This document shows, piece after piece, positions 1-64,000 of a DNA stretch of 64,000 bases. This stretch comes from Lobosporangium transversale (lineage: Eukaryota), in contig NW_019029013.1 of assembly GCF_002105155.1 (NCBI RefSeq), positions 310,001 to 374,000 on the forward strand, in the 5' to 3' direction. Position numbers and translations under genes: made by a program. The notes below the pieces were generated by a model that was not told the DNA's origin, searched no databases, and was given only the letters and a program-made list of their open reading frames with translations. Within the stretch, counting starts at the first letter, position 1; each line of letters begins with the position of its first letter.

Positions 1-1609
1 GGGCATGTTTGATCTGTTTGCTTTTGTGAAGAACATTTATGAACGTAAATCTTTTGTCGATCGTATGGATTAGGATTACTTCAGGTATAGTTTAAGAAAG
101 AAAGAAAAGAAATAGAATGTCAATCCTTGTTTTTACAATCATCCATAATGTACCATTGCCGAGCAAATCTCTATTTTCGACATCACCAGCGTCACCAGCA
201 CCATCGGGAGAATGATGATTCGATCGGCTAAAAAAAAAAAAAAAAAAAAAAAAAGACGGATACACATGGAGACATGAGGATGATCTGTCGGGGATGATTC
301 CCAATGGCTTTGTACTTTAACCATATGGCCATGTGGTGTGTAGAGTGTGTAGTGCGAAGGGAGGGGCAGAACGGTCCCTGAACAGGGTTATTGGTGATCC
401 ATTCAAATCCTTGGAATGAGAAGGACCAGAAGATCTGACTCCACAAAACAAACAAGCATAATCATATGATTTCTTTTTTCTTTGCTGCATGTAACATTTA
501 CATCCTCCCGTTGAAGTGCTCTTTCTTCTCCGCATTCTTCCTCATTTAGAAATGGCCCCGCAAAAAAAAAACGTTAAAAAAAGAAAGATCTATTACGTGC
601 AAACTGAGTCAAGTGGGGACATGTGAAGGTGTCACCAATGCAATTTCTGTGAGCAAGAACGAAACGCGAACCAGCCCAGAAAAAAAAAAGTGAACACAAA
701 ACATGCCATGACTCCATTCCATGGCATGTTAAAAAACGATTAAAGGGAACCAGTCATGTTCTGTGTCTCTACCAATATCCACCATCTTGTACTGTACATA
801 AATATGTACATGTACATGTTCTATGCTTAGAAAGGGCGAAGCGAAATGGAGATGATTGCGCGCTCTCGTTCACTATTGGATCCTATTACGATTTCAAAAT
901 TAGCCATGTACATGTAACAGATTTTGTCATTCTGTCATAAGTAGTTCTTTGTTCCAACGAACAAAGTTTATACAGTACAAGGAGAGTAGTAAAATGAAAG
1001 AAGATCTCTAATGTTTCTTCTCAGCAATTTACATACTTGCACTCACTAGGGATAAAAAGATGACATCCCAACATTCCGGTTGAGGATCTTACTCGGCTCA
1101 TGTGAGTTATATCGATCAATCTCCGGATACCATGATTTTAATTTTTATTTTTTTTCTATCGGATCATCTTGGGTCTCGAGACGTAGCATTATGAATCTTA
1201 GACAAACCAGCTAGTGCTGAACTGATGGATGAAGACGGACAAGACGAAAAAAATAAGAATAAAAAGAAAGTCAGGGTACATGTGGATGAATGTTTTACAA
1301 TTGTATTACTTTCTTAGTCATAGTTGTCTGTCTGTGAATACGAGGATGAGCCCTTTGTTTTTCTTTAGTGAACCACACCAGTTGTTGCATAACTAAAGTG
1401 GATTTTAATAGTTTCCTTTTGAAGGAAAGCCTTATTTTGTTTTAACAGTTCGATTGGTGTCAATGTCTGCTGATTGTTCAACTTGAGGTGATCTAATAAA
1501 TACTCACACTCTCGACGATTCTTTCTCTCTTCATTTTTATTTCTCACTCTCACTCTCACCCCTACTCTCTCTCAGAACTTTTTTTTGCAACACACTTCTA
1601 AATTCCAAG

Positions 1610-2392
1610 ATGGCATCCTCAATTCGCACCGCTGCCTCAGCTCTTCCCCGCGTCCCAATGACCCGTATTCCCCTCGTGGTCTTTGCCAACTCCCATGTTA
1701 GCCCTGCAAGTCTTGCCAGCGTCAACGGTGCTCACCCCAGCGCGTTCTCATCCATGACCGCTCACAAGGACACCAAGACTGGTAACACCTGGGTTGACAA
1801 TGCCAAGAAGGTGGTTGAAAAGTTAGAGCAATCTGCTCAGAAACTTGCTGGCACTATGGACAAAACCACACAAAACTATTTGAACGAGGTAAAGCAATTT
1901 GAACATGCGGAAGATGATCTCTGGAAGGATGTGGGACTTGCAGTGAACTCTAAACATGCACATGAGAAGGCGACAGCAGCAAACATGATGCCAAATAGCC
2001 ATTATCCCATAAGTCATAATCAAAGCGGCGGCAAGACCATCAACAACAATGACAGACTAATGACAGAAGACGCGACTTCGTTTGAAGACCCTTTTGTGGA
2101 CCAAATTCAGGCAGATGTGATATATTCGGACTCGAAGGTCAAAAAAGATAGCATTCATCATCAGGAAATGCTCTATAGCCTGCTCGAAGAGCTGAAGGTA
2201 TGGGGATCCCCATCCTCTTTCTTCCCTCTCACGAGCCCTTCATGCGAATATCAATGTGATTGTCTTTTTTTTCCTACCACAGTCTGCAGAAAAGACTCTC
2301 ATCTAAAAATGAAGTGCTGTATGATTCCTTTTACTTTTTACTGGCTGTTGTTAAACAGCAACCAGCAGATGAAGGACACCACTTTTTTCTAA
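1610..2392 (+). CDS. Hypothetical protein, possibly mitochondria-targeted; probable intron from 2198
   Basis: ORF with an Arg/Ser/Ala-rich N-terminus (MASSIRTAASALPRVPMTRIPL) and coding-like composition up to a GTATGG donor at 2198. The acceptor (about 2358-2368) and the last exon are ambiguous. Confidence 0.6.
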   Translation: MASSIRTAASALPRVPMTRIPLVVFANSHVSPASLASVNGAHPSAFSSMTAHKDTKTGNTWVDNAKKVVEKLEQSAQKLAGTMDKTTQNYLNEVKQFEHAEDDLWKDVGLAVNSKHAHEKATAANMMPNSHYPISHNQSGGKTINNNDRLMTEDATSFEDPFVDQIQADVIYSDSKVKKDSIHHQEMLYSLLEELKVWGSPSSFFPLTSPSCEYQCDCLFFPTTVCRKDSHLKMKCCMIPFTFYWLLLNSNQQMKDTTFF

Positions 2393-3139
2393 TAAGGCTC
2401 AACAACCATTTGCCTTATTGATCACATTGTATTTACCTCTTTAAAAAAAAAAAGAGGAAAAAAAAAATAATTGGAGAGTCCTCTTTATTCCATTCTCCAT
2501 GAAGGGTAGAAAGGACAACAACTAAGATGTCAGAGCACAAAAAAAGAAAAGGACTAACCAATTCTATTCGGCTATTCTTATTTCTTTGACTTCTTTTAGG
2601 CTGACAAGCAGCAGACCAACTTGAGCAAGCATGCCTCAGATGCAATCCGTATGGTTGAGTCTCATAACGTGCTGAAGCAGGACAAAGCTCCCATTCATGC
2701 TATTCGCGATGAAGATCCCAGCCAGAAAGCTACCCATGCTGACAAGTAAAAAAAAAAAAAAGAAAGGCAAAGCGCCACATTTTACCCTTCTATCCTCGCA
2801 ACTGTATATACAAAACACATCTATTCTACCTCATTTTTTGAAATAAAAAAAAAAAAAGTGAATGAGGTCAACATCGCGTCAAATTTATCTCAAAGTGCAT
2901 CCTCTGATCACGAGTTGGGCGAGAGCAAGTCAACAGTCACCCTGTGAACTGTTATTATACAAGCTCTAATGAACTACATGTTCTTTTTCACTCCACACTT
3001 CATCATTCATCTCTTTCTCATTTGACAGCAAAAAAGAATTGTAAATACATCGTTGCAAAACTCATTTTATTTTCTTATTTCTTGCAAAAAAAAAAAAAAA
3101 GAAAAGAAAAAGTTGAATACATCGCTACATTCAAAGAAC

Positions 3140-3526
3140 ATGTCCAATTATCCGCCAGAGAAGCAGCAAGGCCCCTATGCCAACATTCCACAGGAAGGTC
3201 AAGGCTATAACAGTAATTACGGCCCACCACCTCCAGATATGAAGACAGGACAGAATTTTACGGGGGCACCCTATTATGGCGCACCAGTACCCATGGGCGA
3301 CGGTGGCGCAACAAGTGCCAGTGCTGGACCAGGGCATTTCTCTGGTGTTCAACCTGGACCACCTACAGAGTTTGTAGACCCAACAGTCCCACGTCCAAAT
3401 GACATCTTGCCTTTGCATCCAGCGATTATCCAACAGCGACAGATTGCAGCATCATTGCCTCCATGTTCAAAAGGAGGATACCATGAACTGAGAACACACC
3501 AGTATGTTTGATGCAGTAGTGGAGGG

Positions 3527-3584
<58 letters not shown>

Positions 3585-3926
3585 ATTGTTTTCCTGATGT
3601 TATTTTAAATGCGCTGTTTCGGGTCTTTTTCTGGACTATCCAAATTTTCTTACACTATTCATCGCTTTTACGTTTTTCATCCATGACCGAGCCGAACGCC
3701 ACCACAGCCCATTTGTATACCATATTTATTAAAAGAAAAACTAACCAAAACAACATGTTTCTTTCTGTTACTTCTTTTTCTCTCTTGTAGTGCTTTAGGG
3801 TTCAATGCTGGAACATTCTTGTCAGTGATTTGCTTCCCGATTGTATGCTGTTGTGTCCGTGATGAAACGGTGTGTATCAAGTGTAATCAAAAGTTCGACA
3901 ACATTGTCCTTCCACGAATTAATTAA
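3140..3926 (+). CDS. Proline-rich small membrane protein, BRI3/LITAF-like Cys-rich C-terminus (exons 3140-3501, 3791-3926)
   Basis: Pro/Gln/Tyr-rich N-terminus. Splicing GTATGT..TTGTAG gives PPCSKGGYHELRTHHALGFNAGTFLSVICFPIVCCCVRDETVCIKCNQKF (Cys, hydrophobic segment, CxxC). Confidence 0.75.
3528..3578. repeat. (TTA)17 microsatellite inside an intron
   Basis: Perfect TTA tandem repeat. Confidence 0.95.
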
Positions 3927-6496
3927 ATAGCTTGTAGACCAAAAAAAAAAAAAAAAAAAAAAAAGGTCTGTTGCATTTAAAAAAAAAAAAAAAATTAAGT
4001 CCGGTAAATGAATATTATACAAGTGTAAAGTGCACAAAATTGACTGTAAAAAAAATCAATTGTGACACTGGATTCATTCTTGTACGACTTTTTGACGATC
4101 AAAAGATCTACAATGCAGCCCCTCCTCATCCAGCCAGCCAGCTTTGACTTTTGTTTAGAAATTCTTTATTTGTTACACTCTTCATAACGGTTCTAAGCAA
4201 ACGACCATCCATACTATTTGATCGTACTATCGAATCTTCACCAGTCTTATTTATCTAAAGTCAAGAAAACCCCTGTTCAGGATCCAAAAAAAAAAAAAAG
4301 ACAAGAGGAATGTGTTAGGATAGATCGATCTTTGTTTGGATCGTTTGGTATTGTGTAATCAATTCCTTTGTCTCTTCATTGTAGCTTTATATAATAGGAT
4401 CAGAAGATAAATTTCTCCTCATCAGTACTGCACAGCAGTATCTGTAGGAAGAACGAAAGTTATAATTTTTTGGTTCCTCATCATTTGTCCCTTTGTAAAA
4501 ATATAAGCAATATATAAGAAAAAAAAAGAGGGGGGGGGAGGAGGAGGAAGGAATGGAAAAGATATAGTGGTGTAATTCTTGACAAACAAACTTACAGGAC
4601 AAGTGGATGCAGATTATCAATGAGAGGATATGTGTTTTTATGATTGGGGAGGAGGAGAAGAAGAAGAGAAAAGGGAGAAAAAGAGAAAGACATTGCAATG
4701 GAATTTATAACCAGGAAAACTTTTTTTCTTCAGACCAAAAACAGTTTTGTTATTGTTTTTAAGCCACCCACCTACTAGGCTTCCCCTCCTTTTCCTTGTC
4801 CTTTCTCCAGTTATGGATCCATAAGATAACTTGGGCGGATCTGCTTGCTGAGGTAGCCATATACAACACCACAATTATCCTTTACGGCTACCACATCTCG
4901 ATGTTGGAAAAACAGAAGCTCCGTTGAAAGTGATACTCCTTTTTCTCTTCTCCATTCACAGCGCTGTACTACGAACGAGGCTGATGCATGACTGATATGT
5001 AGAGTTATGATAGGCAATAAGTAAATAGGTCTATTAGCACATCCAATCGGGCTCGATCATAGGCGAAATAAAGACAAAGAATGGACGAAGCTGTCTGTTT
5101 GCGCCCAATTGTGGTATGCCTTATTCTATCTTTCTTGCTGCTTAAACTCATTCATTATCGTTCGGATATTACCAAGTCGATCGATCAAAGTAGACATTCT
5201 TAATGCCATGAAAAGGCTTTTGGTTAATGCTGAACTGATCACTATCAAACGCCTTACTCTTTAGTCGGTCGTGCTATTAGTACGAATCATTCAAGTCCAT
5301 ACCTGACCTGAGTGTCGCCACACTCTTGTTTGGCCATTACCGCCGGATACAATGCAGAAAGCTCTGAGCTAGGAGACGAAGGATACAGGATTCGGATGGC
5401 AGCCTTATAGACGAGCTTATTCTGCGATATCAGCCGCCATAGCATACCTGAATCCCTGAAAATAGCCACGTCGTTTAAATTTGCCTCTTTCGCTATCTGG
5501 GGAAACCTACTTTGGATTTGCATAATACAACTTGTTGTATATCCGACAGGATGCATAGTAGCTGCTATTGCTATTGATTATCAAGACCGAGATAAATGCA
5601 TACATGTGTCTTGTCAAATTCAATAATGCCTGACAGTGCATTGGAGCATTACAGACAGTGATAGACATAGCCTCAGGTGACGGATATTGGAGATAGTTAA
5701 GGAGCCACTCTAAGCTTACATGTGTACAATATAATCATGCCATGTTGTTCTCTTTAAATATATATGTATATGTATATACATATATATATATATCTATATT
5801 TTTTATATTTTATATTTTCTTGAGCAGTGGTCTGTGGACATTTTCTCCTTTCTCGCTTTCTTATCTTCCGGCACCGCTTCATCAAAAAAAATCCACCAAT
5901 GTTTTTTATTTAATAAATCGGAAACGATGGGTTGCGCACGGACGATCGGTTTTTTGGATTCGGAGCTTCAAAAGCGTTACTTGCTCTCATGTATTGGGTC
6001 TTGTCTTGAGAGCTCCAACGCATCTTTTTTTTTTCCTTCACCATACTACATGTATATGATCTGGACCATAGTCTAATGTTCAAATGCATACCGACAAGAC
6101 ATGTATATAGTATATATATATATATAATATATATACATGAATAACGTTGCAATAAGTATAGATATATACAAGCCTGGGCGTGACGTTCAGGTCATTAAAA
6201 TGACACCTCTCTTTATTGCCTAGCTTATATAATCCATATATGAACCCCATTCGATAAGTAATAAGCCATCCCAGCATATCACATAATTAAGCAATGTGGA
6301 CTACATCCAATTCTCACTCTCAGTCATCATTTACAATAAATATACTGCAAAGACAGGATAAGACATTGAGGAGATTGTTATATGGGGCGGGATTAATGGA
6401 AGATTGTCATGAGCTCTAATAGGTGCTCGGAATCATTGGGTTCCACCCTAATTGATTTTTTTTTTTCTTTTCTTTTTTCTTAACCGACCACAGCAC

Positions 6497-6529
<33 letters not shown>

Positions 6530-9500
6530 GCGGCTGATATAAATGTATATTTGTATACCCATCTTTTCTGATGACACTAATTGACCGGTAGAAGGAGGCC
6601 TCGGCCTTTTTTTTTTATATATATCTGGCCCTGAAAAGAAGAACAAAGTTCATCTACCGATCTCTTAACCCATATCAGAAACGTAAAGATAAAAATATAA
6701 ATGGATAAATCTATAATGGATGAATAACAATCCTCTTTCATTTTTGAATCTATTTGACGGGTACAATTTCGAATCTGATGAAGAATGAGTTGTTTTTTTC
6801 CCTAGTTCGTATATACCATATAATATGTCAATATACCCATCAAGTTTCGTAAAGAAGTAGAGATGTATGACATTCAAATATTGCGATGGATTGAGGATGA
6901 TCTCGCTTGCTGATGATCAAATAAAAGTGTATATCTATATATATATTTATGTATACAGCAATCCCTATCTCTATCTCTATCCTTATCCATGGTGCATCAT
7001 TTGACGAATTCTCAGCGTAGGTTTTTCTTCTTTGTTCCAAGGGTTCCAAGGGTTCCAAAAGAGTAATTTCGTCTTATAAAGTTGCAACTTCGATTCTATT
7101 TAATAACCTAAACTTTAAACTGAAACTATATTTTTTATGGCTCTTTTTTTTTTTTTTTTTTTTTGGTTCTGACGTTAACATGTGCAATTAAAGAGTATAT
7201 TTTGTGTAAATCATCTTTTATTAGTCCTTCGCGTCTAATAACACTAGCAAAAGGGGGGAGAGACAGAGATTTGTTTTTGCGCCAGAAAACACTCTTGTGT
7301 CTTTATTCTTTCATGCTTGATTGCAGAAGCTCATGTACCCTTGTGGCATAATGCAGCTTCCCATCGCGCCTCAATGGCAAAAAAAAAAAAAAAAAAAAAA
7401 AAAAGCGCATCCTATACTTGATATTTCTCCATATGCAAATGCTGTACCCTCAACGACTGCTCACATGCATGTATGCAATAATACAACCTTCTATGTTTTT
7501 CAAGCAGACTTTCTGTAACCATCTGTATCTGTATCTCTGCATAATACAGTAATATACACAACAAATGCTCGTTCGAGAAGCATAAAGGTAAACTTTTTTC
7601 TTATGAAAGTGCTCTCCAATTGATTCCAGATTCGGGATAATCGTGGGAGCGTGGAAAAAAAAAAAAAAAAATTAAAGCATCGTTTTCTTTTCCTTGGACG
7701 CCTTGTTTAGTTCATCCATTTATAATGTGCCTGTACACCAATGTAGAGGAACAAAAAAAAAAAAAAAAAAAAAAAAAACTAACAGGCGATGGTAGAAAGA
7801 ATAAAGACTCTTCATGATTAAAAAGAACATAGAAATGTGACATCAGAATGTCCGTGAACCTCTCCTTAACCTTGGTTGTCCCCCAAACACACACATGGGC
7901 AAACAAGAGTTGAAGAAAGACAAACAACAGAATGAGAGTGAAGTTGAAAAGGTAAACAACAATCATTAATGTATACAGTATAGAGGCTATGTAAGATCAA
8001 AAGAGGATGTAGATTTTGATAAAAAAGAAAAAAGAACTATATATGTATGTCGATGAGAACTTGCCTTGCTGGCCTGTTGGCTCTCAACCTTGGACTTTGT
8101 GGTTTAGTTGCACGCTACCAATTTTGCTCAGATGCGCATCATCCTGGACACACAACAATTGCCTGCATGTAATAAACAAAGAAGCAGAAGATGAAGCACA
8201 AAAAGTGGGGAGGAGAGGATAAAACATTGACGGACGGACACACCAAGATTGCAAGTAGGGGTTGACAAGAGTGAAGAAAACAAGAAAAACCAAATAGAAA
8301 CAGAGAAAAGGCTCATGTCGTACAAACGGACACCCTTTTTTCTCGTGTTGATTGATGATGGGCGATGAAAGAGACAAACTCGTGTTACAAACAAAGTAAA
8401 ATCAATGGATACTCTCTCTTCTTGACAAAAAAAAAACTTGTGAATTGCCTGATAGAAAGTAGGGGTTGAATCGATCTTTGGAAGAAAAAAAAAAATCCTT
8501 TTCAATCATTCTTTCACTCAGCATTGCATCGAATTGTCTGCACTTGATTTGAAGGAGATGAGACGACAAGAACCAAAAAGGAAGAAAGGACTTGTAGGAA
8601 CAAATAGGACATCTTTGATCAAGTAGGGGTAACAAAGCTGATCATACAAATCACTTTGGGATGTGTCCTACAACTATAAATGTATAAACGGAAATTCGAG
8701 GGAATATATTTCTTTACTTCAGCTCCTGCAGGTCGAGAGCCGAACTAAGATAAGAAAAAAAAAATTCAAGCAAGGTAAGCAAGCAAAAGGCCTGAATGGC
8801 TGGAAAGGACGGAGTGAGAATTATGAAGAAGACAGCTGTAAGCATGACACGATCAAGGGTTGTAATATACCGTATATACTTTTTCTCATCTCTTTTTTCT
8901 TTCTCTCTTTCTCTCCATCTCTCAATCTGTTGTTCATTTATTCATTTCATCGGATTGGGAAGCGAAAGGAAAGGAAAGGAAAAAGAAAAGGATGAAAGGA
9001 TGGAAAGGTAAGAACAGGACAGGAGAGGACAGGAAAGCAAGGGGAAAGCAGAGGAAAGGAAAGATTGATATTCCCGAACCCGGATGCAGGCTTTCTACAT
9101 TATCCAAGAATAACTGAAAAAGGATCAACAAAGACTACCGTCGACTGCAATCGTTTTATATATATTTGTACAGTACATGTACGCACGTAGAGATATATTA
9201 TACAAGTAAGCATACGAATATTCAACGAACCCATCGTCAACTCTTTTTTACGCCAGATGGTTTTTTTTACATCTGTTTGGATGTAAAAAGTTTTGAGTTT
9301 TGTGCTGCAATCTGGATCTAAAAAATTGGGTGAAATGGTTCTTTTTTTTAGCAGCTTATATATACACTATATATTTTTATACTTAGTTTTCCACGCGAAT
9401 ATAATGTCCCATCGTGTCATTAAAGGAGGTGGGAAAGAAGGAAGGTGATGGTCTTGACGTTTATACACCCGCCTCTTTCTTTTTTCGTCATGATCATGAC

Positions 9501-10640
9501 AAGGTATTTTTATAACTGAATCTTTTTTTTTTTTTTTTTTTTTTTTTTTGTTTTCTATTCACGAGAACATCGGTGTAAATTCAAAGGACACGACTTTATC
9601 CATTCCAAAACAAATATACACATCGCGTATATTTCAACAGTTGCTGCAACGTGGGTGTCAGCAGTGATCTTTAAGCTTTTTTTTTCCTCTCTTTCTTTAT
9701 TTTCTCATGCGTGATGATGACAAGGAACCCCTCTTTTCATCTCGTCTAACCTTTTTTATATTTTATTTTTTGCCGGCTGTATTACTTCTAAAGCTCGAAA
9801 GTTGTGAAAGTGTGAATGCAGTCTTAGTTCAGTCCAGTCCAGTCTAGTTTTTTTTTTTTATGTGTGTGATTTGCTTCTTAACATTTCCAGTATGTATTAA
9901 GTGTACAGATGACAGGAAGGAAAGTCTACGTCTTGACATATCCGGACTGGTCTAGTAGAAAAAAGAGTTTCCCAAAACAGATAAAAATATTCATGAATGT
10001 TTTTAGTGCCTGACCGGACATTCGAATGCTCGTCTGCTTACAGGCACCGTTTCGTAAGAGAACAAAAGATGTACAAGAGCGAAGGTGAGTTATTCGGACT
10101 TTTTTTTTATATTCTTATATTCATTTCTAATGGAGTGAATACAATTAAAATGTCTTTTATATATATAATTGCACAAACAATAACCCTGTCTTTTACTTGT
10201 AAATCAGAGCGATAGTCTAGCACGGACATGGATAACATTGAATGCGATTGAATAAAAAAGACTGCAGCTTTTCCCTTTCTCCAAATGAAAGGGAAGAGAA
10301 AAGAAAAATTGAGAAGGAGTGTGAGAGGCGGATCACCTCGCATGCTGTCTATCCCAAATTCCGCCCCGAAGTATTGAAAAGGTCAAAGTGATGCATTTGT
10401 TCGAATTCCTTTTTCTTTCTTCTTTTCCATTCAGTCTTCATTCCTTGCTCTTCATTCTTCTTTCTCTCTTCTCTCTTTCTTTCTTTGCTTTTCTCTACCC
10501 CAAACTCTTCGTTCGTGTGTGCGTTTACTTTGTCATCTTTCATACCCTTTTTTCTTTCTTTCTTTTTATTATACATATCTTATTCCTTCGCACGCTTGTC
10601 ATCTACCACTTTACAGATACACGTCAACCATCATACCATC

Positions 10641-12619
10641 ATGCCTGCTCCAATCCCAACTCCGAACATCAATATTACTTCGACAAATGTCCATTGTGAT
10701 GAACATTCCTCGGCCGCTTCTTCCTTTGGTGCATCTTCACTTCGGAGACAATCCCTGGCCTTGTCCTTCAATTCCTTTCATGCTTCACAACTGCGCCGTT
10801 CTTCTTTCCTTTCCCCTTTTTCATATTCACAGTCGCCTCAATTCTCAGAGTAAGTATTTCTTTGCCTTTTTTTATTTTTTGTTTGTAAATGAACTGTGCA
10901 TTATGAGGTGCATTTTGTGTTATAGTACAAATTGACTGATTTCTCTGTACTTGATTTTTTTTTTTTTTCTTTTTATGCATGTGTCCCCCCCTTTCCCTTG
11001 ATAGCCACAACGCCTTACTTGATTCGTACAGCTCCTCTCCAACCAGAGGTGATGTCTACGAGCGCGATCTAGAAACAAACTATTGCAAAAACTTCTCTTG
11101 CTGCGGCCTCACCCTCGGCGATTTACATGAGCTCTTACAGCACTATGAAGAAGCACATGTGCACTTTGAGGAGGGAGAAGAAGATGACATGTTGGCTGTG
11201 ATGGGTTTTATGGATGATGATGGCTGGTCCACACAATCCGAGTCAGCTCCTAACAGCCCTCAGATGATTAATAATAACAGCAATCACATCAATGCCGCAG
11301 CAGCAGCAACAGTCTCGGCTCTAACAGCATCAACCTATGGTGCCAAAAAGAAGACGAATGGGGTCTCATTATCCGACATTTACTCGGAAGACTCGCTTTT
11401 TATCCCAGACGAAGCCGTCTCTGCCTTCTCAAACTCTATTTTGAGAACAGCCACGCAAGCCAGCTCTACCACTTGTAAGAAGCGAGACCTCGCTGCCTTC
11501 TCCTCTTCATTTGACACACATAGTCCGCTTGCCAAGAAGCCAATCTCGGCACTTCATTCCTCCAAGACCTCCTTCTCCACCAATGCTACCGCTGCCGCTG
11601 CTCTCACTGCTGCCTCACTCATGAGCGATCTCCAGTCTTCGGCAGCCTCCAAGGGCGTCATTGCTGCAACTAGCACAATGGCCGCGTTGGCCAGCCAGGA
11701 TGAGCTCATGAGCTCCGTCACTGGCTACTTGGAACAGGCGATCCAGCGCGGATTGCTTCCTAACTGCGGCGAAGTTGGTTCCCCCAGTTATTTGCTTGCA
11801 GTCGAAGAGTTACTTCGTAAGCGGGACGAGATCGTTAGCATGATGGAGAACATTGGCAGACCCGGTACCGCAGGGGCGGACAAGCCTTATCGATGCAACG
11901 TCAACGGGTGCGACAAGGCCTACAAGAATCCTAACGGCCTCAAGTACCACAATCAGCACGGACATAGTGTTCAGCCTGGATCCACCGAAGATGAAAAGGC
12001 TGGCTCAAAGCCTTATCGCTGTACTTTTATGGACTGCGGCAAGTGTTACAAGAATTTGAATGGTCTCAAATATCACATCGAGCATTCGCATCCCAACCTA
12101 GCGGCTGCTCTCTACGCTAATATCCCTGGCTTTACAAACTTGGAGGGAAGCAATGCCAGCCAGGCTGCCATCACTGCTGCCGCTGCCATTGCCGCAGTCA
12201 AGGGTGATAGCATCATGATGAGTGCTATCAATGCAATTATTGCATCCGCTGCCAATAACGGCAATCGTCCAGTGTCATCCTCGCCCAGCGACCATACCCC
12301 TGATTCCAGTCCTAACACAAGCCCTGTGCTCGGGCCCACCGCCTTTCATGCCACAGAGAATCCCTTCTCCACGGACGTATCCCCAATCGCATCCCCCCTC
12401 CTTTCCCGTGCTACTCTTCCCAACTCGACATTGTCGATCCAAACAACTGTTGGTGGCACTAAGGACGTTCCTCTCAGGTTAGCGGGATTGATGACTCCCT
12501 CGTCACTCTCACCCACTTTGGTGGCTACTCCAAAGTCTCCGCTTAACGGCTCACAGGTTTCGACACTAACGGCTGCACTGGCTGCAGTCGCCGTTGAACA
12601 GCAACGTTCTCTGCAGTAA
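10641..12619 (+). CDS. SFP1: Sfp1-like C2H2 zinc-finger transcription factor (exons 10641-10849, 11005-12619)
   Basis: The motif RDLETNYCKNFSCCGLTLGDLHELLQHYEEAH and two KPYRC..CxKxYKNxNGLKYH fingers are characteristic of Sfp1. A GTAAGT..ATAG intron keeps the frame. Confidence 0.85.
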
Positions 12620-13197
12620 CTTTTTTTATTTTTTCCTTATTTTATTTTTTTCTGCTGGTAATATCAGAGTGGAGTAAACAGTTGAGGCGTATCATGCAGC
12701 GTCCCCGCCGTAGAGAGAGGCAAGGTTTACTTGCTGAAGCATCTCTTTGGGTCATCTTGAGGATGACTGGAGAACAAGAATTTTTTTTTATCTGGACATC
12801 CCAGTGCGTCAGGATTAGTCCGATGTATACTTTTTCATGCAATTGTATTTTTTTCATTTCTGTATTTTGTTTGATCCACACGTGTATAATTCCCATCGTT
12901 TCCCCCCCTTCATACAGCTCTCTGGTCTTCTTAGCATTCAATCGTATATAGCCATTTTCTGTTGCTCTTGACTTGAGCTTATTGTTTACTATTATCGAAA
13001 TAAATATATAAATATAAATACACATACAGTACATACAAATATACAATTATTTTTTCCAATGCTGCATGTCTTTTACTGCTTTACGAAACTTGATCGGGTG
13101 GCTTGTTTTGACTAAATACTTGACGAAATTTTTTTTTTTATTTTTCACCATTCGCATCATCGCGACACAGACCACATAACATTCTACTCGCTTTGCA

Positions 13198-13232
<35 letters not shown>

Positions 13233-13755
13233 TGGGAATACAATATAAACACGCTTCTTTTTTCCCCTCAATTGGTCGATATACTTTCTTTACATCATCC
13301 TTATATACAATCAATCTTTAAATTTCATTCACCTTTTTTTATACAGTCATCCAAGGTACATTAGCTTGATGCATGTGACATGGAAACTATGCATTCTTTT
13401 TTTATCGACACACAGCACACAACACACAACACTTTTTTTTTTTTTTTTTTTCTCTGCCGCATGAGATTCAGGAACACGGAATTGACGCGTTTTTTTTTTG
13501 TTGCAATGCTTTGTCAAGGTTCTATAGGCTCTCGAGTTCAAAACCAAAAAAAAAAAAAAAAAACCTGATCCTTTCTTTTTCTTTACTTGAAACTAGCGAA
13601 CTACCAAGGAGCAGGTGGATATAGACGTAAAAAAAAAAAAGAAAAGAGAAAAAAAAGAAAAGGAAATCTATAAGGTTGAAAGATCATATCATTGTCTCTT
13701 CTATTATCAACACTCCGAGACTCTTTTTTGATCGAGACTTCTTTTCCAGAGGCAA

Positions 13756-16700
13756 ATGTTTACATTCAACGTCTCTGGTTCCAGCAGCCATGGACGATCT
13801 AGCCAAGGTTCTTCATCAAAGGCATCCAATTATGTTCCATCAGCATACATTGCTAAAAAATTGGCGCTAGAGGAGGAGGCCAGACGGAAAGGAGGTCAAG
13901 GGAGTGATGGAGGAGAAGACTCATCCCTTCATCTCTCACTGAGCTTGACAAACGGGGGAAGAAGCCATCATTGGCCTACGCGTGACGAGGTATTGGCGCC
14001 CGGATACAGCTCCGGTCCATTGGGGTACGATCCTCCATCATCTCGGACATTACAACAGCAACAGCTTTTGGATGAGTCAATTCGCTTGCAGGAAGAGGCA
14101 GCAGCTATTCACAGGCCTGATGCTAGCAATACGAGCATGGGGACGTCAAAGATTCAGTCAGATTTGCCAAGCTTGCGTACCACAGCCCCGGGATCAACAT
14201 TGGCAGACAGCACCACTACTTCGGACCAGCCCTCCTTTGGACCCAAAAGCATCTTGAGGATTGATCGCCCGGAGCTTAACAAGGAAGATTTACAAAAACG
14301 GAACGCATCTGTTCGATTCTCGGCTGTTATTCCTGAAGTATCCACTCCTGGGCCACAAAGCCCTTCTATTTTCAACCAGAACGGCGCCAGTCCTTTCTTC
14401 GGCAATAGCAGCAATAGTGGTAATAGTGGTGCGGGCAGTGGCGGTAGTGGTGGGGCAGCTAGTCATTTATCAAGCAGCGGTAGCATGGCTAGCCTACACT
14501 CTGTTTTAAAGGAGGATGGTAAAGTTAATGTATTGACTCACAGAGGCGCAGCTGGATCGTCTGGATTGAATAGTAGTCTTGGCCCCGCGTTGGGATCTGT
14601 TTCTGGAACTGCACAATCGTTCCAAGCCTATACACCCAGGTCGATGACAGGTGAACTGAGCTCACCCTCGATGAGAGGCAATACTATTTCAGCAAGCGGC
14701 GCAACATCGTCGTCTGCAACGGCCACAGGAGCAGGAGCAGGAACAGTATCAGGTTCATCTTTCTTTGTGAATTTGGATGGCAGTACATCTCGTCAGGGTA
14801 ATATGCTTGGAGTCAGCAATACTTTTGGTAAAGCACCTAAGGATGAGGATGAAGAAGAAAAAGACAAAGAGCGCTACTTACCCGCTATCTTACTCGGAAC
14901 TGGATCGGTATTGAAGGTAAAGTATAAAAAGAAAATAGCAAAGAAAGAAAGAAAAAGGTTTATAGAATGTTAGATTAAATTGTATAATTACTATATTTAT
15001 TTGTTTTATCATTGCTATTGTTATTTTCTTTTTTTGGCTTTATCTATCATAGGGTTCTAAGATTGAGCCATTTATGGATGGAAACAACGGGAAGACGGAA
15101 TGGGATAGGTGCGAGACTACATTTTCTTTTGAGTGAATCTTTGGAGCTTTATTATATTGATGACACAGTGGTTTATGACAAAGCTCAAATCTAAACAGGA
15201 ACCCATCTTTTGCAATTTCCCACCATTGACTCTTTATATATATATATATATATATATGTTATAAAAAAAAAACCCTACGTCTTTATAGTGATCCATTTCA
15301 TCAGCAATCAGGACCAAGCAGAGATACACGATTAGCACCAAATTTGATTGGTGAGGATGCTCCACCGGCCGATACCTTATACGACCTTGCACAGAAGGAG
15401 AAGTACTACTCTCAACCCACAGCAACACTATCTCATTTTTCTTCGCCTTATCAATATAGCAGGTAAACAAAAAGTAAAACAAGCTACTAGTGATCGTTTT
15501 GGCTATCACGTATTTACCATGTGCTTGTTTAAGCTGACCACTATTAACTATCATGTGCTGATTATAGATCTACTTCCGATACTGGACTATTAAATGACTC
15601 TGCTGCTTCGACGAGTTTATCATCCGCATCATCTGCTACAGCCGATCACAGCTATGACGCTATTATCACATATGGCTTTCCACCGGAAGCTGCATCTTAC
15701 ATGTTGAATCAATTCCGAGCCTTTGGAACCATTGTGCGCTATGAATCTGGAATATATGGTCGCGTCTTATCCGAATCCTTCAACTGGCTCAAAATACAAT
15801 ATGAAGGTACATGGGCAGCCAGGAATGCAACCAGTAGACATCTAAGAGCAGTTGGAAAATTTGTTGTAGGTGTACATGCTTGCCGATCCTTCTCAACTAC
15901 GAGCCCTAGGTCATCTCAGAGCATGGCGATGGACATAACTACAGCACCGTCGAGCGAGTTAGAAAGTCGGGACATTGCAAAAGATTTAACGCCAGCAGAG
16001 GTTAGAGAGGTAGAGGCAGGGGTTGATACGTTGCTGAAAATACGTGCACAGGGATTAGGCCCGGACCTACCATTGCAAGGAAAAGCTGCACAGTTTGCAG
16101 CAGCGAATACCAGAGCACGGCATGCAAGTCTATATGAGTCTTGGAACCAGGGATCAGCTGGAGCAGGAGCGAGCACAGCATTATTTCAATCAATAGATAA
16201 TATTACTGGTGGCTCATCATCTTCCACCGCTGGTGGGGCAAGGAACTCGTCAGTAGTGGCGGTCGATCAAGAGGATGAGGATATGCTCCATGTGTTGGGA
16301 CATAGTTTAACCTCAAGTGGAACTCTCCTTCGGTCGAGTCGTCTTGGCCGAGAGCCATCTGAACTTTTAAGATCTACGAGGTCACAGGATGGTTCAAAAT
16401 CTGATATGGATGGGATAAAGCGGAATGGAATGGTGGATGGAGGGATCCTGTCCGAGGGTCAGATGGTCGAAAATGAATCCGTGGGATTCCGCCCTTTATT
16501 TGGCCGATACGAAGCTCGAGGGCTTCACCCAAATGGATCTGGATTTGGTCAGGATGCACAACACTTTCAGCAGCAACAACAGCAACAGCAACAACGACTT
16601 CTTGAGCAGAGAGCTAATCATGATGCATGGCTCAGATCATCAAATCAGCATCGTCTGTCTTTGAGACGTCCTACATTTGGCGAGTCTGCCTCTTCAGATC

Positions 16701-17193
16701 CAACACTTTTTGCGTCATCGGGTGGCATGCTCCTAGACTCTAGTACTGGTACAAATAGCGCATCATCGCCATTCCAGGCTCAAAAAAAACAGCGATTATC
16801 GTCTAGTCTCTATTCATCAACCTTCTCTACTTCCTCGGCCCCTTCTTCCCCTTCACTGAGCAACCATGCGCCATTAAGCCAATTTGGACGAGGACGGGAT
16901 AGATCCTCAATGTTGGTGGATGATCCATCTCTGGTGAGCCAAAACGGCGAACCCTTGTTGAAAACATCACAAAGCACTTCCTCAACACCGGCTTTATCAA
17001 CAGCAACCTCAGTCGTAGGTGGCTCTGCAACAGGAAGCTCGATACGACCCACCACCGCTACTACTTCTACAGCTTCTACAGAAGCGTCTTCATCATCATC
17101 TACGTCGACTATGACGGCACCTGCACCATCAGCAGCACCCGAAAGCATGCTCTCATCAGTTTTGAATATGACCAAGAAGCGGTTATTCTGGGG

Positions 17194-17197
<4 letters not shown>
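13756..17197 (+). CDS. NUP53: Nucleoporin Nup53/Nup35 (RRM-like MPPN domain); exons 13756-14916, 15053-15108, 15289-15462, 15568-17197
   Basis: YLPAILLG and DAPPADTLYD linear motifs, RRM segment IITYGFPPEAASYMLNQFRAFGTIV...NWLKIQY...VVGVHAC, and a C-terminal amphipathic helix ending LFWG. Three GT-AG introns keep the frame. Confidence 0.85.
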
Positions 17198-17228
<31 letters not shown>

Positions 17229-17530
17229 TGATATAACAAGGAAACGTGAAGAAAAACTAATGAAATGGGGTGGAAGGAAATAGTGTTATGATTGGTAGAA
17301 GGCTATTTTAGAAAAGTAAATATTCATCAAGCTTTGTTCTCGTTTTTCTCATATGGACATTACATAAACTTTTTTTTTTATTTATTTATTTTAATATTTG
17401 TGATAAGCTTACACATGTCATTCTTGCTAGCAATAAAAATACAGGCCATAATAATTGAATAATATACATGCTAAAAGAAAAAAGAAAAAAGAAAAAAGAA
17501 ACGACAAGATAGAAGGAAGCTTTTGATTTT

Positions 17531-20500
17531 CTAATCATCATCAAGTCGTCTGTAAATGTATACATAAGGTGTAGCCATGTCGTCGTCCAATAAGAAGCTA
17601 TTTAATATAGGTTCATTTCTCTGATCATTGCTTGCTTCAAGACTTGTATCGGTGGCCAAGCATTCAGCGGCATTGTATCCGTTCAGATTACCGCTCTTTT
17701 TAGCCTGCATATTGATATCTCCAGAGAAAAGTCGAGTCATGTCCTCCTCTGAGACTGGGTCCACAGATGCATCATTGTACTTGAGCCTACACATATTATA
17801 AAAGATGGAAATATATATTAGTCGTATTTAATAAGAGGATTTCAAAGACTGGCTCAACCCTCAAGTATAGTTGTACATACCATCGGAAGCTCTTTTTCTC
17901 GTTATACGTCTCTCCAGTCGGCTCTGTGATCTCAGACTCAATCTCAACATCCTTTTTAATATAGACGTAGTAATGACCGGAGGTGATGGCTCGGCCTCTG
18001 TGAACGATGATGGCGCAAAGTTCTAACAGGGATAGCAATTGCAAACGTAAGGATCAGACCTATCAATTCAAGCGAACTTTAAGACAACTCTATATAACAA
18101 TGTATACCATAATCCAGGGCCCCTCCCTGATGATCCTTGCTCATCCATTTGCTGAAATTCATCCTTTCTGTACATGAGACCCTGTTCTGAAGCTTCACGG
18201 CCCCTTCACTGAAATTGTATCGTTGTAGACGCAAGATCATGATTTTCGGTAACGATGTAAGATAATGATAGATGTGTGCATCTTCCTTGGAGTTGCACTT
18301 TTCGCAAAACCGCTGGTTATCATCCTTCATATGCTCCATCTTCATCGTTTCAGTTATGCCCCAACCCAGGTCACGGACTAAAGTTGGATTCTCAACATCA
18401 ATCTGCACTGTCAGGTCGATTCCTCGATCCATTTTTGTCACAACGGATCGACATTGCTGGCAATGGGTAACGGTCTGGGTCCCCACTTGAAACAGATAAT
18501 CAATAGGCTGCCAGTTGCGCGGAATGATATCCGGACTAATTCTTCCCAAGTCTGATGATTGTGCAGACAGCAGTAATGCTTTCAGGACGTCATCAAATAG
18601 ACTAATGATATACAATAAAAATTCGGCAGCATCCTGTTGTTCCGAAGAGTTGAACAAAGAATCGCCGTCGCTAATGGACATCAAGTGAGGATTAAAACAT
18701 AATGAATCAGGTATAGTCATTGTTTCCTACTTCGTTCATCCAAACGGCAAAAAAAAAAAAAAAAAAAAAAAAGCAAGACTTACCGTAGTGTCCGAATCAC
18801 CATTGTTGGATATGTTGACCTAAGTTCAGCATCGCCTTCACAAAGCTTTTTCTCATGCTCATCAAGCTGTTGAAACATGTCGAGAGCATGATCAAACAAT
18901 GCGCGCTGATACTCGGTCAGCTTGACCTGCGATCCCAGTCTCTCTTCGAGCTCTCGCATCTTTTCCTGGATAACGAAAATCAATCGAGAGCATTCACGAG
19001 TATTCCGCAGTGCCTGTAAAATTGAATTGAGATAGCACGTATTTGATATGTTCGATAACCCGCCAGAGAGGACAGCACGTGAAGCCGGAGTGAGTCGTGT
19101 TTTCCTGCGTGGTTTGAGGATGGGGGTATATGCTGATGCTGGACGGGATTGTGCCTTCGAAAACATGGTGGTAATTGATTTTTGGTTTGGATCTGGCTTC
19201 TGCTCGGTCATAAAGTCAGAGAGATCGTCATCAAGGCCGCTGTTGTCGCGCTCAGAACCCGAATTGTCAGAGTTAGAAAAAGAGCTTTTCCTACTTCTAC
19301 TTTTATCCTTCCGCTTAACTACGACCCCGCTCTTCGCCTTGGAGTAAGTCTTTGGTCTTGGCCGATTGGCTACTGGCATAAGCTGCACAGAGGCATCTCT
19401 ACCATTAAACCCGTCATCAGAGTCATTGCTAGGAGCAGGTTTTGGCGATTCCTTGACTAGGTTGCAGCCTGAAGGCTTTTGAGATGTTGTGGAAGCGGAT
19501 GAGGTTGTTGACGTGGAAATACCAAAGAAATTCTTCATGAACTGCCTTGAGGCGGCAGCATGCTTTGGCTCTGGCTCTTCCTCCTCAGACTCTGGTTCTG
19601 ACAAGATTATGTGCTTGGGCTCACGCGTGCGATAGTCCCTTTTTCTATCCTTCGAACTTTTTTTCGGCTGCTTCTTTACTGTAGTGAATGCTGCTTCGCT
19701 GTCGCTTGAGCGTGAAGATGATTCACAGTACGTCTTTACTTTCAATTCAGCACCCCGGACTAGCCTTCGACGCCTTGGTGGTAAAAGCTGCTCCTTATCC
19801 TCCTCTATTGCCTTGGTATCAACACAAAATGCTTCATCGCTATTTTTGTCGCTTAGATTTTGAGCAAGTGTCTCTGTCTGCTGCGATGGAGGAGAAGGGA
19901 CATCCTGAGCTGGTTCTGAAGATTGGTTGTCATCTATGGGAGAGCTAGTTGACGCGTCCTTGGTCACTATATCAATGATTTTACTGTCGTTAACACTAAT
20001 GAGCTCTGCATTACTGTTGGTTGCTTTCGATAATGATGCCATCGGTTTCGGGCGGTATTTGAAGTACTCTCGCATGGATAGGCCATATTTTGGGACGCTA
20101 GCACCATCTTGAGATGTAGAACCATCCTGAATACCAACGATATCTTTGGTCGCAGAAGATTCCTTCGAATCTGGCGTAGAAAATGCTGAAGTCAACGGAC
20201 TTTTAATGAACTTTACATCTCCCTTGTTAATTACCTCCCCGGGCTTAGTAAGGCGTAATTTTGTAGATACTGATTCAAGAGATGGATTCGGTTTTGAATG
20301 AGTTGGAGTTGTTCCTTGATCCGATTCACCGGCTTTATTCTCAACTATTGTTTTTTCCTGATTAAGTATAGATTTGTTCATACTAGTTGACTTTTGGCCC
20401 TCTGAAAGCTCGTGAGAGCCTTCAGCTGCCTCATTGCTGCAAGAGCCCTTGTAGTTGTGTCCACCCAAAAGCCGATCTATCCGTCGTTGATCAGCCAAGC

Positions 20501-21032
20501 TTTCCTTCGTCTTCTTGAATACGGCTGTATCCATAGATGATGGTTGAACCCCACGCGTCTGAATATACAGAGCATTCAAAGATCTCTGTGCCTCGGTCTC
20601 AAGCTCTTGGTCTTCTTGCTGACTGACTGTATCACGAATGTTTGAGGGGTTTCTTGTGAAATATGTCAAAAGAACACTTGCTGTGGGATGGCTACCCTGT
20701 GGCGGTTTATGTTTTTTAGTTGGGGGTGGGCCGCCATTTTGCCCATCGAGCGGTTTACGGCGTCGACTTGTTGATGATGCACCATTACTGGTCTTACTGC
20801 TTACTAATGATGATGAGATACCACCAAAGGCTATATTTCTAATGGTCTGCTTTTCATCTTGAAGTATGCTTTGAGCATCAATGGCATCAGTGCCATATGG
20901 TGCAAAACTATCCAAGCGCTCCTCTTGGCTGCTGTTATCAGTGGTGCTCCTGCGTTTTTTGGAATTAGAATTAGGTTTGTCTGAGTAGCTGAGTGAGCCG
21001 TCATTCTTTTTCATGCGTTGAGCGAGCTTCAT
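17531..21032 (-). CDS. Ubiquitin-specific protease (peptidase C19) with long disordered N-terminus; exons 21032-18784, 18670-18108, 18022-17881, 17786-17531
   Basis: Cys box GLSNISNTCYLNSILQAL, QQDAAEF, LRLQRY, His box HRGRAITSGHYYVY, and WLKYND. There is also a likely 5'UTR intron at about 21042-21136. Confidence 0.92.
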
Positions 21033-21546
21033 GGATTCAACCTACAAAGCAGCAAAAAAAGAAAAGAAAAGATTAAAAAGTTGGTAATGTCGCTCAACAC
21101 CTTGATGGAGAATGATTAATGTAATAATCACCATACTTAGTAGGCCGAAGGAAGGATCGCTGACACGAAAAAAAAAAAAAAAAAAAAACAAAAAACAAAA
21201 AACAAAAAGAAGCAGAATGATTCGGCGAAAGTAACATTTACATGTGTTGAAGTACTAAAATTGGTGGCGTTCAATATAAGAACCAAGTTAATATGCAGCA
21301 ATTGCCTTGTAGTGCGCTTCTGACACATGACATGCACCTATGAGGACGGACACTGTGGAACAGTCTCGGAGCGCAGCAATGAAGCTCTTTCAGAGCCATC
21401 GCTTCTAATTCATTCAACGTTCAATAGACAACAACTTAAGCATTACCTCTTCCTCTTATTCGTTTTTTCAATCATCTGCAGACTTTTTTTTTTTCTTTTT
21501 TCTTTTTTCTTTTCAGAGTGACTGAAAAAAGGCATACGAGAATATA

Positions 21547-23832
21547 ATGGCAGGAACAGCAGTAATAAGAGACGCTATCTTTGTACAGCAATTGCAAGGA
21601 CAGGAGCAGGGGCAGGGGCAGGGGCAGGAGCAAGAGCGACCGCAAGGGCAAGAGCAAGAACATGGAAAGAAACGAGAGCAAAGACAGGGATATAAACAAG
21701 AAGATCAAGAGCACGAACAAGAACTAGACGAACATCACCACTATAAACAAAAACTAACCATCGACATCATTATCCAGTTGCCAGAGCTAGCACTCGCTAT
21801 TCAAACATTTCTGGGGCCAAAACACCTCTTTTCTACTTGTCTCGTCAGTAAATACTGGGCATCAATTTGGACACCTTTCCTCTGGCAAACCCTTATTCTA
21901 TTGCAACCCCATCCTGCCTTACACTCAAAACTGATTCGAAAGTCCAATTCTTCTACTGTAAACTCCAAAACCACTGATAACAACAAAGGCAATGGCAACA
22001 GCCGTTGTAGTTTAGACTCTGCAAACGGAGAAGAACGATATGTTTTGACGGAGGCATGTCTTAGTCGATATGGCCATTATGTCCGATGTCTCAATGCATC
22101 ATGGTTGACTCCTCAATCACTGTTACGTCTCTCTTATTTCTGCTTGAATCTGCAGCATGTTAAGCTAGCAGACACACTGATTCCGATTAAGAGAGTCCTG
22201 CAACCCATGCTTCGATCATTAGGATCATTACGAAAGCTGGAGCTGGATTTGCCCTTTGAGTTTATAGATGAAGAAGAGGAAGAAGAGGAAGACTGCCAAA
22301 AAGCAGGAGAAGGAGAGAATGGGAGATATGAAAAGCATGAAGAGCGAAAACTGAAGGAAGAGGAAGAGGAGAGGGTACTTCATCTAGAACCTGTAATAGC
22401 AAAGGGCCCACATGAGAATTCTTTGTTAAAGTCCATTGAGGTTTGCGCATCGACTATGAGTTTGGAGTATCTGAGCCTTATATTTCAAACATCCGTTCGG
22501 GTCCCTGTCATGGCATTACTCTCATTGTTCAGAAGGCACCGGAAACTCCATACTGTGAAGTTGGTAGATGCTGATATTGAGGAATTGGTATTCCTGGCTG
22601 CAACCAGAAAAAGCACAGGGAAAGGGAAAGGGAATCCAAAAAGAAAAAATGGAAAAGGAGAGAGTGAGTCTAATATGTCAAGGTCAGGGTCAGGGTCAGG
22701 ACTAGGACCGCAGCCGGCGTTTGCATCGACGTCGGTTGTGGGTACTCCCTCGTTACCTCAGCAGACGCAATCTCCGGTATCAATCTCGGGTTCTGATGAT
22801 GAGAACACGTCTATAGCATCAACATCGACACCAGGATCGCCATGCTTAGCGTCTTCAACGCTGGATACAGATATCTATAATTTATTGTTCCTCTCGATCA
22901 TCAGCTCCCATACCTCGGACACAGCTCTTGCTCATATTCTCGAACGATGCCCTCACTTACAAGCGCTTCACCTTCATTCTTGCGACAACCTCTCAGATAC
23001 TTCATTAGAGTTAATTGCTCAACAATCTTCCTCCCTCACCAGTATCTCCCTCTCGAGCTGTAAGAAAATGACTGTACAAGGGCTTAAGCAGTTTTTCATG
23101 ACCACACACAGACTCCTCATTCACATTCATCTTTGTGATATGACAGCAGTCCATGACGAAACTCTTGAGCTCATCGCTCAACGACACAGCTTGAGTCTCA
23201 GAAAACTAGCCATTTACTTCTGTGCATTTGTGAAGGATAAGGGAATCAAAACGCTGTTGAAGTCATGCAAAGAGTTAGAGGTCTTGGGGCTTCAGGCTTA
23301 TGGTATGAGCACCGAAATTTTTGAAGAACCTTGGGCCTGTGAACAAACACTGGAACAGTTAGATCTACAAGCAGTCTTCAAGCTGTTTGTACAACGACCC
23401 GAGAATGATGATGGCAATAACAACAGTGGTAATGCCAATGTAAAACTGAGCGACTTCTCTGCCACGAGGGTATGGCGAGATCGTCAAGCAAGGATCGATG
23501 CGTTTGAAATGACAAGGCGTCGATTGATGACCTTGTCCAACCTCAGAAACCTTCGCCTATTTGCGGGCGGTATTGGAGAGCAGGTCTTGAATGGATTTGG
23601 GGTCCATCAACGGATAGAGGTTTTGCATCTCTATGGGCTTCAGAGTACCATTATTCATTCGTTACCGTGGTCCCAGATCCGGATGCGATATCCGTACTTG
23701 AAGCAATTCTATTGCGGGGTCATTGGCACTAAAGACCATTTTATCAGGGATGAGCTTGAACGCTTAAATGTTGAGCTCTTGACTTCTTCTAGTATCCCTG
23801 ATCTAGCGTTTGAGAACAACTTTGACGATTGA
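21547..23832 (+). CDS. F-box / RNI-like leucine-rich repeat protein
   Basis: Intronless 761-aa ORF with an F-box-like IIQLPELALAIQTFL...CLVSKYW and LRR units such as CPHLQALHLHSCDNLSD and LTSISLSSCKKMT. Confidence 0.85.
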   Translation: MAGTAVIRDAIFVQQLQGQEQGQGQGQEQERPQGQEQEHGKKREQRQGYKQEDQEHEQELDEHHHYKQKLTIDIIIQLPELALAIQTFLGPKHLFSTCLVSKYWASIWTPFLWQTLILLQPHPALHSKLIRKSNSSTVNSKTTDNNKGNGNSRCSLDSANGEERYVLTEACLSRYGHYVRCLNASWLTPQSLLRLSYFCLNLQHVKLADTLIPIKRVLQPMLRSLGSLRKLELDLPFEFIDEEEEEEEDCQKAGEGENGRYEKHEERKLKEEEEERVLHLEPVIAKGPHENSLLKSIEVCASTMSLEYLSLIFQTSVRVPVMALLSLFRRHRKLHTVKLVDADIEELVFLAATRKSTGKGKGNPKRKNGKGESESNMSRSGSGSGLGPQPAFASTSVVGTPSLPQQTQSPVSISGSDDENTSIASTSTPGSPCLASSTLDTDIYNLLFLSIISSHTSDTALAHILERCPHLQALHLHSCDNLSDTSLELIAQQSSSLTSISLSSCKKMTVQGLKQFFMTTHRLLIHIHLCDMTAVHDETLELIAQRHSLSLRKLAIYFCAFVKDKGIKTLLKSCKELEVLGLQAYGMSTEIFEEPWACEQTLEQLDLQAVFKLFVQRPENDDGNNNSGNANVKLSDFSATRVWRDRQARIDAFEMTRRRLMTLSNLRNLRLFAGGIGEQVLNGFGVHQRIEVLHLYGLQSTIIHSLPWSQIRMRYPYLKQFYCGVIGTKDHFIRDELERLNVELLTSSSIPDLAFENNFDD

Positions 23833-24022
23833 AAGAGTAATTTTATATTTTCGATCTCCTGCGAGTCTCTTTTCAAGTTTTGATATTTATTAATATTAGA
23901 GCCATTACTGCCCACGGGGCTTCCATAATAACCAAGGTATTAAAAGTTTATATAATTTATATTTTTTAAATGGATGTGTATGTCCTTGAGTAATGTCATT
24001 TTCAGGGCTGGCTTCCTTGATT

Positions 24023-25001
24023 TTATCCAGCGCGTACAAGGGTCATTTCAGTCTTGGGAGTATCTCGTTCCAATTTCAACAAGTCGTCGGTTAGATGTTG
24101 CTGTTGCTCTCCTTCTTCATTATTAGCCTCCAAATCATCTTCCAGTGACATGTTGCTCAAAGCAAGTGCGGCTGCAAGAGCAGGCGTTTGATGTTTACCC
24201 AGAGTCGCTTGATAGTACTGCCATCCGCCTCCAGACTCTAATACTTTGATTTGATCAGCAGATAAGCCCAAAGAACACGGGTCGCAAAGCTTCTCGATCT
24301 GGGCATGTCCACTGTCGGTATTGCCCTTGATCGCACGCCAGCCATTCCCAAAGCCTCCATATCCATATCCTCCACTATCACCACTGTCGTTATTGAAACT
24401 ATGGCTACGTTGTGTCGACGCGCCGGACAGTTCACTGCGCGATCCGGTCTGCACAGCGCTGTCAGATGCGCTTTGGAGCAATCCTGGTCTTGTAATATCT
24501 TGAGGGCCTGGTGAAGGACCTTGAGATTCGGTCGATGTTTCATTAACTGATGCTCCACCTTCATTATTATTAGACTTGAAGTTAGAGTCAGCAGCGGTTG
24601 CATTACGTTCTTCCTGAAGTCCAAGCAAGAAGAAATGATCGATTTGTCTCTTGGTCAGACAGTCAGAGCATACAACTCGACGACACTGAGAACAGATGTT
24701 CTATCAAAGGTCAAGGGTATGTGCGTTTCGTATCAAAGTTAGATTTGATTCACATATTTAACATACATAATACATATTTCTCATTGGGGCAATGGGACAT
24801 ACCCTCCATTTAAACATCCCAAATTCGACCTTGCATAATCCGCATTCCTTCACCTGGGCTGCGTTTTGGTACTCCATCGCTGTAGCAGAATGACTATCGG
24901 ACCTTCGATTGGTTGCACGTGTGTTGGCATTCATGTTGGCCTCTTGCCCAGGATCATTCTCACTGCTATTCATTGCTTGGCTTGACTTACTCTTCATCTT
25001 T

Positions 25002-25040
<39 letters not shown>

Positions 25041-26920
25041 TTTTATCAGTCTCATTTCTTACAGGTTTAGAGGCTCCAAAAAAACCCCCAAAAATTTTTA
25101 GACAACTTACTCGGTTGAGGCTAGCTTCAACTAAACCTCGTACCATGCCTGCTGCGCCGCTAGAGAAGTGCTCTGGGGAATAGTCCTCTGGCTGAATGAT
25201 GACGCCATCCAGACTCTGATTACTTGCACGGCGATCAACATCGCTACTTGACCCCCTGTACTGCTGCTGCTGTTGCTGTTGCTGGCTGAAAGCATCCGCT
25301 AACAGGGGCTCAGAAGAGATTGCATTGGCAAGAACAGGCTCGGCATGCAGAGCTTCTTCCTCCTCAGGAAACATGGTGTCGATGCAATCATCGCAAGCTC
25401 TACCAACCTTTTCAGAATTTCCGCTTCTGATCAAGATATTCTATAATAGTTCAAAAAAATAAAAATAAAAAATTAACATATTGTCCCAAAGTACAACTTT
25501 CTTAGAAGTAACAAGTAATTAAAAATAAAATAAAAGCCCTTGGAAGCTTCAAGACACTTACTCGAGAAGAACACGAGTGGCAAACAACTTTCCCACATGC
25601 GCGGCAGTGATGCTTACGCCTGAAGAGCGTACCAAATTCTTCGGAACAAATCATACAACGTGTTGCAGAGTGGTCCGGAACCCAAACGGGCGCATTGTAA
25701 TTCTCTACAACTCTTAATGGTGGCTGTGTCTTTTGGGCTAATGGTGAGGTGACCCCTAGCCCTGTGGAAGGCTCCATAGGAGACTGGTATCCATTGCCAT
25801 CTGCAAGAGCTCCATTCGATGCAGAAGCAGCAGCAAATTCAGGATCGATGCCCACAGGACTACCTAAAGGGGCATTAGAACGTGAAAAATCATTACCACT
25901 AAATGGACTAGGTGACCACAATCCAGTCTCACGTCGCAACAATCCAACGCCAAAGCTTGTCGCTGCAGTGGCCGCAGCACTGATACTTTGCATGGGTGTG
26001 ATGGAGATCTTGAGTGTCCTCTTAGCGGACAAGAAGTCTTGCGTGGCTTTTCGAATAGCATCCATCCACTCTTCTTTCTCCTTGAGAGTGTCCACATAGA
26101 CTTGTGAGGATTTTTCGGAACTGATGATCTGGAATGCATTCTTGGTTGGGTCTGGATCCTCTGCCCCAATGACTGTACAATTCTCGAGCCCAACTTTACG
26201 ATGGAACGTTAGAGTGTCGTCCAGCAACGGATTCAGGCTAGGGCTTGTCCAAAGGATACAATCCGAGAGCAAGATGAGCACTCGAACCTGAACGTTCCGA
26301 CGACAGACCTTCCAGACACTCCCATGCTTCAACAATGTGCGACCGGGGGTGACAAGTTGTTCAGACATCCCCGCAATCTTGGACTGGAGCTCCACCATCT
26401 TGAGGAACATTTCGTGTTGTCGAGTCGTCTCGTTAACTGCGATTGCCGTTTGCGCCATCGATTCAAATGCTGTTTGCAGTTTTCGATGATCAGGATGATC
26501 TTCGGGAGTATGACGCAACAGTCCTTCCAATAGCATCTTGTATCGAGGGATCCTTTGAACTGGTAGCATTAAATAGGCCTGGAAATCCAGGTTTTTGCAT
26601 TCGGGCCTTTTTTCGGTATTCTGTATTTATGAAAAGAAAAGAATCAAGGTTGGAAGTGTCAATGAAGGACTGCGTATACATGTATTACTAAAAGAAACAA
26701 AAGCATAATCAATGATAAAGGCCAATGTCTACCTTGAGGAACTCTGTGAGACGCTCATTGCGATTCATACAGTCATTGATATGAGTGAGAGCAGATGCAA
26801 AGGTCTTGACATAATTTGAATACATTTTCAAGAAAGGAGCCTGGGAAAGCAAAACCAAGAGAAAAAGGGTTTAGAATCCATAATTGAAAAAATAAAGCAT
26901 GAAGGCTCATCAACTACATC

Positions 26921-26952
<32 letters not shown>

Positions 26953-28997
26953 TTGAGCGAGCTTACGATTTCAATAAAGATATCGCCAATACACCAGTCA
27001 GCATCAAGAACCAGTAGCTCCTCTTGTTCTCCATTTTGACCCTGGACAGTAACTAAGACCTGATTCGGCTTGGTTTTACTTTCTGAAGACCCTTTTCGTC
27101 CTCCTTCTCCTCCTTGGCTAAGTTGGCGGTCTTCATTTACATCGTTCCGAGTGTTTTGGTCCGTTTCATCTTCGCTCTCCCAGCCTGTCGATAGAGTGTC
27201 ACCACATATCCGGGTTTCAAGCTGTGTCAGTAACAAAGTGTTGATCTGCAGGATCTCTGAAAAGTTGGAAAAAATCTCATTCACAGACTTCTTGGAAAGT
27301 AAAGGTGAAAGAGTCGAATTAGAACCCACAGTTGAGGACGCATAATAAAGTCCACTGCTAGTCGATGACATTGTATTCATGCTCGATCCTGCTCCAGCTG
27401 CCAGTCCATTCGTAGGCCCATTATTCAAGCTAAGGCTCGATGTCGTATGCATGCCATATAAATTATTCGTAGTCGCATAGGGCGCATTCAAAGGCTCGTG
27501 GAACAACGTCTGCAGAATAATCAATCCGTCTACATACGAACGTTCTGTTCTGAGTATCTCCAGAATAATCTTTTGCCGTTCCAGTGTCAAAGTCTTACTC
27601 GTGAGGACGGTGTTTGATGACAAAGACGACTTTGGCAAAGATCCTTTTGACATAAAAGTGTTAGATGGTGAAGCTGAGTTAACGGAGGATGTCATTGAGG
27701 ACCGTCGCAGAGCAAGGGGCGACTTTGTGTTCTTCACAGCCTTGGGAAGGGGTGGAGGCGGAGACGTTAAGCCTGAAGGATCTGAAGGTGTTGACGCGAG
27801 ATCCAAGAGATTTAAATTAGGATTATTGGAAGAGGCCAGGGATAAGTCTGGATGCGAGGCATTTGGCGTCATGGTGTAAAATGTACTGCTGGAGCTCTGG
27901 CGAGTATGTGCTGTGGGGCGGTATGAGTATGGGTTGTTATCCAAGTTTGTAGTTGAAGACGCATTAGATGCATTGTATTGGAAACTGCTCCTCTCTTCAC
28001 CCATACCACTGGACCCACCATCAAAATCGTTCTGCTGTGCCTCAGGCTCTGCAACATCTGGCAAGTCATATAAACGCCATCCAGGTTTTGGAAGAGGCAT
28101 TGATGCATGTCGGTTAGCCTTTTCGAGATTGGGACGCTTAACAAGATCGCTGTTATGCGAGGGATCGACACCTTCAGCAAAAGCCGAAGTAGAAGGGAGA
28201 GAGGATGATAATGAATCGCCTGTGATAGTGTTATTATTGGCTAGATACCCCTCAATTGTATAAAGAGGAGGTGTGGCGTGCATAACAATATGGCGAGGAT
28301 AGCTATTATTATTACTAGTAGTAGTATTATTATTGGAAGTGGTGGTCGTGTGAGAGATAGATGATGCAATAGGGGACTGAGATGGGCGCGAGGAAGTGGA
28401 TAGATCAGACGACGTTTGTATAGATGCCAATGAAGAAATTGATGTCGATGTCGTATCTGTCACAGGGATGGTGTGAGGCTGTAGACTGAGCCGTGTGCGT
28501 CTTGGCGACGCTGGGGTAGGTAAACCTGATAGATGCCCATCCAGAAGGTTAGGGGCAGATCCACTTGGGTTGAGCATCATCTTGCTGAGCCGATCGATCT
28601 TGGTTAGCCTTGAGCGTGCACTCCCACTGAAATTCCTTCGCTCTTTATGGTTCAACACGACACTCGGCGGAGAGTTCTGTGCTGTTGTCGACGAGGTCAA
28701 TGTTTCAGTGCGTGGGCGCTGGTTGAGCGTCATGACTGAGGTTGTCTCTGGTAATGCAGTGGAAGGTGATGCTCTGTTGGTAGGGAAAAGCCATGATTGA
28801 CGGATTGAAGGAGAGTGGTTTGCTCTCCCTCCGAGGCCTTTGTAGGGTCGGAGGCGCTGGTGGATGTTATAGGACTGAGTACTGTTTGTTTGTACTGGAG
28901 GTGGATGAGATGGAGATATAAAATGAGGGTGTTCAGGAGCCGGAGCTGTAATGACATCAGGGCCGACATGAGGCTCGGTCACGGCACTACTCTGCAT
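24023..28997 (-). CDS. FGD-like RhoGEF: DH-PH-FYVE plus a second degenerate FYVE; exons approx. 28997-26967, 26840-26733, 26620-25562, 25440-25111, 24997-24803, 24700-24023
   Basis: DH motifs EILRTERSYVDGL, APFLKMYSNYV and LMLPVQRIPRYKMLL, followed by a PH domain, FYVE WVPD...CMIC...RRKHHCRACGKVVC..C, and a second CxxC-rich unit. Confidence 0.9.
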
Positions 28998-31810
28998 GAT
29001 CCAAAGAGGGAAGGGATCAACAATGGGTAGTCTGTGCGCAAAATGATTAACTGATTACTAGTAGGGACAAAAAAAAAATGGGCACAATAAGCGAAGTGAT
29101 AGAAGTAAAAAGAGCTGGGTAGATGTGAAATTGATATGGCAGGAAGAGCAGGAAGAGACAAAAATCCGCGTTTGTGTAGCAATCAAGAACTGAGGTAATG
29201 TGGAACGATAGGATAAGCGTAGGTGCAGAAAAAACAAAATAACAATAATAAAAAAAGCGTTCTTACACCTTTCGTAGGCAGCAAATATGAAGTCAAATAA
29301 ACTGGATAAAATGTTTGTTCAGGGAGAGAGGGCAAAGTGGAAAGTGAAAAACAGGAATGAGTGTAGCAATGGTGAATGAGCCAATGAGGTAATAAATGAG
29401 GGCAGTTTCAAGGGTGCGGTGAGAGGGTTGGAGGGTTAGAGAAGTAAGGGTTGATGATATAACGGCTGCGACGTTGTGAGCAATTGATAAAAATGGGTGA
29501 AGTGGTAAGTAGAAGCAAGGAGGTGATTGTGTTCGTTGTAGTAAATAGTAAATGTTCAAAGAGGAAGAGACACAAGCAAACAGTTCTGTTTAGGACAGGT
29601 ATCATGCGAATCAATAAAAGTGAAAGTGAGCAGAAAAGAGAAAAGGAAAGAGGAAAAGAGAAGAAAGAAGAGAAGAGAAAAGGACAATAACAAAATGAAG
29701 AAAATGTTGATTGCAATGCAACCCTTTTTTTTTCCTTATGACCTTCGCCATGCCATGCGCTGGATACTGCGTAATGTAATAGTGGCATACATTATCATAG
29801 TCAGTTGGTCTCTTGATCACAAAATTCTATTCCTCCACGCTCTTTTATTAGTACTTTTGTATATTGTCCTTCTACTCTCAATGATTCTTGGATCTTTTCT
29901 TCGCTACTCAGCAGAGCATGCTGCAAATTCGATCGGGAATGGACAGTTTTTATAACATCATTACCAGTATACATTCTACACCCCTATTCATCGTGAACGA
30001 AAAGCAACTGAGCAAGAGCGACAATGACAGTGTGTGTTGTCCGTCTGTCAGTAATGCAACAAGCACGTTTGATCAGGCGGTGCGACCAAAAGGGGCTCAC
30101 TGGTTGACTGGCTGACTGACGTGGTATGAATAAATTTTAGCCATTGTGTGCCTGAACCTGACAAAGCACCACTGAATGACTCTCCTATTGAAAAAAAAAA
30201 AAAAAAAAAAAAAAAGAAAAGCAAGCATGACCAGCTTGATCACGGAATGGCCCTGTTAGATACATGAAGCCAAGCAGACGGATCATGTTGTTTCGAAAAA
30301 GGGAAATGGAAAATATTCTATCCCACTTACCCCCACCCATATAATCCCATAGGGGTCATCTTCTATGACCACACATGAACTCTGTTTATAAGGAGAGACA
30401 TAAACAGGGGGTTACTATGCTGCACCCTGTGCACAAAATCAAAATCATAGTCTTTTTTTGGCCCACTCATCATTCAGGGGTTATAAAAACCAAAATTGAC
30501 ATGTTTGTACACTAATTGCAGCCGGCGTTTGCTGTTGACCCTTTTGGTCCGGATGTAAATATGGGACGGACAATAAAATAAGCAAAGCAATGACGAAAAC
30601 CGTGGATCATCATTGACATCTCCAAAAGGAACAAAAAAAGCCGTTACTGTGTCCCTTTTTTTTCACATCAATATCAGAAAGAGGAGGGGAGTGTTCGAAT
30701 TCAAATAATCTCCCTTTATTGCGTAAAAAAAACCGATAAATATATGGCGATGAAAAGAAAAGGATAAATAAATAAGTATCAATTAGCATATCTATACCAT
30801 GATTCCTGCTTCCCCTCAATATCGAGCACTTTTGGCTACTCTAAAACGACAATCAGTCCAACTCTCCTTCTAGTCTATTCTCGCCAATGTAAACACTGAA
30901 ATGCGCATGGAGAATATTCTCTCCTCCAAAAAATATATATATATATATAAAAGGAGCGTCTTGCATCAATATAGCATGCCACGTTTAACTCCTGGTCACT
31001 CAGGTGCATCTAAACACTGTAACCTCAAGAGATGTTTTTTTTTTTTAACTCGAACTTGAGGTAAACGTAAATCAAGTTTGCCACGTGGCTGTAATACAAT
31101 AATACGTGATCTAATAATTGCGTCCTTGATATCTTTCTAGTCTCAGTAACAGCATACATTACGGCGGTGATTCAAGGCGACTCTGAGATCGGCCCCACAC
31201 TGCCCATCTTACAACGATAACTTCCTGACGGAATGTTCCCTCTACGTAGTTGTTTTTAGAGGCTTACAAAAAAAAGTTCTTCCATGTTTTAACTCTTTTG
31301 GTGCATTTATGCCCAACATTCATTTAGTATTTTGACATCAGTATCACAATGAAAGGTCTTTAAGATCATCTCCAAAAAGATCGCGACCTTCAGGTTCGAT
31401 TAAATGACACCAGTGCAACATTTTTTGAAGCCTTCACAGTGATTTGAGCTTTAGCAGCTCTAATATACATATATATGTATAAAAAAGAAATAGAAATAGG
31501 CAACAGAAGTTGAAGGTTCTTGTTCAAACACTACACCTCGACACCAACTTCCTAAACTTACTTGAAAATCAGCAAAACGCATATTTCCTCAAACATCCTA
31601 ACAGCGAGTTTTTTTAATTATCAACTTCTGAGGAGTGTGAGTAATTGATTGAATGTGGCCGAACTGATAAACCATGTCAACCCAACCATTTATTCATCAG
31701 AAGGTTGAACAATAAAAGAATCAAGGATTCTCCCATAGAAATAAGAGTGATTACATGCCAGCCGTACAAAATTCTCTTGCCGAGGAGGATCAGCAAAAGT
31801 ATAGAACATG

Positions 31811-31882
31811 TGCCCACTGCAGGGATCGAACCTGCTACCTTTTGCTTACTAGGCAAACGCTCTACCAATGAGCTAAGCGGGC
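31811..31882 (-). tRNA. tRNA-Thr (AGT)
   Basis: Reverse complement GCCCGCTTAGCTCATTGGTAGAGCGTTTGCCTAGTAAGCAAAAGGTAGCAGGTTCGATCCCTGCAGTGGGCA folds as a full cloverleaf with anticodon arm TTTGC-CT AGT AA-GCAAA. A T4 terminator follows. Confidence 0.96.
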
Positions 31883-32178
31883 TTGTTATTTCGGCTTCTT
31901 TTAATTGAATTCATAAAACTTACTTACAACTTCACGTGACTAATATACGCGCATCACGTGCTATGAATGTTAACAGAAAAAATTGAAGTTGAACAGAAAC
32001 TATGGTCTGTGCGAGACATTTACCATGGAGTGAGGACGCACAACAGACTAAGTAAAGAACTCTTAAACTCTTCTCCGATCCATCAAGTCGGACGCTACAT
32101 TAACACTGCCCCTCTCTTAACACCCCTTACACACCCTACGTTAGCGCACAAGAGTGCAAAAGTATTTATCAACCCAAG

Positions 32179-33962
32179 ATGTCTGGGGCTGAAAAAATTC
32201 AACTCCATCATCGACAAGATGATGGAGAATCAAGCAGAATGAACAATTTCAAAAAACAAAAACTTCCCCTTGACGGCCAAGACGCGCAAAAACCAAGCCA
32301 AAGTATTGGGGCCACCACCCCAATTGCAATGAATTCCACTCAACGCTGTTCTTATAATCCCAAAAAGGGACTAAAACAAATGCAAGTTGATCAAGAGCGC
32401 GCTGCTACCGAGACAGCAATTGACGAAGACGACGAAGAAATGGATGACGAAACAGAGTGGATCGAAGTTCAGAGAACTAAGGAAAGGTTTTTCGTGGCCA
32501 CGGCTCCTGTGGATCTGATCTATGGCGACACCTGCGCTATGAAAAGAGATGAACTCCAGCAGATCCTCATTCACCAAGGCATCCACTGCACGGAGGGACC
32601 AACCCGTATCAAGAATAAGGACGGACAAAAAGTTTTTCGCGTCGCCGTTGAAACGCTGGGTGACCTAGAGAACCTGCTGGAACTCACTCACCATAAAGAA
32701 GACGAAGAAAACGGAACATCTTCGGAGCAGCCTATCTTCACCAGAGTCGATCAGGACCAACGCATCACAGAACAGGATAGATCAGTTGAAATTTACGGTC
32801 TTCATCCCAGGACTGATGATTTCAGGATCAAATCAGCGATGGCTCAGTTTGGCGAAGTGGAAAAAATTGTAACTCGTCCATGCAAAAATGGTATCAAAAT
32901 TGTGGCAAGAGTTCTCTTTAGACAAGAGGAGAGTGTAAAGAAAATCCAAGCGGAAAAGAAAAAGTGGGTTTTCGTTGTAGAGATCTTGCTCGTTTAAGTA
33001 CAATTGGAAAGGAGAAAGTAGTGTGGGAACTGCGTTATGTCGCAAAGCTGTCTCAACTCCCTATGGGAACAACGCCTTTGGACTTGAAAGAGATCCTGGG
33101 CGAAAATAAGGCTGAGTTTTTAATTATCCCAAGGATTTTCTCGAAAGAGGGTAAATACACAAAGACTTTACGTGAAGCATTCGTTTATTTCTCATCAGAA
33201 GCAGACATGGTTAGCTGCATGGAGATTCCCATTAAAGTAGGTGGGAAAGAAACTATGTGGGGAGATAAAGAAGACAAAAGATGTAGAGAGTGCGGTGAAC
33301 TAGGCCATATTCAAAGGGTGTGCACAATTTACATTGAAAGAATGAAGACTAAGGCCCACATCCAGGCAGTGAAAGAGTACCAAAGAGGTGGAGCGCTTAA
33401 GGTCACGGCTAACCGTACATTTGCACAGATCATTGGAAGTAGCAGCCAAAATGGAGAACAGACACAGAGACAAAGCGAATTGCAAAATGGACCGCAAAGT
33501 GGACTGCAGAATGGACAAAACAGCGGACCACAACAAAATAAGCAACAACAGCCTGGACAGCAGCATAATGGACAAAATAAAGCTATGCAAAATGTATTGG
33601 AAAAGAAAATTGGACAACTTCAAGAGACTATCGTTAGAATGCAACAGGAGCAATTACAGCTTGCGCAGACCAATCAGATGTTGATGTCTATAGTGATTCA
33701 AATACTCTCAAAGAATATGGGCATCACTGTCCCTAAGGAATAGCTAATGGCAGTCGGTCTGAGCGCAGACACAAGTCGCAGCGCGATGAAGTCAAAGAAA
33801 GGCCAGAACTCCAGTGGACTAGCTATCCCAGACACGAACGAGACTTTGGCCGCTATTATGGCGCTAATGGGCCCACCCAGGGCTGCTGAAAAAACAGTAC
33901 CATTGCCATCAAAGCCTGTAGTGATAATTGGACAATCCTCAAAACCTTCCTTAAATGAGTAA
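32179..33962 (+). CDS. LINE ORF1 (RRM-like domains, CCHC zinc knuckle, Gln-rich coiled coil), interrupted by a frameshift at about 32977 and TAG at 33741-33743
   Basis: RRM-like SVEIYGLHP...MAQFGEVEKI and knuckle CRECGELGHIQRVC. Three ORF pieces (32179-32997, 32964-33743, 33744-33962) join into one protein. Confidence 0.85.
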
Positions 33963-36900
33963 TACGTCTAACATAGTAACATGTAGGACAGTAAATAGAG
34001 ATGGAAAGAATGATGGATTGAAGTTAGGAACCTTCAATACACAGGGAATTTTAACAGCTGGAAAATTGGAAACACTTTGTCATTGGGGAGAGTCAGAAGA
34101 GTATGATGTTATTGCGTTACAAGAGACAAATATGAATCATGGTGCGAAAATAGCAGCAGACTATATAAAACAAGAAAGTTATAAATTTTGGTGGTTAACA
34201 GGTGAGGAAGGGAAAACGCGAGGTACGGGAGTCGGCCTCATTATCCACAAGTGGCTATGGGTACATGCTGGGAGAATATCCTCATGTGGAAGCAGAGGGC
34301 AGTCTAGAGATTTTAATTTCAAAGGACAATTAAAGCTTCGGGTGATTAATTGTTATGTACCCAGTGAAGATAGAACGAATCGTGAAAAGGAAAAGCAGCG
34401 CAGAGAATTAAGCGAGTGGCTCAAAGGAGAATGTATTAGTGCAAGAGCAGAACGCAGGGAGGTAATTGTTATGGGAGATTTCAATGGGGTATGCAATCCC
34501 AGGATTGACAGAAAAAACTGCACAAGGACCAGCACCAATCCAGAAACCGATATCCTAAAATGGCTACAAACAGAGCAATTCTACGACACCTACAGGGCGT
34601 TACACCCAACAACACAAGACTTTACATGCCAAGGTGTCAGCCGAATTGACATGATCTTTACAGATAGCTTGTTGGTGGGCAAGCTTGTGTATGTTGATCA
34701 CAGTTCGGTTGATGGAGTCTCGTCGGACCATAAAATGGTGACGGCCAATATCACAATCCAAGCACTCATCCACAAGGCAGATCCTCTTAAGTACAAGAAA
34801 CCCAAAGGCTTCCGCTTTCAATTTCGAGACATTAACAAGACACAGTGGGATGATTTTGAAAATGCCTTAAACATGGCTCTCGACGATCAGGAGAAAATGA
34901 GGAATCTTGGACTCAAATATGAGAACCAAAATGAAGGCAGAATAACTCCGGAAGAATTAGAGAAGGTAAAGGTGGAACAAGCGTGGCGCTGGTACTCAAA
35001 AACAGTGCTTCGCTGTGCAAAAGCGACCCTACCAGGTAAAACAGTAGGTAGATCAGGGGTGAAACCTCAAGCAGAACTCTCGATCTTACACTTAGTGCGG
35101 GACCTAAGCAAGATCAAGCAAGCAACGGTGGCAATTAGACGGAGAAGACGAACCGATCTAGAGGATAGTGCAAGAGAATATCTAGAGGCGGAGCGGATCA
35201 AATTCAACAACCACGCGAAATGGATGAGGGAAGAAACGGAAAGAGGAATGGAGGATCTAGGCGAGGTGCCTGGGTGGAACGCAGATGAAGAAGAATGGGA
35301 GACATGGAGCAAGGGTATCAAGAAAAGATGGGTACAGGCAATATCGGAGATGCAGACAGAGAGGCGTTTAGAAAAAGCATCGAAGATGACAGAGTGGATT
35401 GAACAGAGATGCGGACAGCTGCTTACGGCGACAGGTCGGATGATTGATAAGTTGTTAGGTAGAGGACATGGAAGAGTCATACTGGACAGGATTCAAGTAC
35501 AGGAGGACGGTGACACTTTCAACATTCTTGAGCCAGAAGGTATTAAAAGGCACGTCAGAGAATGGTTTCAAAAGTGGCACGGTCCCAGGCCTGCAAAACC
35601 TCTGGAACAAGGAACACGCTGGGAAAGACAATACGCACCACACGAAAGGATCAAGGAAGAATGGTATGATGGGCTCATGAGCCCACCTTCATGGGAGGAA
35701 TTTATGGTAGTGATCCAAGAGACACCAAAGAACAAAGCACCAGGAGTATCAGGCACCACGAACGATTTATTTCAACATCAAGGCCAAGTCGGACATAACA
35801 TTCTTTTCCAGATTGTTGGTGCCACAATAGTCCAAGAAACAATACCAAAGGATTGGAAAACTGGACTATTGTATTGCATCCCAAAGGCAGCAGAATGGTC
35901 AGGAAGCATGGCGGAAGTCAGGCCGATTGCGCTTCTAGAACATGCAAGAAAAATCATGTTCACAGTTCTAACCAATAGACTTAGTGAAATGATGCGGCGT
36001 CATAACATCTTGCGGGGGCCTAACTTTTCTGTCTTAAAAGGAACGACGACAAAGGACCCAATTCATATCCTCCAAGCAGCAATGGAAGATGCTAGAGAGT
36101 TTCGCAAGGAGCAATGGATAGTGTTCCAAGATATGAAAAGGTGTTTTGATTCGGTCAATTGTGCTTCCGATGGTATGTTGTCCAGAGGGCTACGTCGCTT
36201 ACGAGTTCCAGAGGCATTTATCAGGTTGTGTGAGAACATCGCTGTTACCAAGGTCAATAGAGTTATTACAGAATACGGGCTTACGAAAGAGTACCGCCCA
36301 GAATGCGGTCTGGATCAAGGAGGCGTAGAGTGCCCTTTACTCTGGCGAATAGCTTATGATCCACTACTATGTGAAGTTATGGACCACATGAAGGGATACA
36401 GAATAGAGGGCCCTCCAGATACACCTCAGCTCGCATGTCTGGCTTTTGTGGACGACACGACATGGATATCTGACTCCAAGCAACATGTACAGGATATACT
36501 AGATGTCGCCACGTCCTTTTTTGTTCTTAACGGGGTCGAAATCAATGCGAAAAAGACGCAGGTGCTAACACTAAACAGCAAGCTCAACGATAACAATAAT
36601 CTCCATTTTGGTACACCGGCAGAAGAAATCCGCCCGCTGGGCAAAGATGACCCTGTCCGGATACTAGGTGTCTGGGTAACAGCCAGAGGGTCGGTGAAGA
36701 CAACAGAGAACATTGTAGAAAGAGAAGTCACGTCAATGTGTAGTATTCTCTCCTCAAAAGCAGTAACCGACAAACAGACAGCATATCTCATCAATAACGT
36801 CCTCATACCCAAGGTGCTTTATAGGATTTCGGCACAGATACTTCCCCCTTCTTTTGTGAGACGAATGACAGGTAAGTATATGAAGCTATGTAAGAGCAAA

Positions 36901-39900
36901 GCACGTATGCCGTCAACCACACCCAACAGCATAATGCATCACCCTAGATTCTATGCAATTAAAAACTTAGAAGACGCACAGACAGAGGAGCAGATATCAA
37001 CCCTATTCCTACGCCTAAATGACAATGAGTTGATGGGACGTATCTGTAGAGCACGTCTCATTGCCCTCCAGAAGCGCCTTAGGACGAGCAAGCTCCCAAC
37101 TGCAGAGCCGCACAAAATAAAAGCATACAAACACAACTTCGCATCAAGCGTCTGTAAACTAATGGCCGATCGACAAGTGAAGTTTGACTTGCAACTAGCA
37201 AACGATTTTGGGCTCCCTGGAAATGCTCTCAATATAGCAGACATGCTTCATGGCATTGTGGATGACCAGCCTGTGCGGAAATTAGCAGCAAGAGGAATAT
37301 ATTATGCTGAGCAAACTCTAGACGAGGATTCGTCACTCAAATCCTGGAATGAGGTACGTACGAAAAGGAGAGACCCAAAGGCATCTCCAGCATGGTTCCA
37401 CAATGTTCAAAATGCCCTTCATGAGTCCCTTTACACACACAACTTTATCGAAGTATGGTGTAGAGACAAAAAGAACATTCTTCAGAGACTAGACGAAGAG
37501 GAAGAGAGAGATTTAAGGGAGCTCCAACAGCTAAATGAGGCTGAAAACAATGAGAGAGCAGATGAACTACTCACAGAAGACAATATGTTGGAGGGGCAGC
37601 CCACTGAGGGTGATGAGGATGATGAAGTTGGATATATAAGTTACCTCAGTGACGTGGAAGACCCCAGAGAGCCACTTGATCCCCTAAGTGTAGAACAGCG
37701 GGAGGAAAGAGAAAGAAGAGCACAGTGTTACATACAAGAGGGTATGCAGGAGTATGAAGGATACACTGAGTCTGATCGCGAACTCCAAAAAGAATACTTG
37801 CGAGAAAATTTTGAAAAAAGAGAGCGTTTGAGAGAAAAAGAGCGCGAAGCTAACGAGAGGCATAGGCTGTGGAAAGATCCTCAAGGAAGGAAAATGTTAC
37901 AATTTCGCGACCGTTTGGAAAGAGGGAAGAGGGAGCAATGGTTGCTAAGAAAAATAGAGCAAGAGAGGAAAAAAGAAGAGGCGGAGAGAAGGAGAGTGTG
38001 GCGACGTGAACAGTGGGTGCAAGCCAAGCAAGAAGCCGCACACTCGAAGGCTATCGAAAGAGCTCGCCGTCAAGAACGCCTACGGTTACAGGCTAGGTTT
38101 CAAAGGCTCGATGAACAAGGAAGAAGAGAACAGCGACGACGAGCGGCTTTCAACCGAGCAAGACGTAGAGCACAAGAGCGAAACAAGATACGTGGATGCC
38201 ATGAACTCGATGAACAAGCTCTCAATAGGAGGCTCAGGACTCCTCAAGAACAAGGAATAATAAAATCCCAGAGGGTCATCATCGGTGGTTTGGCTCCTCT
38301 GAGTGCCTAGGTGTAGAGATCCCACAGGTTGACATGGACAATATACTGCGTCAAAGAGAGAAACTATCAACGATGAGTCAGCTAACGCTTTACTTCGATG
38401 GGTCCCTTGAAGAGGCAGGAAGAAGGGCGGCGCGGATGGCTTTCGGAGTGGTGGCTCAGATAGGCCCAGAAAGCTTCTCAAATGTAGTTTCAGGTAGAGT
38501 CGATGGGTATGCTTCATCCACCAAGGCAGAGCTAGTAGGACTGTACGCAGCCATCCTAGTCAGTCCCCGTAACGTTCCAACGACTGTCTACATAGACAAC
38601 ATGGCGGTAGTGGTTCAGTTCAAGGACCTTGCTCAAAAGCGAGAAGCAAGCACTGAACGGCAGCGATTGCGATCCAAGTACGCAGTGTGGTGGGCAGCCA
38701 TTTCGAGAGCGCTCTTTAAGCAGGGCGGGAAGGTAACTGTGAAATGGATCAAGGGCCATGCTGGGAATAGAGGCAATATAAGGGCAGACCAAGCCGCCAA
38801 AGATGCCCATTTTAGCGAAATGTGGACAATCAAAGACTGGAACACAACGATCTGCGCTGTCACGCTATTTTCGAGAACGAGGTGGTGGAGGATGATCTTA
38901 GACACCTGCTAAAACTCCAATCAGCAGTGAGAACACATTACTTGTGGGCGTCTCAGAACAGAGTCAGGAATTATATTGCAGACTGGCGAGAAGTAGAATG
39001 GAAAGCAAGCCTGCATATTCTTCACGATGGCAACACGCCTAGAGGCCTCTTCACCAGCCCAGCAGATTGTCACAAGAGAGCGCACAGAATAAAGAAGGTC
39101 CATGGTATGCTTCCTACACTCACTTATATGAGGCAGTGGCGACCGGACCTGTATGAGACTGACATCTGCAGGATGTGTGAACAGGAGCAGGAGGACATAG
39201 AACACCTCTGGCGATGTCCCATGACACTGGACGAGCAATTGAAAGGTTGGAAGCAGGCCATAGAACTCATCACGAAGGATGGCAAAAGAGCATTAGTGAA
39301 GGAGAAGAAGCTCTGGGAAGACAAACAAGGGAAAACACAGGAGCCAAACCTGAATAAAGGAGGCCCCTCGTTTACACCTGTAGCCGACAACGTGATTTGG
39401 GGCTCTTTGGAAGCGATGTTCAAGGGCGTCAGAGAGATTCGACATGCGAGCACTCTGTTTGGTGAGGAAGATGTGGATATGGGACGGAGGAACGAGGGTG
39501 AGCATGCCCACTGGACTGTCCAAGACTTGTACCACGGTTTGGTGCCGAAGGAACTGATACAAAAATGGAAGACGATCTTCAGAACCACAGCATCGATCTC
39601 AAGGTACATTGTTTGCCGCTTTGTCAAGTCAATCGAGGAACTCGGCAGGACTGAAATCTGGAACAGACGCTGCAAAGTCACCGTCAACTGGGAAAGAGAA
39701 AATGGCATCACCTCTGTGAGCAAACGCGCCAGGGGACGCAACTGTGTTGGGAGGCACAGACGTAGCAGAGGTGAATTCTTTGGCTCTCACCAGGGACAAC
39801 GACGAACAGCAGATGTGAAGGCGATCAGGACTGAGGCAGACCGGCGAGTGGCGGCAAGCTACCGGCAGCAGGTGGAATTGGCGATTATGGAGCGCCTGGA

Positions 39901-39937
39901 AAGCTGCAAATTTTTGATGATTGAGGACAGCGGCTAA
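33955..39937 (+). CDS. LINE ORF2 polyprotein: APE endonuclease, reverse transcriptase, E/R-rich helical insert, RNase H, C-terminal CCHC; frameshifts at about 38260-38290 and about 38840
   Basis: APE motifs LQET, GDFN, RID, SDH. RT motifs KAPG, RPIALL, DMKRCFDSV, GLDQG, AFVDD, ILGV. RNase H motifs YFDGS, KAEL, YIDN, WIKGHAGNRGNIRAD. C-terminal CRMCEQEQEDIEHLWRC. Confidence 0.93.
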
Positions 39938-40205
39938 AGGATGACCTTCGCGCACAACAGGCCAAGTAGGGAGTAGAGCCGTGCCACAGGTCCTCTGGGA
40001 CCAAGGAAGTCTACTCAATGCTGACGTGGTTTATGAACAGGATGTAGTACTGTGGCAGTATGACGATGCGGCTTCGGCCGATTATTGGATACCGCTTTAT
40101 TTGCGACCCCAGTAATGGGGCAACCCATTTATAGAGCTAACATCAAAATAAATCCTACATGACCTCGTGGGTCCTTGTTATCAAAAAAAAAAAAAAAAAA
40201 AAAAA

Positions 40206-40857
40206 TACTTGTCATGGCACCCCCCTATCTAGCCCAGGGGCCGGGTTCGAGTCCTGGTTAAGGCACATAAAGTGAAGCAAACATGTGCCAGGTCAGGGAT
40301 TTGTCTGAGTTTTTATACTTTCTCTTCGAGACAGCCTAGTGTTCTCCGCTAAGGCTAAGATCGTGGGTGCACTACCCTAAGTCGCCTGGCTGGCCACACG
40401 TCTTAGTTATATATTCCACCCCAGCCGAACCAGCGGTACATCTGGCAGCACATCCCCCATCCACCCACTTGACTAGGACAGCGATCACAAAGTTTGACGG
40501 AGTCCAAAGTAGAAATTTCAGACCAATCCCGCAAGATTTGGGTCCACATGCCAGTGGATTTGATCGAATAGAAAAAAATTAAAGTCGTCCTAAGCTAGAG
40601 TCGGCACGCCAGCCTCCGCGGCTTTTCACGGGCGCAACAGGCCACATCGGAAGGATGGACTTCGAGTACCGATCACGGTGTACATTGGTAGAGAAAAACA
40701 TGGATACGAATTGGCTCTTCACAGCCATACCGTGCGAACTTTGAGAGTTTCACTTGTTTCATAGTTGAGGGCGATATCATTAATTTAGAGCGAGATTATG
40801 AAATAAAATTCCTCACCTCTGTGGGTTCTTGTTAACACAAAAAAAAAAAAAAAAAAA
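40206..40857 (+). mobile_element. Candidate SINE: tRNA-like head, unique body, LINE-like 3' tail, poly(A)
   Basis: T-arm and B-box CCGGG-TTCGAGT-CCTGG at 40241-40257. The tail (AAATAAAATTCCTCACCTCTGTGGGTTCTTGTTAACAC followed by A19) resembles the LINE tail (AAATAAATCCTACATGACCTCGTGGGTCCTTGTTATC followed by poly-A). No long ORF. Confidence 0.65.
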
Positions 40858-41770
40858 GGACAACCAAAGGATGGGGAAACAGCGATCAGCGTTGTCATGC
40901 TATATTCGAGAACGAGGTAGAGGATGATATTGGACGCCTGCTAAAGCTCTAATCAGCAGTGAGAACACATTACTTGTGGGCGTCTCAGAATAAAGTCAGG
41001 ATCTATAGTACAGATTGTAGAGAAGTAAATTGGAAAGCAAGCTTGCATATTCTTCACGATGGCAACACGTCTAAAGGTCCTTTCGCCAGTCCAGCAGATT
41101 GCCACAAGAGAGCTCACAGAATAAAGAGGGTCCATGGTATGCTTCCTACACTCACTTATATGAGGCAGTGGCGAGCTAACATCTAAATAAACCCTACATG
41201 ACCTCGTGGGTTCTTGTTATCAAAAAAAAAAAAAAAAAAAAGCAGTGGCGACCGAACCTGTATGAGACTAACAGGAGCAGGATGTGTGAACAGGAGCAGG
41301 AGAGCATAGGACACCTCTAGCGATGCCCCATGGCACTGGACGAGCAATTGAAAGGGTGGAAGTAAGCCATAGAACTCATCAAGAAGGATGGCAAAAGAGC
41401 CCTAGTGAAGGAGAAGAAGCTCTGAGAAGACAAACAAGGGAACACACAGGAGCCAAGCCTGAATAAAGGAGGCCCCTCGTTCAACCTGTAGCCGACAATG
41501 TGATTCGGGGCTCTTTGGAAGCAATGTTCAAGGGCTTCAGGGGGATTCGAAATGCAAACGCTCTGTTTAGTGAGGAAGATGCAAAGGAATGGAGGAACAA
41601 GGGTAAGGATGCCCACTGGACTGTCCAAGACTTGTACCGTGGTTTAGTGCCGAGAGAACTGACACAGAAATGGAGGACGAACTTCAGGACCACAGCATCG
41701 ATTTCAAGGTGTATTGTCTGCCGCTTTGTCAAATCAATCGAGGGACTCGGCAGGACTGAAGTCTGGGACA
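40858..41770 (+). mobile_element. Old degenerate fragment of the same LINE family (matches about 38824-39664)
   Basis: Collinear with the ORF2 C-terminus (RTHYLWASQN, HWTVQDLY.GLVP), with several in-frame stops and indels and no tail of its own. Confidence 0.93.
41175..41241 (+). mobile_element. 67-bp 5'-truncated LINE tail inserted in the old copy with a 10-bp TSD
   Basis: GCAGTGGCGA is duplicated at 41165-41174 and 41242-41251 but is single in the full-length copy (about 39133). The insert is the LINE's last ~47 nt plus poly(A). Confidence 0.92.
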
Positions 41771-44700
41771 TGGAAGATAATTCAAAATGTGCATGCGATA
41801 TATAACCATTTACAGAACGTATATTGAAAGGGATAAGATGGTATACGGGACAAGGGAGGTTTTGGAGGCACTTCCACTCAAGGAGGTGGAGAATTGTTGA
41901 GACTAAAGGCAGAAGTCCTTATTAATAGCTTGCTTGTCCTATGCAATCAATTGGGAGATGGGGTTGTTGAAGTGATCCAGGAATTTGCTTAGGAGCTCGG
42001 AGTGTCCTGTCTATAGTAACAAAAACTACAATGAAAAGAATAAAGCGAAAGATTGCTGAGTTGTATTTGCTTTTCTAACATTTTGAGATAATAGAGAGAA
42101 TAATAGAAGCTTGTCTCAATCATGTCCTTGGGATGTTGTTCCTGAGGTCCTCTCACTCTCACACTCTACAAGACTCAAGCAAGATATGCCATCACAAACA
42201 TCTCTCCTATCTAAAATACATGAACCCGTATGCATATGCTAACATGACTTTAGTCCATAGTCGGGATGAAATATCCTGCAAGTCAAAAAAATAGATCACC
42301 ATTTTAGGATGGTGACATTGCTACAAAAAGAAATTCATAATAAAAAATATGTATTTAGATATTAAAAGAGTGATCCATAACGAACGAAGGGCAGCTTACT
42401 GGTCGCCCTATAAAAAAGAAATTGCTAATATTTACACGCCATTAAACTTTGCCTTTCAAGTATCCCCAACGCTTGTATTCCGTTCTTGTCTTCGCAATTT
42501 AATATTGCACTTGTCTTCCTTTGCCCCCTAGATTTTTTGTCATCTTTGTCTGTTTAATTGGTTTAATTGCTGGTACAGGACAACAACGGTTAAAAGAGGA
42601 AATTAAGTTTTGATGGCCCAGGAACATTTCGATTCCTTAACCCTTTATCATTACTTTTATGCACTCCCTTATTTTAATTTTTTTATTTTTTTGCTTCTAC
42701 TCTTATTTCATGTATCGAACTAAGTAATTCCAGCGGCGTTATTGCTCACTCTATTGTGTGTGGTGGACTTGATAAGGTGCAAGGTTAATTCTTCACAGTC
42801 TCATGGTCTACGTCCTCAAAAAATGTTAAACGAGGTAGAACATTTATACTTCTTTCAACATTAAGCACTGATCCGTGTTAATTAACCTTGGCTGTAACAC
42901 AAATATTGCCTCTACTCTATTGACAAACTGTAATAGAAAAAACTTTAATCGGGATACATTCATTTACAATGTATTATATCTCAAATCAAGTGGTACAACA
43001 ACAACAGCATGAAGAGAATGCGAATAAAAAAAAATAAGGGGTGTCACTGCTTTTTCCATGCCAAAAACCAAAAGCTTTATTCATGCCATGTCTGTTGCAA
43101 CAATGCAACAGTATATATCATTGCATCCCCTCTTTATGCCTGTATGTTTGTCTCTGCTCTCTGAGCCATCCATCCTTGACTATGGTCAGAGTGGACCATC
43201 GTCTTTCTTTTGATACTCTTGTGCTTGCTCTCACACTTTTCTCGCTCTTTTCCCCTCACTATTAATTCAATAATAGTAGTATTAAAAAAGGGAGGCCATT
43301 GTCACACTTTACACTTACCCATCTACCTCATTCACATTTAGTCATTCCATTCGTCTCATTCACATCTCGGAAAAAAAAAATTGATTGCACTTTCTATTCG
43401 CTATCTTTTTTTTCTCATTTTTCCCAAATTTTGGCCGACCAATCAACTAATCCCAAAATGGACTGCGCGCTTGTGACAAAAACGCGAAGAAAAAGGTTTC
43501 TGCGCCAATAGAATGAGGTTCTATCCCGATTACTCGTTTAAAATCGAAAGAGCTCTTTTGGCCGCACATCCCACACATCCCTTGAGGAGAAAACCCGGCC
43601 CGAAGGCCTGGACCTACCTTGAATAAAATAAATAAACTTGAAGATGATATCGTCTATTGAAGAGTCCATTGTACCAGAAAGCACAGACACCTATTTTTCT
43701 CACTGTTATACCCTCTATATGTACAATATATACACTTTTATTCCCAGAGAAATATTTATATATAATTATTTGGGAACCAAATTCAGAGCAAAAACCAATC
43801 ATTGGGATATTGAGGCCAAGCATAGTGGCCTGAATGTATTCTTCCTGCACGCCATAATCCTTCGCCTTTATTTTTCAATTGTTTAAATTTCCCCCTCGAT
43901 CTCCTTTTTGCCATTTCTTCTTCCAGGGCCACTTTCCTTTCCTTTTATTTGAAAGGAAACAAGCAGATTGTTGGCATGTGCATGTCTCTTTTCCTTCCTG
44001 ACGCTCTCTCACTCTTACTCCTTCTCTCTAACCCCTTGCAATCCATGTCAATCCCAATACACATAGGTTAACAGTCCATATTATGCGTGGTGCACCACCC
44101 CTTCCATTTTTTTTTTTTTTTTTTTTTTTCAAGGGAGAATAATATCTCATGGCTCCTGGCCCAAGTAGGCTCTCTGGCTTCTCCTCTTTCTCTATCTCCA
44201 TCTCTGCACCTATCCTGTATCCCCGTCTGCCTTTGATTTGGATTTTACACCTGGCCATTAAGTTTTTGCTAGAGAAACGTTAGCATATATTCATCCAGTA
44301 CTTGTGCCTCGTTCAGAGCGCTTTGGGTAGCAATCGAGAGCCAAGTCTTGAGATTGATATAGCGAATGACTACATCGTTCTCAATAGCTAACGAACGTAA
44401 AAAAAAAGTTTTTGCATAAATTGTTATAAACAGCATAGGCCAAAAAGAAATAAAGCCATGTTGGGACGCGACTCAAAGCCAAGGTTCACTGTATTGTGTA
44501 TAAATGTGTGTATGTTTGCATGTTAGTATATGCTTTTGTTGTGGGTCCGTTTTTTTTTAGTTCCCTCATAATTTTTACGACTCCTGAAACGGGCAGGCCA
44601 TTTGGACCATATGCTTGTTATATTTTTGTTGACATCCGTTAGCTTTTTGGCCTCTTTCAAGACATTGAGCTGGTTCTTTCTTTTCTCTTTTTTCTTTTTA

Positions 44701-44846
44701 TTCTTCTCTTCCTGGACCTCTTTCTAATTACCCAATTCATCCTATTCATCACTACATCATTACATCGATCACCACTCTTCAAACCTATCGTAGCTCCTGC
44801 TCCTCTAATAACATCTAACACCCAATCTACTCCACTGTACCCTATC

Positions 44847-44964
44847 CTACTCTACTCTACTCTGCTCTACTCTACTCTACTCTGCTCTACTCTACTCTAC
44901 TCTACTCTACTCTATTTGCTCTATCCTGTTCCTTACACCACACTACACCACACTACACTACACT
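44847..44964. repeat. Compound pentanucleotide microsatellite, (CTACT)n then (ACACT/ACACC)n, upstream of the G-alpha start
   Basis: Tandem CTACT units at about 44847-44914 and ACACT/ACACC units at about 44935-44964. Confidence 0.9.
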
Positions 44965-45084
44965 GTGCTATCGCCGCCTATCAACAAAAAGGAAACCAAA
45001 CACGGTCAGCCAACCAGCGCGGCCCCATTAATCTTTCTCAATTGGACGTACCTGATATCAACAATAGCATCATAATAAATCATC

Positions 45085-47177
45085 ATGGGTTGCTGTGTTA
45101 GTCAAGAGGATAAGGAAGGCCGTCAGCGTAATGAAGATATCGAGAATCAACTCCGAAAAGATCGCCTACGGATGCGCAATGAAGTTAAAATGTTATTGCT
45201 AGGTAACCGAGGCTTTGTTATATTGGCCAGAAGTTTTGCGCTTCTTGCTTTTTATGTGTTTATGAGTGCATGAAGCATGCTAAACATCTTTTTTTTTTTT
45301 GATCAAAGGTGCTGGTGAGTCTGGCAAATCCACTATATTGAAGCAGATGAAACTTATTCACGAAGGTGGTTACTCAAAGGAAGAACGTGAAGCGTACAAG
45401 GAGATCATCTTTTCCAATACAGTTCAAAGGTAAAAAAAAAAAAAAAAAAAAAAGAAGCGCAGGAGTACAGGAGTACGGTGGTTAGCATCTTCTTTCCTCG
45501 CCTCATGTCCACTCATGGTTATAGTCTCCATATTAATGCATCAATACATTTGATCCTCAATGCTGTATTCAAATGGCAACAAAAAAAGACTTTCGCCCGA
45601 AAGACCCAAGGGTCAATGCGTCCACAATTTCCTTCTCTCCTTTTTCAAAAATTAACATCAACAAACAAATACACGCTCGATCCCTCTCTTCACCTCACAC
45701 GCATTTTCAAAAAGAAAATACAATAGCAAGCGTTCTATTGTTTCGTAATGCAACCTTTCTCTCTCTTTGCCTTGTTGTGTTTTGGATGAGGGGTGGTAAT
45801 AATTGCTATTAGATATAGCTGTTACTGGACGTCTGAAGGTTTCTTTTTATTATTTATCTGCAAACCCCAATATACAACATGTATCCAAGCAGTCTGAAAG
45901 CTTGTGAATATTTCCTTCTCTATCTGCATTTTATGAAGAATTGAGCGCTTCATTATAGTTCTTTTTACTTTTTAATCTCTGATTAATGAAACATTTGCGG
46001 CGCAATGGGGGCCTTAATCATAGAAAGACCCGATATCAAATAGGCCAGGCTAAGTAACTAACCAATGCTCATTTCCCTTTCGTTTTACAAAATTATTAAA
46101 CTTTGATGATGAACTTCAGCATGCGCGTGATTCTGGAGGCGATGGAAAAAATGGAGCTGCCTCTTCAACATGGCACGAACCGCAACTATGCGATTGTTAT
46201 CATGAGTCAACCTCAACAAATTGAGGGTGAGTACATGCCTCAAGATGTTGCTCTCGCTATCCAAAACCTATGGATGGACCCCAATGTACAGCAGGCATTC
46301 CAGCGTAGTCGTGAATATCAATTAAATGATTCCGCCAAATAGTAAGTATTTTTTTTTTTTTTTTCCTTTGATCAAAGAGAGAAAAAAAGATTATTGCAAA
46401 GTGGAGACCGCCTTTCTGATCCAATTTATTAATTTATTTACTTTTCGTGTTCCGATTATTTAATCAGTTATTTCGATTCGATTGAACGGATTTCCAAAAA
46501 CACGTACGTCCCCACAGACCAGGACGTACTCCGATCACGCGTGAAGACAACTGGGATTACAGAAACGCGTTTCGTGATTGGAGAATTGACCTACATAATG
46601 TTTGATGTGGGAGGTCAACGATCTGAACGTAAAAAATGGGTGCATTGTTTCGAGAATGTGACCGCAATTGTGTTCTTGGTAGCAATCTCAGAATACGATC
46701 AACTACTATTCGAGGACGAGACTGTTAACCGGATGCAGGAAGCCTTGACGTTATTTGACTCGATCTGTAATTCAAGGTGGTTTGTCAAGACTTCCATTAT
46801 CTTGTTCTTGAACAAGGTTGATCGTTTCAAGGAGAAGTTACCTTTCTCTCCCATGCGCAAGTATTTCCCTGATTATGAAGGTAAAAAGAAAAAGAAAAAG
46901 AAAACTAGTAGTTTAGAGAAGATGAAGAATGAGGGATATTAATCATTTCTATTCCATCTTTTTTTTTTTCTTCTTCCTTCACTTTAAAGGCGGTGATGAC
47001 TTTGACCAAGCATCACAATATATTCTTAATCGCTTCGTCAGTCTGAATCTTTCGGACACGAAGCAGATTTACACCCATTTTACGTGCGCTACCGATACTA
47101 CCCAGATCAGGTTCGTCATGGCAGCCGTTAGTGATATTATCATCCAAACCAATTTACGCGATTGTGGTCTTATGTAA
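45085..47177 (+). CDS. Heterotrimeric G-protein alpha subunit, fungal group I (GNA-1/FadA-like); exons 45085-45202, 45309-45429, 46120-46341, 46468-46880, 46990-47177
   Basis: MGCCVS lipidation N-terminus, [35 protein letters not shown], and C-terminal NLRDCGLM. All four introns are GT-AG and keep the frame. Confidence 0.96.
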
Positions 47178-47489
47178 AAAAAAAAAATTGCTATGCAAAC
47201 AAACATAAAACATGTTACGTATTATTCAGACTCTACTCTCTCACCTCCTTTGTTTCTCCTACACTGTTCTCCCCTTTCATCCTTACTCTCAAGTAATTAT
47301 GAGAGGGTGATATAATTCTCCGTCATATCCACACAACGTATATACCAATTTAAATTTATTCAAATATGTACTGTATTTAGTTTGTGCAACCACAGCATTC
47401 TATTTTGTGCCTGAAATTTTCAGTCGTAATAAAGTTAATAAAAAAAGACCATGGTTGTTTTAAATATTTTTATTATCTATATTTCGTGC

Positions 47490-48382
47490 TCAGCGATCAG
47501 TATTATCACCAAAGTCTTGATTAAAGGCCTCCAAGATTGCCTGTCCAACAGCAAGATGCGACTGGTCATTAGCATCAACATCGGCGTCAGCAGATCGGTC
47601 TTCCATCTCTCTAATTTGTTTGTCAAGACTACCATCATTGCCCTCAGAATTCTTATCTAATTCATCTGAACTAGCGCTTGAATTCGAGTCATTATCACTT
47701 GATTCATCGTCGTCGTCCGAGTCGCTGGAGTCATCCGAATCCGAAGAGGAAGGTTCATCAGATGACTCCTGAGAAGATCCCTCTTCGGATTCGTCTTCAT
47801 CTTCTACTTCAATCTTGCCATTGACTGCTTCATCATCCTCCACCTCCGTGTTCACAGACCCTATGGTGTTATTACGAGTGTTGTTATTCTTGGCTCTCAC
47901 GCTATCATTAACATCACTGTTCTCGTTTTGCTGTTTCTGTTGGTCAGTTTTCTTGAATAGCTGTGTTGGAGGCTCCTCAATCGTGTACTTTTCCAAAACT
48001 TTATCCGAAATGTTCTGCTCATGGTTGATGGTGGCTACTTCCGTTGCTATTATTCTAGGTTCTGTTGTTGTCGTTGTTATTGATGTTGTCTCGGCGTTAC
48101 CTCCTGCATCTGGTATTGCTGCTATTGATGAAGCTATATTTTCTGAGCCTGGTTCCGAGGATGAAAATGATAAAGAAGAAGGCCCAACGACAAGAATTGA
48201 GGGGTATTCAAGCACTTTCTTGAACTTGAGTGCATCTTGTAAAGTGTCTGTGCTCTTGAGAGGATACAGTGCTGGCTGATTAGCCTTTTGATTTCAACAA
48301 TCACAACCATAGTAGTGATAATTATAAAATAAAATTAAAAATAAAAAAATATCAGTATCCAAAACATGATTGACTGCATTGC

Positions 48383-48426
<44 letters not shown>

Positions 48427-49571
48427 AACATTACATGTCGCAAAGGGATCACAAAATAAAGTCGGCACCGATCCAGATTTGCAACTGGGTATCTTTCTAT
48501 TAAATCCTCCGATCCTTTACTATTTTCTGCTCTGTTCAATGAACCTTGAAGCAGCTCCTTTAACGTCAAAAGCTCCATATTTTTATGCTCCAACAGCCGC
48601 CTAGAGGGACCCACTGCTGGGAATAGCCATTCAATTGTCCATATGATTCTGCTAGGCCTATTCAACAACAATGAAACGGGAAAAAAAAGAGGTATGCTGA
48701 AAATGAGAACTGGTTGCAAATATTGAAAAGTTCAAAAATGAAGAGTGTCGTTTTTTTCCTTCTTCTTCTTCCTTTCACATACTTGTCTCTCCAATGAGTT
48801 TGATTCTCTTTTCGTTTTTTCAATCCATCTGGCATCCTAATCAGATGAATTGCACGTTTCCTAGCCTGCATGATCAGTTGCTTATCCTTATATGTGCCGC
48901 TTCCTTCCGCTCCCAATTTTTCCAGATCCTGTGCTGCAGATAAGGATAATTTTGTAATTGATTTGTCTTCCCCTTCTTCTTCATCGCTCGCAGCATTTCC
49001 CTCCATTTGATCTCGATGGTGATGATGGCGTCCACGCTTTGTTTTTGCACCATGAGTGCTGTTACTATCATTGACTCCAAATATGCGTTTCCGATTCGGT
49101 TTAGATCCTGCACCACTTTGCTTCATATTTTCGCGCGCTGCATTGTCAACTGTCCGACCAACTTCTTCCAAAAAGTTATAATCTAAAAAATCAAAACTCA
49201 AGAATTTGAGATTCATACTTTTTTTTTTTTGATAACGAAATATTTCAAAGAGAATTACCAAAAAGAAAAAAAAAAATCATTCATATCTTACCGCTCATCA
49301 TATCTTGTTCTGTATATTGTTTCCGTTCGACATAATGAGTCCTAGATCGAATACCTGTACAGGTTGTGTCGAGTTTATGTTGTTTTGAACAAGCCAATGA
49401 ACATGTCTGACAAAGACAGCGTGGACACTTGTATTTAGCTCTCAGTTGGCCACAAACCTCACAATCGATAATATCTCCGGTCGATACCGTGTCTGTCTCT
49501 TTTTCCCGAATTTGGATCCCATCTTTGACCACTACCTCTCGAGTTACAAAAGCGTTGGTGAAAAAGTCCAT
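47490..49571 (-). CDS. BCD1: Box C/D snoRNA assembly protein BCD1/ZNHIT6 (zf-HIT); exons approx. 49571-49292, 49182-48783, 48651-48435, ~48280-47490
   Basis: HIT finger CEVC...KYKCPRC...CSLACSKQHK..TCTG, plus DYNFLEEV, IWTIEWLF and VLEYP, and an acidic tail. Confidence 0.88.
48387..48423. repeat. (TA)n microsatellite in a BCD1 intron
   Basis: Perfect TA run. Confidence 0.9.
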
Positions 49572-49804
49572 AGTAAAAAAAAAAGAATCTCAATAAACAA
49601 ACACAAAAATAGATTATTATTATTTTTTTTTTAAAAAAAAAAAAAAAAGGGCCTCGTTTGCAAGCAATGTCGCAAAGGGTTTAATGTCTGAAGAAACAGC
49701 TGGTGAGAATTTAAAGAGTTCAGAAGGTAACAATGGGGATCAACAAGACTCATGGTCAAAACTCATTTGTTTCTTTTCTTTTTTGTGACTGTAAATGAAA
49801 AAAT

Positions 49805-49837
<33 letters not shown>

Positions 49838-49873
49838 TGGCGCATTCAAAATTATTTATTTTTGAGAATTGGT

Positions 49874-51348
49874 TTAGATTTGAATAAGGATATTGCGTTG
49901 TGGTTGCTGAGCTTGCTTGGGCGGTTGCGGCGCCGCTGCAGACTCAAAGACTGACGATTGGTCCTGAGGTACGGTCTGAACAATGTAGTCCAACTCCAGC
50001 ATCAAGTCGTAACAAAAGTCATCCAATTTCAAATCGTTTGAATCAAAACCTTTATAGATAGTCCCGCAAAAAAAAAAAGAGTTAAGTAAAGGTTCATTTA
50101 CATGTGACAGAAACCGTATGTCAAGAAGTAGAGAATGAAATTACCAAAAGGATCTTCAATCTGATTTCCAATAGCTTCGATACCAAAAAGCGTAAAGGCT
50201 ACAGCGCCACATAGAGGGATCGTCAGCCATTGAACATCCCGGATGGTTGTGAATGGTAATATACAACAGTACATCGTCAAGATCTGCTTCAGATGAATAT
50301 TATACGCCACTGGAATCGGCGTTAACAGAATCCGTTCCAGATTTCCAAAGCAATCAATCATGGATGACAATGCCATGGTGCATTGACCCTGATAAGGGAT
50401 ATCGATCAGCTCCTTATCTCGCACATAATTAATCCACAACGAGAGTTGATATGAGATTTCCAATGGTAAAGACATCGATGCAGTCGAGTTATCCCGTTGA
50501 ATCACCCAATCACTCTTCTCTGTCTGTAAATGTTGTCGATGATTAATATATTGAGTCCTCAGATTTGTGGCACTCTTGCAGGGGACAAAATCCTCTGGCA
50601 ACAATCCCTGAAGATCTCTGTAGGCTGTTCCGTACTCTGCTCGAAGGTGATGCTTCGTCGCCACCGCAAACGCTAAAAGCATGTTGATGGCACGAATCTT
50701 TTGATCATTGATTCCTGTAGGACCATCAGGTTTCTCTTTGATACCCACCCAAATCACACGAGCCATGTTTCGGATACTTGTATTCATGGTTGTCCATATC
50801 TTGCGACCTTCCCAGAATCGATCATATGCAGTGTTGGTTCTGAAGGCGAGAATCAAACCGATAACAATACTCAAGGAGCCAACTGTCGGGGGAGAAATTA
50901 ATAATAATAAAGAAAAAAATTAGACAACTAAATCGTAGATACCCTCCCCCATCTCAGCCATGGTCTCTTAAACACAATAATAAAAGGCATTAGCCATCGT
51001 GCTTACTGACGGATCCCGCTACAGCAATATCAATACCCATGGCCAGGTAGATATAACTGACTGTTATTGCTACCAGTGTCGTGAACAAAACATTTGGAAG
51101 AATAAGTGGAATCACCTATGTTTCGACATATTCGTGTTCCGAGTTAGCAGAGGAGAAATCATGATCTTTTTACAATGACATAGACAACGATAAATAGAAG
51201 CTACTATATTGTCCAGGAATGCTATAAGGCAGACTCGGAAAGAACTACATCCACATATACATAAAAAAAAGCTAGTTTATCCTACCGAACCACGCCAAAT
51301 GAGAGCGATAGGGTATCCCCATGGACTTTCAGACCTTCTTAGTCCCAT
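49874..51348 (-). CDS. Bestrophin-family (UPF0187/YneE-like) anion channel; exons 51348-51286, 51115-51007, 50882-50145, 50049-49874
   Basis: Motifs WRGSVIP, LILAFRTNTAYDRFWEGRK, LERILLTPIPVAY and IEDPFGFDSNDL. Confidence 0.92.
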
Positions 51349-51716
51349 CGTTAATGAGACTTTCTATGGCAGACACTCTGTGGTATATCGTATGTCGTAT
51401 GATTTCAATTCTTTTTTATATTCTGGGAGATGTATGCAATTAAGGTCAGTGGGGCTTAAAAAAGCTGATGGCAAGATCAAAGGGAATTGAAGAACAAAAG
51501 AGAGATGAGAATGAACACACAGGGCAATCTTTTCATTTAAAAAAAGAACCGGAGTAGCTTACAGTCTGCACTGGGCCTGAGGCCTTATTGATTGTGAGCC
51601 CTTGTCATCCCCTGAATTTGGCAAACTTTCAAAAATTAACAGTCATTGCTCGGTTACACCAACAAACTATTTTTTTTATCCACTTATCCAACTTCCATCC
51701 TAACTACAGTTGCTAT

Positions 51717-53729
51717 CTAAAAATTGGTGGGCTTGAAACTGGGTGCATTAACATCGAGGGTCATGGTTCGACCTGAAAGCGAGCGGTTCAGCTGTGGGTG
51801 GGCATCGAACGCAGGTGTAATCATCACGGCATCTCGCAGTTGCTTTCGCTCACGGATGGTGAAGACTTTACCAGGCTCTGGTCCTTTGGGTTGACGAATG
51901 GGGTAAATTACGTTGGCTGTCGCTTCAGGATTAAGGCTGTTCATATCCATTTGCAAGAAAAAAAAAAGCAGAGAAAAAAAAAAAGTTAATCAACAAGACT
52001 CTATTGACACACGATATAATAAACCATGAAGAGGGTGTACACATACATCATAGATTTTCTGTAGGGTGAGCGTGTTGGGGAAGCAGATCCTGCAGTAGAC
52101 TCAGTGAGAGAACTCTTTGTCTTGAGGACTGGACTTTCGGAACGAAGGCTTCCTCGTCCGGCATATGACATAGGACGTTGCTATTTGTTTAAAGACAGGT
52201 GCATTAGTGATTATTAAGAAGCAAGTTGAGACTCAAGACACATTAGGATTACTAACCACCTGTAGCAAGTGGTTGAGACATACCTTGGGTGACCTTGGGG
52301 CTGGAGCTTCTAGGAGCATATAAGGTGGAGGATTCTTCATAATAATGAGCCTGCGCATATTACCTTCGCCCTCGCTAAAATGATGCAAGGATAGCTTATC
52401 CGCAATAAGATGCAAAATCCTGCGCTGACGGCCGCTCAGATTCTCAGGGAAGATCATATCATCTTTTGTGGAATCTCCACGGAACACCAACAAGCGATCA
52501 TAAAATGCCAAAGTCTCGGGATCATTCAAATCCAGTTGATTCGCTGAAGTTAATGGCACAAGCGTTCAATGAGCGATGAGATCATTCTAGGTTATTAAAT
52601 CAATTGACATGTAAACCAAATACATTCCGGGAAATGAAGCCCTGCTTACCAGACGAAGAATAACGTGTGTCAACCTCATCGCGATCGAGACCCCGTCCAG
52701 AGCTCTGGCGATCCAGGAGAGCAGAGGATCGATTGCGACGGTCGCGCTCAAACTCACGGTTCTGGTGTTCAAGTTCACGGCGTTCCTGCTCGCGCCTTTC
52801 CTGCTCCAAAAGTTGAGCCTCCATTAGCTCCATTTCACGACGGTGAAGTGCCTCAGCAGCCTTTTCCTGCTCACGCTTCTCTTGTTCAGCAGCAGGCATG
52901 ACCTTCTTGAACTCGACACGAAGCTTGCGTCCGGAGACATCGAGACCATTGACGGCATTGACGACAAGTTCAGTCTCCTCTGCAGTGCGATAGTTAGCAA
53001 AAGCTAGTCCACGGAAGACACCGTTGTCAAAATGGTAATTGAAAGCATATGGCTTGGGAATGTCAAGATTGTCAAGAATCGCAAGGAGAGCATCTCGTTT
53101 AACTGAGAAAGGAATGTTTTTGATAACAATAGCTGTTGGGATTGTATCAACAGGCTCCTCTGTAGGCTGCTGCTGCGATTGTTGCTGTGATTGCTGCTGT
53201 TGAGCGTACGAGGGCTGCTGTACGCCATAGGCGTTAAATTGCTGCTGCTGCTGCTGACGAGAATCTTGAAACAAGGGAGATTGGATAGGTGAGCCCTGAG
53301 TATGATTCCAGTTCTATTTGACAGAAGGAAGAAATGAGCGAACGATTGAAGGGACAGGGGATGTGGAGAAAGTTTGAAAAATTGAGTGACACAGAGACAG
53401 ACAACGATGGGAGCAACCACAGACACAATTTATATCGCACAACGCACAACGCCTCCGGTGTTCAGTGCCCATGTCATTATACCAGCTAATATGAGCCATT
53501 AAACACTTACCACATTCGCCAAAGACAGGCGATTGGATTGGCGGCGCATATCCTTGCCATCTGCTCGCACACTATTGCGCTGCGAACCAGTGACAGGCTT
53601 GCGAGTCACGGGGCTGGATGGAGCACGTTCCGAGCCATACTGCGAATAACGGCGGTCAATAGGGGAGGCGAGCGCATTATCTCTGAGAGACATGGCATCA
53701 AAAGAAAGGTCAAGTTGTTTGGTAGTCAT
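51717..53729 (-). CDS. PIN4: RRM + R3H RNA-binding protein, PIN4/Cip1-Cip2-like; exons approx. 53729-53511, 53313-52650, 52543-52284, 52180-52047, ~51937-51717
   Basis: IPTAIVIKNIPF...AFNYHFDNGVFRGLAFANY RRM, LDLNDPETLAFY, R3H (QRRILHLIADKLSLHHFSEG) and IRQPKGP. Confidence 0.88.
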
Positions 53730-54243
53730 GATTGCCAAGGATCAGCAAAAAGGAAAGAAAAGAAAGTGAATTACAAAAAAAAAAGCGAGAGAAAGAGAGA
53801 GGGATTTGAATCTGAGTGTAGATCTGTTGTCTGTTGTTGCTGGATATTTTTTTATGAATGTAATATGTACAGTGATAGAATAATATATACAGGCAGGCGT
53901 ATAAAGCTAGCCAACAATGCAAGAAAAATAAAAAGGATTCTTTGAAGAATGCTTATTGAGCAAAGTAATCCGTTTGTATAGATGTATGAAAATTGGAATG
54001 TAAGCTGCTGGTACTGTTGATGATATTTTAAAGAATGTATTTAACAGTTCTTTTTTTTTTTTTTTTTTTTTTTCCTGGTTATTTGGTTTTTTTTTAGTTC
54101 AAAAAGTCAGATGAGATGATGCACTGGGTGGTGTTGGTCGTAAATGTACTATCCGAGGCAAAAACAAGGTAAAATGAGAAAAAATAAGGATATATAAAGG
54201 AGTGAGACAAAAATGATATATTTATATATATATATATATAAAA

Positions 54244-54266
54244 AGAGAGAGAGAGAGAGAGTGAGA

Positions 54267-54304
<38 letters not shown>
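54244..54304. repeat. (GA)n microsatellite preceded by (TA)n
   Basis: Near-perfect GA run upstream of the PIN4-like gene. Confidence 0.9.
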
Positions 54305-56271
54305 AGGAGAGGAAAATGGGGATGATGCGATAGAGTGAAAGAGAGGATGGGGATAGGATGATGAGATGGAATAAGGACAAAGAAAAAAAGAGAATGCCCT
54401 TCTCTTATTACAGGAGCAAAGCAAGTACAAAAATCCTCAGAAAAACATGTACATTTATACAACATGCATTCATTCGTACGTGAATGGAGCTGACAGGGAG
54501 CAAACATTCAGATTTTTCATTCGACGATGCGTATGAAAATATAAACAAATGATTAGTCCACCCATGAGTATCATTACAACATCTCGTTTCCAATAGTGAT
54601 TTGCTCAACTATGCAATTACAAGGTGTTACGATGGATCGATTGTCTCTGTCCATCAGATCAATTTTCTTGCCCTGTTGCATGCATAGAATTTTGCAAGAA
54701 GGAGAGCACAGCTAAATGAGTTAATTTGCCTACATGTACTTACTTGGCTAGACTTCTTTTTGTCACACCATACCACAAGTAATGATAATCCATAGATGAG
54801 AAAAAAAAAAGAGAAGAGCCTACAATAGAACGCTCACAGGCATCTCCAAGTTAATGCTCATCGAACTATCTAACGCGTATATTCGAGTAAATTTCAGACG
54901 TTCTTGTCACGCTCAAAAACGGTAGAACCAGAGAGATTACCAACAAACACTATTCTTCGGGGCCGTGGACCTCATATTTGATCCTTATTAATGACATGCT
55001 GGGATCAGTATTAAGTAAGGCCGTGTATAACAGCCCATTTATAATAATGGAAACAGCTATCCTGTTATCTTCTGGTTCAGATGTCTAAAGCTCGTAATTT
55101 CCAGTAAATGCGGGTTCGGTGCTTTGATTGATTAATCGACACAAATTTGTACAAACATAAAAAAGAAGAAACATCTAGTGAAGAGCTGGTAGGGCTGTCA
55201 ACATAAAGACTGATCTGCAATTTATTTATGGTGTACTTCTGGGTCACTTCCTAAGACGCTTTGGAAGCTATACTCTCTAACTTGTATAAGAGCAGCTACT
55301 TTTGAGCAGTTATGCTGCCCTGCCTTGATTAGCTCCTTTGGTTTAGCTTGTTTATTAAACCTAGAAATCTTGGCAGGCTTGTTGTGCCCTGAGCATTCTC
55401 TTCATAGATATGAGCGCCGGATTTTTATAAAGGTTGGAGCTACTATCAGTCCTATGGGTTTTAGTGTCGGCTGTTGGGGATGATGTTTGCTCCTTTCTCG
55501 TCGTTCGGCGCCTCTGGTGAGGCTCTGACAAGATCTGCTACAGCCTTGATGACATAGTACACAATTGAAGAAGATCCAACTGTAACCCCTTCTTGGTGAA
55601 ATCGTTAATGTACCAAGCACAGCGGTCGTAGCTAACTCCCTACAGGACGGTTAGGTCTGTAATAGTGTCCAAGGAGCAGAATCCTGATATAGTCATTTCT
55701 CGGCCGGAATCCGACAAGCTCGAGAGGATTCTTCCATATAGGAACACACTCATGGGCTGAAGTCCTCCAGCCCCAACAACTAACTTAACTTTGCCAGTGA
55801 AGATATTAACCCTTCATGAGGAAGAGAATCAAGATCGCCCATTCAGCTAACGGTCAAAGACCGAATTAAACCGAACTTTAGGATCGTTTGGACGGATTGT
55901 TTAATTTGATGTCATGAATAGTGCTGTCTTGTTGAGGGGACCATATCTCGTATTGGTACCTATAGGCACGAGAGCAATACTCATGAGCCTACTTCCATGC
56001 CACCGTTGAATAGGCCATCCCCCAGGTAGTTGGTGTAATGTATCCTGAACGACTTGAGGGGATCTTCGACCTTTTTGAGGGCTCTGAGAAAATGTCCTTG
56101 TGAGAGATTCCTTTAAACTTGATCAATAAGAACCTTTTTTTACTTACATTTCTATCCGCAGAGCACCCACAGCATCTTATCCGTAAGGTAAAGATATGTA
56201 ATCTTCCATGTTAGGAGAAAATGAACCATGCATAGGCTAATTAGTAACGTTAGTAAGGAGACGAAAGAAAG

Positions 56272-56304
56272 TTTTTTTATTTTTTGATAACAAGGACCCT
56301 AAGA

Positions 56305-56344
<40 letters not shown>

Positions 56345-56792
56345 ATAACAAGGACCCACGAGGTCATGTAGGATTTATTTAGATGTTAGCTCTATAAATG
56401 GGTTGCCCTATTACTGGGGTCGCAAATAAAGCGGTATCCAATAATCGGCCGAAGCCGCATCGTCATACTGCCACAGTACTACATCCTGTTCATAAACCAC
56501 GTCAGCATTGAGTAGACTTCCTTGGTCCCAGAAGACCTGTGGCACGGCTCCCTACTTGGCCTGTTGTGCGCGAAGGTCATCCTTTAGCCGCTGTCCTCAA
56601 TCATCAAAAATTTGCAGCTTTCCAGGCGCTCCATAATCGCCAATTCCACCTGCTGCCGGTAGCTTGCCGCCACTCGCCGGTCTGCCTCAGTCCTGATCGC
56701 CTTCACATCTGCTGTTCGTCGTTGTCCCTGGTGAGAGCCAAAGAATTCACCTCTGCTACGTCTGTGCCTAACAAGGACCCTAAGACTCTCAG
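56272..56792 (-). mobile_element. Tiny tail-only retroposon (about 25 nt plus poly-A) with a 17-bp TSD, itself interrupted by a later LINE insertion
   Basis: AAGGAGACGAAAGAAAG is duplicated at 56255-56271 and 56793-56809. The reconstructed insert is CTGAGAGTCTTAGGGTCCTTGTTATC plus poly(A) on the minus strand. Confidence 0.8.
56309..56768 (-). mobile_element. 5'-truncated young LINE copy (matches 39752-40205) with a 21-bp TSD
   Basis: Near-identical reverse complement of the full-length element's 3' end, with poly-T at 56309-56343. TAACAAGGACCCTAAGACTCT is duplicated at 56288-56308 and 56769-56789. Confidence 0.95.
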
Positions 56793-56827
56793 AAGGAGAC
56801 GAAAGAAAGATTATGATCTACAGATCT

Positions 56828-56960
56828 TCTTTTTTTTTTTTTTTTTTGATAACGAGGTCTCATTAAGATTGTTCCCCCGCTGGGAACTGAGCTGATAACC
56901 ATCAGTGGCTAGTCTAGAAGCTATACGGCTACGCCAAGGGTGCACCCACCCGCCATCTTA
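56828..56960 (-). mobile_element. Short tailed retroposon of a related family (SINE- or LINE-derived 3' fragment)
   Basis: Minus strand ends ...GAGACCTCGTTATC plus poly(A), the same GTTATC-poly(A) terminus as the LINE. The body is GC-rich with hairpins, and no clear TSD was found. Confidence 0.6.
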
Positions 56961-57064
56961 CTAGAGTTTTTTTTTTATAATGGTATTCAGTCAGTTTATT
57001 ATCACGTGATATAACCAAGAGTATATTGGGTTTATATATTACTAGAAAATACGAATGCCAAGAA

Positions 57065-57136
57065 GGTCTACTGGCCCAATGGAAAGGCGTCTGACTACGA
57101 ATCAGGAGATTGCAGGTTCGACCCCTGCGTAGATCA
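57065..57136 (+). tRNA. tRNA-Arg (ACG)
   Basis: GGTCTACTGGCCCAATGGAAAGGCGTCTGACTACGAATCAGGAGATTGCAGGTTCGACCCCTGCGTAGATCA folds as a cloverleaf with anticodon loop CT ACG AA, followed by TTTT. Confidence 0.96.
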
Positions 57137-58421
57137 TACTTTTGCATCTTTTGTCCCAAAGAATGACAGGTGTCAGATTTTTCTGTTGCATAGATCATTT
57201 TTGACACATAATAAAACATTAGTAAATATATATTTATCATGTGTAGTTATTTTAATTTTAATGTCAGGGTGTGTTGTTAGTGCAAGGCAGAAGATCGATT
57301 AGCTACTATAAGAGAGATCCTCAAATTACACGAAAGCTTAAAAAAGAGCAATCAGAAGGAGCAAGAACTGAAAGCCTGCAAAACTTGCTGCTCATTTACA
57401 GGTTGGTGGCGACTGGGCTCTTCACGTGACATAATATAATAGCTAGATATCTATTTTTATTTTGGTGTTTTAAACAACCTAACTTTTGAACATTGACAAT
57501 CGAGTAGTGTGGGGTATGCAACCCTTTAATCCTAATGTTGGATTGTAGAGAGCAGAACATTTTTATGGATATATTTCAATTCAATTACGAAGATCTATAG
57601 ATTGTAGTGTAAAAAAAAGCAATAAGAGCAAAAATAATGCATACCACATTATGTCTGTAGACAATGAGCAATGAGAATAATGTTCCCTCTATTCATAGTA
57701 GGATAAGAATAATGGCACGCCATGCACCACAGTAGGCGCACTTAGTATATTTTCAGACATTGCAAGCTGAGGATGAGATATGTCCCATGTTGTTAGCACT
57801 AATTAGTTCTTTTTTTTATATCATCCTCTACCCAATTGGCAGGTTGTGCTCTCACACTTATTTTGCCTTGCTCTTTTTTTTTGGTGCATTGGTATAGTCC
57901 GTTTCATTTGGTCGCGATCCCTTATATTTTTTGAATACTCTCAAGTATATTGGCAGCCAATTACCTCGCTTGTTCCAAGTTCGTCAGGCAGTGAGATGCC
58001 ACTAAGGTCAATTAAATTATCGTTTTTAGATTAAAGATATATGGGATCGCGACCAAATGAAATGGGTGATACTTTTAGCAATAAAGCTCCTTTCTATGTA
58101 GTCCCTATAGACACAAATGTTCATATCTTTTCTTTTTATGGTTATTTCTCTTTATTGTTCTTGTCATCCTCTCTTTCTTTCTCTTTTTTCTTTACTTTTA
58201 CAGCCACCTCATCGTCACTGCATTCACATTCACATTCACATTTACATTGATTCGCTTTTTTCATTACTCTTATTTTTATTTTTATTTTTTTCCGTTCAAA
58301 AGAACGTTTCACAAACCTTTTCGTGTCGCCTTTACTTTCTGCCAATCGTTTGCGGCGTTTGGTCGTGGTCTGTGCCCACAAAGTACATTTCGAGAACAGT
58401 TTCCCATTCTAACAAGGTGTG

Positions 58422-60059
58422 ATGGCCTTTTCACAAAAACTCCAGCACAATCCGCAGGTACCGAGAGATATCTTTGCATCCTTACAGGACTTCCCTAAAC
58501 GGTGCCATCAGGACCACCATCATTATCGACATCATCATAGTTATCACCATCGACAGAAGCAGCAGCAGCGGCGGCGGCGGCGGCGGCGGTCGCATGGTGT
58601 CCCTCTAGTTATTCTCATCACCTTAGTCACCTTAGTCACCATCTTCATCTCGTCATCAGTCCTACTTTTGCCAGTACAGGCTGTAGCCTTCGAGGTCTTG
58701 GTCACTAAACCTTCAACGCGCGTCACCGACGCCAGCTCTTCTACAAAGCTCCTAAATAGCGAGAATAAAGGCAACAAAACGAGCAGAGTCTTGGCGGGCT
58801 CTAATGGCAATCCTTTCAAATCCAAATACCTTGGCAATGCTATTGTGACGAATGCAAAGAACTTGGGCTATTCGGGTACAATTGTTTTGGGCAACAATCC
58901 CCCGCAACTGTTCGAAGTAGTTTTTGATACTGGTAGCGACATGATTGTGGTCACATCAGACCATTGCAAAGGTTTACATTGTGACGATATGGCTCACTAT
59001 AAATGTTCCTCATGTTCTCGAACGCCTTATTCCTATAATATCACTTATGGCGATGGGACTTGGGGTAGTGGGCCCATTGTTTCAGACTCAGTCTCGATTG
59101 GCGGCCTGGTCATTCATAACCAACAAATTCTGGATATCACACGGAGTGGGTTAGATTTGTCATCATAAGGCCCAGGGATTTCTGGTATTGTAGGGCTGAT
59201 GCCTAGCTCCCCCATCAAGAACGCCATCCCACCACTAGCTACCATCTTCAAAAGCAAACTTCTGGATATGAACGTGTTCTCGGTCTATTTAACACCGGTA
59301 CTAGACCGAAATCAAGGTGGATCTTTTCTATTTGGTGGAGTCGATCGAACCAAATATGTTGGCGAGTTGAATCAGGTCCCTATTTCGATTGCTCCGGGTG
59401 TTCGTGAGGGGATATGGTATGTGGAAGCTGACAATGCGTATGTAGGGGATACTCCTGTGACTGGATATACACAATCACCCTGGCTATTCGATACAGGCAC
59501 ATCTTTTATTGCAGTTCCTTCAAGCTTTGCAGAGGAATTTCATGCTAATATCCCAGGATCGGCCTATTCGGAAGCGGATCGGGTCTATACGTTACCTTGT
59601 GAAGGGAACCATACATTTGGGATCTCATTCAATGGTATTAAATACGAGGTGCCATACTCGGATTATATCGCTGTTGCCAGCAGTAGTGACGATGGAGGAT
59701 CTACTAATGCATCGCTCTGTGTATCACTGATCATGTTCGGAGACTATGATATGTATATTCTAGGAGATCCTTTCCTAAGACAGGTGTATACAGTATATGA
59801 CTTTACGCCAGGTGCAGGCAGGATAGGTTTGGGCAAGATTAATGTGACGAGTGTGTCCTTGGGGATCGAAGGTTTATCGGGAAGTCCTGTTCCAGGGGGC
59901 ACCATCATCACGCCCGTCAAGGACAAATCTTCATCTGCAAAGAGCCTGCTCTTTGAGCCCAGATTTAAGTTTAAGCTCGACATTAGCGCGAACTTGATGA
60001 CCACACTCGCCAGCTTGAGTATCTTTATTATAACTACGACCTTCATTATATCTGCCTAA
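58422..60059 (+). pseudogene. Pepsin-like (A1) aspartic protease with signal anchor and hydrophobic C-tail, interrupted by an in-frame TAA at 59166-59168
   Basis: Both catalytic motifs (VVFDTGS, LFDTGTS), the flap ITYGDG and ILGDPFLR are in one reading frame, broken by a single stop (LDLSS*GPGISGIVGL). Confidence 0.8.
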
Positions 60060-63000
60060 GAAGAACCGTGAAAATAAATAAAATAAATTAAAGTAGTTTA
60101 TAGCATTTAAAAGAAGATGAAGTAAAAAAGAGAGGAAGTAGGAGCATTACAGTTGTAATTTTTGCAAAAGAACATTAATAATAGACGAAATAGTAAAAAG
60201 ACGGGGGTTTGTATCGGGTCAGAAGCCATGAGGCCCAAAGGTGTGGATCAAATATAAAAAAGATAGAAAGGAGGAAGGAGAAATGATCAAGAACCATAAT
60301 AGTACTAAAAAAGGAGATGTCTCTACACTGATTATGCATGGAAACAAAATTGTTGCCACCAAAAAAAAAAAAAAAAAAAGCATTACCAAAGCAGACTCAG
60401 AACAACAAACAAATAGCCATGCGAACAGAATGGAACGTAAATCCTAACTGGAGCGTTTTTAGAGCAAACTATGGAGTTCAGTTATTTTCTCCTTATTCAT
60501 CTTATTTTCAGTTTCGCACTTGTTGAGTTTCCATTCAGACCTAGGAGACGAAAGAGGAAAAAGAAGAAAAGGAGGAGGTAGAGGAAAAGAAGAAAAGGAG
60601 AAAGGGAAGGAAGTGGAGGATAGAGTGAAGATATCAAACAGTTGTACCCGGCCTGGAGCCGTGCCTCCAAGCTCCTGAGACTTTATCTCCTGATGGTCTC
60701 AGCCAGTAAACAGAAACATTCCGTATTGGAATATCTCCTCAATTGTAGGCGTTTAAGGGCAAACATGCTTGACAAAGCACAGAAGGGTAAACAAGGATAG
60801 AGTATATATAAGCAAATGACTGTTCCCAGCCCCATTCACGCATGTCCCCACCTCTTTTTGGTCCATTGTTCCCTATCCTTTGTAAAAAATTTTTCTTGTT
60901 TTCTTTTAACATCCCCGTTGATCTTGTCGCACGCATTGAGCAAACCAACCATACCTCTCTCCACCATCACACTTCATATTGATTTGATATGAAAAAACTC
61001 AAGGTAAACTTGCATTGAGCAGCTAAACAGCCTATCATTCTCTATCCCTTCGCATGCCTCACCGGGAATGATGCAATTCTATCAACTACATACACCTCTT
61101 CGAGTGGGCACATCTTTGAGAAAGGCGAAAAATATTGCCTTGGTAGCCTCTCCAACATATGGTCCATATATTTCTATGCTCTTTTCTCCCATCCCATGTT
61201 GCTGCGCCGAATTGACACAGACAATTTTTTCTTTTTGCGCCTTTCAAAGAATAGTATCTGATCTCAACTACAAACGCTGGGGTATTTTTTACAAGATTTT
61301 ACCCCGACTTTTCCTCTCCACTATCTCCGCCCCTTCTTTCTCTCTCTCTCTCTCTCTCTCTCTCAGCCTAATCCTGCACGCATATCATACTGCATATTTT
61401 TCTTTACATCATCATCTGCATATCATTTCCTTGGAATCCAATACACTCAGGAATTTTGCATAAAAAAAAGAAATAGTAAAAGCAAACAAAGGCAGAAGTG
61501 ACAAGCTGTGGAGTGAGTAAAGGAGAAGGGAGAAAGAAGTTTTTGGACAGTATTACGAAAGAAAGATCCACATACCGAGACCAAACATTGATCATGCAGA
61601 CGGAGAATCTGGTCTTCCTTTTTTAAATACCATGATCCCTGGCTCCTTTTCAAACTTTGATTTTATGCAAAAAAAAAAAAGAAAGTGCCTCCTTTTTCTG
61701 TAGCCTCTGACCCTGGTCGCTGTAACGGTAGCGGAAAGAAATGCGGAAAAAAATATTACAGTTTTATCCATGCAGCTATTTACAATTGCAAAGAAAACAG
61801 GGATTGGGTAATGGTAGTACAGAGCAAAAGACGACATACAGGATTGGGTTTTTATTGTTTTTTATTTCACTCCGCGGTGTTCTCACAAGCCCGCTTTTAT
61901 TTCTTTGCTGGCTTTATTCCATAATAAATAAAGCATTCCATCCCATCCCATTTCTCAAACAATATTAACCTTCCATCCATTCTTTACCTTCCTTTCCTTC
62001 CTATCACCCGTACCCTCATTTTTTTCCCTGCTTCATATTCCTTTTTAAATCTCGAAACAAAGTAAGTTGCTCCCCTATTGAAATAAATTATTTCGTGTGA
62101 ATGGACCTGCAGAGTCAAAAAGAGAAAAAAGTCAAGGGTTCAGGGTCTCATTTAGTACAACCTTTTTCAACATGGGATAAAATCCGAGGCCATTGCATCC
62201 TCGTTTTCATCCTCCCTCCACAAGCTTGATTTAAGAGCCTTAATTCAAAGCACATTCAATTTCTTATTAAGCACAAGTCCAACAACACCTTTTTTTTTTT
62301 TTTTTTTTTTTTTTTTGGAATCTGTTTATATGGCAGTGCAATTTTTCTTCTTTTTTTGGATGTCTGTGTTATTTCTTGTCCTACCAAGAAATAACAAAAG
62401 AAAAGCTTGATGTAGTAGAAAAGCCTGTGTTGAAGAAAAGGATAACGCGTTTTTTTTCATCAGATCATGGAATAGGGGGGAGTGAGACAATACATTCATA
62501 TTAATATTCTTTCATTCCCAAACATTCATTATGTTTGAAATGAATAAAAAAAAAGGAGCCATAAGTTGGAGAGCGGAATCTTGTCTCAAGAAGTTCCTGA
62601 ACAAATAATCATCATGCAGCTGGGAACAGGCCGCCACTTATTCAATAGCTGTAGTTGTATATTCAAGTTTGGGAGGCTTTTTCACTTTTTCTTAAATGCT
62701 GTCTATTTTTGACAAAGAATGACCGAACACGAACCATTCATATTCCTTAATTTATCATGGAGTAAATCTAGGAGATAAAAAGCACGATCCTCTTGTAAGA
62801 GGTTTGAACTGGCCGTACAATTCACGTCATGTCTGTTCCCTTGTTCCCCCTATTTTTGTTTCTGTTCCTGATGCCACGTTTTTTAATAACATCAATTGAC
62901 TTTTTTAACTGTCGTGAGGTTATTAGAGGCCCTCTGAGCTTTTTTTTTTCCTTGGCTCAATCGTTATACCTTATGCTTCTTGATGAAATCAAAACATCAA

Positions 63001-64000
63001 ACATGATCTCCTAATCGCTATCACTTTATGTATCATTAATATTAATATTTTGTGTTTCTTTTATACAGTAGTAATTGAATTCAAGGCTTCATCTCCCCTC
63101 TCCTTATTTTTATACTTTTCTTTGCCGTACGTCTACGTCAATAAGACGAACCCTCAAGGTAGGACTATAACCACGTGCTATCTAGATTTATAGATCTAGA
63201 TCGATTTCCTTTTTCCATCATCAAAATCCTAGTGCATTCTTAATGCACCAAGGTTTAGCGCCGGCTCTAGTGGTATCACATATTTTCCTAGTGCAAATCT
63301 ACGTCATTTTTTTTTTTTTGATTATTTTCAACATTTTTTTTTTTATTTTTTTTTTATGAAAGATGTAGAGGGAGTAAAGATAAAGAGATGATTCCACTGC
63401 AGATGAATGAAGTGGTGGTGTGGTGCTGTCATGATGTAGAATAGTTTCTCTGAACCACATTAAGGGATGTTGCATGGTCTCAATGTCTGGAACTGCTTTG
63501 CGTAAAGCTAGGATCCCCATACAACGTTAAAAAACGTGTAATCTTAAAGATAATGAAGGGATTGATGCATCATTGCCTTCAGACCTCTTGACCACTTTCT
63601 CAAGATTCTACTGCTAATGTGTCCAAGCTCGGTTCATTATGCGATTGTGATACACATAGTACTAAAATGGTCTGAGCTGGAGAGGAAGAGGGCTAAAAAA
63701 GGGGTACGTTAAATGCATATACCTGTCTATCTATCCACCCTATTGGCACATGTGAGGGACTTCAGCGGTTAGAAACAGAAGAGGTCACCATTTCTCCAGT
63801 TTTTTTTAGTCCATCTGCATACATGTACCCTTTTCTTTTTTTATCATTTCTTTGCATTATATTGCGATTTCAGACATATGAATCTGACCTCAGCTGCACA
63901 TCATCGAGGCCTTAACGCAATTTCCTCTCGTTTTGGAGGCAACAGGGGTTGCATACAAATACCTACCGGGAACCTCCTTTTCTCTCCTTTTTCCTGCAAA

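Follow-up and report, generated by a model that had tools for sequence, protein, structure and literature searches.

Does the retroelement family in the 64-kb window (the whole stretch of DNA that was analysed) choose tRNA genes as its insertion sites? The original prediction placed two tRNA genes in the window, tRNA-Thr on the minus strand and tRNA-Arg on the plus strand, and both were confirmed with ARAGORN and Rfam. It also described GTTATC- or GTTAACAC-oligo(A) termini at 40182, 40838 and 41221 (plus) and at 56848, 56344 and 56286 (minus), all of which were present, and a head-to-head geometry that was likewise observed at both loci, each element's 5' end facing its tRNA. The features of the two loci are as follows.

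31810-31882, minus: tRNA-Thr(AGT) gene (ARAGORN; Rfam RF00005, 69.1 bits), T4 run 14 nt downstream
31933-31960: two RTCACRTG sites, 51-78 bp upstream of tRNA-Thr
32003-32029, plus: 30-nt piece that probably derives from the C-terminal ORF2 region of a second LINE subfamily, 121-148 bp upstream of tRNA-Thr
32065-40205, plus: near full-length non-LTR retrotransposon (LINE), a broken copy, 5' end 183 bp from tRNA-Thr, ending GTTATC-A23
32179-33959, plus: ORF1, with tandem RRM folds, CCHC knuckle and C-terminal long helix
33955-39937, plus: ORF2, with AP endonuclease, RT, Glu/Arg-rich linker, RNase H and CCHC-type C-terminus
40206-40857, plus: tRNA-derived SINE, with an A/B-box head without the first ~7 nt, a unique body, a ~200-nt tail related to the LINE 3' UTR, and A19
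40858-41770, plus: old LINE fragment (C-terminal part of ORF2), no tail, 11.5% diverged, frameshifted
41175-41241, plus: nested 47-nt 5'-truncated LINE end + A20, with a 10-bp target duplication (41165-41174, 41242-41251)
56255-56809, minus: 26-nt retroposon end with tail (ends 56286), with a 17-bp target duplication (56809-56793, 56271-56255)
56308-56769, minus: 426-nt 5'-truncated LINE copy + A36 (ends 56344), nested in the 26-nt insert
56830-56966, minus: element A, ~119 nt + A18, ending CTCGTTATC, 5' end ~99 bp from tRNA-Arg
57001-57010: RTCACRTG site, 55-64 bp upstream of tRNA-Arg
57065-57136, plus: tRNA-Arg(ACG) gene (ARAGORN and Rfam)

Two stacks at two tRNA genes

Although the six termini are real, they are not independent, because the one at 41221 is nested in the old LINE fragment and the one at 56344 in the 26-nt insert; what is present is two stacks at two tRNA genes. 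The three plus-strand termini lie 8.3 to 9.3 kb from tRNA-Thr, and only the start of that stack is near the tRNA. This start had been put at 80 to 150 bp, whereas the shared LINE 5' end lies at 183 bp, and the earlier figure holds only if the probable 30-nt piece (121 bp) is counted.

The claim that such termini occur nowhere else in the 64 kb stood for copies of the family. With 59 ORF1/ORF2 homologues as tblastn queries, the best 30 hits outside the full-length copy all fell in 40881-41856 or 56587-56814, and self-BLASTN found no further family copies in the window, about 53.5 kb outside the stacks being free of the LINE family. The window is gene-rich, and its intergenic stretches other than the stacks were empty of family copies. 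The claim failed for the motif itself: a seventh GTTATC-A12 occurs at 49230-49236 on the minus strand, far from a tRNA and with neither further element sequence nor a duplication; by chance, about 0.01 such cases would be expected among the window's 44 A-runs of at least 12. Scans for the terminal motif produced 2 and 3 matches, all lacking LINE similarity and attributed to chance. Between 31700 and 57300, no further Pol III genes were found at E values up to 5, and the 101 hits of a relaxed ARAGORN search were disregarded as noise. No relative was found in the viral contigs searched with ORF2 and ORF1 or in the prokaryote genome contigs searched with ORF1.

Our reading, to which we assign a probability of roughly 0.7, is that a LINE and a tRNA-derived SINE form stacks upstream of tRNA genes, their 5' ends facing the tRNA, and that the LINE proteins likely select a zone about 100 to 190 bp upstream.

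Composition and age order of the stacks

The 8.1-kb LINE has a 5' start at 32065 that is common to runs X1 and X2, and its 5' UTR block is conserved in L001 to L004. Its ORF1, to which folds were assigned from a structure model of the homologue P0125 and a fold search, is disrupted by a frameshift near 32976 and a premature stop near 33741, and its ORF2 by frameshifts near 38236 and 38834; intact ORF2 homologues are 1887 to 2031 aa long. Named homologues are located on 2.7-4.0 Mb contigs of Entomortierella parvispora, Mortierella alpina and Benniella. ORF2 matched PF03372, PF00078 and PF00075 (E = 1.2e-13) and, weakly, PF13966. The best solved relatives of P0001 were human L1 ORF2p (E = 2e-19) and R2 (E = 1e-14). 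The family shows the following L1-superfamily traits: RRM folds and a CCHC knuckle in ORF1, the order APE-RT-CCHC in ORF2, an oligo(A) tail, 5' truncation, and variable duplications (10, 17 and 19-21 bp at three inserts; none at three others). A conserved LINE 3' stem-loop was rejected, as none of five 3'-end sequences folded better than shuffles. The similarity of the 30-nt piece to L001 is weak (77% over 31 nt; 14/300 shuffles). A loose end of run X2 at 32029 continued in frame like P0001 but was absent on re-examination; the idea that this run carries another insertion next to tRNA-Thr was ruled out, X1, X2 and X3 spanning an identical tRNA-to-LINE junction (run X7, which covers almost none of the locus, was left out).

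The insert that terminates at 40838 is not a LINE but a SINE. It is homologous to a SINE at L001 1-911 (score 105; 0/300 shuffles), the head of which aligns to tRNA-Thr (0/300 shuffles); the window SINE contains a B box, and its head taken alone gave no significant alignment (28/300 shuffles). Its tail matched the LINE 3' UTR better than any of 300 shuffles, by a narrow margin. The SINE holds no ORF of 150 aa and is multicopy, with a contig depth about 28 to 42 times that of single copy. At L001, from another species, SINE and LINE are again stacked head-to-tail.

The youngest element of the tRNA-Thr stack is the one nearest the tRNA, and older ones lie outward. The full-length LINE carries about 27 majority differences in 8.1 kb among those listed, and the SINE at least 11 in 0.63 kb; the mismatches of the old fragment are distributed over codon positions as 29/29/38, which fits neutral decay. 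The nested 47-nt copy, 317 bp inside the old fragment, is outside the main zone whatever the order of events. The tRNA-Arg stack comprises three short inserts and starts about 99 bp upstream of its tRNA. Here the 426-nt copy has 3 mismatches in 426 to the full-length LINE, and its 19-21-bp duplication lies inside the 17-bp duplication of the 26-nt insert. The 5' boundary of element A was placed from an A10 run, and comparison of this element with two SINEs gave no significant relationship (46 and 191 of 300 shuffles). Target duplications of 10 to 21 bp were thus found at three nested or short inserts, and a mismatch-tolerant search found none for the full-length LINE, the SINE copy at 40206-40857, the old fragment or element A (best, 3-4 mismatches in 12).

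These junctions bear on the possibility that the family inserts in A-runs or in its own copies, each stack going back to one founder that happened to land in A/T-rich sequence upstream of a tRNA gene. Head-to-tail junctions directly after oligo(A) and without visible duplication (40205/40206, 40857/40858 and L001 911/912), the start of element A after its A10 run, the two inserts plainly nested in family sequence, and the poly(A) insertion described for Zorro3 (PMC7175516) are all consistent with such growth. However, an element following a tail should then be younger than the owner of the tail, and the tRNA-Thr stack shows the reverse; the order from young to old away from tRNA-Thr fits repeated tRNA-side insertion and not nesting in poly(A) tails. 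Moreover, the three visible duplications consist of mixed sequence instead of A-runs; of the 44 A-runs of at least 12, 38 carry no family terminus; and it would remain unexplained why founders came to lie next to three tRNA genes, all in the same orientation. Growth by self-nesting is therefore, in our judgement, decidedly improbable.

Related loci, chance and the RTCACRTG motif

Six metagenome contigs contained a related ORF1, and two of the six had enough flank to be tested for a tRNA. One of these (L002, from another species, 65% RT identity) has tRNA-Cys(GCA) at 1-67 on the minus strand, the LINE 5' UTR block at 225 and ORF1 at 328, so that tRNA and LINE are head-to-head and about 155 bp apart; the other (L006, ORF1 31% identical) has no tRNA in its ~270 bp of flank, for which neither folding (z = -0.98) nor Rfam (no match) indicated a structured RNA. 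The predicted tRNA-targeting LINE thus found support in the upstream, head-to-head placement at both window tRNA genes, seen again at L002, and met an exception in L006. In an RT tree (quick method, 52 rows, no named clade references; P0035 and P0037 excluded because their RT coverage was short, and L004 and L006 lacking RT), L002 branched at the base of the 11-row clade that holds the window's family; the proposed targeting habit likely predates the split between the two.

Orientation was identical at all three tRNA loci (Thr, Arg and L002), which are the only three overall, two of them picked after the fact. The same pattern might arise if insertion were untargeted and copies survived only in harmless intergenic DNA, which they would share with tRNA genes, the window being a lucky draw. 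The window was indeed chosen because the pattern was noticed, and L006 lacks a tRNA. Nevertheless, selection would fix neither the orientation nor a distance band of under 100 bp, and the window's other intergenic stretches are without copies; two stacks within the window by chance have a probability of 7e-6 to 3e-5, and the unselected L002 one of about 0.001 (0.0006-0.0012 per locus, based on 228 tRNA genes in 38.38 Mb of M. alpina). We regard untargeted insertion as very improbable. Rough per-genome estimates from contig depth were 45 to 55 LINE ends and 30 to 40 SINE copies, under one per tRNA gene, so the two window loci, with 3 to 5 inserts each, must be atypical. Another 5' flank of the window LINE (runs X1 and X2) ends in a T-loop-like sequence in the LINE orientation, 30 nt before the LINE, which could come from either the head of a SINE or the 3' end of a tRNA; it does not fit a simple head-to-head rule.

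At all three tRNA loci, RTCACRTG sites, which we take to be of E-box type, lie between tRNA and element (two at Thr, one at Arg, two at L002). A bHLH-type factor on this motif, or its nucleosome-free gap, could be the anchor in place of the Pol III machinery, tRNA genes being targeted via the motif. The motif is rare, with 7 strand-hits in 64 kb and one present in 0.56% of background 100-nt windows, and at L006 it occurs about 60 bp before the LINE with no tRNA. Against this, the motif-to-element distance (~35-130 bp) is more variable than that from tRNA to element (99-183 bp), sites at 13379, 50108 and 57430 have no element, the motif is absent from the 125-bp flank of L003 and the ~60 bp of L004, and it may simply belong to the tRNA promoter. 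Such an anchor appears improbable. A broader version is rather unlikely, namely that a Mortierellaceae-wide LINE clade and a tRNA-Thr-derived SINE have a common landing zone that a factor on a tRNA-promoter RTCACRTG defines 100 to 190 bp upstream of tRNA genes; if true, it would be a third route to Pol III genes, taken by a non-LTR element outside the amoebae and inherited by a SINE.

Proposed targeting and known systems

Under the preferred reading of selection by the LINE proteins, an ORF1/ORF2 particle would be tethered by a protein that sits at the tRNA gene or immediately upstream of it, the first candidate being the Pol III initiation complex, by analogy with TRE5-A, and the second a factor on RTCACRTG. 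The endonuclease would nick one strand, which would fix the orientation, and target-primed reverse transcription would then copy the LINE RNA, or a SINE RNA recognised via the common 3' tail. New copies would land on the tRNA side and displace older ones outward.

If so, a fungal family with a different distance and an RNase H would allow one to ask whether the habit arose a second time or came by descent and which host protein the element recognises, and the SINE would show a passenger element adopting the targeting of a LINE. A position-specific LINE might also be developed into a safe-harbour insertion tool. Mortierella alpina is used industrially and can be transformed, so the proposed tether is open to testing.

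The available text of a review lists tRNA-gene-targeting non-LTR elements only for dictyostelid amoebae (PMC5911963). A precedent for stacks exists in the accumulation of several elements at a single tRNA gene (PMC5006619, Table 1 footnote). The Mortierellaceae LINE/SINE pair likely has a TRE5-like habit. Like TRE5-A/B/C of Dictyostelium discoideum, described as two-ORF non-LTR elements with AP endonuclease, RT and an oligo(A) end (PMC5911963, PMC5006619), the window LINE family lies upstream of tRNA genes and points the opposite way (three of three tRNA loci; the relative L006 has no tRNA). Unlike TRE5, reported at 44-54 bp upstream and with an ORF2 lacking RNase H, it occupies a wider zone further out (~99-183 bp, one nested copy much further) and has RNase H (PF00075). 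Binding of TRE5-A ORF1 to the TFIIIB subunits TBP, Brf1 and Bdp1 has been demonstrated, and the available text of the same two sources gives TRE5 no tRNA-derived SINE partner (PMC5911963, PMC5006619), whereas the window LINE has one. Nearest in domain content, compared by description only, are NLTR-A of D. purpureum and NLTR-B of Polysphondylium pallidum, which have RNase H downstream of RT and lie upstream of tRNA genes, but at distances of 2-6 bp and 39-64 bp (PMC5006619).

Among fungal elements, Grem-LINE1 of Mucoromycotina, in the same phylum, is LINE1-like and positionally biased, and carries a zinc knuckle, AP endonuclease, RT and zf-RVT; unlike the window LINE, it is pericentromeric in gene-free surroundings, with no RNase H among its listed domains, and the available text never mentions tRNA (bioRxiv 10.1101/706580). 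Zorro3 of Candida albicans, a fungal L1-superfamily element, has similar head-to-tail junctions at A-tails, but is described as targeting poly(A), with A-runs on both flanks and no regional preference, in contrast to the mixed-sequence duplications and reversed age order of the window (PMC7175516). Ty1 and Ty3 of Saccharomyces cerevisiae are fungal retroelements upstream of Pol III genes, and the broad insertion window of Ty1 resembles the spread seen here; they are LTR elements with an integrase, whereas the window LINE combines an AP endonuclease with an oligo(A) tail and copies truncated at the 5' end (PMC5911963, PMC7175516).

The upstream RTCACRTG motif also provides a testable lead on the tRNA promoters of early-diverging fungi.

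Two retroposon stacks beside tRNA genes

The two tRNA genes of the original prediction were recovered within the window as tRNA-Thr and tRNA-Arg, together with all six of its retroposon termini.

31810-31882, minus: tRNA-Thr(AGT)
57065-57136, plus: tRNA-Arg(ACG)

The predicted head-to-head arrangement was also borne out, since both stacks point away from their tRNA. The claim that the 64 kb held no further terminus has to be amended: a seventh GTTATC-A12 occurs at 49230-49236 (minus), with no other element sequence and no tRNA nearby, and a search for a duplication there found none. About 0.01 such matches are expected by chance among 44 long A-runs; it is minor and without explanation. Among the best 30 tblastn matches to 59 ORF1 and ORF2 homologues, LINE pieces beyond the full-length copy fell only at 40881-41856 and 56587-56814, so that recognizable family DNA is confined to two stacks, one per tRNA gene. 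The stacks before the two tRNA genes are a real feature. What we take, by eye, to be ordinary host genes would encode a C2H2 factor of the Sfp1 type (10979-12619), a ubiquitin hydrolase (18079-21032), a leucine-rich repeat protein (21547-23832), a RhoGEF-PH-FYVE protein (25502-28997), a bestrophin-like protein (50098-50787) and an aspartic protease (58422-60059).

The full-length LINE of the Thr stack starts at 32065, 183 bp from tRNA-Thr; contigs from two public sequencing runs (X1 and X2) branch at this point, and relatives on metagenome contigs L001-L004 share a conserved 5' UTR block that begins there. ORF1 (from 32179) carries a CCHC knuckle, and the predicted structure of its homologue P0125 (mean pLDDT, 65.9) resembles tandem-RRM proteins. 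ORF2 (from 33955) comprises AP endonuclease, reverse transcriptase (RT) and RNase H, with a weak zf-RVT match; intact homologues are 1887-2031 aa long. Frameshifts (near 32976, 38236 and 38834) and one premature stop (near 33741) damage the window copy; the majority contigs read differently at these positions. The linker between RT and RNase H (37500-38300) is long, fast-evolving and Glu/Arg-rich, with very different lengths among homologues, and is a candidate targeting contact. Ahead of the LINE, a 30-nt piece at about 32003-32029 (77% to L001; 14/300 shuffles) probably derives, by its sequence, from a second LINE subfamily; one contig analysis gave a loose contig end beside it that was absent from the later one. 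Immediately ahead of the LINE start, the stretch 32036-32056 looks similar by eye to a motif of the LINE 3' UTR (39950-39970) that recurs in the SINE tail.

Order of insertion

Directly behind the LINE tail lies a 652-bp SINE, followed by an old LINE fragment. If elements had inserted into their own oligo(A) tails, the element behind a tail would be the younger; if insertion occurred on the tRNA side, the element closest to the tRNA would be the youngest. Majority differences numbered at least about 27 over the 8.1 kb of the full-length LINE and 11 or more over 0.63 kb of the SINE, and the distal fragment, which is frameshifted, differed by 11.5% from the young full-length copy (mismatches by codon position, 29/29/38). 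This age pattern is the one predicted by tRNA-side insertion and not by nesting in tails, with the caveat that a 47-nt LINE end, flanked by a 10-bp duplication, lies 317 bp within the old fragment.

In the Arg stack, a short insert (element A, with a body of about 119 nt and an A18 tail) begins about 99 bp upstream of tRNA-Arg. A 26-nt retroposon end flanked by a duplication of 17 bp begins at 256 bp, and nested in it is a 426-nt LINE end with a 19-to-21-bp duplication and three mismatches to the full-length copy. If element A arrived last, the 26-nt and 426-nt insertion sites would have lain about 120 and 140-160 bp from tRNA-Arg when made. Target duplications were sought for the LINE, SINE and element A and none was found; these junctions may thus reflect target deletion, template jumping or recombination.

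Related loci and copy number

Scanning metagenomes with an alignment of 20 ORF1 sequences yielded six loci. On L002, a tRNA-Cys(GCA) truncated by the contig end (1-67, minus; Rfam, 54.5 bits; missed by ARAGORN) stands head-to-head with a LINE (5' UTR block from 225, ORF1 from 328) whose RT is 65% identical to that of the window and branches, in a quick tree, at the base of the window's 11-row clade (SH-aLRT, 99). The chance of a tRNA at such a locus is 0.0006-0.0012 at the density given for M. alpina (228 tRNA genes per 38.38 Mb; PMC3234268). No tRNA was found within the approximately 270-bp flank of L006 (ORF1 31% identical; contig without RT), and the flanks of L003, L004 and L005 (about 125, 60 and 0 bp) were too short to inform. 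A tRNA was thus present at one of two informative loci and one of six overall. Of about five flanks of the window LINE start expected in X1 and X2, two were visible. One is the Thr flank; the other spans 122 nt, and its last 30 nt, the part read, are tRNA T-loop-like in the LINE's own orientation. This second flank could represent either the head of a SINE or the 3' end of a tRNA and gives no support to the head-to-head rule.

L001, from another species, has a complete tRNA-Thr-like SINE at 1-911 and, directly after it, an intact LINE with 599- and 1896-aa ORFs and a doubled short tail at its 3' end. SINE and LINE have a common 3' tail; just 24 bp of contig lie beyond the SINE. The window SINE is homologous to it (score, 105 versus at most 68 in shuffles), the L001 SINE head aligns to tRNA-Thr (0/300 shuffles), and in each case the SINE's final 200 nt or so are related to the companion LINE's 3' UTR.

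Named ORF1 homologues occur in Mortierella, Entomortierella, Gamsiella, Benniella, Lobosporangium and Dissophora, and ORF2 homologues in Entomortierella parvispora (62%) and in Rhizophagus and Geosiphon (28-30%). A fungus of the Mortierellaceae is therefore the likely host. Relative to single-copy flank depths of 129, 9.6 and 10.9 in X1, X2 and X3, we estimated 4-6 LINE 5' ends, 44-54 LINE 3' ends and 28-42 SINE copies, rough values because contig depth is not copy number. At least one further LINE subfamily (about four copies at the 5' end by depth) and LINE forms with internal deletions near the 3' end were also seen in these runs (window 32120-32157 and 39043-39780).

An upstream motif and the putative tether

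The motif RTCACRTG, which we take to be a Cbf1/E-box type site, was found as follows.

Window 31933-31960: RTCACRTG
Window 57001-57010: RTCACRTG
L002 72-111: two RTCACRTG, between tRNA-Cys and LINE
L006 204-212: one RTCACRTG, about 60 bp ahead of the LINE

Of the seven strand-hits in the window, four (at three sites) precede the two tRNA genes by 51-78 bp, and the motif stands just upstream of 3/3 tRNA genes (Thr, Arg and L002 Cys) versus 0.56% of background 100-nt windows. On the downstream side of tRNA-Arg, 290 bp away, a further TCACGTGA (57422-57430) has no adjoining element. RTCACRTG may belong to tRNA promoters generally in these fungi (Mortierellaceae), or else serve as the anchor itself; among the 15 Cbf1 papers listed from open-access PubMed Central and bioRxiv, none contained the phrase "upstream of tRNA genes". 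A factor bound to RTCACRTG as the tether appears improbable. We favor, with a probability of roughly 0.7, the view that the family position-specifically targets a zone in front of tRNA genes, with the Pol III complex or an unspecified partner as tether. What the sequences themselves show is the element anatomy, orientation, distances, order of age and the tail common to SINE and LINE. The tether would hold the LINE machinery at this zone, a strand-specific nick would be made at the target, and the SINE would be mobilized in trans.

Searches of open-access PubMed Central and bioRxiv, judged by title and start of abstract, turned up no paper about a fungal non-LTR element targeting tRNA genes; an earlier description in subscription journals, Repbase or Dfam is possible. 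The non-LTR cases in one review table are TRE5, TRE3, NLTR-A and NLTR-B (PMC5911963). The window LINE is like TRE5 and NLTR-B in its way of working but is a member of neither, differing from TRE5 in distance and domain content and from NLTR-B in distance.
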